Below are positions 1-64,000 of a stretch of DNA of 64,000 nt, piece after piece (the first letter of the stretch is position 1; every line of letters starts with the position of its first letter). The notes beneath the pieces are model-generated. The model was not told where the DNA came from. It did not search any database and worked only from the letters and a program-made list of their open reading frames with translations. The translations under genes were made by a program, and so were the position numbers. The stretch lies in assembly GCA_026770705.1 (NCBI GenBank), contig JANJGN010000557.1, positions 124,001 through 188,000 of the forward strand, given 5' to 3'. Source of the stretch: Isurus oxyrinchus (taxonomy: Eukaryota).

Positions 1-12
1 TTTCCCGATCAT
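1..12 (-). CDS. S0 Siglec-like gene, start of leader exon (gene continues left of the window)
   Basis: ATG at 12-10 gives ATG ATC GGG AAA (MIGK), identical to the complete leader exons at 1740, 31678 and 57081; acceptor ctcctttctctttcag near 55-70. Confidence 0.75.
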
Positions 13-429
13 TGTCCACTCCCAGATATTTCCTCAGCTTCTAACTCTGAAGTTCTGAAAGAGAAAGGAGTTAATGAGACTTCAACTCTTGTCCGACAGC
101 TCTTGAGAGATCAGAACTGCTTTTAGACAATGTCTTCACAGACTAATTTGATTCTCGGTGGGATGATAGATGCTCTGCAGAGAGTTACAAGGTTTTAAGG
201 AAGAAAAACAATGAAGGATTTGCATTTCTATACAACCTTTCACCTCCTCAGGGCATCCCAAAGCTCATGTCACTCCACTTCCCTCGCCCCTTGAGCTAGA
301 AGGATGTTCTGTATGACAGACATGACCCTCACACCCAGATCTCAATAATCATTAGAAATCTTTCAAAGGCATCAATCATTGGAGTCTGTCTTCATAAAGT
401 CACAACATCAACAAAGGACGGTGTTGGTG

Positions 430-605
430 GTGGAAGTGAATTCCAATCGTTCCGTTACTTACCCAGGACCTGTCCGACTGCTCGCCTGGGGAGGAACTGC
501 CCACACGCTCTGCTAAGGCTGAATGACCTCTTCCTGTGCTGATCCATCTGTGTATTTAATTAGAAAGAGCTGATGTGTCACTGTGAGACAAAATGAGGAA
601 GTTGG
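430..605 (-). promoter_or_regulatory. S0 proximal promoter and non-coding exon 1 (copy 1)
   Basis: Donor GTAAGT at 462-457; AT-rich TATA-like ATTAAATA at 560-553; PU.1-like GAGGAAGT at 595-602; Ets-IRF-like GGAAGTGAA at 432-440; same cassette precedes every leader exon. Confidence 0.6.
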
Positions 606-1739
606 AACAAAGTGAGTGAACCGCACTTTGCTGTGCACTGTCAGTAAACCCTGTGTCTGTATAAGAATATAAGAACAGAACAAGTAGGATCAGCTGGACA
701 CCCTGACATTTTCATTCCTTATATGCCAACCACTCATTTTTTTATCCACTCACTGAAACTATTTATCTCCCTCTGCAGCCTCTTTGTGTCCTCCTCACAA
801 CTTGCTTTCCTGCCCAGCTTATATATTTCCTACCTATCTTCACCATACAGTCAGAAAATCTGTCTACAGTACAGTCAGTCCCTTCATCCAAGTCACTAAT
901 GTAGATTGTGAATAGTTGAGGCTTTGAAATATCTGTCTAATTATTCCCACGCTCAGCTCTGCTCTCTCCTCCAAAGCCCTGCAAAATGTCCCCTTCAAGT
1001 ATTTATCCAGTTCCCCTTCTGAAAGTTCCTGTTGAATCTGCTTCCACCGCCCTTTCAGGCAGTGAGTCAATGGTCTCTCTCTGAGCTGCAAAGTGCTCAG
1101 ATTCTGTGAAATTTAAACTCTGCAGCAGATCAGAGACAATCATGATAACTCAGAATATTTGACAGTTCTACACACAGACAGCTTTACCTTCCTTCTCTCT
1201 ATCAGTTATCTTGCTCCCTTATCAAAGTTTCTAGCATGGTGAGAATGGAGAGGAAGTGTGACACTGAACAGCCTGTCTATTCTAGGAGCTGCTGTGTTGT
1301 CTTCATGGGAAATTCTGTCTAATATCAGCAAAAGACACAAATTTCAGGATATTGCCATCAGAATCCTAGCACCTGGATATATTTCATCCCCCAGTTTTTA
1401 TCCCTGACTTTCTGCTCAACCCATTACTCCCCGTCTCTCACTGACCAACACCCGACATCACCTGAAGTTTAAGATTCTGCTCTAGCTGTTACAATCCTGC
1501 CTAATTGGGTAACTGTCTCCAGCCCCTACAACCCTCTCAGATCTCAGCTCTCTTCCAATTCTGCTGTCAGACAGGGAGTCAGTGTATTTCAGTGAGCACA
1601 GGGGTGATGGGTGAATGGGACTTGGTGTGAGTTTGTACACTAGCTCACTGCTGAATCGGTTCCCTATCAGAGCTCAATAAGAATGCTATTTTACAAAGAC
1701 TATTAACCATAAATCTGTCCAAGCTGACGATGATATTAC

Positions 1740-1779
1740 CTTGAAGAAGTGACAGGAGGAAGTAAGATTTCCCGATCAT
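1740..1779 (-). CDS. Second (duplicated) leader exon of S0, MIGKSYFLLSLLQ, phase 1
   Basis: 40 bp, ATG at 1779, donor GTAAT at 1739; no V exon between it and copy 1. Confidence 0.75.
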
Positions 1780-2179
1780 TGTCAACTCCCAGATATTCCA
1801 TTAGCTTCTCACTCTCAAACTCTGAAAGAGAAAGGAGTTAATGAGACCTCACCTCTTGTCCGACAGCTCTCGTGAGATCAGAACTGCTTTTAGACAAGAC
1901 TTACTTGATTCTCCATGGGATGAGAGGTGCTCTGCAGAGAGTTACTAAGCTTTCAGAAAGAAAAACTATGTAGGGTTTGCATTTCTGTAGCACCTATCAC
2001 CACCTCAGTATGTCCCAAATCTCATGACCCTGCACTTCCCTCATCCCTTGAGCTAGAAAGATGTTCTGTACAACTTGAGCCTCACACCCAGATCTCAATA
2101 ATCAGTAGAAATCTTTCAAAGGCATCAATCATTGGAATCTGTCTTTATAAAGTCACAACATCAACAAAGGAAAGTGTTG

Positions 2180-2360
2180 GTGGTGGAAGTGAATTCCAAT
2201 CGTTCCGTTACTTACCCAGGACCTGTCCGACTGCTCGCCTGGGGAGTAACTGCCCACACGCTCTGCTTGGGCTGAATGACCTCTTCCTGTGCTGCTCCCT
2301 CTGTGTATTTAATTAGAAAGGGTGAATGTGTCTCTGTGAGACAAAATGAGGAAGTTGGAA
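2180..2360 (-). promoter_or_regulatory. S0 promoter and non-coding exon 1 (copy 2)
   Basis: Near-identical to 430-605: donor at about 2215, TATA-like at about 2310, GAGGAAGT at about 2348-2355. Confidence 0.6.
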
Positions 2361-2449
2361 CAAAGTGAGTGAACAGCACTTTGCTGTGCACTGTCAGTAA
2401 ACCCTGTGTCTGTATAAGGATATAAGAACAGAACAAGTAGGATCAGCTG

Positions 2450-5380
2450 GACACCCTGACATTTTCATTCCTTATCTTCCATCCACTCATTATTTTATCC
2501 CCTCGCTGAAACTATTTATCTCCCTCTGCAGCCTCTTTGTGTCCTCCTCACAGCTTGCTTTCCTGCTCAGCTTATATATTTCCTACCTATCTTCACCACA
2601 CAGTCAGAAAATCTGCCTACAGTACAGTCAGTCTCTTCATCCAAGTCACTAATGTAGATTGTGAATAGTTGAGGCCTCAGCACTGATCCCTGTGGCTCTC
2701 CACTAGTTACAGTTTACCAAGCTGAAAATCACCCATTTATCCTGGCTCTCTGTTTCCTGTCAGTTAGCCGGTCCTCTATCCATATTAATATATCCCCCCC
2801 AACACCATCCAATTTCACCCTGTGCATTATCCTTTGATGTGGCACCTTATTGAATGCCTTTTGGAAATGCAATGTCATGAAGAGATACTTTTGTGTAACA
2901 TGTGCTTGGAAATTATTTTTTCAAATAGAATTCTAGTGGTGGTCCATGTATAGGTGTGTGTCTGTGTGTGTCTTAATTGGATTAAAGCCAGCTGGTCTGT
3001 GTGCTTTGATGTTCAGTAGTTTTGAGATGTTAATTAGGTGAATTGTGAGGAGAACATTAACGTGTTCATTTGCAATTGTTGAATAAACCATTCCAGACTG
3101 GGGGTAAAATCTTGCACCTAGTTAGAAGGAGCCAAAAGATGTGTCTTTTCTTGAACTTACTAATGAAATTGGTGCTAAGAAAGGGGGTTTTATTGTTCGA
3201 AGAGCTGGAGTTCAGAAGACCGAGTGATACAATGGAAAATTTACATTCAAAGGGAAAGCTAGCTATATAAAGGAAGGAGTTTGTGTGTGTGAGGCAGGAG
3301 CATTTCAGACCTAACCAGCCTGTAGCCTCCAACCAACTTGCAAAGGAACCTCATTCGGAATTCGTAATGTCAAATGTGCTTTGCCTGGTGTCTATATTAT
3401 GTCAATGGTTCATTGTTGCCTTAGTAGAGATTTATGTACGGGTGATTTATTGGGGGATTTGTTAAAATGTTATTATAGTAGTTATTTGTAGCCAATGTGT
3501 ATGTGTTAAATTTGTTGTTAAATTAATAAATGGTTTATTTAGTTTTATATAAAAAAACTCAAAATCCTCGGTGGTCTTATTCCTACTGAATTCAAAGTCT
3601 TCATCTCGAAATTACAATCAGCAAAATTGGGTTATGGCAGTTGTTTCAATTTTCCCTCTGGGATTTGAACAACTCAGCCTTTACCCTTGGCTGTGTCATA
3701 GTCCCTAATACACCACATCTGCAGGTTCCCTTTATCCAATCCACTTGTTACATCCACGAGGAAATCTAATTATTTTTTCAAACATGATATCCCTTTCACA
3801 AACCCATGTTGACTCTGTCTGATTGAATTATGGTTTTCTAAATGTCCTGCTGCTCCCTCCTTCATAATGAATTCTGGTATTTTCCCAATGACAGATATTA
3901 GACTAACTGACCTGTGGTTTCTTGCTTTCTGCCTCCTCCCTTTATTGAGCAGAAATGTTTTATTTATGTTTTTCCAATCTGCTGGGACCTTCCCATAATC
4001 TAAGGAATTCTGGAAGATTACATCCAATGCATCCACCGTCTCTGCAGCCATTTCCTTTCAGACCCTCACATTCAGGCCGTCTGCTCCATGGGACTTGTCA
4101 GCATTTGTCTCATTAGTTTTCTTAATACTTTTTCTCTGGTGATAGTGATTGTTTTATGTTCCTCCCTCCTTGTTGCACCGTGACTTTCTCCTGCTATTGG
4201 GATGGTTTTAGAGATTTTTACTGTGAAGACAGACCCAAAATTCTTGTTGAAAGTCTCTGTCATTTCCTTTTTCCCATTATTAATTCCCCAGTCTGATTTT
4301 CTATGTGTCCCATTATTACTGTAGCTTCTCTCTTATTTTAATGTACAACATCTCACTGTCATTGTTTATGGTTCTTGCTAGTTTACTCTCATATCATCAT
4401 TTCTGCCTCCTTATATTTCTTCCCTCACTTTTCTGGTTTCTCAAATATTCCCAATCTCCAGCCTATCACTAAGCATCCCAACACTGCCGGCTTTATCTCA
4501 CAATTGGATACCGTCCTTAGCTTCCTGAGTTAGCCGCCGATGCTCCATCCTTTTTATAGATTCTTTCTTTCTTACTGGAAAATATCTTCATTGGAATTTA
4601 TGAAACATCTCTTTAGATGCCTGTTACTCCTCATCTACCCACCACACCCCCCCTTTAACCTGCTGTCCCTCTCTACTTGGGCCGACTCTACTTTTAACCC
4701 TTGTAATTGTCTTTAGATAAGTTTATGACACTAGTTTCAGACCCAAGTTTCTAATTTGAATATTAAATTTCAACACGGTATGATTACTCTTCCCTTGAGG
4801 GTCCTTTACAAGGAGATGTTAATTAGTCTTGTCTCATTAAACATTGCCTGGTCTAAAACAGCCTCTTCCCTGGTTGGTTCCATGTTGGATTGTTCTAAAA
4901 TACTGTCCTGAATACAATCTGTATAATCTCGCTGAAAGCTACATTTGCTAATCTGATTTGTCTAATCTATACGACGATTGAAAACTCCCATGATTATTGT
5001 GGTGCCTTTCTCACAGACCTCCTGATGTATTGATTTATAATCTATCCTTGCAGTGTAACTACTGTCAGGGGGGAGTATAAACCAACCCATCAGAGATTTC
5101 TTTCCCTTGCAATTCCTTATGTTCACCCAAACTGACTGTGTATCTTGACATCTGAGCCAAAATCATTTCTCACTACTTTACAGGTCTCATCTTTTATTAA
5201 CAGAGCGACCCCACCTCCTTTTCATTTTTCCTATCCTTTCAAAGATTCCAAATATCCTTCAATTTTCAATTTCCAACCTTGGTCACTTTGCAACCAACTC
5301 TCTGCAGTGTCCATCTTATCGTACCCATTAATCTCTATTTGTGCTATGACTTCATTCATTTGTTCCAACTTTATATTTTA
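2450..5380 (-). mobile_element. Degraded CR1-type LINE ORF2 (RT and endonuclease region), interrupted by an LTR-like insertion
   Basis: ORFs read VIFQNSLDYGKVPADWK...SQHGFVKGISCL and FNKNFGSVFTVK, typical CR1 motifs; many stops. Confidence 0.8.
2873..3700 (+). mobile_element. Solo-LTR-like element inserted in the CR1
   Basis: Starts TGTCATGA, ends ...TGTGTCATA, internal AATAAA; colinear with element 8942-9698. Confidence 0.6.
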
Positions 5381-5384
5381 TATA

Positions 5385-6120
5385 TTCATTCTTCCATGGG
5401 AAGTGGGCATCACTGGCTAGGCCAGCATTTATGGCCCATCCTTAATTACCTTGAGAAGGTGGTGGTGAGCTGCCTTCCGGACCCTCTGCAGTCCATGTGG
5501 TGTAGGTACACCCACAATGCAGTTAGAGAAGGAAGTCCAAGATTTTGACCAAGTGGCAGTGAAGGGACGGCGATATATTTCAAAATCAGGATGATGTGTG
5601 GATTGGAGGCGAACTTCCAGGTGGTGGTGTTCCCCTATGCCTGCTGCCCTTGTCCTTCTCAATGGTAGAGATCGTGGTTTGGAAGGTGCTGTTGAAGGAA
5701 CCTTGCTGAGTTGCTGAAGTTCATGTTGTAGATGGGACACACTGCTGCCACTGTGCATTGACGATGGAGGGAGTGAGTGTTGCTGTGATTGAGGGGGAGC
5801 CAATCAAGCGGGGCTGCTTTGTCCAGGGTGGTGTCAAGCTTCTTGAGTGTTGTTGGAGCTGCACTCATCCAGGCAAGTGGAGAGTATTCCATTCACACTC
5901 CTGCCTTGTGCTATGTTGATGATGGACAGGATTAGAGGAGTCAGGAGGTGAGTTACTCACCACAGGATTCCCAGCCTCTGAGCTGCTCTAACTGTCATAG
6001 CATTTATATGGCAGGTCCAGTTCACTCTCTGGCCTATGGTAACCCCCAGGATGTTGATATTCGGGGATTCAGTGATGGTGCTGCCATTGAATGTCAAGGG
6101 GCTTGGTTAGATTCTCTCTT
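5385..6120 (-). mobile_element. 3' end of a non-LTR retrotransposon (CR1/L2-group), copy 1
   Basis: MEYSPLAWMSAAPTTLKKLD and WxSFSNCIVGVPTPHGLQRVRKAAHHHLLK; homologous to 10050-10505. Confidence 0.7.
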
Positions 6121-7391
6121 GCATGCATTCAGATTAAGAACCTTTCTGTCTTTTCCCCATTTCCCCTACTCTGACCTTATTTGCTGGGACACTGGTTGAT
6201 GCTGGTTTCAGTCTCAGTTTGTCTCAGTTGGTCACACTCTGGTCTCTGTCTCGAGACTGATGTTCCCTCTTGGTAGTGACAGTGATGGGGGTGTTGGGGA
6301 GGTTGTGGATATTGACCCCACTGCTCCCCCTCCCCCACTCCGCCATTCTATCCTGGGAGACCCGCCAGGTTCCTTGTTCCAGCTGCGATGGGCAGCCCTT
6401 CCACACTTTCCTGTGGGCCCCGCCCTTCATGTGTTAAAGCACTAAGTTAGAGCGGGGATGGAGAAATGAACAGGGGGCATGGGATGAGTGTGGGGGTCTC
6501 ACAGCCTGAACTGACCCTGCCCACAACTCTGTGGAGGGGGGGAGGTTTCACCAGCTCTCTGTCTTAACAATATCGTAAACACAGGGTGAAGATTGTCCCC
6601 ATTCCCTGTATTTTAATAATATTGTAAAGACAACTGGGAGATATCCTGCAGTCTCTGAGAAAGAATTTGGTGTGTTTACAGCACCACCACTGGCAGGAGA
6701 GTGTAAGTACAGTGTGACATGTTTACATGGGAAATTTTCATGATAAATGTGGACACAGGAATTTACATAATTTGGTGGGGAAATGCAATGACACGAATTA
6801 ACAGATTGGAGCAGGGAGGTTGTCCTAGAGTAAGATGTTTAATAAAAATATATCTGTACAGAGTTGTCTGGGCATTTCAATCCCTTGTGACAATAAATGT
6901 AATATTATAGAAAATGCAAAAGCTTCTTGTAATCTATAACAGAATAAACAAGTTACAGAATTCAGAAAGCACATTCTGAAATGTTTACAAAGTTCAGTGA
7001 CGTCACATTTCTGCTAATTTCTATTCGGCCATGTTGGCTGCACGCAGTCAGGCAGTCCCTCGGTTGTGATGTGTCCACACAGCAGGACTGGAATGCATCA
7101 GCATCAAGGGACATGCTTAGTTGTTGCTGTGCAATGCATTTATTTCGAGCCTGTTGCACACACGCCCTGTCGAAGGAGCCTCTGTGGTTCCATTCTGAAT
7201 CGAGGCAGGTCCAAGATACTACAATAACTTGCATTAACATAGCGCCTTTAATGTAGCAAACTGTCCCAAAACTCTTCAGTGAATTGTTAACCACATATAA
7301 ATCCATCTCTGAGACACGTAATGAGATATTAGGGACAGGTGACAAAAAGCTGAGTTAACAAAGCCAGTTAATAAGGACCATGTTAAATGAG

Positions 7392-7650
7392 GAGAGAGAG
7401 AGAGAGAGAGATAGACAGAGAAGCAGAGTGAGAGAGACACAGAGAGAGAGAGAGAGAGACAGAGAAGGAGAGAGAGATAGTNNNNNNNNNNNNNNNNNNN
7501 NNNNNNNNNNNNNNNNNNNNNNNNNNNNNNNNNNNNNNNNNNNNNNNNNNNNNNNNNNNNNNNNNNNNNNNNNNNNNNNNNNNNNNNNNNNNNNNNNNNN
7601 NNNNNNNNNNNNNNNNNNNNNNNNNAAGTGAGAGAGAGAGAGAGAGACAC
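7392..7650. repeat. (AG)n microsatellite with N run 7482-7625
   Basis: Directly visible. Confidence 0.95.
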
Positions 7651-7839
7651 TGAATCTCTGTCTCCAATGACTCAGCATCAAGTCATCACTGGGGAAACAT
7701 TTCATTCCAAACCACACCAACCACAGACCCATTCAGTCCCTTCCTCCCTCTCTCCCCCTCTCCCCCAGTGGGTTGTGTCATGTTCCAAGGAATCATAATC
7801 CCTGCCCCCACCTCCTCACCCCCACTCCCCGTTTCACAC

Positions 7840-8088
7840 TCAGTTTCGCTTGAATCTGATCTGTGCGTATTCCGTCTCCTCTTCCCTGTGGACAGACGCA
7901 TCACCACTGGGCACCCTGAAGACTTGGGGATTGGCGTAGAGAAGGTTGTCAGGATTGTCAGGGATTCCATGTCCAGCATCGCCTCCCACTGCACCTTCAG
8001 AGAGACCCCGGGGAGCTGGGGTCTCCCCCTCACTAGTTGTGTCTCTGGTTGTGTTCCGGGGCTCAGTAATCAGCACGTTCTGTTTACC
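7840..8088 (-). CDS. S1 final cytoplasmic exon with ITIM-like LLYANP and distal ITSM-like TEYAQI
   Basis: Acceptor tttctctgtag at 8090-8089; phase 0; 249 bp to TGA at 7842-7840; two-tyrosine layout like CD33-related Siglec tails. Confidence 0.88.
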   Translation of the reverse strand, partial: GKQNVLITEPRNTTRDTTSEGETPAPRGLSEGAVGGDAGHGIPDNPDNLLYANPQVFRVPSGDASVHREEETEYAQIRFKRN

Positions 8089-8236
8089 CTACAGAGAAAT
8101 GGAAACAGACGACATCCTCACATCATTTACTGGCACTGATAGGGTTAAATTATTGTGCAGCCTCGTTAGTGTCAGTCGTGGCTCAGTGGGTTTAACTGTC
8201 CTTCCCATGTCTTATGAAAGAAACCACCTAAGGCAT

Positions 8237-8812
8237 GTGCAGTGCTCCCTCAGTACTGACCCTCCGACAGTGCAGTGCTCCCTCAGTACTGACCCTCCGA
8301 CTGTGCAGCACTCCCTCAGTACTGACCCTCCGACAGTGCAGCACTCCCTCAGTACTGACCCTCCGACTGTGCAGCACTTCCTCAGTACTGACCCTCCGAC
8401 AGTGCAGCGCTCCCTCAGTACTGACTCTCCGGCAGTGCAGCACTCCCTCAGTACTGACCCTCCGACAGTGCAGCACTCCCTCAGTACTGACCCTCCGACA
8501 GTGCAGTGCTCCCTCAGTACTGACCCTCCGACAGTGCAGCACTCCCTCAGTACTGACCCTCCGACAGTGCAGCACTCCCTCAGTACTGACCCTCCGACTG
8601 TGCAGCACTTCCTCAGTACTGACCCTCCGACAGTGCAGCGCTCCCTCAGTACTGACCCTCCGGCAGTGCAGCACTCCCTCAGTACTGACCCTCCGACAGT
8701 GCAGCACTCCCTCAGTACTGACCCTCCGGCAGTGCAGTACTCCCTCAGTACTGACACTCCGGCAGTGCAGCACTCCCTCAGTACTGACCCTCTGTCAGTC
8801 CCGCACTCCCTC
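8237..8812 (+). repeat. 33-bp minisatellite array (about 17 units) in the last intron of S1
   Basis: Unit CAGTACTGACCCTCCGACAGTGCAGCACTCCCT; produces spurious repetitive ORFs. Confidence 0.95.
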
Positions 8813-8941
8813 GGTAATGGCTCTGGCGAGTGACGGCTTGGATTCTGCACACAGGTGCCTGGTGTGAGGCTCAATAATATGAACCTTGTAATCAGAGAGA
8901 GGATTAGAGAGAGAGATAGAGATGAAGGGACAGAGACAGAG

Positions 8942-9698
8942 TGTTATGAATCTATTAATGTATGTAATGTAATTGGAAATTGTCTATTTAGACAGAAGTT
9001 CAGTCTGTGGGTGTGTTTGTGTGTGTTTTAATTGGACTAAAGCCAGCCAGTCTGGGTACTTGGATGTCTAGTAGTCTTCAGATGTAAACAAAGAGGTAAA
9101 GTGGTAATTTGCATTTTTAAATAGAGCATTCAATGTCTGGGGGCGAAATGTTAAACCAATCAACATTTATATTACTAATAAAATTGAGACAATGAAAGGG
9201 GATTTATTGTTAGAAGAGATGGAGTTCAAAGGTCCTGATGATACAATGAGAATTTACATTCAAAGAGAAGCACTGGGTATAACTTGAGCAGTTTTGTGTG
9301 TGCAGAGCAGAGGCTTGTAACATCAAAGCAGCTGTAAGCCTACACCTGTCTGCAAAGGAACCAAAGTGAAAGGAACTTCATTTGGAATTTCTGAGGTGAA
9401 AATGCTTTGCTGGAATCTGCTTGAAGTCTATGTGTTGTCTTAGAGGAGATGAGGTAGAGAATTTGTTAAAAAGTTATGATAATACTAGTTTGTAGCCATG
9501 TGCATATGTTTAACTTGTGTAAATTAATAAATGTCTCATGTAGTTTGATATAAACCCATCTCGAGAACTGGTGGTCTTATTCCTGAATTTAGAGCTGCAT
9601 CTCAAACATTCCACTGGGAAATATAGGTTATGACAGTTGTTTAAAGTTTCCCTCTGGGATTTTAAACAACAGCCTTTACCAGTTGCTGTGTCATAACA
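8942..9698 (+). mobile_element. Solo LTR (Gypsy-like)
   Basis: Perfect 8-bp terminal inverted repeats TGTTATGA...TCATAACA; TATA-like and AATAAA inside. Confidence 0.7.
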
Positions 9699-9833
9699 GA
9701 GAGACAGCGTGATACTGAACCATTGCTGACTCCACAGGTACAAATCAGTGGATAACTGGGCTGGGAATCTGGGACACGTGTTGTCTACACACTGAGATTG
9801 AAGCTTTGGAGTGAGTGTAAACAGCTCCTGTAC

Positions 9834-9915
9834 CTGGTGATTCACAGAGAGTGGACTGGGGGTCAATGCAATATCACTGGTCCCTGAAACTCTCTCCTCC
9901 ATCGCTGTCTTTCTC
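9834..9915 (-). CDS. S1 first cytoplasmic exon (K)RKTAMEERVSGTSDIALTPSPLSVNHQ
   Basis: Acceptor ttatttcag, donor GTACAG; 82 bp, phase 2 to phase 0, fits both neighbouring exons. Confidence 0.82.
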
Positions 9916-10049
9916 CTGAAATAACACAATATCACACTGTGGTTATCATATAGCAGAGAGTCAGTGCAGCACAGACACAGAGCCCACTGTAACCTTACAC
10001 CAACGACTGGACTGTCTCTTTAAATCACTTCTGCACAAAGCACAGAATT

Positions 10050-10505
10050 AAGAAGCTCGACACCATCCAGGACAAAGCAGTCCGATTGATCAACACCCCA
10101 TCCACCACATTAAACATTCACTCCCTCCACCATGAACACACAGTGGCAGCAGTGTGTGTACCATCTACAAGATGCACTGCAGCAACTCAGCAAGGCTCCT
10201 TCAACAGCACCTTCCAAACGCGCGACCTCTACCATCTAGAAGGACAAGGGCAGCAGACACATGGGAACACCACCACCTGGAAGTTCCCCTCCAAGTCACT
10301 CACCATCCTGACTTGGAAATATATCACCATTCCTTCACTGTCGCTGGGTTAACATCCTGGAACTCCCTCTCTAACAGCACTGTGGGTGTACCTACACCAC
10401 ATGGACTGCAGCGGGTCAAGAAGGCAGCTCACCCCCACCTTCTCAAGGGGCAATTAGAGATGGGCAATTAATAGCGGCCTCACCAGTGACAGCCACATTC
10501 GATGT
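10050..10505 (+). mobile_element. 3' end of non-LTR retrotransposon, copy 2
   Basis: SWNSLSNSTVGVPTPHGLQRVKKAAHPHLLKGQL; homologous to 5385-6120. Confidence 0.7.
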
Positions 10506-11022
10506 AGGGATTTAAAATCTCGCAGCTTAGGAAGAAGCCACTCAGCCCATCGTGCCTGTGCTGGCCCTTTGTATAAACTGTCCAGTTAGTCCCACTACCC
10601 AGACTGTTCAATCCTTGTGATGGTTATAACCTCTCAGTTCTGATATCATCCCTGTGAATCTAAATCAGAGAGAGGCAGATACAACGTGGGAATGTACAGT
10701 TACTTATTCAAGTCCCTGGAACATTGCAAAGCCGTTCCCGGTGAATGAACCAATCATCGGGGTGTGGTCACTCCGCTTGTGTGGAATCACAAGGTGACCT
10801 GATACAATCCAGGAGTAATCGTGCAGAGTGAGGAATCTCTGGGTCTCGTGATCATTTACCTGGATACAGGACAATGAAAGGTTCTCTCCGGATCATAGTG
10901 GACACAGGGATCACTTACAGAGAGGGACCTGGTGCTGATCCCAAGGGAAACAATCACCGACTTAAGGAAAGAGCATTGAAGCAAATGTTTATATTAAAAT
11001 CAAGTTAAATCTTCAGACTTAC

Positions 11023-11119
11023 TTTCTCACACAGATGAAGATGAAGATTCCAGCCAGGAAAACACTCAACATGATCCCAGCCGTGAACAATCCTACTGTC
11101 CATTTACTGGAGTCTCTAC
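11023..11119 (-). CDS. S1 transmembrane exon (G)RDSSKWTVGLFTAGIMLSVFLAGIFIFICVRK, uncharged TM
   Basis: Acceptor tttttacag at 11121-11120, donor GTAAGT at 11022; 97 bp, phase 1 to phase 2; about 24 hydrophobic residues followed by RK stop-transfer; too short for the ORF track. Confidence 0.88.
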
Positions 11120-12196
11120 CTGTAAAAACAGCCATTAATTACTGCACTACAGGTTTACAATGATGCTCCGATGTATCTCGAGAAGCGATACACTCACTCA
11201 ATGTTTAAATACTCATTCTCGGGCAATGCTGACATTTATTGTCCATCCCTAGTTTCCCCTTGAGAAGGTGGTGGGGGGTCTTCCTCCTGAACCACTGGTT
11301 TGTCCCAAACTGGGAGACCAGTTCAGAGGGCAGGTAAGAGTTAACCATGTTGGTGTTACAGACTGGAGTCACTTATACACCCAGACCTGTTAAAATGGAC
11401 AGGTTTTCCTCACTAAATGGACATTAGTGACCCACCCTATACATGTGATCTCTATATACGTATCAACCAACCTCACTAAAATAATCCATTATCAGATCAC
11501 TGTCACCTTGTGTGGGATCTTGCTGTGCACATTTTGGTGCCGTATTTCCTACATTACAACATGACATTGCTTCAAATATATCTCATTGACTGTAAAGTGT
11601 TTTGGGACAATCTGATCATTCAATAAATACAGGTCACCCTTTTCAATGTAACAGTTATTGATAATTTTATCAATGAAATATTTGGTTATTAATCAAACTC
11701 CAATTTCTGCCTGTTCACTGTTGACTAAAACCTGTCTAGACCCTGAGTCAGCTGAGGTGATGTTAGGGACAGATGACCTTGTGAAGGGGACATAAGGAGC
11801 CTACAAAGTGACACAGAGTTTTAAGTGAATGGGCAAAATCTGGCAAATAGTGTATAACGTGGGAAAAGATGAAATTGTCCATTTTGACAGGGAGAATAAG
11901 GTGAAGCTTGATAGGTTCTTGATTCACAAAGGGGTGAAAGGTCATCAAGGGTGAGCAGGGAATGTGGGGTTGAGGTTACAATCAGATCATCCATGACCTT
12001 ATGGCAAGGTGGAACAGGCTCGAGGGGCTGAGTGGCCTCCTGCTGCTCCTCATTCCTGTGTTCGTATGTTTGTTTCACCAAAAGCTTTGTCAAAGAGATC
12101 GGTTTTAAAGAGAGTCCAAACTGAATGTTTCAACACAGCCCAAAAACCAGGACAGTGATCCAGAGTGATCCAGTGCGGAACTGAGAGATCAGGAAC

Positions 12197-13460
12197 TGTG
12201 TGTGCGTATGTCTGTGTGTGTGTGTATGTGTCTGTGTTTGTGTATGTGGATGTTTGTGTGTCTCTGTGTGTGTGTGTCTGTGTGTGTGCGTATTCCTGTG
12301 TGTGTGTCTGTGTTAGTCGATGTGGATGTGTGTGTGTGTCTGTGTGTGTGCGTATGTCTGTGTGTGTGTGTCTGTATGTGTGTGTGTGTGTCTGCNNNNN
12401 NNNNNNNNNNNNNNNNNNNNNNNNNNNNNNNNNNNNNNNNNNNNNNNNNNNNNNNNNNNNNNNNNNNNNNNNNNNNNNNNNNNNNNNNNNNNNNNNNNNN
12501 NNNNNNNNNNNNNNNNNNNNNNNNNNNNNNNNNNNNNNNNNNNNNNNNNNNNNNNNNNNNNNNNNNNNNNNNNNNNNNNNNNNNNNNNNNNNNNNNNNNN
12601 NNNNNNNNNNNNNNNNNNNNNNNNNNNNNNNNNNNNNNNNNNNNNNNNNNNNNNNNNNNNNNNNNNNNNNNNNNNNNNNNNNNNNNNNNNNNNNNNNNNN
12701 NNNNNNNNNNNNNNNNNNNNNNNNNNNNNNNNNNNNNNNNNNNNNNNNNNNNNNNNNNNNNNNNNNNNNNNNNNNNTGTCTCTGTGTGTGCAACTATGTG
12801 TGTCTCTGTCTGTGTGAGTGCATCTGTGTGTGTGTGTGTGCATATGTCTGTGTGTGTGTGTGTTTGTGTTTGTCGATGTGGATGTTTGTGTGTGTCTATG
12901 TGTGTGTGTCTGTCTGTGTGCGTATGTCTGTGTGTGTGTGTCTGTATGTGTGTGTGCGTGTGTGTGTCTGTGTTAGTNNNNNNNNNNNNNNNNNNNNNNN
13001 NNNNNNNNNNNNNNNNNNNNNNNNNNNNNNNNNNNNNNNNNNNNNNNNNNNNNNNNNNNNNNNNNNNNNNNNNNNNNNNNNNNNNNNNNNNNNNNNNNNN
13101 NNNNNNNNNNNNNNNNNNNNNNNNNNNNNNNNNNNNNNNNNNNNNNNNNNNNNNNNNNNNNNNNNNNNNNNNNNNNNNNNNNNNNNNNNNNNTGTGTGTG
13201 TTTACACGTGTGTGTGTGTGCGTGCATCGGTGTGTATGTGTCTCTGTGTGTGCATCTATGTGTATCTCTGTCTGTGTGTGTGCATCTGTGTATGTGTGTG
13301 CGTATGTNNNNNNNNNNNNNNNNNNNNNNNNNNNNNNNNNNNNNNNNNNNNNNNNNNNNNNNNNNNNNNNNNNNNNNNNNNNNNNNNNNNNNNNNNNNNN
13401 NNNNNNNNNNNNNNNNNNNNNNNNNNNNNNNNNNNNNNNNNNNNNNNNNNNNNNNNNNNN
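12197..13460. repeat. Degenerate (GT)n low-complexity tract with three N runs
   Basis: Directly visible; N runs 12396-12775, 12978-13191, 13308-13460. Confidence 0.95.
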
Positions 13461-13624
13461 CGCTGTCGGGGGGTCAGTAGGAAGGGAGCTCTGCAATGTC
13501 AGAGGTGAATTTTTATCAATAAAAGCAGATGATCTGTTGTTAAACAAACTGTATTTTATGGGTTTTTACTGTGTAGCATGTGGACTATAATGGCCAATGT
13601 AGAATAAAGGATGTCTGTACTTAC

Positions 13625-13921
13625 CTTGCACAGTTAGTACGAGGGTCCGCTCCGATGAAACAGATGGATATCTCACTCTGCAGCTGAGATTGTGTCCGTG
13701 GTGTTTGAGTGATGGGATCAGGGTCAGAACAGAAGTATAGGTCAGAGTGACACCATGCTGAGTTACAGTGTTTGAGACTGATCCAGGTACGTCAGTGGGA
13801 GTGTCCCAGGTTAAGACAGGTGCTGCTGTTCCATTGCACGTTGTGTTGAAGGTGCAGCTTACATCCACACGCTTTCCTGCAATAATTTCAGCAGGGAATA
13901 TCATGGGTTTATCTGTGAAAT
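13625..13921 (-). CDS. S1 C-set Ig exon (DFTDKPMIFPAEI...CTFNTTCNG...LSCRVRYP...LTVQ)
   Basis: 297 bp, AG/GT bounded, phase 1-1; B-strand Cys, extra interdomain Cys, Trp and F-strand Cys as in Siglec domain 2. Confidence 0.92.
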
Positions 13922-14292
13922 CTAACAGACAGAGAATGAATCCTTTTAGAGAAATATAACATGAAGCGTCAGCTCAAATAGAAACCACAGACCCACAAGA
14001 GAAAGCACTTTTACAAGGATGATATCAGAACTGAGATGTTTCAACGATCCTGATAGACTGTTAGACACAATTAGAGTGATCAATGGAAGTGGAATATATT
14101 TAATCATTGATATTAAAGTGAGTATTAGAGGTTGTTTTAGGACTGAACTGGAAGCTATCACCAGGTTATTGAGAATCAGACAGTGTGTTATAATAAGCTG
14201 TGTTTTGTGTTAATATGTAAACGTCACAGTTTGTGTTATTTCCCATTGAGTGTTGAATGTGAATTGTTGAGTAATTATAACACAGCACTTAC

Positions 14293-14658
14293 CAGAAACG
14301 TGAAGCTGGGTTACAGGGTAATAGTTATGTCTCGGACCATTGTCAAATTCTATCCTGAAAAAATAAGGTCCTGCATCTTCCCGTGTGATGTTGTTTATAA
14401 TCAGAGAACAGTCGCCATCTTTCAGGTCTCCAGACAGTCGGGTCCGATGGTGGAACCGTGGTAACTCGTGACTGTGATCCTTGGAGTGAAAGGCTATAGA
14501 CGATGTTTCCCGTTCCTCATTATTAAACCAGACTCCACCTCGCGGTTGGTTTTCCAGACACGATGGATAACTGTAATGACACGGAATCTGTACACACGAA
14601 CCTTCCTGCACTGTCACCTCTCGTGGAGTGTCACCTTTCCACTCTTGTGAGGGTTCAT
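14293..14658 (-). CDS. S1 V-set exon V2 (DEPSQEWKG...CVQIPC...YFFRIEF...QLHVS)
   Basis: 366 bp open, phase 1-1; Siglec signatures: CVxxPC, DCSL, essential Arg in YFFRIE. Confidence 0.92.
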
Positions 14659-14714
14659 CTGGGGAGAGAAATATCAATATTTAACTCTGAATGGTTTGTG
14701 GATCCACTGAACCC

Positions 14715-15545
14715 GATATTTACAGATGAGGCTGAATTGGGGGGATGGTCAATACTGAGGAGAATGGCAACAAATTATATTGTCAGGAAGAATAGAAAAA
14801 CAGGATATTATTTAAATGGAGACAGGCTGCAGAATGCAGTACAGAGGGATCTGGGTGTCCTGGTACATGAATCACAGAAAGTCAGCATTCAGGAACAGCA
14901 CGGAATGAGGAAGGCAAGTGGAATGTTGGCCTTTATTGCAAAGGGATGGAGTATAAAAGGAGGGAAGTCTTGCAACAGCTGCACAGGGTGCGATTGTATC
15001 AGGAGCAGTGTGTACAGTTCTGGTCTCCTTACTTAGGGAGGGATAGACTCTGCATTGGAGGCAGTTCAGAGAAGCTTCACTGGGCTGATTCCTGGGATTA
15101 AAGGGTTTGTCCTGTGAGGAAATGTTGAGCAGGTTGGGCCTGTATCCATTGGAGTTTAGAAGAATGAGGGGTGACCTTATTGAAACATATCCGATTCCGA
15201 GGGGGCTTGACAGGGTGGATGCTGGGAGGATGTTTCCCCCTCGTGGGGGAATCTAGAACCAGGGAGCACAGTTTCGGAATGAGGGCTCCCCCATTTAAGA
15301 CTGAGATGAGGAGGAATTTCCTCTCTCAGAGGGGCGCTAGCCTGTGGAATTCTCTTCCCCAGAGAGCAGTGGAGGCTGGGCCATTGAACAGACTCAAGGC
15401 TGAGTGAGGCAGGTTTTTGATCGACAAGGGAGTCAAGGGTTTGGGGGACAGGCAGGAAAATGGAGTTAAGGCCACAACCAGATCAGTGAGAGCAGGCTCG
15501 AGGGGCTGAATGGCCTGCTCCTGTCCCTATTTCTTATGTTCCTAC
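14715..15545 (+). mobile_element. 5'-truncated CR1 LINE 3' end between the two V exons
   Basis: QRDLGVLVHESQKVS and RRNFLSQRGASLWNSLPQRAVEA; terminal GGGCTGAATGGCCT motif. Confidence 0.85.
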
Positions 15546-16099
15546 ATTCTTACCTTCTTAAAATATTAAAGCTGCAGAATAAACATGCAAGTGACTGACC
15601 CGCTCGACCCACCTTCCATCTGGGGGTCCCATGGGGAGGACCCTTCCTGAGACAGATCCACCAGCCAACATGGTCTGGATCCGAGCACAGGAGACACGGG
15701 GGGGGGAGTGACTAACAGGCTCCTTGTGACAGGCCCCGTCTGTCCAATGGCTGGCTTTCAGCTGCCAAGGCCAGAGTGGTCCTTGCTAAAACCGGCTCAG
15801 GACAGGCCAGGACCCCTGTGCAGACCCCCTCCAGCGCTGCAGCCTCTGTACAAACCCCTCATGCGCTTGTGGAGAGACACAAACAAGGCTGCACATTACC
15901 GAGGAGAATCCCTTCTACGGACTAAGGGCCTGACTCATCACCTTAAACTGCGCAAATGAGGAGGCTCTCGCTCGGTATCGGGGCTTGGCATTCGCTCAGT
16001 AAAAATATTCAAATGACATTTTGGTCAGAAATCTAAGGAGGTTGTACATTCCCTCAAAAATAAGACTCGAGCTGGGGTCACGGGTCAAAGGGCAACAAC

Positions 16100-18050
16100 T
16101 TATATTTACACAACAACTTTAATATGACAAATCACCCCAAGGTGCTACACAAGAGTGTCATAAAACAAAGTATGTCACCCAGACACATGTGGAGATATTA
16201 GCAACAGCTGGCCAGAAGAGGTCGGTGTTTTGGAGAGACAGAGAGAAAGAGAAAAAGAGACAGAGACAGAGAGAGAGAGAGAGAGTTGGAGAGGTTTCGG
16301 GTGGGAATTCCAGAGCTTATGGTCCCAGGCAGCTGAAGGCACGGCCGCCAATTTTGGAGCGATAGCATCCGGTGATGGTCAAGAGTTTGGAATTGGAGGA
16401 GCGCAGTGATCCCGGGGGGGTTGTAGGTGCTGTAGTTTGTGCAGAGGCTGCAGAGAGGCTACAAATTAGGAAAATTTGGAGAGGCTGTAGGAGTTCACAG
16501 AGCTAGGGAGGGTTGTAGAGTATGCAGGAGGTTACAGGGATAGGGAGGGTTGTAGGGGCTGGAGGAGTTACAGTGAAAGGGGGGTGGGTGTAGGGACTGG
16601 TGGATGTTACAGGGTAAGGGAGGCATTAGGGGCATGAGTAGGTTACAGAGACAGGGGGTTTGGAGGGACTGGAGAAATCTACAGTGAAAGGGAGGCTTTA
16701 GGGGATAAAGATGGTGACAGAGATAGGGAGGGTGGATGGGAATGGGAAATGTTATGGAGATAGGGGGTTTGTAGGTACAGGATGGGGTTATAGAGATTGG
16801 GAGTTTTATAGGGACTGGAGGAGGTTACAGAGATAGAGAGTGCTGTAGAGACTGGAGGACGTTACAGAGATAGGGGTTGTTGCACCGGTTGGAGAAGGTT
16901 ACAGAGAAATGGACCGTTGTTGGAGCTGGAAGAGGTTTATGAGGGAGGGGTGGTTATAGGGACTGAAATAATTTACAGAGATTGGGAGTGTTGTAGGGGC
17001 TGGAGGAGGTTACAGAGATAGGGTGGGTTGTAGGGGCTGGAGGTGGAAGAGGAGATTACAGGGATAATGAGGAAACAAAGATGAAAATTTGGACATTGAG
17101 ACTTTGCTTGACCAGGAGCCAGTCTCGGTCATCGAGCAGAGCGGGTGATAAGGGAACGGGACTTGGTGTGAGTAAGGACTTGGTCAGCAGTTTTGGATGG
17201 CCTCAAGTTTATGGAGTATGGAGCGTGTGTTGGAACAGTCGAGTCTGGAGGTAATGAAGGCGTGGATGAGGGTTTCAGCAGCAGATGAGCTGAGACAGGG
17301 TGATGTTGTGCGATGTTACGGAGGTGGAAATAGACGGTGTTAGTGAGGGCGCAGATATGAGGCCGGAAGCTCATCTCAGGATCAAATGGGACAACAAAGC
17401 TGTGAACAGATTGGCTTCAATCTCAGAGAGCTGCCAGGGAGAGGAATGGAGTTGGTAGCGAGGGAACAGAGTTTGGAGCGGGGAATGAAGACAATGGCTT
17501 CAGTCTTCCCAATATTTAATTGGAGGGAATTTCTGCCCATCCAGTACTGGATGTCGGATAAGCAGCCTGATAATTTAGCAGCAGTGGAGGAGTCGAGAGA
17601 GGTGGTGGTGAGGTAGAGCTGGGGATCCTCAGTGGACAGGTGAAAACTAACACTGTTCAGATGATGCTGCAAAGCCATTGCAAGTGATTCTCTGGCTACG
17701 ATGAGATGGATAAGAATAGAGCCAGGGGAGAGCAGTCCCACCCAGCTGGACGACAGTGGAGAGGTGTTGGAGGAGGATGGTGTGGTCGAGCGTGTCAAAG
17801 GCTGCAGACAGATCGAGAAGGACGAGGAGGGAAAGTTGACCTTTGTCACAGTCACACAGGATGCCATTTGTGACCTTGATAAGAGCTGTTTCAGCACAGT
17901 GGCTGGGGTGGGAACCTGATTGGAGGGATTCAAACATGGAGTTCCGGGAAAGATGGGAACGGATTCGGGAGATGGAAACACGTTCAAGGACTTTGGAGGT
18001 GAAAGAGAGGCTGGAGATGGGACAGGAGATTACACAGACAGTGTAAGGGG
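16100..18050 (-). mobile_element. Degraded L2-type LINE (RT region and 3' tail) with internal G-rich about 32-bp tandem repeat at 16420-17060
   Basis: QSGSHPSHCAETALIKVTNGIL, LLDLSAAFDTLDH and CLSDIQYWM..N.LQLNIGKTEAI motifs. Confidence 0.85.
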
Positions 18051-18301
18051 TGGAAGGTGTAGTGGGGAGGAGACACTTCACTCAGGGGGCAGGTGTCATC
18101 ACCCCTCAGCTCGGTTTACTTTACAGCTATGATGTGGATTCAATCACACACAATAAGCTCATGGATCTCGGAGCAGAAATAGACAAATCATTAAAAATAG
18201 TGACGCTGGTTAACACGGCCAAAAAACAAGCAAATCAGACACTATTATTTCCCATTGAGTGTTGGATGTGAATTGTTGATTAATTATAACACAGCACTTA
18301 C

Positions 18302-18688
18302 CAGAAACATGAAGCTGGGTTTCAGGATAGTAGCTGTAACTATTGTTGCCGTCAAATTCTATTCTGAAATAATAATATCCTGCATCTTCCCATCTGATGT
18401 TGTTTATAATCAGGGAACAGTCGCCATCTTTCAGGTCTCCAGACAGCCGGGTCCGATGGTGGAACCATGTTAACTCGCGATTGTGATTCTTGGAGTGAAA
18501 TGCTATGATCCCTCTAGACCTTGTATTCCATGTATTCCATGTGTACCATATCACATACCAGATTCCGACACGTGCTCTCCCTACTAAACGTGCTGGATAA
18601 CTGTAATTACATGGAATCTGTACACACGAACCTTCCTGTGCTGTCACAAATCGTGGAGTGTTGCCTTTCCACTCTTGTGACAATCCAA
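18302..18688 (-). CDS. S1 V-set exon V1 (VGLSQEWKGN...WYTWNTWNT...YYYFRIEF...QLHVS)
   Basis: 387 bp open, phase 1-1, Siglec Cys pattern and essential Arg retained; most divergent V in the window. Confidence 0.9.
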
Positions 18689-19314
18689 CTGGGGAGAGAA
18701 ATATCAATATTTAACTCTGTGTGTTTTGTCAATCCACTAGACTTGATATCCACCCCCTCCTTCACTGGGGCACAGTGGCTGCAGTGTGGACCAGCTACAG
18801 GACACACAATGAACTCCCCAAGGTATCACAATAGATGGAAGTGAATCCTGGAAACAGGAGTGGACAAGTTCATTCTACATTGGCTCATGGTCCTCAGGAC
18901 CCTGTTTGTGCACAAGCCTGCTATCCAACAGAACTGAAGTTGGGGAAAATCCATTTGGAATTCCACTGTCCGGGGCATTGGGTTAACTTGCTGAGTTTGT
19001 TTCAAATCTAACATCTATTTTTGGTCTGTTGCCTTAAAGGGAGTGTAACTGGGAGTCAGGTTAATTAGGAATTTTAGGAGTTATTATAGCAGTCATTGTA
19101 GTCTTACGTCTGTGCTTAAAATCTTTTATTTTGATGATAAATATTTTAATTTATTTTTTTAAATCTCAAAAGATCTTGGTGGACTTATTGCTTCTGAATT
19201 CAGTGCACACATCTCATAATAAATAAAAAAATCAAGAATCATTATGATCGTGTGACCATCTTTCTCTCATGGACTTGGTCTGCCTGGCACACATCACCTG
19301 CCAAGTGCTAACAC

Positions 19315-20628
19315 TGTTGTAATATGCCTTTCAGGGACAGCAGCATGACATCACTCGAGGGGAAGTGTGTCATGTGATTTTTCGGAACTGGGGTTGGCTT
19401 AAGGAAGCTCTCTGTGTATTTGTGTGCATTAGGCATAAGGTCTATCTTTCAGTTCAAGTTTAGTTTGTATTTCTGTATTTGGGTGTTTTGAAAAGGGGGA
19501 ACTTGAGTTTTGGTTTCACTTTGGAAGAAGCCACCTATCTAATGAGTTTTTATGACTCTTGAAGGGAAGTCAAAACAAACACAAGGTAGAATAAACTGTG
19601 CTGTTGCCTAGTAACAGTGGTCCAGAGGGAAAGACCCACAGAGACCGAGAAAAACAGAAAAGTACTTTCAGTTCTGTTGAAAGGAGTTGCCAGGAGAAGC
19701 AGCAAAGGAGCGGGACAGATAGTCAGTCCCAAAGTAAAGAAGAAGCCAAAACCATCGAGTGGAACAGGAGAAAGGGCCCAAGAAAACCTTCTAGTCAAAT
19801 CTGGAAAAGGCCCTGTTAAGTGAAGTTAAGAGTGAGGAGCAGAAGAAGGCTTCAAGCATAAAGGGAGAAAGCAGCAGGACACAGGCCTAATGCAAAATAG
19901 GCTTGCGAGAAGCCAGACGATCCTAGGAGACACCACAGGTTGGTGACTCATTACTACGGCCATGTGAAGCCATGGTGTTCCATTGACACGGCTGAGCATT
20001 GGAGAGACAGGGCGTGGAAGGAAGGCTGAATGCACGTGGCGATCCAGGGGGCAGGAACATGGGAAGGAGAGTTTGAAATAGTGAAAGTGGACCCTTGTGG
20101 AAGGTGTCTGAGTGAAAGTGTCATGTTGGAGAAGATTCCAAAGAGAGTTCTTGGAGAGTGGAGATTGGAAACCCTCATATGGATATCTCAGTTCAGTGAG
20201 ACTGGTGGTCCCACAGTGTAACAAACGTCTGGGGACAGATGAGGAGGGAGACATAGCATTTGTTTCAAGTGGGTTCTGTCAGTTTCTTTCTGAATGTGGT
20301 GTCCCTGACCACAGGTCGTCTATTGGTTTACATCGACTGTGCACTTATTGTGAACATGAGAGTATAAGATAGCTATTGTAACATGTGTTCTACTTATGAA
20401 TCTGCAAAGGTATAGGTCTGGGTGAAGGAGTAATGTAATATAGTTTGTCTTTCCTAGTTTAATAAATGTTTTATTCTTTAGTTAGAAGTTCATCAGATGA
20501 CTCCTGTGACTCTGTTCAGTAGCTGCACTCCACATTCCTAAATAAAAAATAAAAGTTAGGACCAATCAAGCTGAGTTCCACCCTGGGATCTGACTTGCCC
20601 AGTAGTAACATCAGCTGGGATGATAACA
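19315..20628 (+). mobile_element. Long LTR-like element, preceded by a partial LTR (about 18930-19313)
   Basis: TGTTGTA...GATAACA termini, AATAAA near the 3' end; the preceding fragment ends like the LTR at 43299-44022. Confidence 0.5.
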
Positions 20629-21439
20629 CCATCCAGTCCAAGTTTCACTTTGGCCTGTGAGCAGAACACAGCTCACACAGTTTGGCTGCAGGTGTCTCCC
20701 AGCTTTCTATCCTTGTATATCTGTTCTCATGTCCCTGTTCTAAATAACTGAACCCACAATGTATTTACCCAATTCCGTATCAGTGGCTGGTGCCTTTATA
20801 TCATTATAAAAACACAACATGGTGATCAGCAGTGGCCAAACATTCTGGCAGCAAGATTCAGTACAGGTATGACGTGGTGAACAGCCTTAGATCGAGCTAC
20901 ATGACATGAGATGACCCTCGACGCTTTGGTCAGACCACAACAGAGACACAGCATCAGAGAGGGTTGAAATCGCAGTGTACTGACTGCTCAGGAAACCTTT
21001 GAAGACACAGTGACGGGAAAGAGCTCAAGTAAAGAGCTGGGGAGCAGACGCATCCCTCGTGGTGAGATTACAGCACACGGCCTGTAGGTCAGTGAGTGGG
21101 ACAGTGTGTATCGCCAGGACCAGCAGCAGGTTAGCTCAGTCAGGGAAGGCGAGTGACCAGGGTGTGGGCTGGATCGATAGTGAGTGAGGGAGAGTCAAAC
21201 ACACAAAAACCATTATAAAAATCAGCCCAGAGAAGTTAGTGATTATAACGGGCGGCTTCGAGATTGCTGAACAGCAAATTGAATAAAAAACAAAGACTCC
21301 ATTACTCCGTGGTGTGTTCCTGCCACAACCCGTCTCCGTGGGCAGAGCTTCGGAAAAGCACACAAAAGGGGCTAAAGCGACACTCATCCCAGATCCTGTA
21401 GGATAAGGAAGGTCAAAGGAATATTTTCAGAATCTCCAC

Positions 21440-23380
21440 GAAATTCCCCAGTTTGAACTGGGATGGAGCTGACCGACTATCTGAATTCAGAATGTTTAAA
21501 CAGCGTACAGAGCTCTGGTTTCCTGATTCAGGTGTGACTGAACCAGACGAAGAAGCCATAAAAATTCACCTCGCGATTGGGAATGAAGGTCTACACAGGC
21601 TGAACACATCAGCATTAACAGCAGAAGAGCGAAAGGATCCCCAATAGATATGTACGATATTGGAAGACAGGGTCAGAATCAGGTTAAACTCCATATTCAT
21701 CAACTAGAGTTTATGTCATTTCATCAGCCTACACAATCCACAGACCACTTCATCAGCCGATGTAGAGAAAAGGGTACGCACTGTGATTTCAAACACAGAG
21801 CCTGCAGACACAGTTGTTGAGTTGGCGATCGCATCCACTCCCATGGAGGCCTTCCAGAAAGATCTGCTAGATAAGACCAAAACCTATAGCATTGAAGAGC
21901 TACTCAAGGATGGACATAATTACGAAGTGATCCTCGCAGGTCAACGTAGCTTACAGGTCCTCAGTACAACAGCAATTGTTGACACACTCACTAGAACATC
22001 CAAACCTAGTGAGACGTGTGGAAGGTGTGGCCTTCTGCAGGCACCAAGGAAATGCCCAGCTTTCCACCAATCCTGCAAGGCTTTTGGCAGAAAGGGCCAT
22101 TGACAGCGGCAGGGCACTAGAGCAAAGGCTGATGCAGCTACAAAGAGCCGTGGGCTGATCCAAACAGACCCTACACAACGGGGAACCTTCAAGCAATAAG
22201 AATGACCATCCGGTATCCCATCAGGAACTTAGACATGTGGTGACTGACAAACCAGGAAATGGCGATGATGTACACGACGAGACTAGGAGCGGTGATCGAT
22301 ATTCCACCTCTCACACATATCCTGACGTGGCTTGCCAATAAATAATGGATTGTTGTCTTTATTGATCTCTCTGGGCACATCAAATAAACTGAAAATCTCC
22401 CATAGGGGTTGGATTTTCTGGCCCCACCCACTGCCAGGATTGTCTGGTCTGGTCAAAAGCCAATGGATTTATTTTTGTCCCACTTTCACGTACTACCCTT
22501 TCACCTCAGTTCATGACATAACATTGAAATATGCAGAAAGTTTCAACAACATTGGCAGTTTCAAAGGAGCTCCAACATTACACCGGCTGGAGAATGCAAG
22601 TCTGTCAATTGATCTAGTCCATTTAGCACAACACAAATGCCAGCAGCTGCAAGAGGGAATGGTGAGATTCCACACTACAGAAACTGAGGAAGCATCTTTG
22701 AAGTATCTCCTGATTCAACTTGACCTTATTGGGATGAGCAAGGCATCTCCCGGGGAGTCATTTCTAAAGACAGGCAGGGCATCATACTGGAATCTTTGTG
22801 ATCGGATATTCTTCAACAACTTGGCAGTGGGAAATGGTGGGGACAGCCTGTCACGGTTAGAAAATGAGGGGCTCATTGGCAGGTGTCAGTACTGTCCACA
22901 TGTGTGTCCATCTCAGGCTGTTGGCTGCCAGAGTCCTTACAAGGCTTTGAGATCACTTACAACATTTTGACTGTGACTCTCAGCACTCCACTGTGCCTGC
23001 TCTTGGACAATGTCCTTTACAGCGCATCAAAGGGAGGGCCTGCTGAACCTGCAATGTGAAAAACTGCCCAGGGATATGTCCAATCCAGCAGGAGAAATCC
23101 AACCTGGACAATCACTACCTTATCAATTTACTCTTCATCATAAGCAAAGTGATAAAGGTGTAATCGACATTAAGAGGCATTGACTCAACAATAACCTGCT
23201 CATCCAGCATGGTGGTAGTGCCACACAACACAATGGAGGGTATCCTCAGTGAAAGGACGGGACTTCATCTCCAAGGTTTCTGTTCAGAACCAGGGTCCTA
23301 TGGAGTCATTACACACAAAGGCTCAGCGGTGAGGCCTAACCAAGGAGAAATCAGATCCATTCCCGCTCCTCAATCACCTT
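21440..23380 (+). mobile_element. Degraded Gypsy-type internal region (gag with zinc knuckle; integrase C-terminal remnant)
   Basis: NWDGADRLSEFRMFKQR...LAIGNEGL; CGRCG...CPAFHQSCKAFGRKGH knuckle; GSYGVITHKGSAVRPN. Confidence 0.65.
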
Positions 23381-23404
23381 ACAGTCTTGTTGCATGGAGT
23401 CATC

Positions 23405-23553
23405 GGGCTGAATTTTCCCGTTGGCGAGCAGGGGGTGGGGCCTGCTCAGTGACACTATGATGATGCGATTTTACATCAGGAGGAAACCCTGACATCATCC
23501 TGCCTCATTTAAATATTCAGACCCACCCCCCCGACAGGCAGGAAATTCAGCCC
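23405..23553. mobile_element. Short non-autonomous DNA transposon (MITE), same family as 45722-46358
   Basis: TIRs GGGCTGAATTTTCC...GGAAATTCAGCCC. Confidence 0.65.
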
Positions 23554-23554
23554 A

Positions 23555-26350
23555 TAGAGTCATAGATTCACAGGGTTCTACAGCACAGTAAAAGGCCCTT
23601 TGGCCCATCGAATCTGCGTCGGTCAAACAAGTACCTAATTATTCTAATCCCATTAATGCACTGGGCCCAAAGCCTTGTATGCGATGGCATCACAAGTGCA
23701 CATCCAAATACTTCTTAAATGTTATGAGGGTTTCTGCCTCTCCCACCCTTTCAGGCAGTGAGTTCCAGATTCAATCTATGCAACATCCTGGTAAATCTCC
23801 TCTGCACCGTCTCTAGGGCAATCACATCCTTCCTATAATGTGGGTTCCAGAACTGCACGCAATATTCTAGCTGTGGCCTAACCAGTGTTCTATACAGTTC
23901 CAGCATAACCTCCCTGCTCTTATATTCTATCTCTCGGCTAATAAAGGCAAGTATTCCATATGCCTTCTTAACCACCTTATCCACCTGTCCCACAACTTTA
24001 AGGGAACGGTGGACATGCACACCAAGGTCCCTCTGATCCTTGTTACTTTCCAGGGTCCTACCATTCATTGTCTATTCCTGTGCCTTGTTTATCCTGCCCA
24101 AGTGCATCACCTCACACTTATCCAGGTTAAATTCCCTTTGGCACTGATCAGCCCATCTGACCAGCCCCTCTATATCCCCCTGAAATCTAAGGCTATCCTC
24201 CTCATTATTTACCACCCCATCAATTTCCATATCATCCGCGAACTCACTGATCAACCTTCCTACATTCAAGTTTAGACCGTTTATATATACCACAAACAGC
24301 AAGGGACCCAACACCGATCCCTGTGGAACCCCACTGGACACAGGCATCCAGTCACAAAAACACCCCTCGACCATCACCCTCTACTTCCTGGCACTCAGCC
24401 AATTCTTGATCCAATTTGCCAAATTCCCGGATCCCATGGGCTCTTACTTTCGTTTACAGTCTCCCATGCGGGACCTTATCAAAAGCCTTGCTGAAGTCCA
24501 AGTTGACTATGTCAAATTCATTGCCCTCATCTACACAATTGGTCACCTCTTCAAAAAATTCAATCAAACTGGTCAGACATGACCTCCCCTTAACAAAACC
24601 ATGCTGACTGTCCTTGATTAATCCCTGCCTCTCCAAGTGTAGATTAATTCTGTCCCTCAGAATTGCTTCCAATAGTTTCCCCACCACTGAGGTTAGATTG
24701 ACTGGCCTGTTGTTCCCTGGTTTATCCCTTCCTCGCTTCTTGAATAACGGTACCACATTGGCTGTCCTCCAGTCCTCTGGTACCTCTCCTCTGGCCAGAG
24801 ATGTATTGAAAATTATTGCCAGCACCCCTGCTATCTCCTCCTTTGCCTCACTCAACAGCCTGAGATACATTTCATCCGGGCCTGCAGATATATCTACGTT
24901 TGAGACTGCCAGACCACTTAGAACCTCGTTCATTTCTATTCTAATTTCTTTAACTATATCACAGTCCTTCTGCCTGATTTCCAAACCCTCATTGCCCCTC
25001 TCACTTGTGAACACTGACACAAAGTGTTCATTTAGAATCCTACCTACGTCTTCCGGCTCCACACACAAACTACCAATATGGTCCTTAATGGGCCTTAATC
25101 TTTCCCTAGTTATCCTCTTACTCTTAATGTACTTGTAAAATAACTTTGGATTTTCCTTCATTTTTCCTGCTAATGTTTCTTCATGCCCCCTTTTTCCTCT
25201 ACTAATTTTCTTTTTAAGGTCCCCCCTACACATTCTGTACTCTTCTAAGGCTTCCACTGTTTTGAGCCCTCGGTATCTGCCATAAGCCTCCCTTTTTCTC
25301 TTTATCCAATCCTGTAAATCTCTCGACATCCAGGATTCCCTGGATTTGTTGGTCCCACCCTTTGCCTTTACTGGAATATGTTGGCCCTGTACTCTCCCCA
25401 CTTCCTTCCTGAATGAGTCCCATTGCTCTGACGCAGATTTCCCTAAAGGTAGCTGCTCCCAGTTCCACTCTGGCCAAATCATATTTGATCTTATTAAAAT
25501 CAGCCTTTCCCCAATTGAGAACTCAGATTTCTGGCCCATCCTTGTTCTTTTCCATAACAACCTAGAATCTAATGGAATGATGATCACTATCTGCACAATG
25601 CTCCCCCACTGATACGTCTACCACTTGCCTGGTTACATTCCTTAAAATTTACTCCAGGACCGACCCCTCTCTTGTAGGATCTTCTATGTACTGGCTTAAA
25701 AATCTCTCCTGGATGCATTTTAACAATTCTGCCCCCTCTAAAACTATCACACTATGACTAACCCAGTTATTGTTGGGGAAGGTGAAAAGCCCCACCATTA
25801 CAACCCGATTATTTTTATACTTCTCTGAATGTTGCCTTTGTATCTGCAATTCTATTTCTCTGAGTGTCATTGGGCCTGTAGAACACTCTCAGCAAGCTGA
25901 TTGCTCCTTATTTGCTTTTAGGTTCTACCCATATGGCTTCATTTGAGGAGCCCCCTAAGGTGTCTTCCCTCCTCACTGCAATAACTGATTCCTTGATCAA
26001 TCTTGCAATACCCCCTCCTCTTTTACCTCCTTCCCTGTCTTGCCAGAAGACCCTGTATCCTGTAATATTGAGCTGCCAATCCTGCCCCTCTCTCAACCAT
26101 GTCTCTGTGACAGCAATGACATCATACATCCATGTGTTATTTGTGACCTCAACTCATCTGCTTTATTCGTCAAGACTCCTTGCATTAAAATAAATACAAT
26201 CCAACTTTGCCACGCTATCTTGTGCCTTAACTGGCCAATAATTTCTCTGCCTTCCAGGTTCACTTGCTCTCTCTTCTAATTTTGGCTGTGCATCTCCCTC
26301 TGCTGAACCTCCTCTCGGGATCCCATCCCCTGCCATGTTAGTTTAAAACC
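23555..26350 (-). mobile_element. CR1 LINE, near-complete degraded ORF2 (AP endonuclease + RT)
   Basis: YDVIAVTETWL, VPEDWRTANVVPLFKK, SQHGFVKGRSCLTSL, LDFSKAFDKVPH, SGVPQGSVLGPLLF, FADD; frameshifted. Confidence 0.95.
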
Positions 26351-28816
26351 TCCCCAGTTGCATCAAGGGCAAAATGCCAATTGAAACCAGGGAGAACATC
26401 CAAGAATGACAATCCCACAGATCACTGTGAGCATTTAAAGACACCTCCAGACAAGGTTACTACCACAAGATCTGGGCGTAAGTGCAGATTACCTCTACTC
26501 TTTAGAGACTCAAATATTCAACAAATCTATACTGTTATCTAATTGTCAATAAAATTGAAAATGATACCAGAAACCTCTTGTTCCCTGTCCTTCTCAAAGA
26601 TCCATCCCTGCAGCTGGAGCCTTAAGAGTTATTGATGTGGGGCTTAATTTATCAGATTGTCGAATGATCGGGAACAAAAGGAAGCCATTTGGCTCATCGA
26701 GCCTGTGCTGGGCCTTTGAAATATCTGTCCAATTAGTCCCACTCTCACCTCTGCTCTCTCCTCCACAGCCCTGCAAAATGTCCTCTTCAAGTATTTATCC
26801 AGTTCCCCTTCTGAAAGTTCCTGTTGAATCTGCTTCCACCGCCCTTTCAGGCAGTGAGTCAATGGTCTCTCTCTGAGCTGCAAAGTGCTAATGTTCTGTG
26901 AAATTTAAACTCTGCAGCAGGTCAGAGACAATTATGATAACTCAGAATATTTGACAGTTCTACACACAGACAGCTTTGCCTCCCTTGTCTCTTTCAGTTA
27001 TCTTGCTCCCTTATTGAAGTATCTAGCATTGTGAGAATGGACAGGAAGAGTGACACTGAACAGCCTGTCTATTCTAGGAGCTGCTGTGTTGTCTTCATGG
27101 GAAATTCTGACTAAAATCAGCAAAAGACACGAAGTTTCAGGCCATTGTTATCCGAGTCCTAACATCAGGATAGACCTCATCCCCCAGTTTTTATCCCTGA
27201 TTTTCTATTCAGCCGATCGCTGCCCTGTCACTCACTGACCTACACTAACTCTCAGTCCAGCAATGACTCAAATTTCAAATTCTCATCATTGATTTCTTAC
27301 CCCACCATCCCCCCTCTACACTCTCTATCACTGTAACCTCCTCCAACCCTAAAAACCTCTGAGATCTCTGCTCTCCTCCAATTCTGCTGTCAGACAGGGA
27401 GCCAGTGTGTATCAGTAAGCACAGAGGTGATGGGTGAATGGGACTTGGTGTGAGTTTGTACACTGGCTCACTGGCTCAATCGGGCAGGATTGAGATGGAC
27501 TCCCCCACGGACTAACACCCCCCGCTTAATAAACAGTTCCAATCTTTACCCAGAGAGAGGGGAGAATGTGGAACTCGCTCCCACAGGGAGTGGTTGAGGT
27601 GAACAGTATCGATGTATTTAAGGGGCAGGAGGGTCGGTAACCAGAGGGACACAGATTGACGAACTGGAGGGGGAGATGAGGAGAATTTGTTTTGACAGAG
27701 CGAGTTGTTGTGATCTGGAAGGTGCTGCCTGAAAGGGAGGTGGAAGCAGATCCAATAAGAACTTTCAAAAGGGAAATTGGATAAACACTTGAAGGAGGAA
27801 GATGGGGGCAAAGTGGAGTGGTGGTTAGTGGATCTGATGGGATAGAACTTTGAAAGACCTGGCACAGTCTCAATGGGCTGAATGGCCTCCTCCTGTGCTG
27901 TATCATTCTCCGCTTCCATGATCTCTCCCCCAGTCAGTAACCACTCCAGATCCCTCTTGAAGGTGACAGAGAAACAGCAACCACCACACCCACTGACAGC
28001 ACATTCCCGAGGATCCCTACTCTCTGGGAAAAGATGAACTCCCCAACATCCAGCCTATTCCTGCTTCCCAGAGAGTGTAAACCCTTCAGGGAGGCACTGA
28101 GGAAGTTTTCAATAAAATGACATCAAATCTACCGTTTGAGAAATAATTGAATTCCGATGAACTCACAGCTTGTGTAGCAAACTGGGAAGTAGAGTTGCTG
28201 GGAAAGCTGGGAAACACAAGGATTAAGGGCTACAATGCCACCACTGGTGGGTGGCTGTAACTACACCGTGACGTTTACATAGGCAGTCATCATTACAAAC
28301 AGGGGCATTGCACATAATGGGAATTATGTGCACGGAAATAGTGAGAACACTATGTAAGCTTTTCATCAGCAGGAATTCCCTTCCTAAACCTCTCCAACTC
28401 TCTCTTACTCTCAGATACACAAAGAAAATCACACAGAATCAGATAAGGAAGAGTTGGGTTGGTGATTCGTCAAAGGGTTAGGTTTCAGGAAGCTTCTTAA
28501 AGGGAGAGAGAGAGTTGGAGATGCAGAGAGTATCTGTGAGTGTCTCTATGCATCTGAGTGTCTGTAATAGTAATTTCCATATTCTTCCATAAATATGAAT
28601 GGGAACACAAATCCCAGAATTCAGGCCAACTCTCCAGTGCAGTACTGAGGGAGGTCAGGTAACCCATGAGGGAGTGAGTGTTAGTGTTTGTGTGTGAGTG
28701 TGTCTTTGTGTGTGTTCATATATGTGTGTCTGCACGTGTCTATTTAGGTGTGTATGTTCGATGGTGTTTGTGTCGTGTTCGAATCTGAGAGAGATGTTGA
28801 AGTCTGTGTAACTCAC

Positions 28817-28969
28817 GTTCCACAGTGATGGTTATGAACCCATCCACTGCTCCATGTTCATTCTCTGCCACACACTGATAGTCTCCAGTGTCCCTGGATG
28901 TAACATGAGGAATCACCAATCACAGCTAATTTTTGGAACTTGTTCTGTTCATTTGGACATTCAGATGTC
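28817..28969 (-). pseudogene. S2 dead third Ig exon (3' half only, two in-frame stops)
   Basis: Homologous to the 3' half of intact exon 50998-51279; acceptor and 5' half replaced by about 190 bp of foreign sequence; reads SSKN*L*LVIP. Confidence 0.85.
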
Positions 28970-29292
28970 ATGGCAGGAATCAAGAAGCCCGTTCACAGGA
29001 TTACCAACAGAAAGTGAACAACAATTTATACTTAATGGGAAGAGAGTGCTGATTGGTTGGCAAGTGGTCTCTGATAGGTGGAGGTGTTGCCATGGAGAAT
29101 GGTGTGTGCGAGATGTAAAGTTTAGACAGCTTGTCTCTTCATTCAGCAATAATCATATAAAGATCAATTAACTTCTATCGACTTTGAAGCACTTAGAGAG
29201 GCCTTAGAATGTGGATACTGAGAATGGGCTGCACTGTCAGAGGGTCTGCGCTGAGGGAGTGCTGATGTAGCATGAAAGGTGTATGTAATTAC

Positions 29293-29589
29293 CTTGCACA
29301 GTTAGTACGAGGGTCCGCTCCGATGAAACAGATGGATATCTCACTCTGCAGCTGAGATTGTGTCCGTGGTGTTTGAGTGATGGGATCAGGGTCAGAACAG
29401 AAGTATAGGTCAGAGTGACACCATGCTGAGTTACAGTGTTTGAGACTGATCCAGGTACGTCAGTGGGAGTGTCCCAGGTTAAGACAGGTGCTGCTGTTCC
29501 ATTGCACGTTGTGTTGAAGGTGCAGCTTACATCCACACGCTTTCCTGCAATAATTTCAGCAGGGAATATCGTGGGTTTATCTGTGAAAT
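29293..29589 (-). CDS. S2 C-set Ig exon
   Basis: 297 bp open, phase 1-1, donor GTAATT. Confidence 0.88.
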
Positions 29590-29934
29590 CTAACAAACAG
29601 AGAATGGATCCTTTTAGAGAAATATAACGTGAAGCATCAGTTCAAATAGAAACCACAGTCCCACAAGAGAAAGCACTTTTACAAGGATGATATCAGAACT
29701 GAGAGGTTACAATGATCAGGAAAGATTTTCTTGCTCTTTGGCAGTAGTGTTTCTGTCTCTCAGCTTAATACACGTTCACTCCGAGACATGTGAATTGAGA
29801 ACACTGGATGAGAGAAGAGGCTCAGACCAGAGATTGGAGTTAAAAGCAGAATACTGTGGATGCTGGAAATCTGAAACAAAAACAAAAATTGCTGGAAAGA
29901 CTCAGCAGGTCTGACAGTATCAGTGGAGAGGAAG

Positions 29935-29975
29935 ACAGGGTTAACGTTTCGAGTCCGTATGACTCTTCATCAGAC
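29935..29975 (-). ncRNA. Minimal hammerhead-ribozyme-like motif in a Penelope-type repeat fragment (S2 V-C intron)
   Basis: Minus strand CTGATGA-A-GAGTC-ATACG-GACTC-GAAA-CGTTA; paralog at about 39280-39314 has GAAA changed to AAAA. Confidence 0.4.
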
Positions 29976-30448
29976 CAGAGGTTTGAGTTCACTGGCTTCT
30001 CATTTCCTCAGTGATCTGGGTGATTTATTACATTGTGGTTTGTTGGATCTTGCTGTGCACAAACTGCCTGCTGTGTTTAACATCTGTGACTACAATTCAG
30101 GAATAATTTCATTGGCTGTGAAGGGATTTGGATCCTCCTGAGGTGGTAAATTGCGCTGCAGAAATGCACATCTTTCTTTTATCGATACGTCAGACTTTTA
30201 AACAGGACAGGAGAGATTGATGGGAGTGGATAACCTGATAATACAGTTAATGCTTTTCATCATTGATATTAAAGTGAGTATTAGAGGTTGCTTTAGGACT
30301 GAACTGGAAGCCATCACCAGGTTATTGAGAATCAGACAATGTGTTAAAATAAGTTGTGTTTTGTGTTAATATGTAAACGTCACAGTTTGTGTTATTTCCC
30401 ATTGAGTGTTGAATGTGAATTGTTGAGTAATTATAACACAGCACTTAC

Positions 30449-30817
30449 CAGAAACGTGAAGCTGGGTTACAGGGTAATAGTTATGGCTCGGACCATTGTC
30501 AAATTCTATTCTGAAAAAATAAGGTCCTGCATCTTCCCGTGTGATGTTGTTTATAATCAGGGAACAGTCGCCATCTTTCAGGTCTCCAGACAGCCGGGTC
30601 CGATGGCGGAACCGTGGTAACTCGTGACTGTGATCCTTGGAGTGAAAGGCAATGGGAGCCCAGGGAATCTGTGTCTCATTATTAAACCAGAGTCCACCTC
30701 GTGGTTGATTTTCCAAATGTGCTGGATAACTGTAATGACATGGAATCTGTACACACGAACCTTCCTGCGCTGTCACCTCTCGTGGAGTGTCACCTTTCCA
30801 CTCTTGTGACAGTCCAA
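30449..30817 (-). CDS. S2 V-set exon, intact, essential Arg present
   Basis: 369 bp open, AG/GT bounded, phase 1-1. Confidence 0.9.
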
Positions 30818-31677
30818 CTGGGGAGAGAAATATCAAATATTTAACTCTGGATGGTTTGTAGATCCACTAGACTCGATATCCACTCCCTCCATCACTGGGG
30901 CACAGTGGCTGCAGTGTGGACCATCTACAGGACACACATGGAACTCCCCAAGGTTTCATAATGGATGGAAGAGAATCCTGGACACAGGAGTGGACAACTT
31001 CATTCTACATTGGCTCATGGTCCTCAGGACACTGTTTAGTGAAGCCAGTCTTCCACCCAACACAGTGTCTACAAGACACACAGGGAAACTGTGTAAACAT
31101 CTCATCTCTCTAAACTGACTGGTTTGTCTTCGGTTTAACTTTCAGTTATTTTACTTCCTTATTAGGTTGCTATGGTGAAACTGTGCAGGAAGTGTGAGGG
31201 CTGGACTCTCTGTCTATTCTCACTGCAGCTGTGATGTAGTCGTGGTGATTTGCAGTAAAATGAAACCCTCTGATCTCCTACATCCCGAGGTTTAGGGAGT
31301 GAATTCCAGAGCTCAGGCCCCAGGCAGCTGAAGGCCCGGCCGCCAGTATTGGAGTGATGGGAATCGAGGGATGGTCAAGAGGCCAGAATTGGAGTAACAC
31401 AGAGATCTGGGACGTTGGTTGGGAGAGTTGCAGGAGGTTACAGAGATAAGGAGGCAGTGTGAGGCAATGGATGCATTTGAACAAAGAGATGTGAATTTTA
31501 AGTTTGAGATGTTGTAGGACCAGGAGTCAGATAGTTTAGGGGTGATGGGTGAATGGGACTTGGTGTGAGGTTGTACACTGCCTCACTGCTGAATCAGTTC
31601 CCAATCACAGCTCAATAAGAATGATCTTTTACAAAGACTATTCACCATAAATCTGTCCGAGCTGACAATGATATTAC

Positions 31678-31717
31678 CTTGGAGAAGTGACAGGAGGAAG
31701 TAAGATTTCCCGATCAT
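31678..31717 (-). CDS. S2 leader exon MIGKSYFLLSLLQ
   Basis: 40 bp; joins V to give signal peptide MIGKSYFLLSLLQVGLS followed by QEW. Confidence 0.85.
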
Positions 31718-32134
31718 TGTCCACTCCCAGATATTTCCTCAGCTTCTAACTCTGAAGTTCTGAAAGAGAAAGGAGTTAATGAGACCTCACCTCTTGTCCA
31801 ACAGCTCTCGAGAGATCAGATCTGCTGTTAGACAATGTCTTCACAGAATAGTTTGATTCTCTGTGGGATGATAGGTGTTCTGCAGAGAGTTACAAGGCTT
31901 TAAGAAGGAAAAACAATGAAGGACTTGCATTTCCATAGCACCTTTCACCACCTCAGGATGTCCCAAAGCTCATGTCTCTGCACTTCCCTCATCCCTTGAG
32001 CTAGAAAGATGTTCTGTACGACAGACTTGAGTCTCACACCCAGATCTCAATAATCAGTAGAAATCTTTCAAAGGCGTCAAAGATTGGAATCTGTCTTTAT
32101 AAAGTCACAACATCAACAAAGGACGATGTTGGTG

Positions 32135-32310
32135 GTGGAAGTGAATTCCAATCGTTCCGTTACTTACCCAGGACCTGTCCGACTGCTCGCCTGGGGAGGA
32201 ACTGCCCACACGCTCTGCTTGGGCTGAATGACCTCTTCCTGTGCTGCTCCCTCTGTGTGTTTAATGAGAAAGGGTTGATGTGTCTCTGGGAGTCAAAATG
32301 GGGAAGTGGG
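32135..32310 (-). promoter_or_regulatory. S2 promoter and non-coding exon 1
   Basis: Donor GTAAGT at 32167; PU.1-like AAAATGGGGAAGTG at about 32295-32308. Confidence 0.55.
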
Positions 32311-32529
32311 TAATCAGTGAGAAGATCGAGGATGTTTTGTGCTCTCAGCAAAACGTTTACCATGTGTGATCTGTCAGCTCATATTTGGGCAGCTGTAGTC
32401 ATCAAGCTTCTCCATTGGCTCCGTGGGATTAGACCCCTCCCCCTCATCTCAGAGCTGAAGCGCAGGCGATAGACTTCCCAATACAGGTCTCTGGCCGTAT
32501 GATACATATTGACAATCCCTGATATCATT

Positions 32530-35003
32530 ACTGAAGGAGTGCTGCACTGTCAGGGGTATAGTACTGAGAGAGTGCTGCACTGTGTGAGGGTCAGTACTGA
32601 GTGAGTGCTGCACTATCAGAAGGTCAGTAATGTGGGATTGCTGCACTGTCAGAGGGCCAGTAGTGAAGGATTGCTGCAATGTCGGAGGGTCAGTACTGAG
32701 GGAGTGCTGCACTGTCAGAGGGACAGTTATGTGGGAGTGCTGCACTGTCAGAGGGTCAGTAATGTGGGAGTGCTGCACTGGAAGAGGGTCATTAATAAGG
32801 GAGTGCTTCACTGTCAGGAGTATAGTACTGAGGGAGTGCTGCACTGTGGGAAGGTCAGTACTGAGCGAGTGCTGCACTGTTAGTGGGGTCAGTACTGAGG
32901 GTCTGCTGCACTATCAGAGGGTCAGTAATGTGGGGGTGCTGCACTGTCAGAGGGCCAGTAGTGAAGGAATGCTGCAATGTTGGAGGATCAGTACTGAGGG
33001 AGTGCTGCACTGTCAGAAGGTCAGTAATGTGGGAGTGCTGCACTGTCAGAGGGACAGTAATGTGGGAGTGCTGCACTGTCAGAGGGTCAGTAATGAGGGA
33101 GTGCTGAACTGTCAGCGGGTCTGTACTGAGTGAGATTTGCACAGTCGGAGGGTCAGTATTGAGGGGGTGCCGGACTGTGGGAGGGTTAGTACTGAGGGAG
33201 AGCGGAGTGTGAGAATATATCCTTTCATGGCAAAGTTTAACTGGAATTTATTTAAACAGAGATTCTTGTACTCTGTGTTATTGCTAAAGAAAGGATATGA
33301 GGAACTAAGTCTTGTTCCCCTCAGCCTAAAAATAATTTTCACGGATTTCAATGATTTAGCATTGAAACCTCCCTATTTGGGCATCAGTCTTGATTTAAAC
33401 AACTCGCACAGCACTTCGGGAGAGTGACTACTGAGGGTGTGCTGCACTGTGGGAGGGTGAGTACTGAGGGAGTGCTGCATTGTGGGAGGGAGAGTACTGA
33501 GGGAGTGCTGCACTGTGGGAGGGTGAGTACTGATGGAGTGCTGCACTGTGGGAGGGTGAGTACTGAGGGAGTGCTGCACTGTGGGAGGGTGAGTACTGAG
33601 GGAGTGCTGCACTGTGGGAGGGTGAGTACTGAGGGTGTGCTGCACTGTGGGAGGGTGAGTACTGAGGGAGTGCTGCACTGTGGGAGGGTGAGTACTGAGG
33701 GAATGCTGCACTGTGGGAGGGTGAGTACTGAGGGAGTGCTGCACTGTGGGAGGGTGAGTACTGATGGAGTTCTGCACTGTGGGAGGGTGAGTACTGAGGG
33801 AGTGCTGCACTGTGGGAGGGTGAGTACTGATGGAGTTCTGCACTGTGGGAGGGTGAGTACTGAGGGAGTGCTGCACTGTGGGAGGGTCAGTACTGAGGGT
33901 GTGCTGCACTGTGGGAGGGTGAGTACTGAGGGAGTGCTGCACTGCGGGAGGGGGAGTACTGATGGAGTTCTGCACTGGGGGAGGGTGAGTACTGAGCGCA
34001 GGCTGCACTGGGGGAGGGTGAGTACTGAGGGAGTGCTGCACTGTGGGAGGGTGAGTACTGATGGAGTTCTGCACAGTGGGAGGGTGAGTACTGAGGGTGT
34101 GCTGCACTGTGGGAGGGTGAGTACTGAGGGAGTGCTGCACTGTGGGAGGGTGAGTACTGAGGGAGTGCTGCACTGTGGGAGGGTGAGTACTGAGGGTGTG
34201 CTGCACTGTGGGAGGGTGAGTACTGAGGGTGTGCTGCACTGTGGGAGGGGGAGTACTGAGGGAGTGCTGCACTGTGGCAGGGTGAGTACTGATGGAGTGC
34301 TGCACTTTGGGAGGGTGAGTACTGAGGATGTGCTGCACTGTGGGAGGGTGAGTACTGAGGGAGTGCTGCACTTTGGGAGGGTGAGTACTGATGGAGTGCT
34401 GCAATGTGGGAGGGTGAGGACTAAGGGTGTGCTGCACTGTGGGAGGGTGAGTACTGAGGGAGTGCTGCACTTTGGGAGGGTGAGTACTGATGGAGTGCTG
34501 CACTGTGGGAGGGTGAGTACTGAGGGTGTGCTGCACTGTGGGAGGGTGAGTACTGAGGGTGTGCTGCACTGTGGGAGGGTGAGTACTGAGGGAGTGCTGT
34601 ACTTTGGGAGGGTGAGTACTGAGGGAGTACTGCACTGTGGGAGGGAGAGTACTGAGGGAGTGCTGCACTGTGGGGGTGAGAATACTGAGGGACAGCTGCA
34701 TAGTGGGAGTTTGAATACTGAGGGAATGCTGCCCTGTCAGAGGGTCTGAACCGAGGGAGTGCTGAACTGTTGGAAAGTCATTAGTGATGGAGGGTTACAG
34801 TATCAGAGGGTCAATATTCAGGGAGTGTTGCACTGTCAGATTGTCAGCCATGAGGGAATCCTGCACGGTCAGAAGGTCAATGCTGACGGGGTGAAGCACT
34901 TGAAAAGGGTCAATAATGAGGTAGTGCAGCACTGTCAGAGAGACAGTAATGAGGGAGCGCTGCACTGACGGAGGGTCAGCACTGAGGAAACGCTGCACTG
35001 TCA
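32530..35003 (-). repeat. 33-bp minisatellite arrays between S3 and S2 (homogeneous variant core 33424-34750)
   Basis: Core unit GGGAGGGTGAGTACTGAGGGAGTGCTGCACTGT; degenerate flanks; non-repeat spacer about 33200-33420. Confidence 0.95.
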
Positions 35004-35719
35004 GTTCTGAGTGTGGTCTGCGCTGTCCTAAGTGCATTCTAGGCACTGCCCAAGATTCCGCCTGATGTCTGTGTAACAACAACATCATGTACACGTCAAG
35101 AATAATTCTCACTGTGTCTGTGCAGCAAGACAGCTTTGGAATGGCACCACCACTGACAGGAGTGTGCAACTACAATGTGACATGTTTACATTGGAAATTT
35201 CTATTATAAAGATGGGCACAGGAATTCATATGATAGAGAAAATGTGACAACAAGAAGCTCTGTCTTTGAGGCAAGAATTTGGCAGCAAAATAAGAATTTT
35301 AATCGATAAATATTTACAGAACAGGCTGAACATTTTAACCACTTGAGTAAATCAATGTAATTTTATTCATAACCCAAATGCTTCTTACAATCTATCGCAG
35401 CATGAAAAAGGTGCAGCATTCAGAAAGCACATTCCAATCAGAGAACAGAGTTTAGCAACGTCACATTTCTGTTCATTCCTATTCGACCATGTTGGCTGCA
35501 CACAGCCAGACAATGCCGTGGTTATGATGTGTCCACACAGCAGGACTGGGGAGCACCAGGTATAAGGAAAAGTTTCAGCTTGCTGAGGAGAAGAAGGAGA
35601 ATCTCTCGTTCCAGGTTTCTCTCCGTACATTAAGAAGCAGGCATGCCGATGTTTCATTGCACTCTGTCTGCTGATGGGAGTCCGCTTGGAAATTGCTGTT
35701 TGTGCTGATGGAAAGAATA

Positions 35720-36325
35720 AGCTTTTCATAAATCGAGGGATTGAGAACAAACACAGGGAGGTTATGCTGAACATTTATAAAGCTCTGGTTAGGTCACAAC
35801 TAGAGTATTGTGTCCAGTTCTGGTCTCCTCACTTTGGGAAGGAAGTGAGGGTCCTTGAGAGGGTGGGGAGGAGATTGAGCAGAATGGGTCCAGGGATGAG
35901 GGATTTTAGCTACAAGGTTGGGTTGGAGAAGCTGGGGTTGTTCTCCTTGGAGCAAAGGAGATTGAGGGGGGATCTGATCGAGGTGTACAAGATGATGATG
36001 GGTTTAGATAAGGCAGACAAAGAGAAGCTGTTGCCATTAGCTGATGGTACAAGGACTGGGGGACACAGATTGAAGGTTTTGGGCAGTGGGGGGATTTGAG
36101 GAGGAACTTTTTTACACAGCGAGTGGTAATGAGCTGGAACTCGCTGCCTACGAGGATGGTGGAAGCGGAGACGATGAACGATTTCAAAAGGAAATTGGAT
36201 GGACACTTGAGGGGAAATAAACTCGCATGGATACGGGGATAGAGCGGGGGAATGGGACTGACTGGATTGCTTTACAGAGAGACAGCATGGAGTCGATGGG
36301 CCAAATGCCGTCCTTCTGTTCCATG
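35720..36325 (+). mobile_element. 5'-truncated CR1 3' end (copies at about 48430-49030 and 61095-61360)
   Basis: YKALVRSQLEYCVQFWSPH...LGLFSLEQRRLRGDLIEVYK; co-duplicated with the gene units. Confidence 0.9.
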
Positions 36326-36349
36326 ATGAGATTGTTGCTGTACAAAGCT

Positions 36350-36489
36350 TTAAACAGTCTGTCGACGTCCTTTCACTGTTTGTCTCTCCCAGACACAGAC
36401 TCCAGCGATAATGATAACCACAGCCACAAGGAATATCACAGCTCGTATTCCCAGGATCAGGATCACGTGCAGAATCTCTCCTCCACTGT
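36350..36489 (-). CDS. S3 activating-type TM exon SGGEILHVILILGIRAVIFLVAVVIIIAGVCVWERQTVKGRRQTV*
   Basis: Acceptor gtgttctctag; phase-1 frame open to TAA at 36352-36350; Arg inside the TM. Confidence 0.8.
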
Positions 36490-39400
36490 CTAGAGAACAC
36501 ACAGAAAGAAATCATCACTGACTCTCCGCTTTCAATCTCTCACTCTGGCTGAACAATCAAGCTTCATATCACTGCAACATTTGCTGTAATATTGACCCAT
36601 CCACTGGGATTCAATGTGGAATGAATGTTTTCACTGTAAACACTCTAAGAGTGGACAATCGGAACTTTCCCCTTAGCGTGGAACATTGGTGAGAATGGAT
36701 CATTGTGCTGTTGGACTCTCTGTCCAATGTTTCTCTCCATCGCTGTGTACAGGATTGTGCTGTAGAAAATTCTGGAAACGTTTAGTGCAGGGTGGAAATC
36801 CATCTCAGACGTGTGTGCGAATCAGGCAGGATCGAGATGGACTCCCCCACGGACTTACACACCCCACTTAATAAACAGTTCCAATCTTTACCCAGAGGGA
36901 GGGGAGAATGTGGAACTCGCTCCCACAGGGAGTGGTTGAGGTGAACAGTATCGATGTATTTAAGGGGCAGGAGGGTCGGTAACCAGAGGGACACAGATTG
37001 ACAAACCGGAGGGGGAGATGAGGAGAATTTGTTTTGACAGAGCGAGTTGTTGTGATCTGGAAGGTGCTGCCTGAAAGGGCGGTGGAAGCAGATTCAATAG
37101 GAACTTTCAAAAGGGAAATTGGATAAACACTTGAAGGAAGAAGATGGGGGCAAAGTGGAGTGGTGGTTAGTGGATCTGATGGGATAGAACATTGAAAGAC
37201 CTGGCACAGGCTCAATGGGCTGAATGGCCTCCTACTGTGCTGTATCATTCTCCGCTTCCATGATCTCTCCCCCAGTCAGTAACCACTCCAGATCCCTCTT
37301 GAAGGTGACAGAGAAACAGCAACCACCACACCCACTGACAGCACATTCCCGAGGATCACTACTCTCTGGGAAAAGATGAACTCCCCAACATCCAGCCTAT
37401 TCCTGCTTCCCAGAGAGTGTAAACCCTTCAGGGAGGCACTGAGGAAGTTTTCAATAAAATGACATCAAATCTACCGTTTGAGAAATAATTGAATTCCGAT
37501 GAACTCACAGCTTGTGTAGCAAACTGGGAAGTGGAGTTGCTGGGAAAGCTGGGAAACACAAGGATTAAGGGCTACAATGCCACCACTGGTGGGAGGCTGT
37601 AACTACAGCGTGACGTTTACATAGGCAATCATCATTACAAACAGGGGCAGTGGACATAATGGGAATTATGTGCACGGAAATAGTGAGAACACTATGTAAG
37701 CTTTTCACCAGCAGGAATTCTCTTCCTAAACCTCTCCAACTCTCTCTTACTCTCAGATTCACAAAGAAAATCACACAGAATCAGATAAGGAAGAGTTGGG
37801 TTGGTGATTCGTCAAAGGTTAGGTTTCAGGAAGCTTCTTAAAGGGAGAGAGAGAGTTGGAGACGCAGAGAGTATCTGTGAGAGCCTCTATGCATCTGAGT
37901 GTCTGTAATAGTAATTTCCATATTCTTCCATAAATATGAATGGGAACACAAATCCCAGAATTCAGGCCAACTCTCCAGTGCAGTACTGAGGGAGGTCAGG
38001 TAACCCATGAGGGAGTGAGTGTTAGTGTTTGTGTGTGAGTGTGTCTTTGTGTGTGGTCATATATGTGTGTCTGCTTGTGTCTATTTAGTTGTGTATGTTC
38101 GATGGTGTTTGTGTAGTGTTCAAATCTGAGAGAGATATTGAAGTCTCTATAACTCAAGTTCCACAGTGATGGTTATGAACCCATCCACTGCTCCATGTTC
38201 ATTCTCTGCCACACACTGATAGTCTCCAGTGTCCCTGGATGTAACGTGAGGAATCACCAATCACAGCTAATTTTTGGAACTTGTTCTGTTCATTTGGACA
38301 TTCAGATGTCATGGCAGGAATCAAGAAGCCCGTTCACAGGATTACCAACAGAAAGTGAACAACAATTTATACTTAATGGGAAGAGAGTGCTGATTGGTTG
38401 GCAAGTGGTCTCTGATAGGTGGAGGTGTTGCCATGGAGAATGGTGTGTGCGAGATGTAAAGTTTAGACAGCTTGTCTCTTCATTCAGCAATAATCATATA
38501 AAGATCAATTAACTTCTATCGACTTTGAAGCACTTAGAGAGGCCTTAGAATGTGGATACTGAGAATGGGCTGCACTGTCAGAGGGTCAGCGCTGAGCGAG
38601 TGCTGATGTAGAATGAAAGGTGTATGTAATTACCTTGCACAGTTAGTACGAGGGTCCGCTCCGATGAAACAGATGGATATCTCACTCTGCAGCTGAGAGT
38701 GTGTCCGTGGTGTTTGAGTGATGGGATCAGGGTCAGAACAGAAGTATAGGTCAGAGTGACACCATGCTGAGTTACAGTGTTTGAGACTGATCCAGGGACG
38801 TCAGTGGGAGTGTCCCAGGTTAAGACAGGTGCTGCTGTTCCATTGCACGTTGTGTTGAAGGTGCAGCTTACATCCACAGGCTTTCCTGCAATAATTTCAG
38901 CAGGGAATATCGTGGGTTTATCTGTGAAATCTAACAGACAGAGAATGGATCCTTTTAGAGAAATATAACGTGAAGCATCAGTTCAAATAGAAATCACAGT
39001 CCCACAAGAGAAAGCACTTTTACAAGGATGATATCAGAACTGAGAGGTTACAATGATCAGGAAAGATTTTCTTGCTCTTTGGCAGTAGTGTTTCTGTCTC
39101 TCAGCTTAATACACGTTCACTCCGAGACATGTGAATTGAGAACACTGGATGAGAGAAGAGGCTCAGACCAGAGATTGGAGTTAAAAGCAGAATACTGTGG
39201 ATGCTGGAAATCTGAAACAAAAACAAAAATTGCTGGAAAGACTCAGCAGGTCTGACAGTATCAGTGGAGAGGAAGACAGGGTTAACGTTTTGAGTCCGTA
39301 TGACTCTTCATCAGACCAGAGGTTTGAGTTCACTGGCTTCTCATTTCCTCAGTGATCTGGGTGATTTATTACATTGTGTTTGTTGGATCTTGCTGTGCAC

Positions 39401-41640
39401 AAACTGCCTGCTGTGTTTAACATCTGTGACTACAATTCAGGAATAATTTCATTGGCTGTGAATGGATTTGGATCCTCCTGAGGTGGTAAATTGCGCTGCA
39501 GAAATGCACATCTTTCTTTTATCGATACGTCAGACTTTTAAACAGGACAGGAGAGATTGATGGGAGTGGATAACCTGATAATACAGTTAATGCTTTTCAT
39601 CATTGATATTAAAGTGAGTATTAGACGTTGCTTTCGGACTGAACTGGAAGCTATCACCAGGTTATTGAGAATCAGACAGTGTGTTATAATAAGCTGTGTT
39701 TTGTGTTAATATGTAAACGTCACACTTTGTGTTATTTCCCATTGAGTGTTGAATGTGAATTGTTGAGTAATTATAACACAGCACTTACCAGAAACATGAA
39801 GCTGGGTTACAGGGTAATAGTTATGGCTCGACCATTGTCAAATTTTATTCTGAAAAAATAAGGTCCTGCATCTTCCCATCTGATGTTGTTTATAATCAGG
39901 GAACAGTCGCCATCTTTCAGGTCTCCAGACAGCCGGGTCCGATGGTGGAACCATGGTAACTCGTGACTGTGATCCTTGGAGTGAAAGGCAATGGGAGCCC
40001 ATGGAATCTGATTCTCATTATTAAACCAGACTTCACCTCGCGGTTGATTTTCCAAATGTGCTGGATAACTGTAATGACATGGAATCTGTACACACGAACC
40101 TTCCTGCGCTGTCACCTCTCGTGGACTGTCACCTTTCCACTCTTGTGACAGTCCAACTGGGGAGAGAAGTATCAATATTTAACTCTGGATGGTTTGTAGA
40201 TCCACTAGACTCGATATCCACCCCCTCCATCACTGGGGCACAGTGGCTGCAGTGTGGACCATCTACAGGACACACAGGGATCTCCCCAGTGTTTCACAAT
40301 GGATAGAAGAGAATCCTGGACACAGGAATGGACAAGTTCATTCTACATTGGCTCATGGTCCTCAGGACCCTGTTTAGTGAAGCCAGTCTTCCACCCAACA
40401 CAGTGTCTACAAGACACACAGGGAAACTGTGTAAATATCTCATCTCTCTACACTGACTGGTTGAGCTTCGGTTTAACTTTCAGTTATTTTACTTCCTTAT
40501 TGTGGTTGCTATGGTGAAACTGTGCAGGAAGTGCGAGGGCTGGACTCTCTGTCTATTCTGACTGCAGCTGTGATGTGGTCGTGGTGATTTTCAGTAAAAT
40601 GAAACCCTCTGATCTCCTACATCCCGAGCTTTAGGGAGTGAATTCCAGAGCTCAGGCCCCAGGCAGCTGAAGGTCCGGCCGCCAGTATTGGAGTGATGGG
40701 AATCGGGGGATTGTCAAGAGGCCGGAATTGGAGTAACACAGAGATCTGGGACGTTGGTTGGGAGAGTTGCAGGAGGTTACAGAGATAAGGAGGCAGTGTG
40801 AGGCAATGGATGCATTTGAACAAAGAGATGTGAATTTTAAGTTTGAGATGTTGTAGGACCAGGAGTCAGATAGTTTAGGGTTGATAGGTGAATGGGACTT
40901 GGTGTGAGTTTGTACACTGGCTCACTGCTGAATCGGTTCCCAATCACAGTTCAATAAGAATGATCTTTTACAAAGGCTATTAACCATAAATCTGACCGAG
41001 CTGTCGATGATATTACCTTGGAGAAGTGACAGGAGGAAGTAAGATTTTCCAATCATTATCCACTCCCAGATATTTCATCAGCTTCTCACTCTGAAACTCT
41101 GAAAGGGAAAGGAGTTAATGAGACCTCACCTCTTGTCCACCAGCTCTCGAGAGATCAGAAATGCTCTTAGACAATGTCTTCACAGAATAATTTGATTCTC
41201 TGTGGGATGATAGGTGTTCTGCAGAGAGTTACAAGGCTTTAAGAATGAAAAACAACAAAGGACTTGCATTTCTATAGCACCATTCACCACATCAGGGCAT
41301 CCCAAAGTATCTACAGTTCCCTCATCCCTTGAGCTAGAAAGATTTTCTGTACAACAGACTTGAGCCTCACACCCAGATCTCAATAATCATAGAAATCTTT
41401 CAAAGGCATCAATCATTGGAATCTGTCTTTATAAAGTCACAACATCAACAAATGACGGTGTTGGTCGTGGAAGTGAATTCCAATCGTTCCGTTACTTACC
41501 CAGGACCTGTCTGACTGCTCGCCTGGGGAGGAACTGCCCACACGCTCTGCTTGGGCTGAATGACCTCTTCCTGTGCTGCTCCCTCTGTGTATTTAATGAG
41601 AAAGGGTTGATGTGTCTCTGTGAGACAAAATGAGGAAGTT
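36350..41640 (-). pseudogene. S3 Siglec-like pseudogene: leader 41017-41056, V 39789-40156, C 38634-38930, dead Ig3 38158-38310, TM 36350-36489
   Basis: V exon is 368 bp (1-bp deletion at about 39830, frameshift); Ig3 remnant has stops and a lost donor; a single indel could also be a sequencing error. Confidence 0.78.
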
Positions 41641-41877
41641 GGATCAAAGTGACAGAGCAGCTCATGTTTTGAGATGTTGGTGAACTGTTAACGCTTTGTG
41701 TCCTGACCCTGTGGTGATATTTCTGCTCACTGATGGACAGTCATTAACCAGGAGTTTCTCCTGTGGGTCAGTGGGTTTCACACCCGAACTCAGGGAGTCA
41801 GTATGTTGTAGAATTTTCTGGGGTTCAAGACCCCATTCAGGAGATGCCTGCCCCACAGAGTAGACTGAAATTCCCCA

Positions 41878-42545
41878 GTGTCAGTACTGAGGGAGTGCTG
41901 CACTGTCAGAGGGTCAGGACTGAACGAGTGCTGCACTGTCAGAGGGTCAGTACTGAGGGAGTGCTACACTGTCAGAGGGACAGTACTGAGGGAGTGCTGC
42001 ACTGTCGGAGGGTCAGTACTGAGGGAGTGCTACACTGTCAGAGGGACAGTACTGAGGGAGTGCTGCACTTTCGGAGGATCAGTACTGAGGGAGTGCTACA
42101 CTGTCAGAGGGTCAGTATTGAGGGGGTGCTGCGCTCTCGGAAGGTCAGTACTGAGGGAGTGCTACACTGTTAGAGGGACAGTATTGAGGGAGTGCTAATC
42201 TGTCGGAGAGACAGTTTTGAGGGAGTGTTGCACTGTCAGAGGGACAGTACTGAGGAATTGTTGCACTGTTGGAGGGTCAGTACTGATGGAGTGCTGCACT
42301 GTCGGTGGGTCAGTCCTGAGGGTGTGCCGCACTGTCGGAGGGTCAGTACTGACGGAGTGTTGTACTGTTGGAGGGTCAGTACTGAGAGAGCGCTGCACTG
42401 TCAGAGGGTCAGTACTGAGGGAGTGCTGCACTGTCGGAGGGTCAGTACTGAGGGAGTGTTGTACTGTCAGAGGTTCAGTATTGAGGGCGTGCTGCACTGT
42501 CAGAGGGTCAGTACTGAGGGAGTGCTGCACTGTCAGGGGGTGAGT
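41878..42545 (-). repeat. 33-bp minisatellite array preceded by a tRNA-SINE-like head
   Basis: Direct repeats; B-box-like GGGTTCAAGACCCC at about 41821-41834. Confidence 0.9.
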
Positions 42546-43298
42546 ACATTGCGATTCCTGCTCTGCTCTATCAGCCCCTTGGCTGGACATAAAAGCCCCT
42601 ATGTTAATGTTCAAAAACTGTTATTAATTGTATTCTGGTCACCATTTTCTTTAAAAAACAGATTATCTGATTGTCATCAGAATACCTTTCTATGGGATCC
42701 GGCTGTGCGTCATCTAGACTGTTCCAGCGAATGTATAATGAAGGGTGTCCGTACTTACCTTGCACAGTTAGTACGAGGGTCCGCTCCGATGAAACAGATG
42801 GATATCTCACTCTGCAGCTGAGAGTGTGTCCGTGGTGTTTGAGTGATGGGATCAGGGTCAGAACAGAAGTATAGGTCAGAGTGACACCATGCTGAGTTAC
42901 AGTGTTTGAGACTGATCCACGTACGTCAGTGGGAGTATCCCAGGTTAAGACAGGTGCTGCTGTTCCATTGCACGTTGTGTTGAAGGTGCAGCTTACATCC
43001 ACACGCTTTCCTGCAATAATTTCAGCAGGGAATATCGTGGGTTTATCTGTGAAATCTAACAGACAGAGAATGGATCCTTTTAGAGAAATATAACGTGAAG
43101 CATCAGTTCAAATAGAAATCACAGCCTTAAGATTAGAGATAGATGGGAGTGGATGACCTGATAACATTGATGGACACATTCAATACATTTAATCATTGAT
43201 ATTAAAGTGAGTATTAGAGGTTGCTTTTGGACTGAATGGAAGCTATCACCAGGTTATTGAGAATCAGACTCTGCGTTATACTAAACTGTGTTTTATGT

Positions 43299-44022
43299 TG
43301 TGATGAAACTATGATATTTTTCAGAATAATATTGTCGGCTTATGGGAATGAATGTGGATGGTTCCGTCTGTGGGTCTGATTTAATTGAATTTGAGTCAGA
43401 TCAACTATGAGGTTAAAATTATCAATAGAGTTTGGTGCAAAGCAGACTTCTGAAATGGGGATGGACAAGCTAGGATGAGGGTTCCACAGAAAAGCTGTAA
43501 ATGAAATTTTAGATCAGTAAAGAGAATGTTTGATTGTCAAAGGGTAGTTGGGTGTTTATAATTAACAAGATAACCAGGGCAAGGTTATTATGTGTATTCT
43601 TCCCAAAAGGAATGGGCCATATTGACAACATGAAAGATTTTTATACTATGGGAAAAGTGTATTTACCAAGACAGGTGCAACAGTGGGATTTTATACATTG
43701 GAGAGAGAGAAACCAACATAAAGAAGGATGGAAGGTTATGTGGGAGGGGGACATGAATTTCTTGAAAGGTACAGTAGGTGAAGCAGCCTTGGGTAAAACG
43801 TTTCTGTTCACTTTTGCTGCTCCAGTACTTAAAGGTGTGTTAAAAGACTTTGGAATTACACTGTCAAGTGGGTGCTGCAGTAACCTTGCCGGATTCCCAT
43901 TTCCATTTAAGATTTATTGGGATTGTTGCCTTCAAGGGGGTGTGTAGTTGGAAATTATGCTTGGCCAAGTTCCCTTTGTGGATTCTCTCCACTTGGCACA
44001 CATCACCTGCCATGTCATAACA
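43299..44022 (+). mobile_element. Solo LTR in the S4 V-C intron
   Basis: TGTGATGA...TCATAACA termini, approximate 4-bp TSD atgt/gtgt; absent from paralogous introns. Confidence 0.75.
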
Positions 44023-45721
44023 GTGTTATTATGTAAACGTCAGAGTTTGTGTTCATTCCCATTGAGTGTTGAATGTGAATTGTTGAGTAATTATAACACA
44101 GCACTTACCAGAAACGTGAAGCTGGGTTACAGGGTAATAGTTATGGCTCGGACCATTGTCAAATTTTATGCTGAAAAAATGAGGTCCTGCATCTTCCCGT
44201 CTGATGTTGTTTATAATCAGGGAACAGTCACCATCTTTCAGGTCTCCAGACAGCCGGGTCCGATGTTGGAACAGTGGTAACTCGCGATTATTATCCTTGG
44301 AGTGAAAGGCTATAAAGAATCTTATCAAGACTTTGTCATTAAATCAGATTCCAATTTGCAGTTGGTTTTCCAGACACGATGGGTAGCTGTAATGACATGG
44401 AATCTGTACACACGAATATTCCTGCGCTATCACCTCTCGTGGAGTGTCACCTTTCCACTCTTGTGACAGTCCAACTGGGGAGAGAAATATCAATATTTAA
44501 CTCTGGATGTTTTGTAGCTTCACTAGACTCGATATCCACCCCTTCCATCACTGGGGCACAGTGGCTGCAGTGTGGACCATCTACAGGACACACAAGGAAC
44601 TCCCCAAGTTTTCACAATGGATGGAAGAGAATCCTGGACACAGGAGTGGACAACTTCATTCTACATTGGCTCATGGTCCTCAGGACCCTGTTTAGTGAAG
44701 CCAGTCTTCCACCCAACACAGTGTCTACAAGATACACAGGGAAACTGTGTAAATATCTCATCTCTCTACACTGACGGTTTACCTTTCAGTTAATTCATTT
44801 CATTATGGTGAAACTGTGCAAGAAGTGTGAGGGCTGGACCCTCTGTCTATTCTGAATGCTGCTGTGATGTAATCATGGCCTCTCAGGGAATGGACTATTG
44901 GAGTTTATTCATCCCTGAATTTTGATTTTGAATTCCAGAGCTCGGGGCCCAGGCAGCTGAAGGCACGGCCGCCAATAATGGAATGATGGGAATCGGGGGA
45001 TGGTCAAGATGCTGGAATTGGAGGAGTGCAGAGATCTCGGAGGGTTGTAGGTACTGGAGGAGATTACAGAAATAGGGAGGGTTGTAATGGTGGACGAGGT
45101 TACAGAGAAAGGGAGGTTTGTAGGGGCTGGAGAAATTAACAGAGATAGCGAAGGATATAGGGGCTGGAGTTGGTTATAGAGTTAGGGAGAGTGGTAGGGG
45201 CTGGAGGAGGTTACTGAGATAGGGAGGATTGTAGGAGCAGGGCGAGGTTACAGAGGTAGGGAGTAATATATGTGCTGGAAGATGTTACAGGGATAGGGAG
45301 GTTGGTATGGGCTGGAGGAGGTAACATGGATAGGGAGAGTTGCAAAATTTTGGAGGGATTTCTACAGGATGACCTGGATTTTAATTTTCTGTTGCTGTCA
45401 GACAGGGAGTCAGTGTATATCAGTGATCACAGGGGTGATGGGTGAATGGGACTTGGTGTGAGTTTGTACACTGGCTCACTGCTGAATCGGTTCCCAATCA
45501 CAGCTCAATAAGAATGATCTTTTACAAAGACTATTAACCATAAATCTGTCCGAGCTGACGATGATATTACCTTGGAGAAGTGACAGGAGGAAGTAAGATC
45601 ATTGTCCACTCGCAGATATTTCATCAGCTTCTCACTCTCAAGCTGTGAAAGAGAAAGGAGTTAATGAGACCTCACCTCTTGTCCGACAGCTCTCCAGAGA
45701 TCAGAACTGCTTTTAGACAAT

Positions 45722-46358
45722 GGGCAGAGTTTCGCTGTCGGTGAGCAGGAGACAGGCGTGCAGTGAAATCAGCTGAGGGCCCGCCGACCTGTCAATGGCC
45801 AATTGAAGCCATTGACAGGAACATTTAAACAATGAACCGACCTGCCGGTCCAACCTTAAGGCTGGTGGGCAGGGCAGGAGCTCCAGCGACAACTAGAGAA
45901 AACATGAAACCTCATCCACCGGCGGGACGAGGACTCATGTCGGTTTTAAAAGAGTTTATTCAAGTTTTGGTGCAGTTTATTAACATGTCCCATCTAGCGT
46001 GACATTGTCACGTGAGGGGGACATGTTGAGGATTTTTTTATTTTTCTATTTTGATTGTTTGAAAACCTTTCAGCGATCTCCCTGAGGCAGCACTTAGCCT
46101 CAGGGTGATGTGGGCTTTATCATGCGCATGTGTGACAGAGCGCACTCACGCATTTGGGGAATGTCCCCACCCCCACCCCCCACCCCCGGCCCACACAGGA
46201 AGGGCATAGCCCTTCCCGCCGGACATCACGCTGGGTGGGCCTTAATTGGCACGCCCACTTAAAATGGCGGCGGGTCCCGCTTCTCCGGTGGGGATTGGCT
46301 CCCCGCCCGCTGGAGATTGGGTCAGGCCCACCCGCTCGACAGGCTGGAAATTCAGCCC
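45722..46358. mobile_element. 637-bp non-autonomous DNA transposon, PIF/Harbinger-like
   Basis: GGGC...GCCC imperfect TIRs, 3-bp TSD AAT; empty site gacaatgtc seen in paralogs. Confidence 0.75.
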
Positions 46359-47019
46359 AATGTCTTCACAGACTAATTTGATTCTCTGTGGGATGATAGT
46401 TGCTCTGCAGAGAGTTACAAGGCTTTAAGAAAGAAAAACAATGAAAGACTTGCATTTCTATAGCACCTTTCACCACCTCAGGACGCCCCCAAGCTCATGT
46501 CTCTGCACTTCCCTCATCCCTTGAGCTAGAAAGATTTTCTGTACAACAGACTTGAGCCTCACACCCTGATCTCAATAATCAGTAGAAATCTTTCAAAGGC
46601 ATCAATCATTGGAATCTGTCTTTATTAAGTCACAACATCAACAAAGGACGGTGTTGGTCGTGGAAGTGAATTCCAATAGTTCCGTTACTTACCCAGGACC
46701 TGTCCGACTGCTCGCCTGGGGAGGAACTGCCCACACGCTCTGCTTTAGCTGAATGACCTCTTCCTGTGCTGCCCCCTCTGTGTATTTAATGAGAAAGTGT
46801 TGATGTGTCTCTGTGAGACAAAATGAGGAAGTAGTAAAGGAGTGAGTAAACAGGCATTAGGAATGAGTGCGTAATTTCACAATGCGTTACAACAGAATCA
46901 AACTGTTGGCAATTCATCATGACTCTGTGATCTTTCTGTTTGCTGTTTGTTAACTTCAAATTTCTACCATGGCTCTGAGGGTTTATATTTAAAAATGCTG
47001 TTGGAGGAGAAATACTAAG

Positions 47020-47727
47020 CATGTTCTGCACTGTCGGAGGGTCAGTATTGTTGGAGTGCTACCCTGTCAGAGGGTCAGTACTGAGGGAGTGCTGCACTGT
47101 TGGCGCGTCAGTATTGAGGTGTGCTGCACTGATGGAGGATAAGCAGCGAGGGAGTGCTGCTCTGTTTGAGGGACAGCTGTGAGGGAGTTCTGCACTGTCA
47201 GAGTGTTGGCACTGAGGGAGTGCTGCACTGTCGGCCGGTCAGAACTGAGGGAGTGCTGCACTGTTGGAGGGTCTAAACTGAGAGAGTGCTGCACCCGTTG
47301 GAGGGTCTGAACTGAGGGAGTGCTGCACTGCTGGAGGGTCTAAACTGAGGGAGTGCTGCAGTGTCGGAAGGTCTGAACTGAGGGAGTGCTGCACTGTTGG
47401 AAGGTATAAACTGAGGGAGTGCTGCACTGTCGGAGGGTCTGAACTGAGGGATTGCTGCACTGTAGGAGGGTCTAAACTGACGGAATGCTGCACTGTCGGA
47501 AGGTCTGAACTGAGGGAGTGCTGCACTGCTGGAGGGTCTGAACTGAGGGAGTGCTGCACTGTTGGAGGGTCTGAACTGAGGGAGTGCTGCACTGCTGGAG
47601 GGTCTAAACTGAGGGAGTGCTGCACTGTTGGAGGGTCTGAACTGAGGGAATGCTGCACTGCTGGAGGGTCTAAACTGAGGGAGTGCTGCACTGTTGGGGG
47701 GTCTGAACAGAGGGAGTGCTGCACTGT
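47020..47727 (-). repeat. 33-bp minisatellite array (TCTGAACTGAGG variant) between S5 and S4
   Basis: Direct repeats. Confidence 0.95.
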
Positions 47728-49153
47728 CTAAAATACATTGCACAAATTGCACAAAATTGCATCTGATGCCTGTGTCTGATGCACACATGAAGTTCATGCA
47801 TTTATCAGGAATATTTCTCTCTCTTTCTGAGCAGCAAGGCAGCTTTGATATCACACCACCTACTGGCAATTGTGTGCAGCTGCAATGTGACATGTTTACA
47901 TTGAAAATTTCCATTATAAAGATGGGCACAGGAATTCATCTGACTGGAAAAAGTGACAACATGAAGTAATGTCTTTGAGCCAAGAATCTGGCAGCAAAAT
48001 AAGAATTTTAATCCATAAGTATCTACAGAACAGGCTGAACATTTTAATCACTTGTATTAATCAATGTAATTTTATTCATAACCCAAATGCTTCTTACAAT
48101 CTATCGCAGCATGAAAAAGGTGCAGCATTCAGAAAGCACATTCCAATCAGAGAACAGAGTTTAGCAACGTCACATTTCTGTTCATTCCTATTCGACCATG
48201 TTGGCTGCACACAGCCAGACAATGCCGTGGTTATGATGTGTCCACACAGCAGGACTGGGGAGCACCAGGTATAAGGAAAAGTTTCAGCTTGCTGAGGAGA
48301 AGAAGGAGAATCTCTCGTTCCAGGTTTCTCTCCGTACATTAAGAAGCAGGCATGCCGATGTTTCATTGCACTCTGTCTGCTGATGGGAGTCCGCTTGGAA
48401 ATTGCTGTTTGTGCTGATGGAAAGAATAAGCTTTTCATAAATCGAGGGATTGAATACAAACACAGGGAGGTTATGCTGAACATTTATAAAGCTCTGGTTA
48501 GGTCACAACTAGAGTATTGTGTCCAGTTCTGGTCTCCCCACTTTGGGAAGGAAGTGAGGGTCCTTGAGAGGGTGGGGAGGAGATTGAGCAGAATGGGTCC
48601 AGGGATGAGGGATTTTAGCTACAAGGTTGGGTTGGAGAAGCTGGGGTTGTTCTCCTTGGAGCAAAGGAGATTGAGGGGGGATCTGATCGAGGTGTACAAG
48701 ATGATGATGGGTTTAGATACGGTAGACAAAGAGAAGCTGTTGCCATTAGCTGATGGGACAAGGACTGGGGGACACAGATTGAAGGTTTTGGGCAGAGGGG
48801 GGATGTGAGGACGAACTTTTTTACACAGCGAGTGGTAATGAGCTGGAATTCGCTGCCTACGAGGATGGTGGAAGTGGAGACGATGAACGATTTCAAAATG
48901 AAATTGGATGGACACTTGAGGGGAAATAAACTCACAGGGATACAGGGATAGAGCGGGGGAATGGGACTGACTGGATTGCTCTACAGAGAGACAGCATGGA
49001 CTCAATGGGCTGAATGGGCTCCCACTGTGCTGGAATGCCTCTCTGATACGAAGGTGATTCTAACCAGGACACTGACCAGTTTCTTTACTATTTAACCCAA
49101 CATCACACGTTATTTGTCCGCACTGACTGACCAGATTGTTGCTGTACAAAGCT

Positions 49154-49293
49154 TCAAACAGTCTGTCGACTTCCTGTCACTGTTTGTCTCTCCCAGACAC
49201 AGACTCCAGCGATAGTGATAACCACAGCCACAAGGAATATCACAGCTCGTATTCCCAGGATCAGGATCACGTGCAGAATCTCTCCTCCACTGT
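49154..49293 (-). CDS. S5 activating-type TM and short-tail exon (H)SGGEILHVILILGIRAVIFLVAVVITIAGVCVWERQTVTGSRQTV*
   Basis: Acceptor at 49295-49294; phase 1 matches Ig3; Arg codon 49249-49247; TGA at 49156-49154; donor GTCAGT just after the stop. Confidence 0.87.
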
Positions 49294-50997
49294 CTAGAGA
49301 ACACACAGAAAGAAATCATCACTGACTCTCCGCTTTCAATCTCTCACTCTGGCTGAACAATCAAGCTTCATATCACTGCAACATTTGCTGTAATATTGAC
49401 CCATCCACTGGGATTCAATGTGGAATGAATGTTTTCATTGTAAACACTCTAAGAGTGGACAATCGGAACTTTCCCCTTAGCGTGGAACATTGGTGAGAAT
49501 GGATCATTGTGCTGTTGGACTCCCTGTCCAATGTTTCTCTCCATCGCTGTGTACAGGATTGTGCTGTAGAAAATTCTGGAAACGTTTAGTGCAGGGTGGA
49601 AATCCATCTCGGACGCGTGTGCAAATCAGGCAGGATCGAGATGGACTCCCCCATGAACTTCCACCCCCCGCTTAATAAACAGTTCCAATCTTTACCCAGA
49701 GAGAGGGGAGAATGTGGAACTCGCTCCCACTGGGAGTGGTCGAGGTGAACAGTATCAATGTATTTAAGGGGCAGGAGGGTCGGTAACCAGAGGGACACAG
49801 ATTGATGAACCGGAGGGGGAGATGAGGAGAATTTGTTTTGACAGAGCGAGTTGTTGTGATCTGGAAGGTGCTGCCTGAAAGGGCAGTGGAAGCAGATTCA
49901 ACAGGAACTTTCAAAAGGGAAATTGGATAAACACTTGAAGGAAGAAGGTGGGGGCAAAGTGGAGTGGTGGTTAGTGGATCTGATTGGATAGAACATTGAA
50001 AGACCTGGCACAGGCACAATGGGCTGAATGGCCTCCTCCTGTGCTGTATCATTCTCCGCTTCCATGATCTCTCCCCCAGTTAGTAACCACTCCAGATCCC
50101 TCTTGAAGGCAACAGAGAGACAGCAACCACCACACCCACTGACAGCACATTCCCGAGTATCCCTACTCTCTGGGAAAAGATGAACTCCCCAACATCCAGC
50201 CTATTCCTGCTTCCTGGAGAGTGTAAACCCTTCCCAGAGCGCGGATGAACCTTTCAATAAACTGTATTATCAAATCTACCATTTGATATATGTTAATTTC
50301 GATGAACTTACACCATATGTAGCAAATTGTGAAGTGAAGTTGGCTGAAAAGCTGGGAGGTGCAAGCTTAAGCACCACAGTGCCACCACTGATGGGAGGAT
50401 GTAAAGACAGTGTGACGTTTACATAGGATGCCCCCATTATAAACAGGGTCATTGGACATGATGGCAAAACTGAACACTGGAAAGGTGAGAAAAAGAAGTA
50501 AGCTCTTCACTAACAGGAAATCCCTTCCTAAACTTCCGTATCTCTCCCTTTCTCTCAGATACACAAAAAATTTGACACAGGGCATTATAAGGAGGAGTTA
50601 GGACAGGCAAGAGTTACGGATTAGGAAGCTTCTTAAAGGAGGAGAGAGATACACAGTGAGGTGGGGAGTATCAGTTGGAATCTTTGTGCATGTGAGTTTC
50701 TGGAATAGACTTTGTAATTTGGATATTCTTCGATAAATATGAATGGGAACACATATCCCAGAATCCAGGAGAACTCTCCAGTGCAGTACTGAGGGAGGTC
50801 AGGTAACTCACAGGGAAGTGTGTACTACTGTGTTAGTGTGTGAGTGTGTCTTTCTGTGTGCTCATGAGTGTGGGATTGTGTGTGTGCATGCACTTTGGGT
50901 CTGTACATTTGTGAGTGCTTGTGTGTGTGTGCGTGGGAGAGCATCTGAGTATATGTGTTCGGAGATGAGAGAAATTTTAAAGTCTGTGTACACTCAC

Positions 50998-51279
50998 GTT
51001 CCACAGTAATGGTTAGGAACCCCTCCACTGCTCCATGTTCATTCTCTGCCACACACTGATATTCTCCAGTGTCCCTGGATGTAACGTGAGGAATCACCAA
51101 CCATAGCTCATTGTTGGAACTTGTTCTGTTCATTGGGACATTAAGATGTCGCCACGTCAGGTTAGAAGCTGGGAAGCTCTCGACAGAGCAGATTATCACT
51201 GCAGAATTCCCCTCAATTATATTGATCGATGAAGCGTTCATCATATCTGGAGAAGTAATTGAGAGATTCCGTGGTGCGT
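50998..51279 (-). CDS. S5 third Ig (C2/I-set) exon YAPRNLSIT...CSVESFPASNLTW...DTGEYQCVAENEHG...TITVE
   Basis: 282 bp open, phase 1-1; only intact copy in the window. Confidence 0.92.
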
Positions 51280-51411
51280 CTAAAAACAAATACAGATCAG
51301 TTAACTTACACTGACTGTGAAGCACTTTGAAAGACACTGAGAATGTGAAAAGTGTGATGTCAATGTAGGTTCTTTCACCACATAGCCCGTAATCCAGGCA
51401 GACACTTCAGT

Positions 51412-51752
51412 TCAGTATTGAGGGCGTGCTGCACTGTCAGAGGGTCAGTACTGAGGGAGTGCTGCACTGTCAGAGAGTCAGTACTGAGGGAGTGCTGCAC
51501 TGCCAGAGGTTCAGTGCTGAGGGAGTGCTGCACTGTCAGAGGGTCAGTCCTGAGGGAGTGCTGCACTGTAGGAGGGACAGTACTGTGGGAGTGCTGCACT
51601 GTAGGAGGGTTACTGCTGAGGTAAAACTGCACAGTCAGAGCGTCAGTTCTGATTGACCAGTGCAATGTTGGAGGAGCACTACTGAGGGATCATTATACTA
51701 TTAGAGAGACAGTAATGAGGGAGTGCTGCACTGTAGAAGGGTCAGTGCTGAG
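51412..51752 (-). repeat. 33-bp minisatellite array in the S5 C-Ig3 intron
   Basis: Direct repeats. Confidence 0.9.
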
Positions 51753-52023
51753 GAGGCAAACACGCTGTTATGTGTGTACTATAGGCCTCCTGTGATAATG
51801 TGGAGTGCCAGGTACCTTTAAGAGAATACAAGTGGATAAACCATGTGACAGTACTGACCAATCACTGGACAGTGTGGGCCACTGGTTAACTGTAAGTCTA
51901 GAGCTGGAGGTGGCTGTGGGAGCAGGCAAGGATTTAGTGCTCTGCCCTCTGTTACAATAAATAATCAGCTTGTTCTAATGTCGGTCTCTCTTGGTTATTG
52001 ATAGCGAGCATCAGCTAAGAATA

Positions 52024-52225
52024 ACTCAACAGGTCTGGCAGCATCCGGGGAGAAGAAAAGAGTTGATGTTTCGAGTCCTCATGACCCTTTGACAGAACTG
52101 AGGTCATGAGGACTCGAAACGTCAACACTTTTCTTCTCCGCCGATGCTGCCAGACCTGCTGAGTTTTTCCAGGTAATTCTGTTTTTATTTTGGATTTCCA
52201 GCATCCGCAGTTTTTTTGTTTTTAT
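52024..52225. mobile_element. Penelope-type terminal sequence arranged as an inverted repeat
   Basis: Arm 52024-52086 is complementary to about 52101-52165; related to the repeat at 29840-29975. Confidence 0.55.
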
Positions 52226-52319
52226 CAACTAACAAGTGTATGTGAAGCAGTGCAATTCGAATTTAATCAACCAGTGAACTCATAGACTCAAGATATAAAA
52301 CCAACAAACAGTCAGGGAG

Positions 52320-54045
52320 AGATGGACAATCCAACATGTGATCACATTTCAGAGATGTGTAAGAATAACAAAGCAGTAATACTCAGGGATTTTAACTACC
52401 CAAATATTAACTGGGACAGCTTTAGTGAGCAAGGTAGGGAGGGAGAAAAATTCTGAAGTTGCATCCAGGAGAAGATTTTTAGCCTGTGCATAGAAAGCTC
52501 AACAAGGGAGGGGACAGTTCTGGACCTAATATATGGAAAAGCGCCGGGGAAGTTGGAAAGCGTATCAGTAGGGGAGATAGTGACTGGAACTCAATTGGAT
52601 TTAGGACATTTATGGAGAAGGATAAGTTTGTGCTGGGAATAAAAATTCTAAACTGGGGAAAGGCTAATTTTACTAAGATGAGATATGATTGGGCCCAAGT
52701 GGACTGGGAGAAGCTCTTTGCAGATAAAACTGTGTCAGAGCAGTGGGAGGCATTCAAGGAGGGAATAGCGAGAGTACAGAGCAGATATCTTCCTGTAAAG
52801 ACAAAGAGGGAGACCAAGTCTGGAGAACCCTGGAAGACAAGGAACATAAAGGTTAGGATTGAGAAAAAAGAGAAGCTTATGGCAGATACTGAGGGCTCAA
52901 TACAGCAGAGTCCCTAGAGGAGTATAAATAGTGCAGAGGGGAACTGAAAAAGGACATTAGGAAAGATAAGCGAGTGCATGAGAAAGCACTGGTGGGTAGA
53001 ATAAAGCAAAACCCAGAGGGGTTTTTTAAATATGTAAAGAACAGGAGAATAACTCAGTAAAGAGTGGGGCCGATTAGGGACTATCGAGGTAATGTGTGTG
53101 TGGACCTGGAAGACGTGGGTACAGTCCTCAATGAATACTTTGCATCAGTCTTCACAATGGAAAAGGATGATGCAGGTATAACATCAGGGTGGAGGGCAGT
53201 GAAATATGAGAGGAAATTAACGCGGAGAAAGGAGGTACTAGTGGGTTTAGTGGCCTGAAAAGTGGATAAATCCACAAGCCTGGATGAGATGAATCCAAAG
53301 CTGTTGAGGGAGGCAAGGGAAGAGATATCAGGGGCCCTGGCAGTAATTTTCAAATCCTCTCTGGCCACAGGTGAGGTGCCAGAGGACTGGAGGATGGCTA
53401 ATGTTGTCCCATTATTAAAAAAGGGAGGAAGGGATAGATCAGGAAATTACAGGCCAGTCAGTCTAACCTCGGTGGTGGGGAAGTTACTAGTAAGAATTCT
53501 GAAGGACAGAATGAATCTGCACTGGGAGAGACAAGGATTAATCTGGGATATTCAGCATGGATTTGTTAAGGGAAGGTCATGTTTGACAAACCTGATCAAA
53601 TCTTTTGAGGAGGTAACCAGGAGTGTTGATGAGAGTAATGCCTTTGTTGTGGTCGACATGGGCTGAGGAAGGCTTTTGATAAGGTGCCTCTTGGCAGAGA
53701 GGCCAAGAAAGTAAGAGCCCATGGGATCCAAGGCAAAGTGGCACATTGGATCCAATATTGGCTGAGGCAGGAAGCAGAGGGTGATGGTGGAGGGATGTTT
53801 CTGTGACTGAATGTCTGTTTCCAGTGGGGTTCCACAGGGCTCAGTGCTGGGGCACTTGCTGTTTGTGGTGTATATAAATGAATTGGACTTAAATATAGGG
53901 GGAATGATCACGACGCAAATGGAATTCAACCTGGAAAAGTGTGAGGTAATTCACTTGGGGAGGTAGTTGATGACCAGCATGGACATGATGGGCTAAATGG
54001 CCTCCTTCTGTCCTGTAAGTGTCTATGAGTCTATGAGTCCATGAT
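52320..54045 (+). mobile_element. Degraded CR1 LINE ORF2 fragment
   Basis: VPEDWRMANVVPLLKKG..GNYRPVSLTSVVGKLL, QHGFVKGRSCLTNL. Confidence 0.92.
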
Positions 54046-54210
54046 GCACTGTCGGAGAGTCAGTATTAAGGATGTACTGCCTGTCAGGAGTCACTTTTTA
54101 CCAGTTAAAGACCAATGGTTTGTTGGTCAACAAAGTGCAGTATGTGGGAGCTTGCTGTGCACATTTTATACTATTCCAGCTAACGCAGAATGAAGGATGT
54201 CCATACTTAC

Positions 54211-54507
54211 ATTGCACCGTTAGTACGAGGGTCCGCTCCGATGAAACAGATGGATATCTCACTCTGCAGCTGAGAGTGTGTCCGTGGTGTTTGAGTGATG
54301 GGATCAGGGTCAGAACAGAAGTATAGGTCAGAGTGACACCATGCTGAGTTACAGTGTTTGAGACTGATCCAGGTACGTCAGTGGGAGTGTCCCAGGTTAA
54401 GACAGGTGCTGCTGTTCCATTGCACGTTGTGTTGAAGGTGCAGCTTACATCCACACGCTTTCCTGCAATAATTTCAGCAGGGAATATCGTGGGTTTATCT
54501 GTGAAAT
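54211..54507 (-). CDS. S5 C-set Ig exon
   Basis: 297 bp open, donor GTAAGT; last base T joins AC to give YAP of Ig3. Confidence 0.92.
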
Positions 54508-55818
54508 CTAACACACAGAGAATGGATCCTTTTAGAGAAATATAACGTGAAGCATCAGTTCAAATAGAAACCACAGTCCCACAAGAGAAAGCACTTTTAC
54601 AAGGATGATATCAGAACTGAGAGGTTACAATGATCATTAAAGAATTGTCTATTTTTACACTTGTTGAATCTCTGTCACTCAGATTAATACACTCTCACTC
54701 AGTGACCCTTGATTTGACCAGACTGGGTGAGGGTGGAGGAACAGCTCACAGCTCGGGGAGAGCAGACTCAGCATTTGGAAAAGGATATAGAGACACTGGA
54801 GAGGGTGGTAAAAAGCTTCACAAGGATGATCTCAGCAATGTGAGGCTTTACCTATCAGGAGAGGATGTACAGGCTGGGTCTCTGTTCCCGTGAACAGAGA
54901 AGGTTGAGGGGTGACCTCATTTGACCTTTGAAGTAATGAAAGGTTTTGATCGAGTAGACATGGAGAGAGTGTTTCCACTCCTCACAATGAACAAAACCAG
55001 AGGCTGACAATATAACATCCTCACTAATAAATCCAATGGGGAATTCAGGAGAAACTTATTTACCCAGAGAGTGGGGAGAATGTGTGCTTCAAGAATCACT
55101 TCATTGGCTGTGAATTGATTTAGGATCGTCCTGAGGTGGTGAAAGGCGCTATGGAAATGCGAGAATTGCTTTTGTATTTTGAAAGCAGGTTTCCAAGGAT
55201 GAGATGGGAACTGAGAGGTCACAACAATCAGCAGCAACTTTCCTATTTTCAAACTTGGTGGGGAATGTGTCACTGAGCTGAATACACTTTCACTCCCAGA
55301 CCCTTGAATTGCCAACACTGGGGTGTGGGTGATGGAGCAGTCCACAGCTCATGGAACCCTGGCTCATCATTCTCTCAGAGATCTGGGTCACTGATCCCAT
55401 TGCCCTCTGTGGGAGCTTCCTGTGCACAAACTCACTGCCACGTTAGTCACTATACTTCAAGAATTTCTTCATTGTCTGTGAAATGATTTGAAGTTTGCTG
55501 AGGTGGTGTAAGGCGCTATAGGAATGCACATCCTTCTTTTGTCAAATTGTTAGACATTTAAAAAGCATTAGGTAGACTGATGGGAGTGGATAACCTGATA
55601 ACATTGATGGACACAGTCAATACATTTAATCATTGATATTAAAGTGAGTATTAGAGGTTGCTTAAGGACTGAACTGGAAGCTTTCACCAGGTTATTGAGA
55701 ATCAGACGGTCTGTTATAATAAACTGTGTTTTGTGTTAATATGTAAACGTCACAGTTTGTGTTATTTCCCATTGAGTGTTGAATGTGATTTGTTGAGTAA
55801 TTATAACACAGCACTTAC

Positions 55819-56187
55819 CAGAAACGTGAAGCTGGGTTACAGGGTAATAGTTATGGCTCGGACCATTGTCAAATTCTATTCTGAAAAAATAAGGTCCTGC
55901 ATCTTCCCGTCTGATGTTCTTTATAATCAGGGAACAGTCGCCATCTTTCAGGTCTCCAGACAGCCGGGTCCGATGGTGGAACCGTGGTAACTCGTGACTG
56001 TGATCCTTGGAGTGAAAGGCAATGGGAGGCCAGAATTTGTATTTCTCATTATTAAACCAGATTCCGACTTGTCGTTTGTTTTCAAAATGTGCTGGATAAC
56101 TGTAATGACACCGAATCTGTACACACGAACCTTCCTGCGCTGTCACCTCTCGTGGAGTGTCACCTTTCCACTGTTGTGACAGTCCAA
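55819..56187 (-). CDS. S5 V-set exon, intact, essential Arg present
   Basis: 369 bp open, phase 1-1. Confidence 0.92.
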
Positions 56188-57080
56188 CTGGGGAGAGAAA
56201 TATCAATATTTAACCCTGGATCCTCATTGTCTAAGGAATCTCTTTGGATCCTCATTGTCTAAGGGATTATTTCTGATCCAAACCCCATATTGTTGTCTTG
56301 TTGATTCCGATGCAGCATTGTAGACTGACTTGTCCCCAAGCTCAGCACTGACCCTACTCCAGCAGACACTGTGAAACACACTAACAAAGCGCCTCTAGCC
56401 TGAGCTCTGCATGTGTCGAGAGAAAGACAAATATACAAACTGAATATTGACCCATTTACTCACGGACAGCTTTACCTTCCTTCTCTCTTTCAGTTATCTT
56501 GCTCCCTTATTGAAGTTTCTAGCAAGGTGAGAATGGACAGGAAGTGTGACACTGAACAGCCTGTCTATTCTAGGAGCTGCTGTGCTGTCTTCATGGGAAA
56601 TTCTGACTAAAATCAGCAAAAGACACTAATTTCAGGCCATTGCTGTCAGAGTCCTAGCCACAAGATAGACTTCATCCCCTGAATTTTGTGTCCGATTTTC
56701 TACTCAAACATTCACCTCCGCACACACCCACCCCGACCCCACAAGTCACTCGCTGACCTACACTGGCTTCCAGTCCAACAACACCTCGATGTGATTATTT
56801 TCACACTTGATTTCCAATCCCTCCATCACTCCGCTCCACTCCCTGTCTCTGTAAGTCCCTCCAAACCTACAACCCTCTGTGATCTCTGCTCTCCTCCAAT
56901 TCTGCTGTCAGACAGGGAGTCAGTGTATATCAGTGAGCACAGGGGTGATGGGTGAATGGGACTTGGTGTGAGTTTGTACACTGGATCACTGCTAAATCAG
57001 TTCCCAATCACAGCTCAATAAGAATGATCTTTTACAAAGACTATTAACCATAAATCTGTCTGAGCTGATGATGTTATTAC

Positions 57081-57120
57081 CTTGGAGAAGTGACAGGAGG
57101 CAGTAATATTTCCCGATCAT
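57081..57120 (-). CDS. S5 leader exon MIGKYYCLLSLLQ
   Basis: 40 bp; total CDS 40+369+297+282+140 = 1128 nt = 375 aa plus stop. Confidence 0.88.
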
Positions 57121-57537
57121 TGTCCACTCCCAGATATTTCAACAGCTTCTCACTCTCAAACTCTGAAAGAGAAAGGAGTTAATGAGACCTCACCTCTTGT
57201 CCGACAGCTCTCGAGGGATCAGAACTGCTTTTAGACAATGTCTTCACAGATTAATTTGATTCTCTGTGGGATGATAGGTGCTCTGGCGAGAGTTACAAGG
57301 CTTGAAAAAGAAAAACAATGAAGGACTTGCATTTCTATATCGCCTTTCACCTGCTCAGGACACCCCAAAGCTCATGTCCCTGCTCTTCCCTCATCCCTTG
57401 AGCTAGAAAGATGTTCTGTACAACAGACTTGAGCCTCACACCCAGATCTCAATAATCAGTAGAAATCTTTCAAAGGCATCAATCATTGGAATCTGTCTTT
57501 ATAAAGTCACAACATCAACAAAGGATGGTGTTGGTGG

Positions 57538-57712
57538 TGGAAGTGAATTCCAATCGTTCCGTTACTTACCCAGGACCTGTCCGACTGCTCGCCTGGGGAG
57601 GAACTGCCCACACGCTCTGCTTGGGCTGAATGACCTCTTCCTGTGCTGCTCCCTCTGTGTATTTAATTAGAAAGGGTTGATGTGTCTCTGTGAGACAAAA
57701 TGAGGAAGTAGC
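57538..57712 (-). promoter_or_regulatory. S5 promoter and non-coding exon 1
   Basis: Donor at 57569, TATA-like at about 57660-57667, GAGGAAGT at 57702-57709. Confidence 0.6.
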
Positions 57713-57889
57713 AAAGGAGTGAGTAAACAGGCAGTAGGAATGAGTGCTTCATACCACAAAGCGTTGCAACATAATCACACTTTTGACCTATTTATTGTGA
57801 CTCTGTGATGCTTCTCTTCTGTTGTTTGCTATTTGGTAACGTCAGTTTTCTACCATGGCTCCGAGGGTTAATATTTAATTGTGCTGTTG

Positions 57890-60400
57890 CAGGGTAAATA
57901 CTGAGCACGTGCGGCACCATCAGGGGGTCAGTTCTGATGGGGTGCTGCTCTGTCGCAGGATCAGGTCTGAAGAAGTGCTGCTCTGTTGGAGGGTCAGCAG
58001 CAAAGGAGTTCTGCACTGTCAGAGTATTGTTGTATTGTTCCTGAGGGCGTGCTGCACTGTCAGAGGGTCAGTGCTGAGGGAGTGCTGCACTGTCAGAGGG
58101 TCAGTACTGAGGGAGTGCTGCACTGTCAGAGGGTCAGTACTGAGGGAGTGCTGCACTGTCAGAGGGTCAGTACTGAGGGAGTGCTGCACTGTCAGAGGGT
58201 CAGCACTGAGGGAGTGCTGCACTGTCAGAGGGTCAGTACTGAGGGAGTGCTGCACTATCAGAAGGTCAGTACTGTGGGAGTGCTGCACTGTCAGAGGGTC
58301 AGTACTGAGGGAGTGCTGCACATTCAGAGGGTCAGTACTGAGGGAGTGCTGCACTGTTGGAGGGTCAGAACTGAGGTATTGCTGCACTGTCGGAGGGTTA
58401 GTACTGAGGTAGTGCTGCACTGTCAGAGGGTCAGTACAGAGGGAATGCTGCACTGTCGGAGGCTCAGTACTGAGGTAGTGCTGCACTCTTGGAGGGACAG
58501 TTCTGAGGAGTGCTGCCCTGTCGGAGGGTCAGTACTGAGGGAGTGCTGCACTGTCAGAGTCTTGTTCCTGAGGGAGTGCTGCACTGTCAGAGGGACAGTA
58601 CTGAGGGAGTGCTGCACTGTCAGAGGGTCAGTACTGAGGGAGTGCTGCACATTCAGAGGGTCAGTACTGAGGGAATGCTACACAGTTGGAGGGTCAGAAC
58701 TGAGGTAGTGCTGCACTGTCGGAGGGTCAGTACTGAGGTAGTGTTGCACTGTCATCGGGTCAGTACTGAGGGAGTGCTGCACTGTCGGAGGGTCAGTACT
58801 GAGGGAGTGCTGCACTGTTGGAGGGTCAGTACTGAGGGAGTGCTGCACTGTCGGAGGGTCAGTACTGAGGGAATGCTGCACTCTTGGTGTGTCAGTACTG
58901 AGGGAGTGCTGCACTGTCAGTGGGTCAGTATTGAGGAAGTGCTGGACACTTGGTGGGTCAATACTGATGTAGTGCCGCACTATTGTATAGTCAGTACTGA
59001 GGGAGTGCTGCACTGTTGGAGGGTCAGTACTGAGGGAGTGCTGCACTGTCGGTTGGTCAGTACTGAGGGAGTGCTGCACACTTGTATGGTCAGTACTGGG
59101 GGAGTGCTGCACTCTTGTATGGTCAGTACTGGGGGAGTGCTGCACTGTCAGAGGGTCAGCACTGAGGGAGTGCTGCACTGTCAGAGGGTCAGTACTGAGG
59201 GAGTGCTGCACTATCAGAAGGCCAGTACTGTGGGAGTGCTGCACTGTCAGAGGGTCAGTACTGAGGGAGTGCTGCACATTCAGAGGGTCAGTACTGAGGG
59301 AGTGCTGCACTGTTGGAGGGTCAGAACTGAGGTATTGCTGCACTGTCGGAGGGTTAGTACTGAGGTAGTGCTGCACTGTCAGAGGGTCAGTACAGAGGGA
59401 ATGCTGCACTGTCGGAGGCTCAGTACTGAGGTAGTGCTGCACTCTTGGAGGGACAGTTCTGAGGAGTGCTGCCCTGTCGGAGGGTCAGTACTGAGGGAGT
59501 GCTGCACTGTCAGAGTCTTGTTCCTGAGGGAGTGCTGCACTGTCAGAGGGACAGTACTGAGGGAGTGCTGCACTGTCAGAGAGTCAGTACTGAGGGAGTG
59601 CTGCACATTCAGAGGGTCAGTACTGAGGGAGTGCTACACTGTTGGAGGGTCAGAACTGAGGTAGTGCTGCACTGTCAGAGGGTCAGTACTGAGGTAGTGT
59701 TGCACTGTCATCGGGTCAGTACTGAGGTAGTGCTGCACTGTCGGAGGGTCAGTACTGAGGGAGTGCTGCACTGTTGGAGGGTCAGTACTGAGGGAGTGCT
59801 GCACTGTCGGAGGGTCAGTACTGAGGGAATGCTGCACTCTTGGTGTGTCAGTACTGAGGGAGTGCTGCACTGTCAGTGGGTCAGTATTGAGGAAGTGCTG
59901 GACACTTGGTGGGTCAATACTTATGTAGTGCCGCACTATTGTATAGTCAGTACTGAGGGAGTGCTGCACTGTTGGAGGGTCAGTACTGAGGGAGTGCTGC
60001 ACTGTCGGTTGGTCAGTACTGAGGGAGTGCTGCACACTTGTATGGTCAGTACTGGGGGAGTGCTGCACTCTTGTATGGTCAGTACTGGGGGAGTGCTGCA
60101 CTGTTGGAGGGTCAGTACTGAGGGAGTGCTGCACTGTCGGTTGGTCAGTACTGAGGGAGTGCTGCACTCTTGTGTGGTCAGTACTGAGGGAGTGCTGCAC
60201 TGTTGGAGGGTCAGTACTGAGGGAGTGCTGCACTGTTGGAGGGTTAGTACTGAGGGAGTGCTGCACTGTCAGTTGGTCAGTACTGAGGGAGTGCTGCACT
60301 CTTGTATGATCAGTATTGAGGGAGTGCTGCACTGTTGGAGGGTCAGTACTGAGGGAGTGCTGCACTGTTGGAGGGTCAGTACTGAGGGAGTGCTCCACTA
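57890..60400 (-). repeat. Large 33-bp minisatellite array with a 956-bp higher-order duplication
   Basis: Variant-unit order at 58510 recurs at 59466. Confidence 0.95.
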
Positions 60401-61873
60401 TCTAAAGAACATTGTACAAGTTTCACAAAATTGCATCTAATGCCTTTGTCTCATTAACTTCAAATTTAGAACAGGAATATTTCTCGCTGTTTCTGAGCAG
60501 CAAGGCAGCTTTGATATCACACCACCCAATGGCAGGAGTGCCTAACTACAATGTGACATGTTTACATGGGAAGTTTCCATTATAAAGATGGGCACAATAA
60601 TTCACATGATTGGAAAATCATCACAACATGAAGTAATGTCTTTGAGCCAAGAATTTGCAGTAAAATGAGAATTTTAATGTGTAAATATCTACAGAACAGC
60701 CTGTGCATTTTAATCACTTGTGTTAATCAATGTAATTTTATTCATCACCCAAATGCTTCTTACAATCTATCGCAGCATGAAAAAGGTGCAGCATTCAGAA
60801 AGCACATTCCAATCAGAGAACAGAGTTTAGCAACGTCACATTTCTGTTCATTCCTATTCGACCATGTTGGCTGCACACAGCCAGACAATGCCGTGGTTAT
60901 GATGTGTCCACACAGCAGGACTGGGGAGCACCAGGTATAAGGAAAAGTTTCAGCTTGCTGAGGAGAAGAAGGACAATCTCTCGTTCCAGGTTTCTCTCCG
61001 TACATTAAGAAGCAGGCATGCCGATGTTTCATTGCACTCTGTCTGCTGATGGGAGTCCGCTTGGAAATTGCTGTTTGTGCTGATGGAAAGAATAAGCTTT
61101 TCATAAATCGAGGGATTGAGTACAAACACAGGGAGGTTATGCTGAACATTTATAAAGCTCTGGTTAGGTCACAACTAGAGTATTGTGTCCAGTTCTGGTC
61201 TCCTCACTTTGGGAAGGAAGTGAGGGTCCTTGAGAGGGTGGGGAGGAGATTGAGCAGAATGGGTCCAGGGATGAGGGATTTTAGCTACAAGGTTGGGTTG
61301 GAGAAGCTGGGGTTGTTCTCCTTGGAGCAAAGGAGATTGAGGGGGGATCTGATCGAGGTGGCATTGCACATAATGGGAATTATGTGCACGGAAATAGTGA
61401 GAACATTATGTAAGCTTTTCACCAGCAGGAATTCTCTTCCTAAACCTCTCCAACTCTCTCTTACTCTCAGATACACAAAGAAAATCTCACAGAATCAGAT
61501 AAGGAAGAGTTGGGTTGGTGATTCATCAAAGGGTTAGGTTTCAGGAAGCTTCTTAAAGGGAGAGAGAGAGTTGGAGACGCAGAGAGTATCTGTGAGTGTC
61601 TCTATGCATCTGAGTGTCTGTAATAGTAATTTCCATATTCTTCCATAAATATGAATGGGAACACAAATCCCAGAATTCAGGCCAACTCTCCAGTGCAGTA
61701 CTGAGGGAGGTCAGGTAACCCATGAGGGAGCGAGTGTTAGTGTTTGTGTGTGAGTGTGTCTTTGTGTGTGGTCATATATGTGTGTCTGCACGTGTCTATT
61801 TAGGTGTGTATGTTCGATGGTGTTTGTGTAGTGTTCAAATCTGAGAGAGATGTTGAAGTCTGTGTACACTCAC

Positions 61874-62646
61874 GTTCCACAGTGATGGTTATGAATCCCT
61901 CCACTGCTCCATGTTCATTCTCTGCCACACACTGATAGTCTCCAGTGTCCCTGGATGTAATGTGAGGAATCACCAACCACAGCTCATTGTTGGAACTTGT
62001 TCTGTTCATTTGGACATTCAGATGTCATGGCAGGAATCAAGAAGCCCGTTCACAGGATTACCAACAGAAAGTGAACAACAATTTATACTTAATGGGAAGA
62101 GAGTGCTGATTGGTTGGCAAGTGGTCTCTGATAGGTGGAGTTGTTGCCATGGAGAATGGTGTATGTGAGATGTAAAGTTTAGACAGCTTGTCTCTTCATT
62201 CAGCAATAATCATATAAAGATCAATTAACTTCTATCGACTTTGAAGCACTTAGAGAGGCCTTAGAATGTGGATACTGAGAATGGGCTGCACTGTCAGAGG
62301 GTCTGCGCTGAGGGAGTGCTGATGTAGAATGAAAGGTGTATGTAATTACCTTGCACAGTTAGTACGAGGGTCCGCTCCGATGAAACAGATGGATATCTCA
62401 CTCTGCAGCTGAGAGTGTGTCCGTGGTGTTTGAGTGATGGGATCAGGGTCAGAACAGAAGTATAGGTCAGAGAGACACCATGCTGAGTTACAGTGTTTGA
62501 GACTGATCCACGTACGTCAGTGGGAGTGTCCCAGGTTAAGACAGGTGCTGCTGTTCCATTGCATGTTGTGTTGAAGGTGCAGCTTACATCCACACGCTTT
62601 CCTGCAATAATTTCAGCAGGGAATATCGTGGGTTTATCTGTGAAAT
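61874..62646 (-). pseudogene. S6 fragment: C exon 62350-62646 and Ig3 remnant 61874-62026; no V, leader or TM
   Basis: TM region deleted at junction about 61360; upstream sequence ends at the inversion junction about 62970. Confidence 0.85.
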
Positions 62647-63266
62647 CTAACACACAGAGAATGGATCCTTTTAGAGAAATATAACGTGAAGCATCAGTTC
62701 AAATAGGAACCACAGTCCCACAAGAGAAAGCACATTTACAAGGATGATATCAGAACTGAGAGGTTACAATGATCATTAAAGAATTGTCTATTTTTACACT
62801 TGTTGAATCTCTGTCACTCAGATTAATACACTCTCACTCAGTGACCCTTGATTTGACCAGACTGGGTGAGGGTGGAGGAACAGCTCACAGCTCGGGGAGA
62901 GCAGACTCAGCATTTGGAAAAGGATATAGAGACACTGGAGAGGGTGGTAAAAAGCTTCACAAGGATGATCTTGTTTTGGTTTCAGATTTCCAGCATCCAC
63001 AGTATTCTGCTTTTAACTCCAATCTCTGGTCTGAGCCTCTTCTCTCATCCAGTGTTCTCAATTCACATGTCTCGGAGTGAACGTGTATTAAGCTGAGAGA
63101 CAGAAACACTACTGCCAAAGAGCAAGAAAATCTTTCCTGATCGTTGTAACCTCTCAGTTCTGATATCATCCTTGTAAAAGTGCTTTCTCTTGTGGGACTG
63201 TGATTTCTATTTGAACTGATGCTTCACGTTATATTTTTCTAAAAGGATCCATTCTCTGTCTGTTAG

Positions 63267-64000
63267 ATTTCACAGATAAACCCACGATATTCCCTGCTGA
63301 AATTATTGCAGGAAAGCGTGTGGATGTAAGCTGCACCTTCAACACAACGTGCAATGGAACAGCAGCACCTGTCTTAACCTGGGACACTCCCACTGACGTA
63401 CCTGGATCAGTTTCAAACACTGTAACTCAGCATGGTGTCACTCTGTCCTATGCTTCTGTTCTGACCCTGATCCCATCACTCAAACACCACGGACACAATC
63501 TCAGCTGCAGAGTGAGTTATCCATCTGTTTCATCGGAGCGGACCCTCGTACTAACAGTGCAAGGTAATTACATACACCTTTCATTCTACATCAGCACTCC
63601 CTCAGCGCAGACCCTCTGACAGTGCAGCCCGTTCTCTGTATCCACATTCTAAGGCCTCTCTAAGTGCTTCAAAGTCGATAGAAGTTAATTGATCTTTATT
63701 TGATTATTGCTGAATGAAGAGACAAGCTGTCTAAACTTTACATCTCGCACACACCATTCTCCATGGCAACACCTCCACCTATCAGAGACCACTTGCCAAC
63801 CAATCAGCACTCTCTTCCCATTGAGTATAAATTGTTGTTCACTTTCTGTTGGTAATCCTGTGAACGGGCTTCTTGATTCCTGCCATGACATCTGAATGTC
63901 CAAATGAACAGAACAAGTTCCAACAATGAGCTGTGGTTGGTGATTCCTCATGTTACATCCAGGGACACTGGAGACTATCAGTGTGTGGCAGAGAAAGAAC
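63267..64000 (+). pseudogene. S7 fragment (inverted): C exon 63267-63563 and Ig3 remnant from 63887
   Basis: 297-bp exon with AG/GT on the plus strand; no V upstream on this strand. Confidence 0.85.

Follow-up and report, generated by a model that had tools for sequence, protein, structure and literature searches.

The window analyzed here, a 64,000-nucleotide stretch of DNA from Isurus oxyrinchus, contains a tandem cluster of Siglec-type receptor genes, all of which lie on the minus strand. Six V-set exons (A to F) and seven C2-set exons (C1, 297 nt each) were located, the latter at 13921-13625 (gene S1), 29589-29293 (copy C), 38930-38634 (S3), 43055-42759 (copy E), 54507-54211 (S5), and 62646-62350 on the minus strand and, inverted, at 63267-63563 on the plus strand. 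Searches of the window with blastn and tblastn recovered one neutral transmembrane (TM) exon, one tyrosine-bearing tail, and two exons encoding an arginine-bearing TM helix (Arg-TM). The region is also rich in 33-bp minisatellite arrays, N gaps, and duplications that are 85 to 98% identical. Each feature described in the original prediction was found on the minus strand. As that prediction had stated, S1 resembles S5 and S3 closely in its V exon (89.9 and 90.7% DNA identity, respectively; ∼82% protein identity to S5) and even more so in C1 (98.7 to 99.7%), whereas its TM and tail exons bear no relation to theirs by either search. As read from the sequence, a nearly identical sugar-binding-type head that is joined to an inhibitory tail in one gene and to an activating-type membrane anchor in others is the layout of mammalian paired receptors.

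The inhibitory gene S1 comprises V-set exon A (14658-14293), with the essential Arg within YFFRIE; C1; a TM exon (11119-11023; phase-1 acceptor, donor AA|gtaagt); a first cytoplasmic exon (9915-9834; RKTAMEERVSGTSDIALTPSPLSVNHQ) that matches Carcharodon P0152 and P0158; and a last exon (8088-7840). Both the V and C1 exons are of phase 1-1. The TM exon encodes GLFTAGIMLSVFLAGIFIFICV, with a stalk and TM segment (GRDSSKWTVGLFTAGIMLSVFLAGIFIFICVRK) in which no residue is charged, and shares 77 to 97% identity with its counterpart in Carcharodon models. The last exon encodes ...NLLYANPQVF...EEETEYAQIRFKRN (8088-7843, including TEYAQI) followed by the stop codon at 7842-7840, with 84% identity to the P0152 tail. 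A neutral TM and two tyrosine motifs had been predicted, and both are present; however, the membrane-proximal motif LLYANP has Pro at position +3 and is therefore not a canonical ITIM. It is likewise noncanonical in Carcharodon, and the corresponding motif of other sharks is LLYA(S/N)INF. By its motifs, then, the S1 tail is a degenerate ITIM (LLYANP) plus an ITSM/ITIM-like TEYAQI.

The exons originally assigned to S1 were all recovered, and to these we add the 9915-9834 cytoplasmic exon and a probable first V domain. The latter is exon B (18688-18302, minus strand; intact, phase 1-1, motif YYYFRIE), which groups (SH-aLRT 94) with the V1 of two-V inhibitory models (Carcharodon P0159 and P0166; Cetorhinus P0004). 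Its WYTWNTW insert also occurs in V1 of Carcharodon P0158, where it precedes an S1-like V2. Because of this grouping and the shared insert, exon B is probably the S1 V1, which would make S1 a two-V receptor. The predicted exon chain is reproduced by Carcharodon XP_041037177 (P0152) and LOC121274079 (P0158). No S1 leader exon was found between 18689 and 27600, leaving S1 without a leader of its own within the window; it may thus rely on a different promoter, or the haplotype or assembly may hold a disabled gene. Three assembly gaps (12396-12776, 12978-13192, and 13308-13460) fall within a TG-rich microsatellite in the C1-TM intron. These gaps interrupt no exon: 164 bp separate the C1 donor (13624-13623) from the closest N, the TM acceptor occupies 11121-11120, and it is the splice phases (phase 1 at both sites), not the gap length, that maintain the reading frame. 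An additional S1 exon may be hidden in the N letters; in white shark orthologue-like models, C1 is followed immediately by the TM exon.

Two genes are of the activating type. S5 is intact and comprises a leader exon (57120-57081; MIGKYYCLLSLLQ plus G), V-set exon F (56187-55819; YFFRIE), C1, the sole complete second C2/I-set exon (C2b) in the window (51279-50998), and an Arg-TM exon (49293-49154, stop included). S3 comprises a leader exon (41056-41017), V-set exon D (40156-39789; FFRIK), C1, and an Arg-TM exon (36489-36350, stop included). In both, the coding part of the Arg-TM exon (49293-49157 in S5, 36489-36353 in S3) reads ILHVILILGIRAVIFLVAVVI(I/T)IAGVCVW and then ERQTVKGRRQTV or ERQTVTGSRQTV before the stop. 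The Arg-bearing TM and 12-residue, tyrosine-free tail [ERQTV(K/T)G(R/S)RQTV] that had been predicted are thus present in both genes, with the correction that S3 is frameshifted by a 1-nt deletion in its V exon after position 39829. S3 is probably an activating-type copy that is younger and in decay, and its frameshift may be either genuine or an assembly error. Spliced reads joining the Ig exons to a TM exon, suggested as a check alongside the original prediction, were found for the activating form. In RNA contigs drawn from four studies (four runs), with reads mapped against S3 only, GT..AG joints at 41017->40156, 39789->38930, and 38634->36489 connect leader, V, C1, and Arg-TM exons and agree base for base with the exon boundaries predicted. 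The nucleotide deleted in S3 is present in every contig, and the letters private to S3 are absent from all of them, the contigs carrying family-consensus letters instead. These contigs therefore establish the activating splice form in the lineage, not the expression of any particular copy in the window.

The remaining copies are truncated or dead. Copy C (31717-29293, minus strand) retains a leader (31717-31678), a V exon (30817-30449), C1, and a 5'-truncated C2b relic; blastn and tblastn of the window detected no TM exon for it, and its homology to S3 ends at 27478. Copy E (45601-42759, minus strand) is a pseudogene with an 8-nt deletion in its leader, an in-frame stop and a lost Arg (FFSIK) in its V exon (44474-44109), and an intact C1. 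Copies G and H (61740-64000), the two arms of an inverted duplication, each retain only a C1 exon and a C2b relic.

The assignment to a cartilaginous fish agrees with the database matches, as all 120 listed homologues are from elasmobranchs. Among the matches listed, the closest are from Carcharodon carcharias and Cetorhinus maximus: white and basking shark RefSeq models with both tail types and the same exon chains. Per-exon protein identity to the window is 77 to 97% for the inhibitory Carcharodon P0152 and 80 to 88% for the Arg-TM model P0086 of Scyliorhinus torazame. Models ending in the same Arg-TM and short tail are Carcharodon P0169, P0173, and P0184; Scyliorhinus P0086, P0181, P0197, and P0006; and Chiloscyllium P0023. 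The paired layout proposed for the window thus recurs, with the same Arg-TM exon, in RefSeq models of three shark orders (lamniform, carcharhiniform, and orectolobiform). These models (e.g., Carcharodon XP_041037177 and Scyliorhinus torazame XP_072325011) are automatic annotations under inconsistent names (Siglec-8, -10, -12, -13, and -14, CD33-like, and MAG-like); in public shark annotations, relatives of the window genes already bear such automatic Siglec names. The original prediction knew of no description in sharks, and our literature search found no paper describing these models as a paired system, a layout known from mammals and not yet described for sharks in the literature searched.

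This conservation bears on whether the Arg-TM copies signal at all. They could instead be tail-less decoys, or anchored or shed lectins that use no adaptor, within an ordinary birth-and-death Ig family that has one inhibitory member. Decay is evident in several copies (E, G/H, and the frameshifted S3), and a short tail by itself is no proof of signaling. However, the Arg-TM exon with its tail is 80 to 93% identical between shark orders and so no less conserved than the V-C1 head (64 to 84%), which argues for a constrained interaction, and a basic residue in the center of a TM helix is costly unless paired. We therefore regard this nonactivating reading as unlikely.

Membership in the Siglec family, as originally proposed, was borne out by Pfam, PDB sequence, and fold searches. 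The V and C exons match the Pfam families V-set, Ig_CD22, and C2-set_2. All of the best 18 PDB sequence matches to the S1 V exon are Siglecs, with CD33, Siglec-5, and MAG the best; matches including Siglec-5, -8, -10, CD33, MAG, and sialoadhesin (E 3e-14 to 1e-11) align the Arg and three Cys residues, and YFFRIE of S1 aligns on YFFRVE of Siglec-5. With the S5 V exon, as modeled by AF2 (pLDDT 87), as the query, the first 46 fold matches were exclusively Siglec V domains (TM-scores, 0.80 to 0.88). Identity to any characterized Siglec is only ∼30 to 35%, and in the tree the shark family forms an elasmobranch-only clade without a supported placement relative to CD33-related Siglecs, MAG, and teleost genes. 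Both observations would fit heads that are Siglec-like in fold but bind a ligand other than sialic acid, with the pairing serving a different ligand system. We consider this quite improbable, given that the strand-F Arg, the three-Cys pattern, and the interdomain linker HVSDFTDKP (HVTDLTHRP in CD33) are conserved and that the structures matched best by fold are Siglecs with bound sialosides. Finally, although the repeats, gaps, and near-identical duplications that fill the region, and the contradiction between the assembly and all RNA contigs at the S3 deletion, could point to collapsed or misjoined repeats as the source of the TM-less copy C, the leaderless S1, the S3 frameshift, and the G/H palindrome, we give such a partial artifact very little weight, since assemblies and annotations made independently for other sharks repeat both TM/tail types, the exon chains, and their co-occurrence, and the RNA joints fall exactly on the exon boundaries predicted.

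Gene conversion had been proposed to keep the paired heads alike. S1 shares homology with the other copies only across the V-intron-C1 block. C1 synonymous divergence is 0 to 0.04 among all seven copies, against a dS of 0.18 for V and an intron divergence of 10 to 22% (Fisher P = 1e-8 to 1e-23), and a single clade of Arg-TM gene ectodomains is rejected (AU P = 0.00043). Because C1 synonymous divergence is near zero and a single activating ectodomain clade is rejected, these analyses support homogenization of C1 across copies by gene conversion. Of the differences between S1 and S5 in V, 15 of 23 differences between the S1 and S5 V domains fall in alignment columns 29 to 60. We consider it likely (probability, about 0.7) that the window is a piece of a tandem, rapidly rearranging Siglec-family cluster of a lamniform shark, with an S1/S5 pair kept alike by gene conversion. 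The original prediction offered an independently evolved or very ancient system; since the activating/inhibitory split sits inside an elasmobranch-only clade, it is old among sharks and arose separately from the primate pairs.

Taken together, these features suggest how a gene-converted S1/S5 pair could work. S1 would present two sialic-acid-type V-set domains and one C2 domain on an uncharged TM, with a degenerate ITIM and an ITSM/ITIM-like motif in its tail. S5 would combine a very similar V-C1 head and an additional Ig domain with a TM helix bearing an Arg at its center and a 12-residue tail lacking a signaling motif. We infer that, in cells expressing both, either head would bind sialylated ligands via the conserved strand-F Arg; phosphorylated tyrosines of the S1 tail would recruit SH2 phosphatases and damp the cell, and the S5 Arg would pair with an Asp-bearing ITAM adaptor of the DAP12 or FcRγ type and trigger it. 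Mammalian paired Siglecs are thought to counter pathogen sialic-acid mimicry; a pathogen that used a mimic of host sialic acid to engage S1 and silence the cell would trip S5 too. Recurrent conversion would keep the heads alike, most clearly in C1, while the V domain diversifies at its BC-C-C' face.

Among known systems, CD33 (Siglec-3) gives the strongest match of any solved structure across V plus C2 (E 1.8e-26, human CD33 versus a white shark orthologue-like protein), sharing the Cys pattern, essential Arg, and linker. Tails of CD33-related Siglecs are colinear with that of the shark (membrane-proximal LxYA.. and distal TEY(A/S)x(I/V)), although similarity is confined to the motifs (BLAST E 0.02 to 0.2) and no supported node of the tree puts the shark family inside or beside the tetrapod CD33-related clade. 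Siglec-12 has tandem N-terminal V-set domains, as in the putative two-V S1, and because of such domains several shark relatives automatically received that name from NCBI; evidence of orthology was not found. Siglec-15 is an activating Siglec whose basic TM residue is conserved from fish to mammals (PMC7226832). However, that residue is Lys instead of Arg, Siglec-15 is unpaired, and it matches the shark V domain at 37 to 41 bits, compared with 85 to 96 bits for CD33, Siglec-5, and MAG. Human Siglec-11 and Siglec-16 are an inhibitory/activating pair with ectodomains homogenized by gene conversion in which pseudogene alleles are involved (PMC5701461); this pair is primate specific and recent, whereas the shark Arg-TM exon spans three orders. 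In human Siglec-5/Siglec-14, neighbors in one cluster, near-identical N-terminal Ig domains are likewise under gene conversion, and one partner has ITIM/ITIM-like tyrosines and the other a basic TM residue and short tail. The shark pair differs in that it lies in an elasmobranch-only clade and so is of independent origin, in that C2 is its most homogenized exon and the V exons differ by ∼10%, and in that its inhibitory gene probably has two V domains.

The window carries six V-set exons and six C2-set exons (C1, the first C2-set exon) on the minus strand, with a seventh C1 exon inverted at its right end, and every Ig exon is of phase 1-1. Pfam placed V-set and Ig_CD22 on each V exon and C2-set_2 on each C1 exon. 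With a hydrophobicity scan and self-searches of the window, we found a single uncharged transmembrane (TM) exon (11119-11023) and only one copy of a tyrosine-bearing tail exon (8088-7843), both belonging to S1, the inhibitory gene. An exon encoding an Arg-bearing TM segment (the Arg-TM exon) is present in two copies, at 36489-36353 in S3 and at 49293-49157 in S5, the two activating-type copies. It reads ILILGIRAVIFLV... and continues into a tail of 12 residues (ERQTVKGRRQTV or ERQTVTGSRQTV) that is free of tyrosine and ends in a stop, as the original prediction had described for S5 and S3; the two copies are 98% alike and have no similarity to the neutral TM and tail exons. The same prediction had described like V exons and near-identical C exons in S1 and S5/S3 ahead of unrelated TM/tails, and this held: identity in DNA between copies was 90-92% for V exons and 98.7-99.7% for C1. 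An origin of the two forms from alternative TM exons of one gene was rejected, as the Arg-TM exons lie >25 kb from S1 and full leader, V and C1 exons intervene.

The proposal that these domains are Siglec-like was borne out by the Pfam assignments and by sequence and fold searches. The best 18 PDB sequence matches of the S1 V exon were Siglecs, with Siglec-5, -8, -10, CD33, MAG, sialoadhesin, Siglec-7 and Siglec-15 ahead of non-Siglec chains. When the S5 V exon was modelled with AF2 (pLDDT 87), the top 46 fold matches were all Siglec V domains (TM-score 0.80-0.88). Siglecs bind the sialic-acid carboxylate through an essential arginine on strand F (FFRxE). Here the motif is YFFRIE, aligned with YFFRVE of Siglec-5 and YFFRME of CD33, and its arginine is kept in both V exons of S1, in copy C, and in S5 and S3, and is gone in copy E. 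Across the family alignment R102 is almost invariant, and V-domain residues C21, C26 and C84 are invariant; these cysteines align with Siglec-5 and CD33, keeping the C-x4-C...C pattern. In C1, SCTFNTTC...SCRV aligns with CD33 TCSVSWAC...TCQV. From these alignments, intra-sheet and inter-domain disulfides would be expected for the V domain and an extra Cys pair for C1.

Searches, alignments and folding used the window exons singly, and two-domain analyses were run on database proteins from related sharks. Over V plus C2, a white-shark orthologue-like protein matched human CD33 with E 1.8e-26, its linker HVSDFTDKP aligning with CD33 HVTDLTHRP; the C1 exon by itself matched domain 2 of MAG and CD33. 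In a V+C2 tree, which excluded bona fide mammalian MAG, CD22, Siglec-1 and Siglec-15, the elasmobranch genes fell into one clade (99/99) and those of the tetrapod CD33-related group into another (100/99), and the tree did not resolve the branching among the elasmobranch, CD33-related, shark MAG/SMP-like and teleost genes. Because the sequence and fold matches are Siglecs and the tree did not join the family to the CD33-related group with support, we class the window genes as Siglec-family members and not as CD33-related Siglecs. Their ligand and their adaptor and phosphatase coupling we infer.

White-shark XP_041037177 (P0152) matches S1 exon for exon, and the comparison exposed a small cytoplasmic exon (9915-9834) that was absent from the original account of the gene. 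The splice phases agree: the TM exon ends in AA followed by gt, the next exon gives G, and the final junction is phase 0. Two V domains are present in white-shark LOC121274079 (P0158) and basking-shark XP_078389734 (P0004). The first V of each shares an unusual Trp-rich insert with the window V exon at 18688-18302 (V1), and the second is similar to the S1 V exon at 14658-14293 (V2). In a V-domain tree, exon 18688-18302 clustered with the V1 domains of two-V shark proteins (support 94). Given these matching domains and this grouping, the architecture of S1 is most likely V1-V2-C1-TM-cyt1-cyt2. A motif scan, two mismatch-tolerant DNA pattern searches and a scan for ATG-hydrophobic-phase-1-donor combinations yielded no convincing leader exon for S1 in 18689-27600.

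The intron between C1 (13921-13625) and the TM exon of S1 (donor 13624-13623, acceptor 11121-11120) contains three N runs, at 12396-13460, within a TG-rich microsatellite. These runs touch no coding exon, and the frame of S1 continues across the gapped intron because the splice phases carry it. The N letters may conceal an exon. C1 is joined straight to the TM exon in two white-shark models, and a search for a hidden Ig exon here found no match throughout the window to the extra domain of the Carcharodon model P0159. At the C-terminal end, the neutral TM and two tyrosine motifs ascribed to S1 are both present, and the distal motif TEYAQI fits an ITIM-like pattern, but the proximal LLYANP (LLYANPQVF) is degenerate, with Pro at +3, and is a non-canonical ITIM; it is the same in Carcharodon. 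The S1 tail was rejected as a statistical homologue of mammalian or turtle CD33-like tails, the motifs alone aligning (E 0.02-0.2). Backing for the inhibitory spliced form consists of RefSeq models of related sharks.

S5 is an intact gene whose exon chain runs from a leader (57120-57081) through V (56187-55819), C1 and a second Ig exon (51279-50998) to the Arg-TM exon, with all junctions in phase. S3 has the same leader, V (40156-39789), C1 and Arg-TM exons; of its second Ig exon a relic truncated at the 5' end remains, and one base is missing from the V exon. Copy E has a broken leader and an in-frame stop, and copies G and H are fragments, C1 plus relic, arranged as a palindrome. This inverted duplication (61913-62870 / 63044-64000) is centred near 62957, with arms 94-98% identical, each holding one C1 exon and the truncated relic of an Ig exon. 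The paired cluster of the original prediction was therefore confirmed in refined form: S1 most likely has two V exons, lacks a leader of its own within the window and carries a non-canonical proximal ITIM, one activating copy is intact (S5), one is probably decaying (S3) and several copies are dead.

Copy C, a duplicate of the 5' part of S3 (96.8% identical), loses its homology at 27478 and lacks a TM exon. The breakpoint is clean. On one side (27478 upward) the sequence is homologous to the S3/S5 intron that precedes the Arg-TM exon; on the other it is homologous to intron 1 of other genes, beginning ~80 bp past a leader donor, with 26714-27483 matching 922-1659 and 56425-56998. The copy C TM exon and the S1 promoter and leader seem to have been lost together by deletion or unequal crossover at 27478. 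Because these elements seem to have been removed, one could speculate that copy C and S1 form one in-phase hybrid transcription unit. The junction could instead be an assembly mis-join. Downstream of S1, a promoter-leader unit is duplicated in tandem (1-922 and 1768-2675), and two extra leader exons (MIGKSYFLLSLLQ) occupy 1779-1740 and, right at the edge of the window, 1-12. Neither has a V exon within the window, so the cluster extends past the left edge.

Spliced RNA joining the Ig exons to a TM exon, which the original prediction had named as a check, was found for the activating form. For the 4.8 kb of S3 at 36300-41100, RNA contigs came from four coded runs, which represent four studies and bear two organism labels. 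The V-to-C1 (39789->38930) and C1-to-Arg-TM (38634->36489) joints were present in all four, and the leader-to-V joint (41017->40156) in three (X1, X4 and X7). Joint ends were CT..AC on the plus strand, equivalent to GT..AG on the gene strand, and matched the predicted exon limits exactly; joint 38634->36489 bypasses the Ig relic of S3. Because the joints sit at these limits, the activating-type splice form is real in this lineage. Assignment of the contigs to S3 itself was rejected: the base missing from S3 is present in all of them, and every S3-private site shows in them the letters found in C, F and the family consensus. The expressed copy is on these grounds not S3 as assembled, and the contigs tie the splice form to the lineage, not to one locus. 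At position 36385, the organism B runs read C, so that the short tail has EGQ in place of ERQ and takes the white-shark form (WEGQTVKGSRQTV), whereas the organism A run retains ERQ. On account of this difference, the two coded organisms seem to be two lamniform species, or populations, that are related to each other.

S1 resembles the other copies only in the V-intron-C1 block; the flanks, 300 bp on the upstream side and 160 bp on the downstream side, are unrelated. Divergence inside this block is 8-12% for V exon and intron but only 0.3-1.3% for C1. Synonymous divergence (dS) of C1 was 0-0.04 across all seven copies versus 0.18 for V, with intron divergence of 10-22%. The contrast between C1 and V was significant both overall (Fisher p 1e-8 to 1e-23) and at synonymous sites alone (1e-3 to 1e-4). 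Across species, V-C1 heads grouped by taxon and not by tail type, and a single clade of Arg-TM heads, a group defined by TM type, was rejected (AU p=0.00043). The proposed gene conversion between paired heads is upheld by the low C1 dS and the AU result, and these suggest that the ectodomains are kept alike by this process. Between the S1 and S5 V proteins, 15 of the 23 differences fall within alignment columns 29-60, which in the alignment to Siglec-5 span the B-C loop, strand C and C-C' loop, the specificity-determining face in published Siglec structures.

When the V exon was searched against 1.84 billion representatives and names were then looked up, its closest relatives were RefSeq models from sharks and rays, which NCBI names Siglec-8, -10, -11, -12, -13, -14, CD33-like and MAG-like. 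With a full-length query, all 120 matches listed were elasmobranch. Models from Carcharodon, two Scyliorhinus species and Chiloscyllium end in the Arg-TM exon and short tail, with 80-93% identity to the window; this Arg-TM and short tail without signalling motifs is common to three shark orders. An ITIM/ITSM tail is widespread among the relatives, reading LLYA(S/N)INF...TEYAQIRF in most sharks.

The window is vertebrate DNA of 43-50% G+C in which a 33-bp minisatellite and LINE fragments are abundant. Minisatellite arrays (8237-8816, 32525-35004, 41880-42547, 47026-47727, 51412-51753 and 57925-60399) sum to ~7 kb, occur in both orientations beside nearly all gene units, and produce long spurious ORFs (STDPPTVQHSL...). 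LINE reverse-transcriptase (RT) fragments lie at 23751-25596 (-), 52486-53666 (+), 35674-36099, 48383-48808 and 61049-61537 (+), and one forms a 380-aa ORF within the long intron that precedes V1 of S1. In both S3 and S5, the Arg-TM exon is followed ~0.3-0.8 kb to its 3' side by a conserved C-terminal piece of RT; this piece is present again at 61049-61537, where copy G lacks a TM exon. A 37-bp tandem repeat (GGGCTGGAGGAGGTTACAGAGATAGGGAGGGTTGTAG-like) occupies 16476-17043, between the S1 V exons, and 45039-45342, upstream of copy E.

Paired Siglecs are regarded as a recent mammalian response to pathogens cloaked in host sialic acid. The window and related shark models show a large elasmobranch Siglec expansion with ITIM/ITSM-tailed and Arg-TM members whose heads are under homogenisation. 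We give a probability of about one half to the reading that a shark paired activating/inhibitory Siglec system, with a dedicated Arg-TM exon and ongoing gene conversion of the lectin head, predates the split of the galeomorph orders sampled (lamniform, carcharhiniform, orectolobiform) and is independent of the primate pairs. Fish have been described as having only Siglec-1, CD22, MAG and Siglec-15, their genomes being without inhibitory CD33-related Siglecs (PMC7226832), and in the whale-shark genome paper Siglecs appear only within a family list (PMC8455134). A literature search, with many journals outside its coverage, found no paper on shark Siglecs, shark DAP12 or a shark paired system. 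As far as we found, the arrangement has apparently not been described before as a paired Siglec system, and its relatives are auto-annotated in public shark genomes; because these already bear automatic Siglec names, the advance lies in interpretation and evolution and not in a new protein type. If the reading is true, the absence of inhibitory CD33-like Siglecs stated for fish applies to bony fish alone, and the logic of decoy versus mimicry at the sialic-acid "self" signal goes back to early jawed vertebrates. The elasmobranch expansion gives a second, independent case of the paired-Siglec design, in a lineage that parted from the mammalian one when jawed vertebrates arose, and it opens the design there to tests of which ligands are bound, which adaptor is chosen and how selection acts on the C-C' face.

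Follow-up and report, generated by a model that had tools for sequence, protein, structure and literature searches.

An extra BC-loop cysteine marks inner V-set exons in a Siglec-like gene family of the shark Isurus oxyrinchus

In Isurus oxyrinchus, an extra cysteine in the BC loop marks the Siglec-type V-set exons that follow another V exon (inner V exons), and this association is more than chance. The gene analyzed here belongs to a Siglec-like family of hundreds of shark genes, whose members carry 1-10 tandem V exons. As judged from sequence comparison and structure models, the BC-loop cysteine of its inner exon is probably disulfide-bonded to the A'B cysteine of the preceding V domain. The gene was found in a stretch of 64,000 nucleotides (assembly GCA_026770705.1, contig JANJGN010000557.1, here C557, positions 124,001 to 188,000), which is called the window below.

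Two tandem V-set exons and their Siglec features

On its minus strand the window contains six exons of V-set type, seven of C2-set type and five leader exons of the family (one degenerate). It also has one uncharged transmembrane (TM) exon followed by a tail of two exons, and two further TM exons that bear Arg and have short tails (Table 1). The closest named proteins, from Carcharodon and Cetorhinus, are 86-91% identical. A protocadherin-like reading, in which the leader-V-C units of the window share one tail, was ruled out by the units' own Arg-bearing TM exons.

The tandem exons V18 (387 nt) and V14 (366 nt) have AG/GTAAGT splice ends, phase 1-1 and stop-free frames, and the first residue of the V exons ((V)GLS, (D)EPS) is encoded by a split codon. 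The 3.6-kb intron between them consists of repeats only, and blastn and tblastn searches with family exons found neither a leader nor a C, an extra C2 or a TM exon there. A hidden leader was not found at word size 7 in either the C29-V18 or the V18-V14 interval, where the 5' exon probe gave one 27-nt match covering the probe only in part. With exact ends, open frames and negative exon-probe searches, the preliminary description was right in recognizing two intact V exons without a leader or C exon between them. Its other direct observations were also borne out: both exons keep the essential F-strand Arg (aligned to the Arg of Siglec-5), V14 starts with DEPS where the other five V exons of the window have VGLS-type starts, V14 has an extra cysteine seven residues after its B-strand cysteine (B+7), this position resembles that of the C-exon cysteine (B+6), and a pseudogene V (V44, a copy with a TGA stop) also has PSC.

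V18 and V14 both score above the cut-off for Pfam V-set and Ig_CD22. The top PDB matches are all Siglecs (E 2e-14), with CD33, Siglec-5, -8, -10, MAG and sialoadhesin scoring alike against the shark V domains, and a predicted shark V model aligned to sialoadhesin over 115 residues (Z 18.5, rmsd 1.8). The Siglec-type V-set domain with B-strand and E-strand cysteines is accompanied by the A'B cysteine of V and the BC-loop cysteine of the next C2, both aligned at residue level to MAG and CD33 (the latter at B+6 of the C exon), and the TM and two cytoplasmic exons join in frame to give a type I membrane architecture. The TEYAQI motif of the tail presumably represents an ITSM/ITIM-like pattern. The LLYANP motif mismatches the canonical ITIM, as given in the available text of PMC7226832, at the last position.

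Table 1. Features of the V18-V14 gene and its surroundings, in positions of the window.
Feature	Position	Strand	Remarks
V18	18302..18688	-	leading exon of the V-set tandem; starts with VGLS, without BC-loop Cys; basis sequence
V18 A'B Cys codon	18626-18624	-	basis sequence
V14	14293..14658	-	inner V-set exon, DEPS start; basis sequence
V14 essential Arg codon	14356-14354	-	basis sequence
V14 extra BC-loop Cys codon (B+7)	14558..14560	-	codon read in sequence; positional association; predicted pairing
C2-set exon (C13)	13625..13921	-	5' end from joint 13921/14293 in 4/4 runs
C13 BC-loop Cys codon (B+6)	13838-13836	-	expected partner of V14 A'B Cys
Transmembrane exon, uncharged type	11023..11119	-	
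Cytoplasmic exon 1	9834..9915	-	
Cytoplasmic exon 2	7840..8088	-	two Tyr motifs (LLYANP, TEYAQI) and stop
Deletion junction	27478..27481	-	4-nt microhomology
Retroelement-like insertion	22607..26169	.	intron before V18; absent from paralog C52:149933-167000
Nearest intact leader (signal peptide) exon, coding part	31678..31717	-	leader-to-V joints in RNA contigs
Putative 5' non-coding exon	32168..32250	-	precedes every leader; 5' end approximate
V30	30449..30817	-	intact V exon next to a leader; predicted to encode the N-terminal domain in the fused gene
C29	29293..29589	-	intact C2-set exon of the upstream unit
V44	44109..44474	-	leader-adjacent pseudogene V, PSC and TGA stop; exception to the Cys rule

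Position of the cysteine within V-exon arrays

Among 100 V exons scored at the protein level (of 102 found in the annotated blocks of the shark genome), the BC-loop cysteine was present in 53 of 54 inner V exons vs 2 of 46 non-inner ones, counts that come from related family copies and are not independent events. The two non-inner exceptions are V44 and its copy, both stop-bearing, and the single inner V exon without the cysteine lies at C52:669979. Blocks annotated later, which are near-copies, gave 11/11 for inner vs 0/26 for other V exons. The same pattern was observed in other sharks and rays (113 proteins, 156 scored of 167 V domains), with the cysteine in 38/49 inner vs 1/107 other V domains; the single non-inner carrier is a gene model starting at an inner-type V. 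The cysteine was identified in 27 of 31 tandem-V proteins, and its carriers come from 11 named shark and ray species. Eleven of the 49 inner domains lack it, five of these having no extra cysteine at all. Three inner exceptions belong to one model (P0001), which opens with a TM and tail and appears to combine several genes. Another four come from rays and have an extra cysteine elsewhere; in ray V2 and V4 the alternative cysteine is found at B+17 to +22. In a scan of all alignment columns, the cysteine column was the most position-tied one in the shark's own genome (phi 0.97, next 0.79) and again ranked first in other species (phi 0.82, next 0.56). On a tree built without the cysteine codon and the first 8 nt, the inner label needs five changes (three of them forced), as would fit shuffling of the remaining exon sequence, the tree itself giving no direction.

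The start of the exon follows position less strictly. An xEPS or xKPS start was found in 37/54 inner V exons vs 0/46 non-inner ones, DEPS itself being a minor form (16 exact matches), and 17/54 inner V exons retain a VGLS-type start with the cysteine still present. The DEPS/xEPS start is thus inner-specific but dispensable. Signal-peptide cleavage presumably takes place after VGLS, and the xEPS/xKPS start would fit the loss of a signal-peptide end in an exon no longer placed behind a leader. In this way, the earlier suggestion that DEPS is a linker adaptation agrees with its absence from all non-inner exons but not with the inner exons that do without it.

The family is large, although some of the copies counted may be haplotype duplicates: the 4.98-Gb genome has 707 exact matches to a 23-mer from the V core, 155 to the xEPS start (one control match), 277 to the Cys-type BC loop (one mismatch allowed) and 226 to the uncharged TM exon. 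In about 1.06 Mb of annotated sequence from contigs C557, C52 and C189, we identified 48 V-exon runs, of which 24 have one V exon, 16 two, two three, one four, one five, three seven and one ten, the seven- and ten-V arrays coming from blocks chosen for array length; unpicked blocks contain 20, 16, 1, 1 and 1 runs of one to five V exons, respectively. One of the ten V exons in the longest array is frameshifted, and many array V exons are near-identical to one another. The essential Arg is kept in 49/50 intact inner V exons vs 27/36 first V exons. One copy (C52:2743201) has the order V-V-TM without a C exon.

A predicted V-to-V disulfide and competing readings

The canonical V-C2 inter-domain bond of MAG is C37-C165 (PMC5150538), and in both MAG and CD33 the C2 BC-loop cysteine bonds to the A'B cysteine of the V domain (PMC5150538, PMC6669322). 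A V domain behind another V domain would leave the A'B cysteine of the preceding one without its C2 partner. An inner V would supply a BC-loop cysteine at the same domain end as that of C2 and could take over this bond, with B+7 of V14 as the proposed partner of the V18 A'B cysteine. With the exon repeated, the product would be a stapled chain V1-V2-...-Vn-C2, and every domain has its Arg, a residue read directly in the sequence. Such a chain might extend the receptor stiffly and possibly bind sialic acid at several sites; we are less sure of sialic-acid binding by inner V domains than of the V-V disulfide. The preliminary description had already suggested that the cysteines of the two V domains could pair. 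Comparison among family members argues strongly for this idea and modelling weakly, the bond itself being what we infer from them. More tentatively, elasmobranch Siglecs may form rods in which disulfides chain together as many as about ten V domains, each with its Arg, for multivalent sialic-acid binding; exon duplication and deletion fusions would have reshuffled their chain length, variable tip domain and activating or inhibitory tail among hundreds of genes. If the reading is true, a very large family of elasmobranch genes that line up as many as ten V domains and reserve one cysteine for linking V to V would reveal how Siglec architecture extends, and would offer both a natural test of sialic acid binding by internal V domains and a model for stable multivalent lectin scaffolds.

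AlphaFold2 models were obtained for a Cetorhinus V-V-C protein (pLDDT 73.6, pTM 0.53), whose V2-C part fits Siglec V-C2 pairs with rmsd 3.6-4.8, and for a V-V-TM protein (pLDDT 67.2, pTM 0.48). Over both domains, the V-V-TM model fits the crystal pairs of CD33, Siglec-5 and Siglec-10 with rmsd 4.7-5.7 (198-213 residues). The fit to MAG is worse than to these three (rmsd 8.6-21), and non-Siglec two-domain structures gave 11.7-17, with JAML at 7.4 in a separate comparison. The predicted V-V pose thus resembles the disulfide-linked V-C2 pose, which is weak support for the bond, as the predictor knows those Siglec structures and may have reproduced them.

The cysteine could also be a neutral mark of descent, if the inner V exons derive from one old cysteine-bearing exon that travelled with its upstream intron. 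Most inner exons indeed cluster on the tree, a single change turns CGT or TAT, the codons used at this site in first V exons, into TGT, and the neighbouring residues are also position-correlated in the shark's own genome (phi 0.65-0.79). However, the first codons of the exon, which are nearer the intron, correlate less with position than the cysteine does, a result that speaks against mere linkage with the intron upstream. The cysteine is also absent from 93/93 distinct first V domains of other species, and it has been kept from rays to four shark orders amid varying neighbours. We therefore consider neutral descent improbable. Slightly less credit is given to a functional cysteine bonded elsewhere, for example between receptor chains, which would yield dimers or oligomers. 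Isolated CD33 V domains, whose A'B cysteine is free, do form stray inter-chain disulfide oligomers (PMC6669322), and the alternative cysteines of ray V2 and V4 have no clear partner, but an inter-chain bond leaves unexplained both the restriction of the cysteine to V domains that follow a V and its absence after a C exon (14/14 V exons behind the deletion junction described below).

A third reading concerns the arrays themselves: the tandem V exons might be alternative cassettes, of which each transcript uses one, as in Dscam. All V exons have symmetric 1-1 phase, skipping would keep the frame, and arrays of up to ten V exons exist. Evidence on this point comes from sequence runs that are assembled contigs, presumably of RNA, 85-99% alike, so their joints speak for the family level and show the presence of joints, not their absence. 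The V-to-C joint 13921/14293 was found in 4/4 runs. V-to-V joints were detected in X2 (14650/18302, 22 letters on the short side) and in X3 (one to an AEPS start, with 13 loose letters, and one to a VGLS start); X2 and X3 are one sample, two of the three joints are short (13-22 letters on one side), and all come from family copies other than the window copy. No V-to-V joint is among the rows listed for X6 and X7. Every leader joint listed for X2, X6 or X7 leads into a VGLS-type start. The listed rows contain no joint from a leader to xEPS, none involving DEPS and none from C to V, and 32 further loose ends lie outside the listing. Thus, at the family level and in one sample, transcripts are not limited to one array exon, contrary to Dscam-like usage and to the strictly mutually exclusive use of the two V exons that the preliminary description had named as fatal to its reading. 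Its proposal of tandem V use is supported to the same extent, while the DEPS joint of the window copy itself is not among the contigs listed. Given also that near-identical array members offer little choice, cassettes appear very unlikely, and we retain the V-to-V disulfide as the preferred reading.

The window copy and its relation to known Siglecs

V18, the V1 of the preliminary description, is not the N-terminal domain of the window copy, in which V18 has lost its own leader by deletion and V30 is predicted to be N-terminal instead; the leader loss had been missed in that earlier reading. In the closest annotated paralog (C52:149933-167000, 92-95% collinear), the V18-like exon has its own leader 5.3 kb before it. 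The deletion at 27481/27478 removed the Arg-bearing TM exon of the upstream unit together with the V18 gene's own leader and 5' exon. Joined in the order leader (31717), V30, C29, V18, V14, C13, TM and tail, the nine remaining exons are all in frame with canonical sites and encode a stop-free product of 727 aa, whose 16 ectodomain cysteines are all pairable under the disulfide model. This copy, if expressed at all, is predicted from its sequence to be expressed from the upstream leader as V-C-V-V-C-TM-tail.

Whether V18 and V14 of this copy are unexpressed, as a leaderless relic, is a separate question, which would leave the family rule real. Besides the deletion of leader and 5' exon, a 3.5-kb insertion, which from the look of its ORFs we take to be CR1/LINE, lies in the intron before V18, and no C-to-V joint appears among the contig rows listed. 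The deletion junction occurs 14 times in the genome, with two V exons after it in 12/14 copies and tails of both types following. All V exons are in frame in 12/14 junction copies, which is no more than the background (86/102 V exons), and intactness of these copies as a sign of selection was ruled out on this ground. On the other side, the TM exon of the upstream unit was lost in the same deletion, so the upstream unit has no other membrane anchor; the nine exons also remain joinable, and the junction has spread to 14 places. A relic is possible, though less likely than not.

Tandem V domains were also inspected in nineteen distant proteins (ten named), all of them gene models, and the B+7 cysteine was found in none of these nineteen. 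One unnamed protein has a V2 cysteine at B+4, and the V2 of Rhinopithecus Siglec-12 (P0190) has no BC-loop cysteine and an extra one at B+28. Xenopus inner V domains gained an N-terminal cysteine at B-17; in toad and gecko the outer V domains lack the A'B cysteine, which is kept only in the V adjoining C2; turtle and tree shrew models have no compensating cysteine. These sequences suggest that vertebrates have found several solutions, with exceptions, to one problem of an unpaired cysteine.

CD33, Siglec-5, Siglec-10 and MAG share with the shark proteins the V-set cysteine pattern, the F-strand Arg and the C2 BC-loop cysteine, but have one V domain bonded to C2, whereas the shark V itself carries an acceptor cysteine, at B+7 rather than B+6. 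The polymeric Ig receptor is likewise a chain of V-type domains and provided the top Foldseek rows for the three-domain model; it differs in its low identity (about 18%) and rmsd of 16-21, with no match to the Siglec Arg and cysteine pattern shown. In the human SIGLEC14/5 fusion, a deletion between activating- and inhibitory-type neighbours leaves the upstream promoter driving the inhibitory tail (PMC4042635). The shark deletion also joins neighbouring Siglec-type units. However, the human product is a plain Siglec-5, while the deletion in the shark, being out of register, leaves the upstream V-C in place, with the longer V-C-V-V-C chain predicted. We found no description of multi-V shark Siglecs in the open-access literature: sharks are unmentioned in the available text of PMC13358205 and PMC7226832, the latter stating, for teleosts, that fish are without inhibitory CD33-related Siglecs; Siglecs are named once in the available part of PMC8455134, and PMC7677710 gave no match for the terms sought.

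The preliminary description had compared the tandem V exons with primate Siglec-12. Siglec-XII has two V-set domains vs one in all other Siglecs (PMC7876704), and its tandem V-sets before C2, TM and a tail with Tyr motifs resemble the shark architecture (PMC7876704, PMC12779560). The comparison therefore stands for the two-V architecture, which shark relatives extend to a range of 1-10 V domains, but not for the cysteine, with monkey V2 carrying its extra one at B+28 and shark inner V at B+7. Both Arg residues are lost in human Siglec-XII and kept in the shark tandem V domains; Siglec-12 has two V domains, while sharks reach 4-10 V exons and have hundreds of genes; and the window copy, with its predicted V-C-V-V-C order, has neither both V domains at the N-terminus nor the primate cysteine pattern. 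The likeness is likely convergent. The 'Siglec-12' names on shark models in databases are automatic labels.

First and inner V exons

In the annotated blocks (about 1.06 Mb on contigs C557, C52 and C189 of the Isurus oxyrinchus genome), the BC and CC' loops vary strongly among first V exons, whereas inner V exons, those following another V, are uniform. The essential F-strand Arg is lost from 9 of the 36 intact first V exons but kept in 49 of 50 inner ones. Among the long arrays (see table), the ten-V array has a frameshifted second V exon. Three V-core matches lie off the main cluster contigs, on large contigs (C25:36073498; C34:15138188 and 15163826).

Features of the Siglec-like exon clusters (all Isurus oxyrinchus, G000)
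Feature	Location	Strand	Remarks
Ten-V array	C52:2280275-2299940 (L089-L090)		leader, 10 V, C, C2, uncharged TM, tail
Seven-V array	C52:1871385
Seven-V array	C52:3539149
Seven-V array	C189:689534-704822
11 extra tandem C2 exons	C557:41922-52794 (L004-L005)		one single-V gene
Two C2 exons	window 62349-63564	opposite	local inverted duplication, ~1 kb
Second-type TM exon	window 36353	-	Arg within membrane segment; short Tyr-free tail
Second-type TM exon	window 49157	-	as preceding
33-bp minisatellite arrays	window 8200-8830, 32450-35010, 41860-42560, 46990-47740, 57880-60410		intronic or intergenic

Exceptions in cysteine pattern

In the ray proteins P0010 and P0011, the extra BC-loop Cys (B+7) is present in V3 and missing from V2 and V4, each of which has a single extra Cys at B+17 to B+22. 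One copy of the shared deletion junction (C52:2743201-2756000, L101-L102) carries V-V directly before the TM exon, without a C exon; the A'B Cys of its last V would be left without a partner.

Other exons and repeats

Duplication of C2 exons is a further source of stalk-length variation in the family. The Arg-bearing, short-tailed TM type is likely the activating partner of the Tyr-motif receptors. Tandem V-less pairs of orphan 5'-exon and leader, and duplicated tail exons (cy1-cy2-cy1-cy2), were also observed (window 1732-2298 and 455-545, and many places on C52). The minisatellite arrays yield long repetitive open frames.
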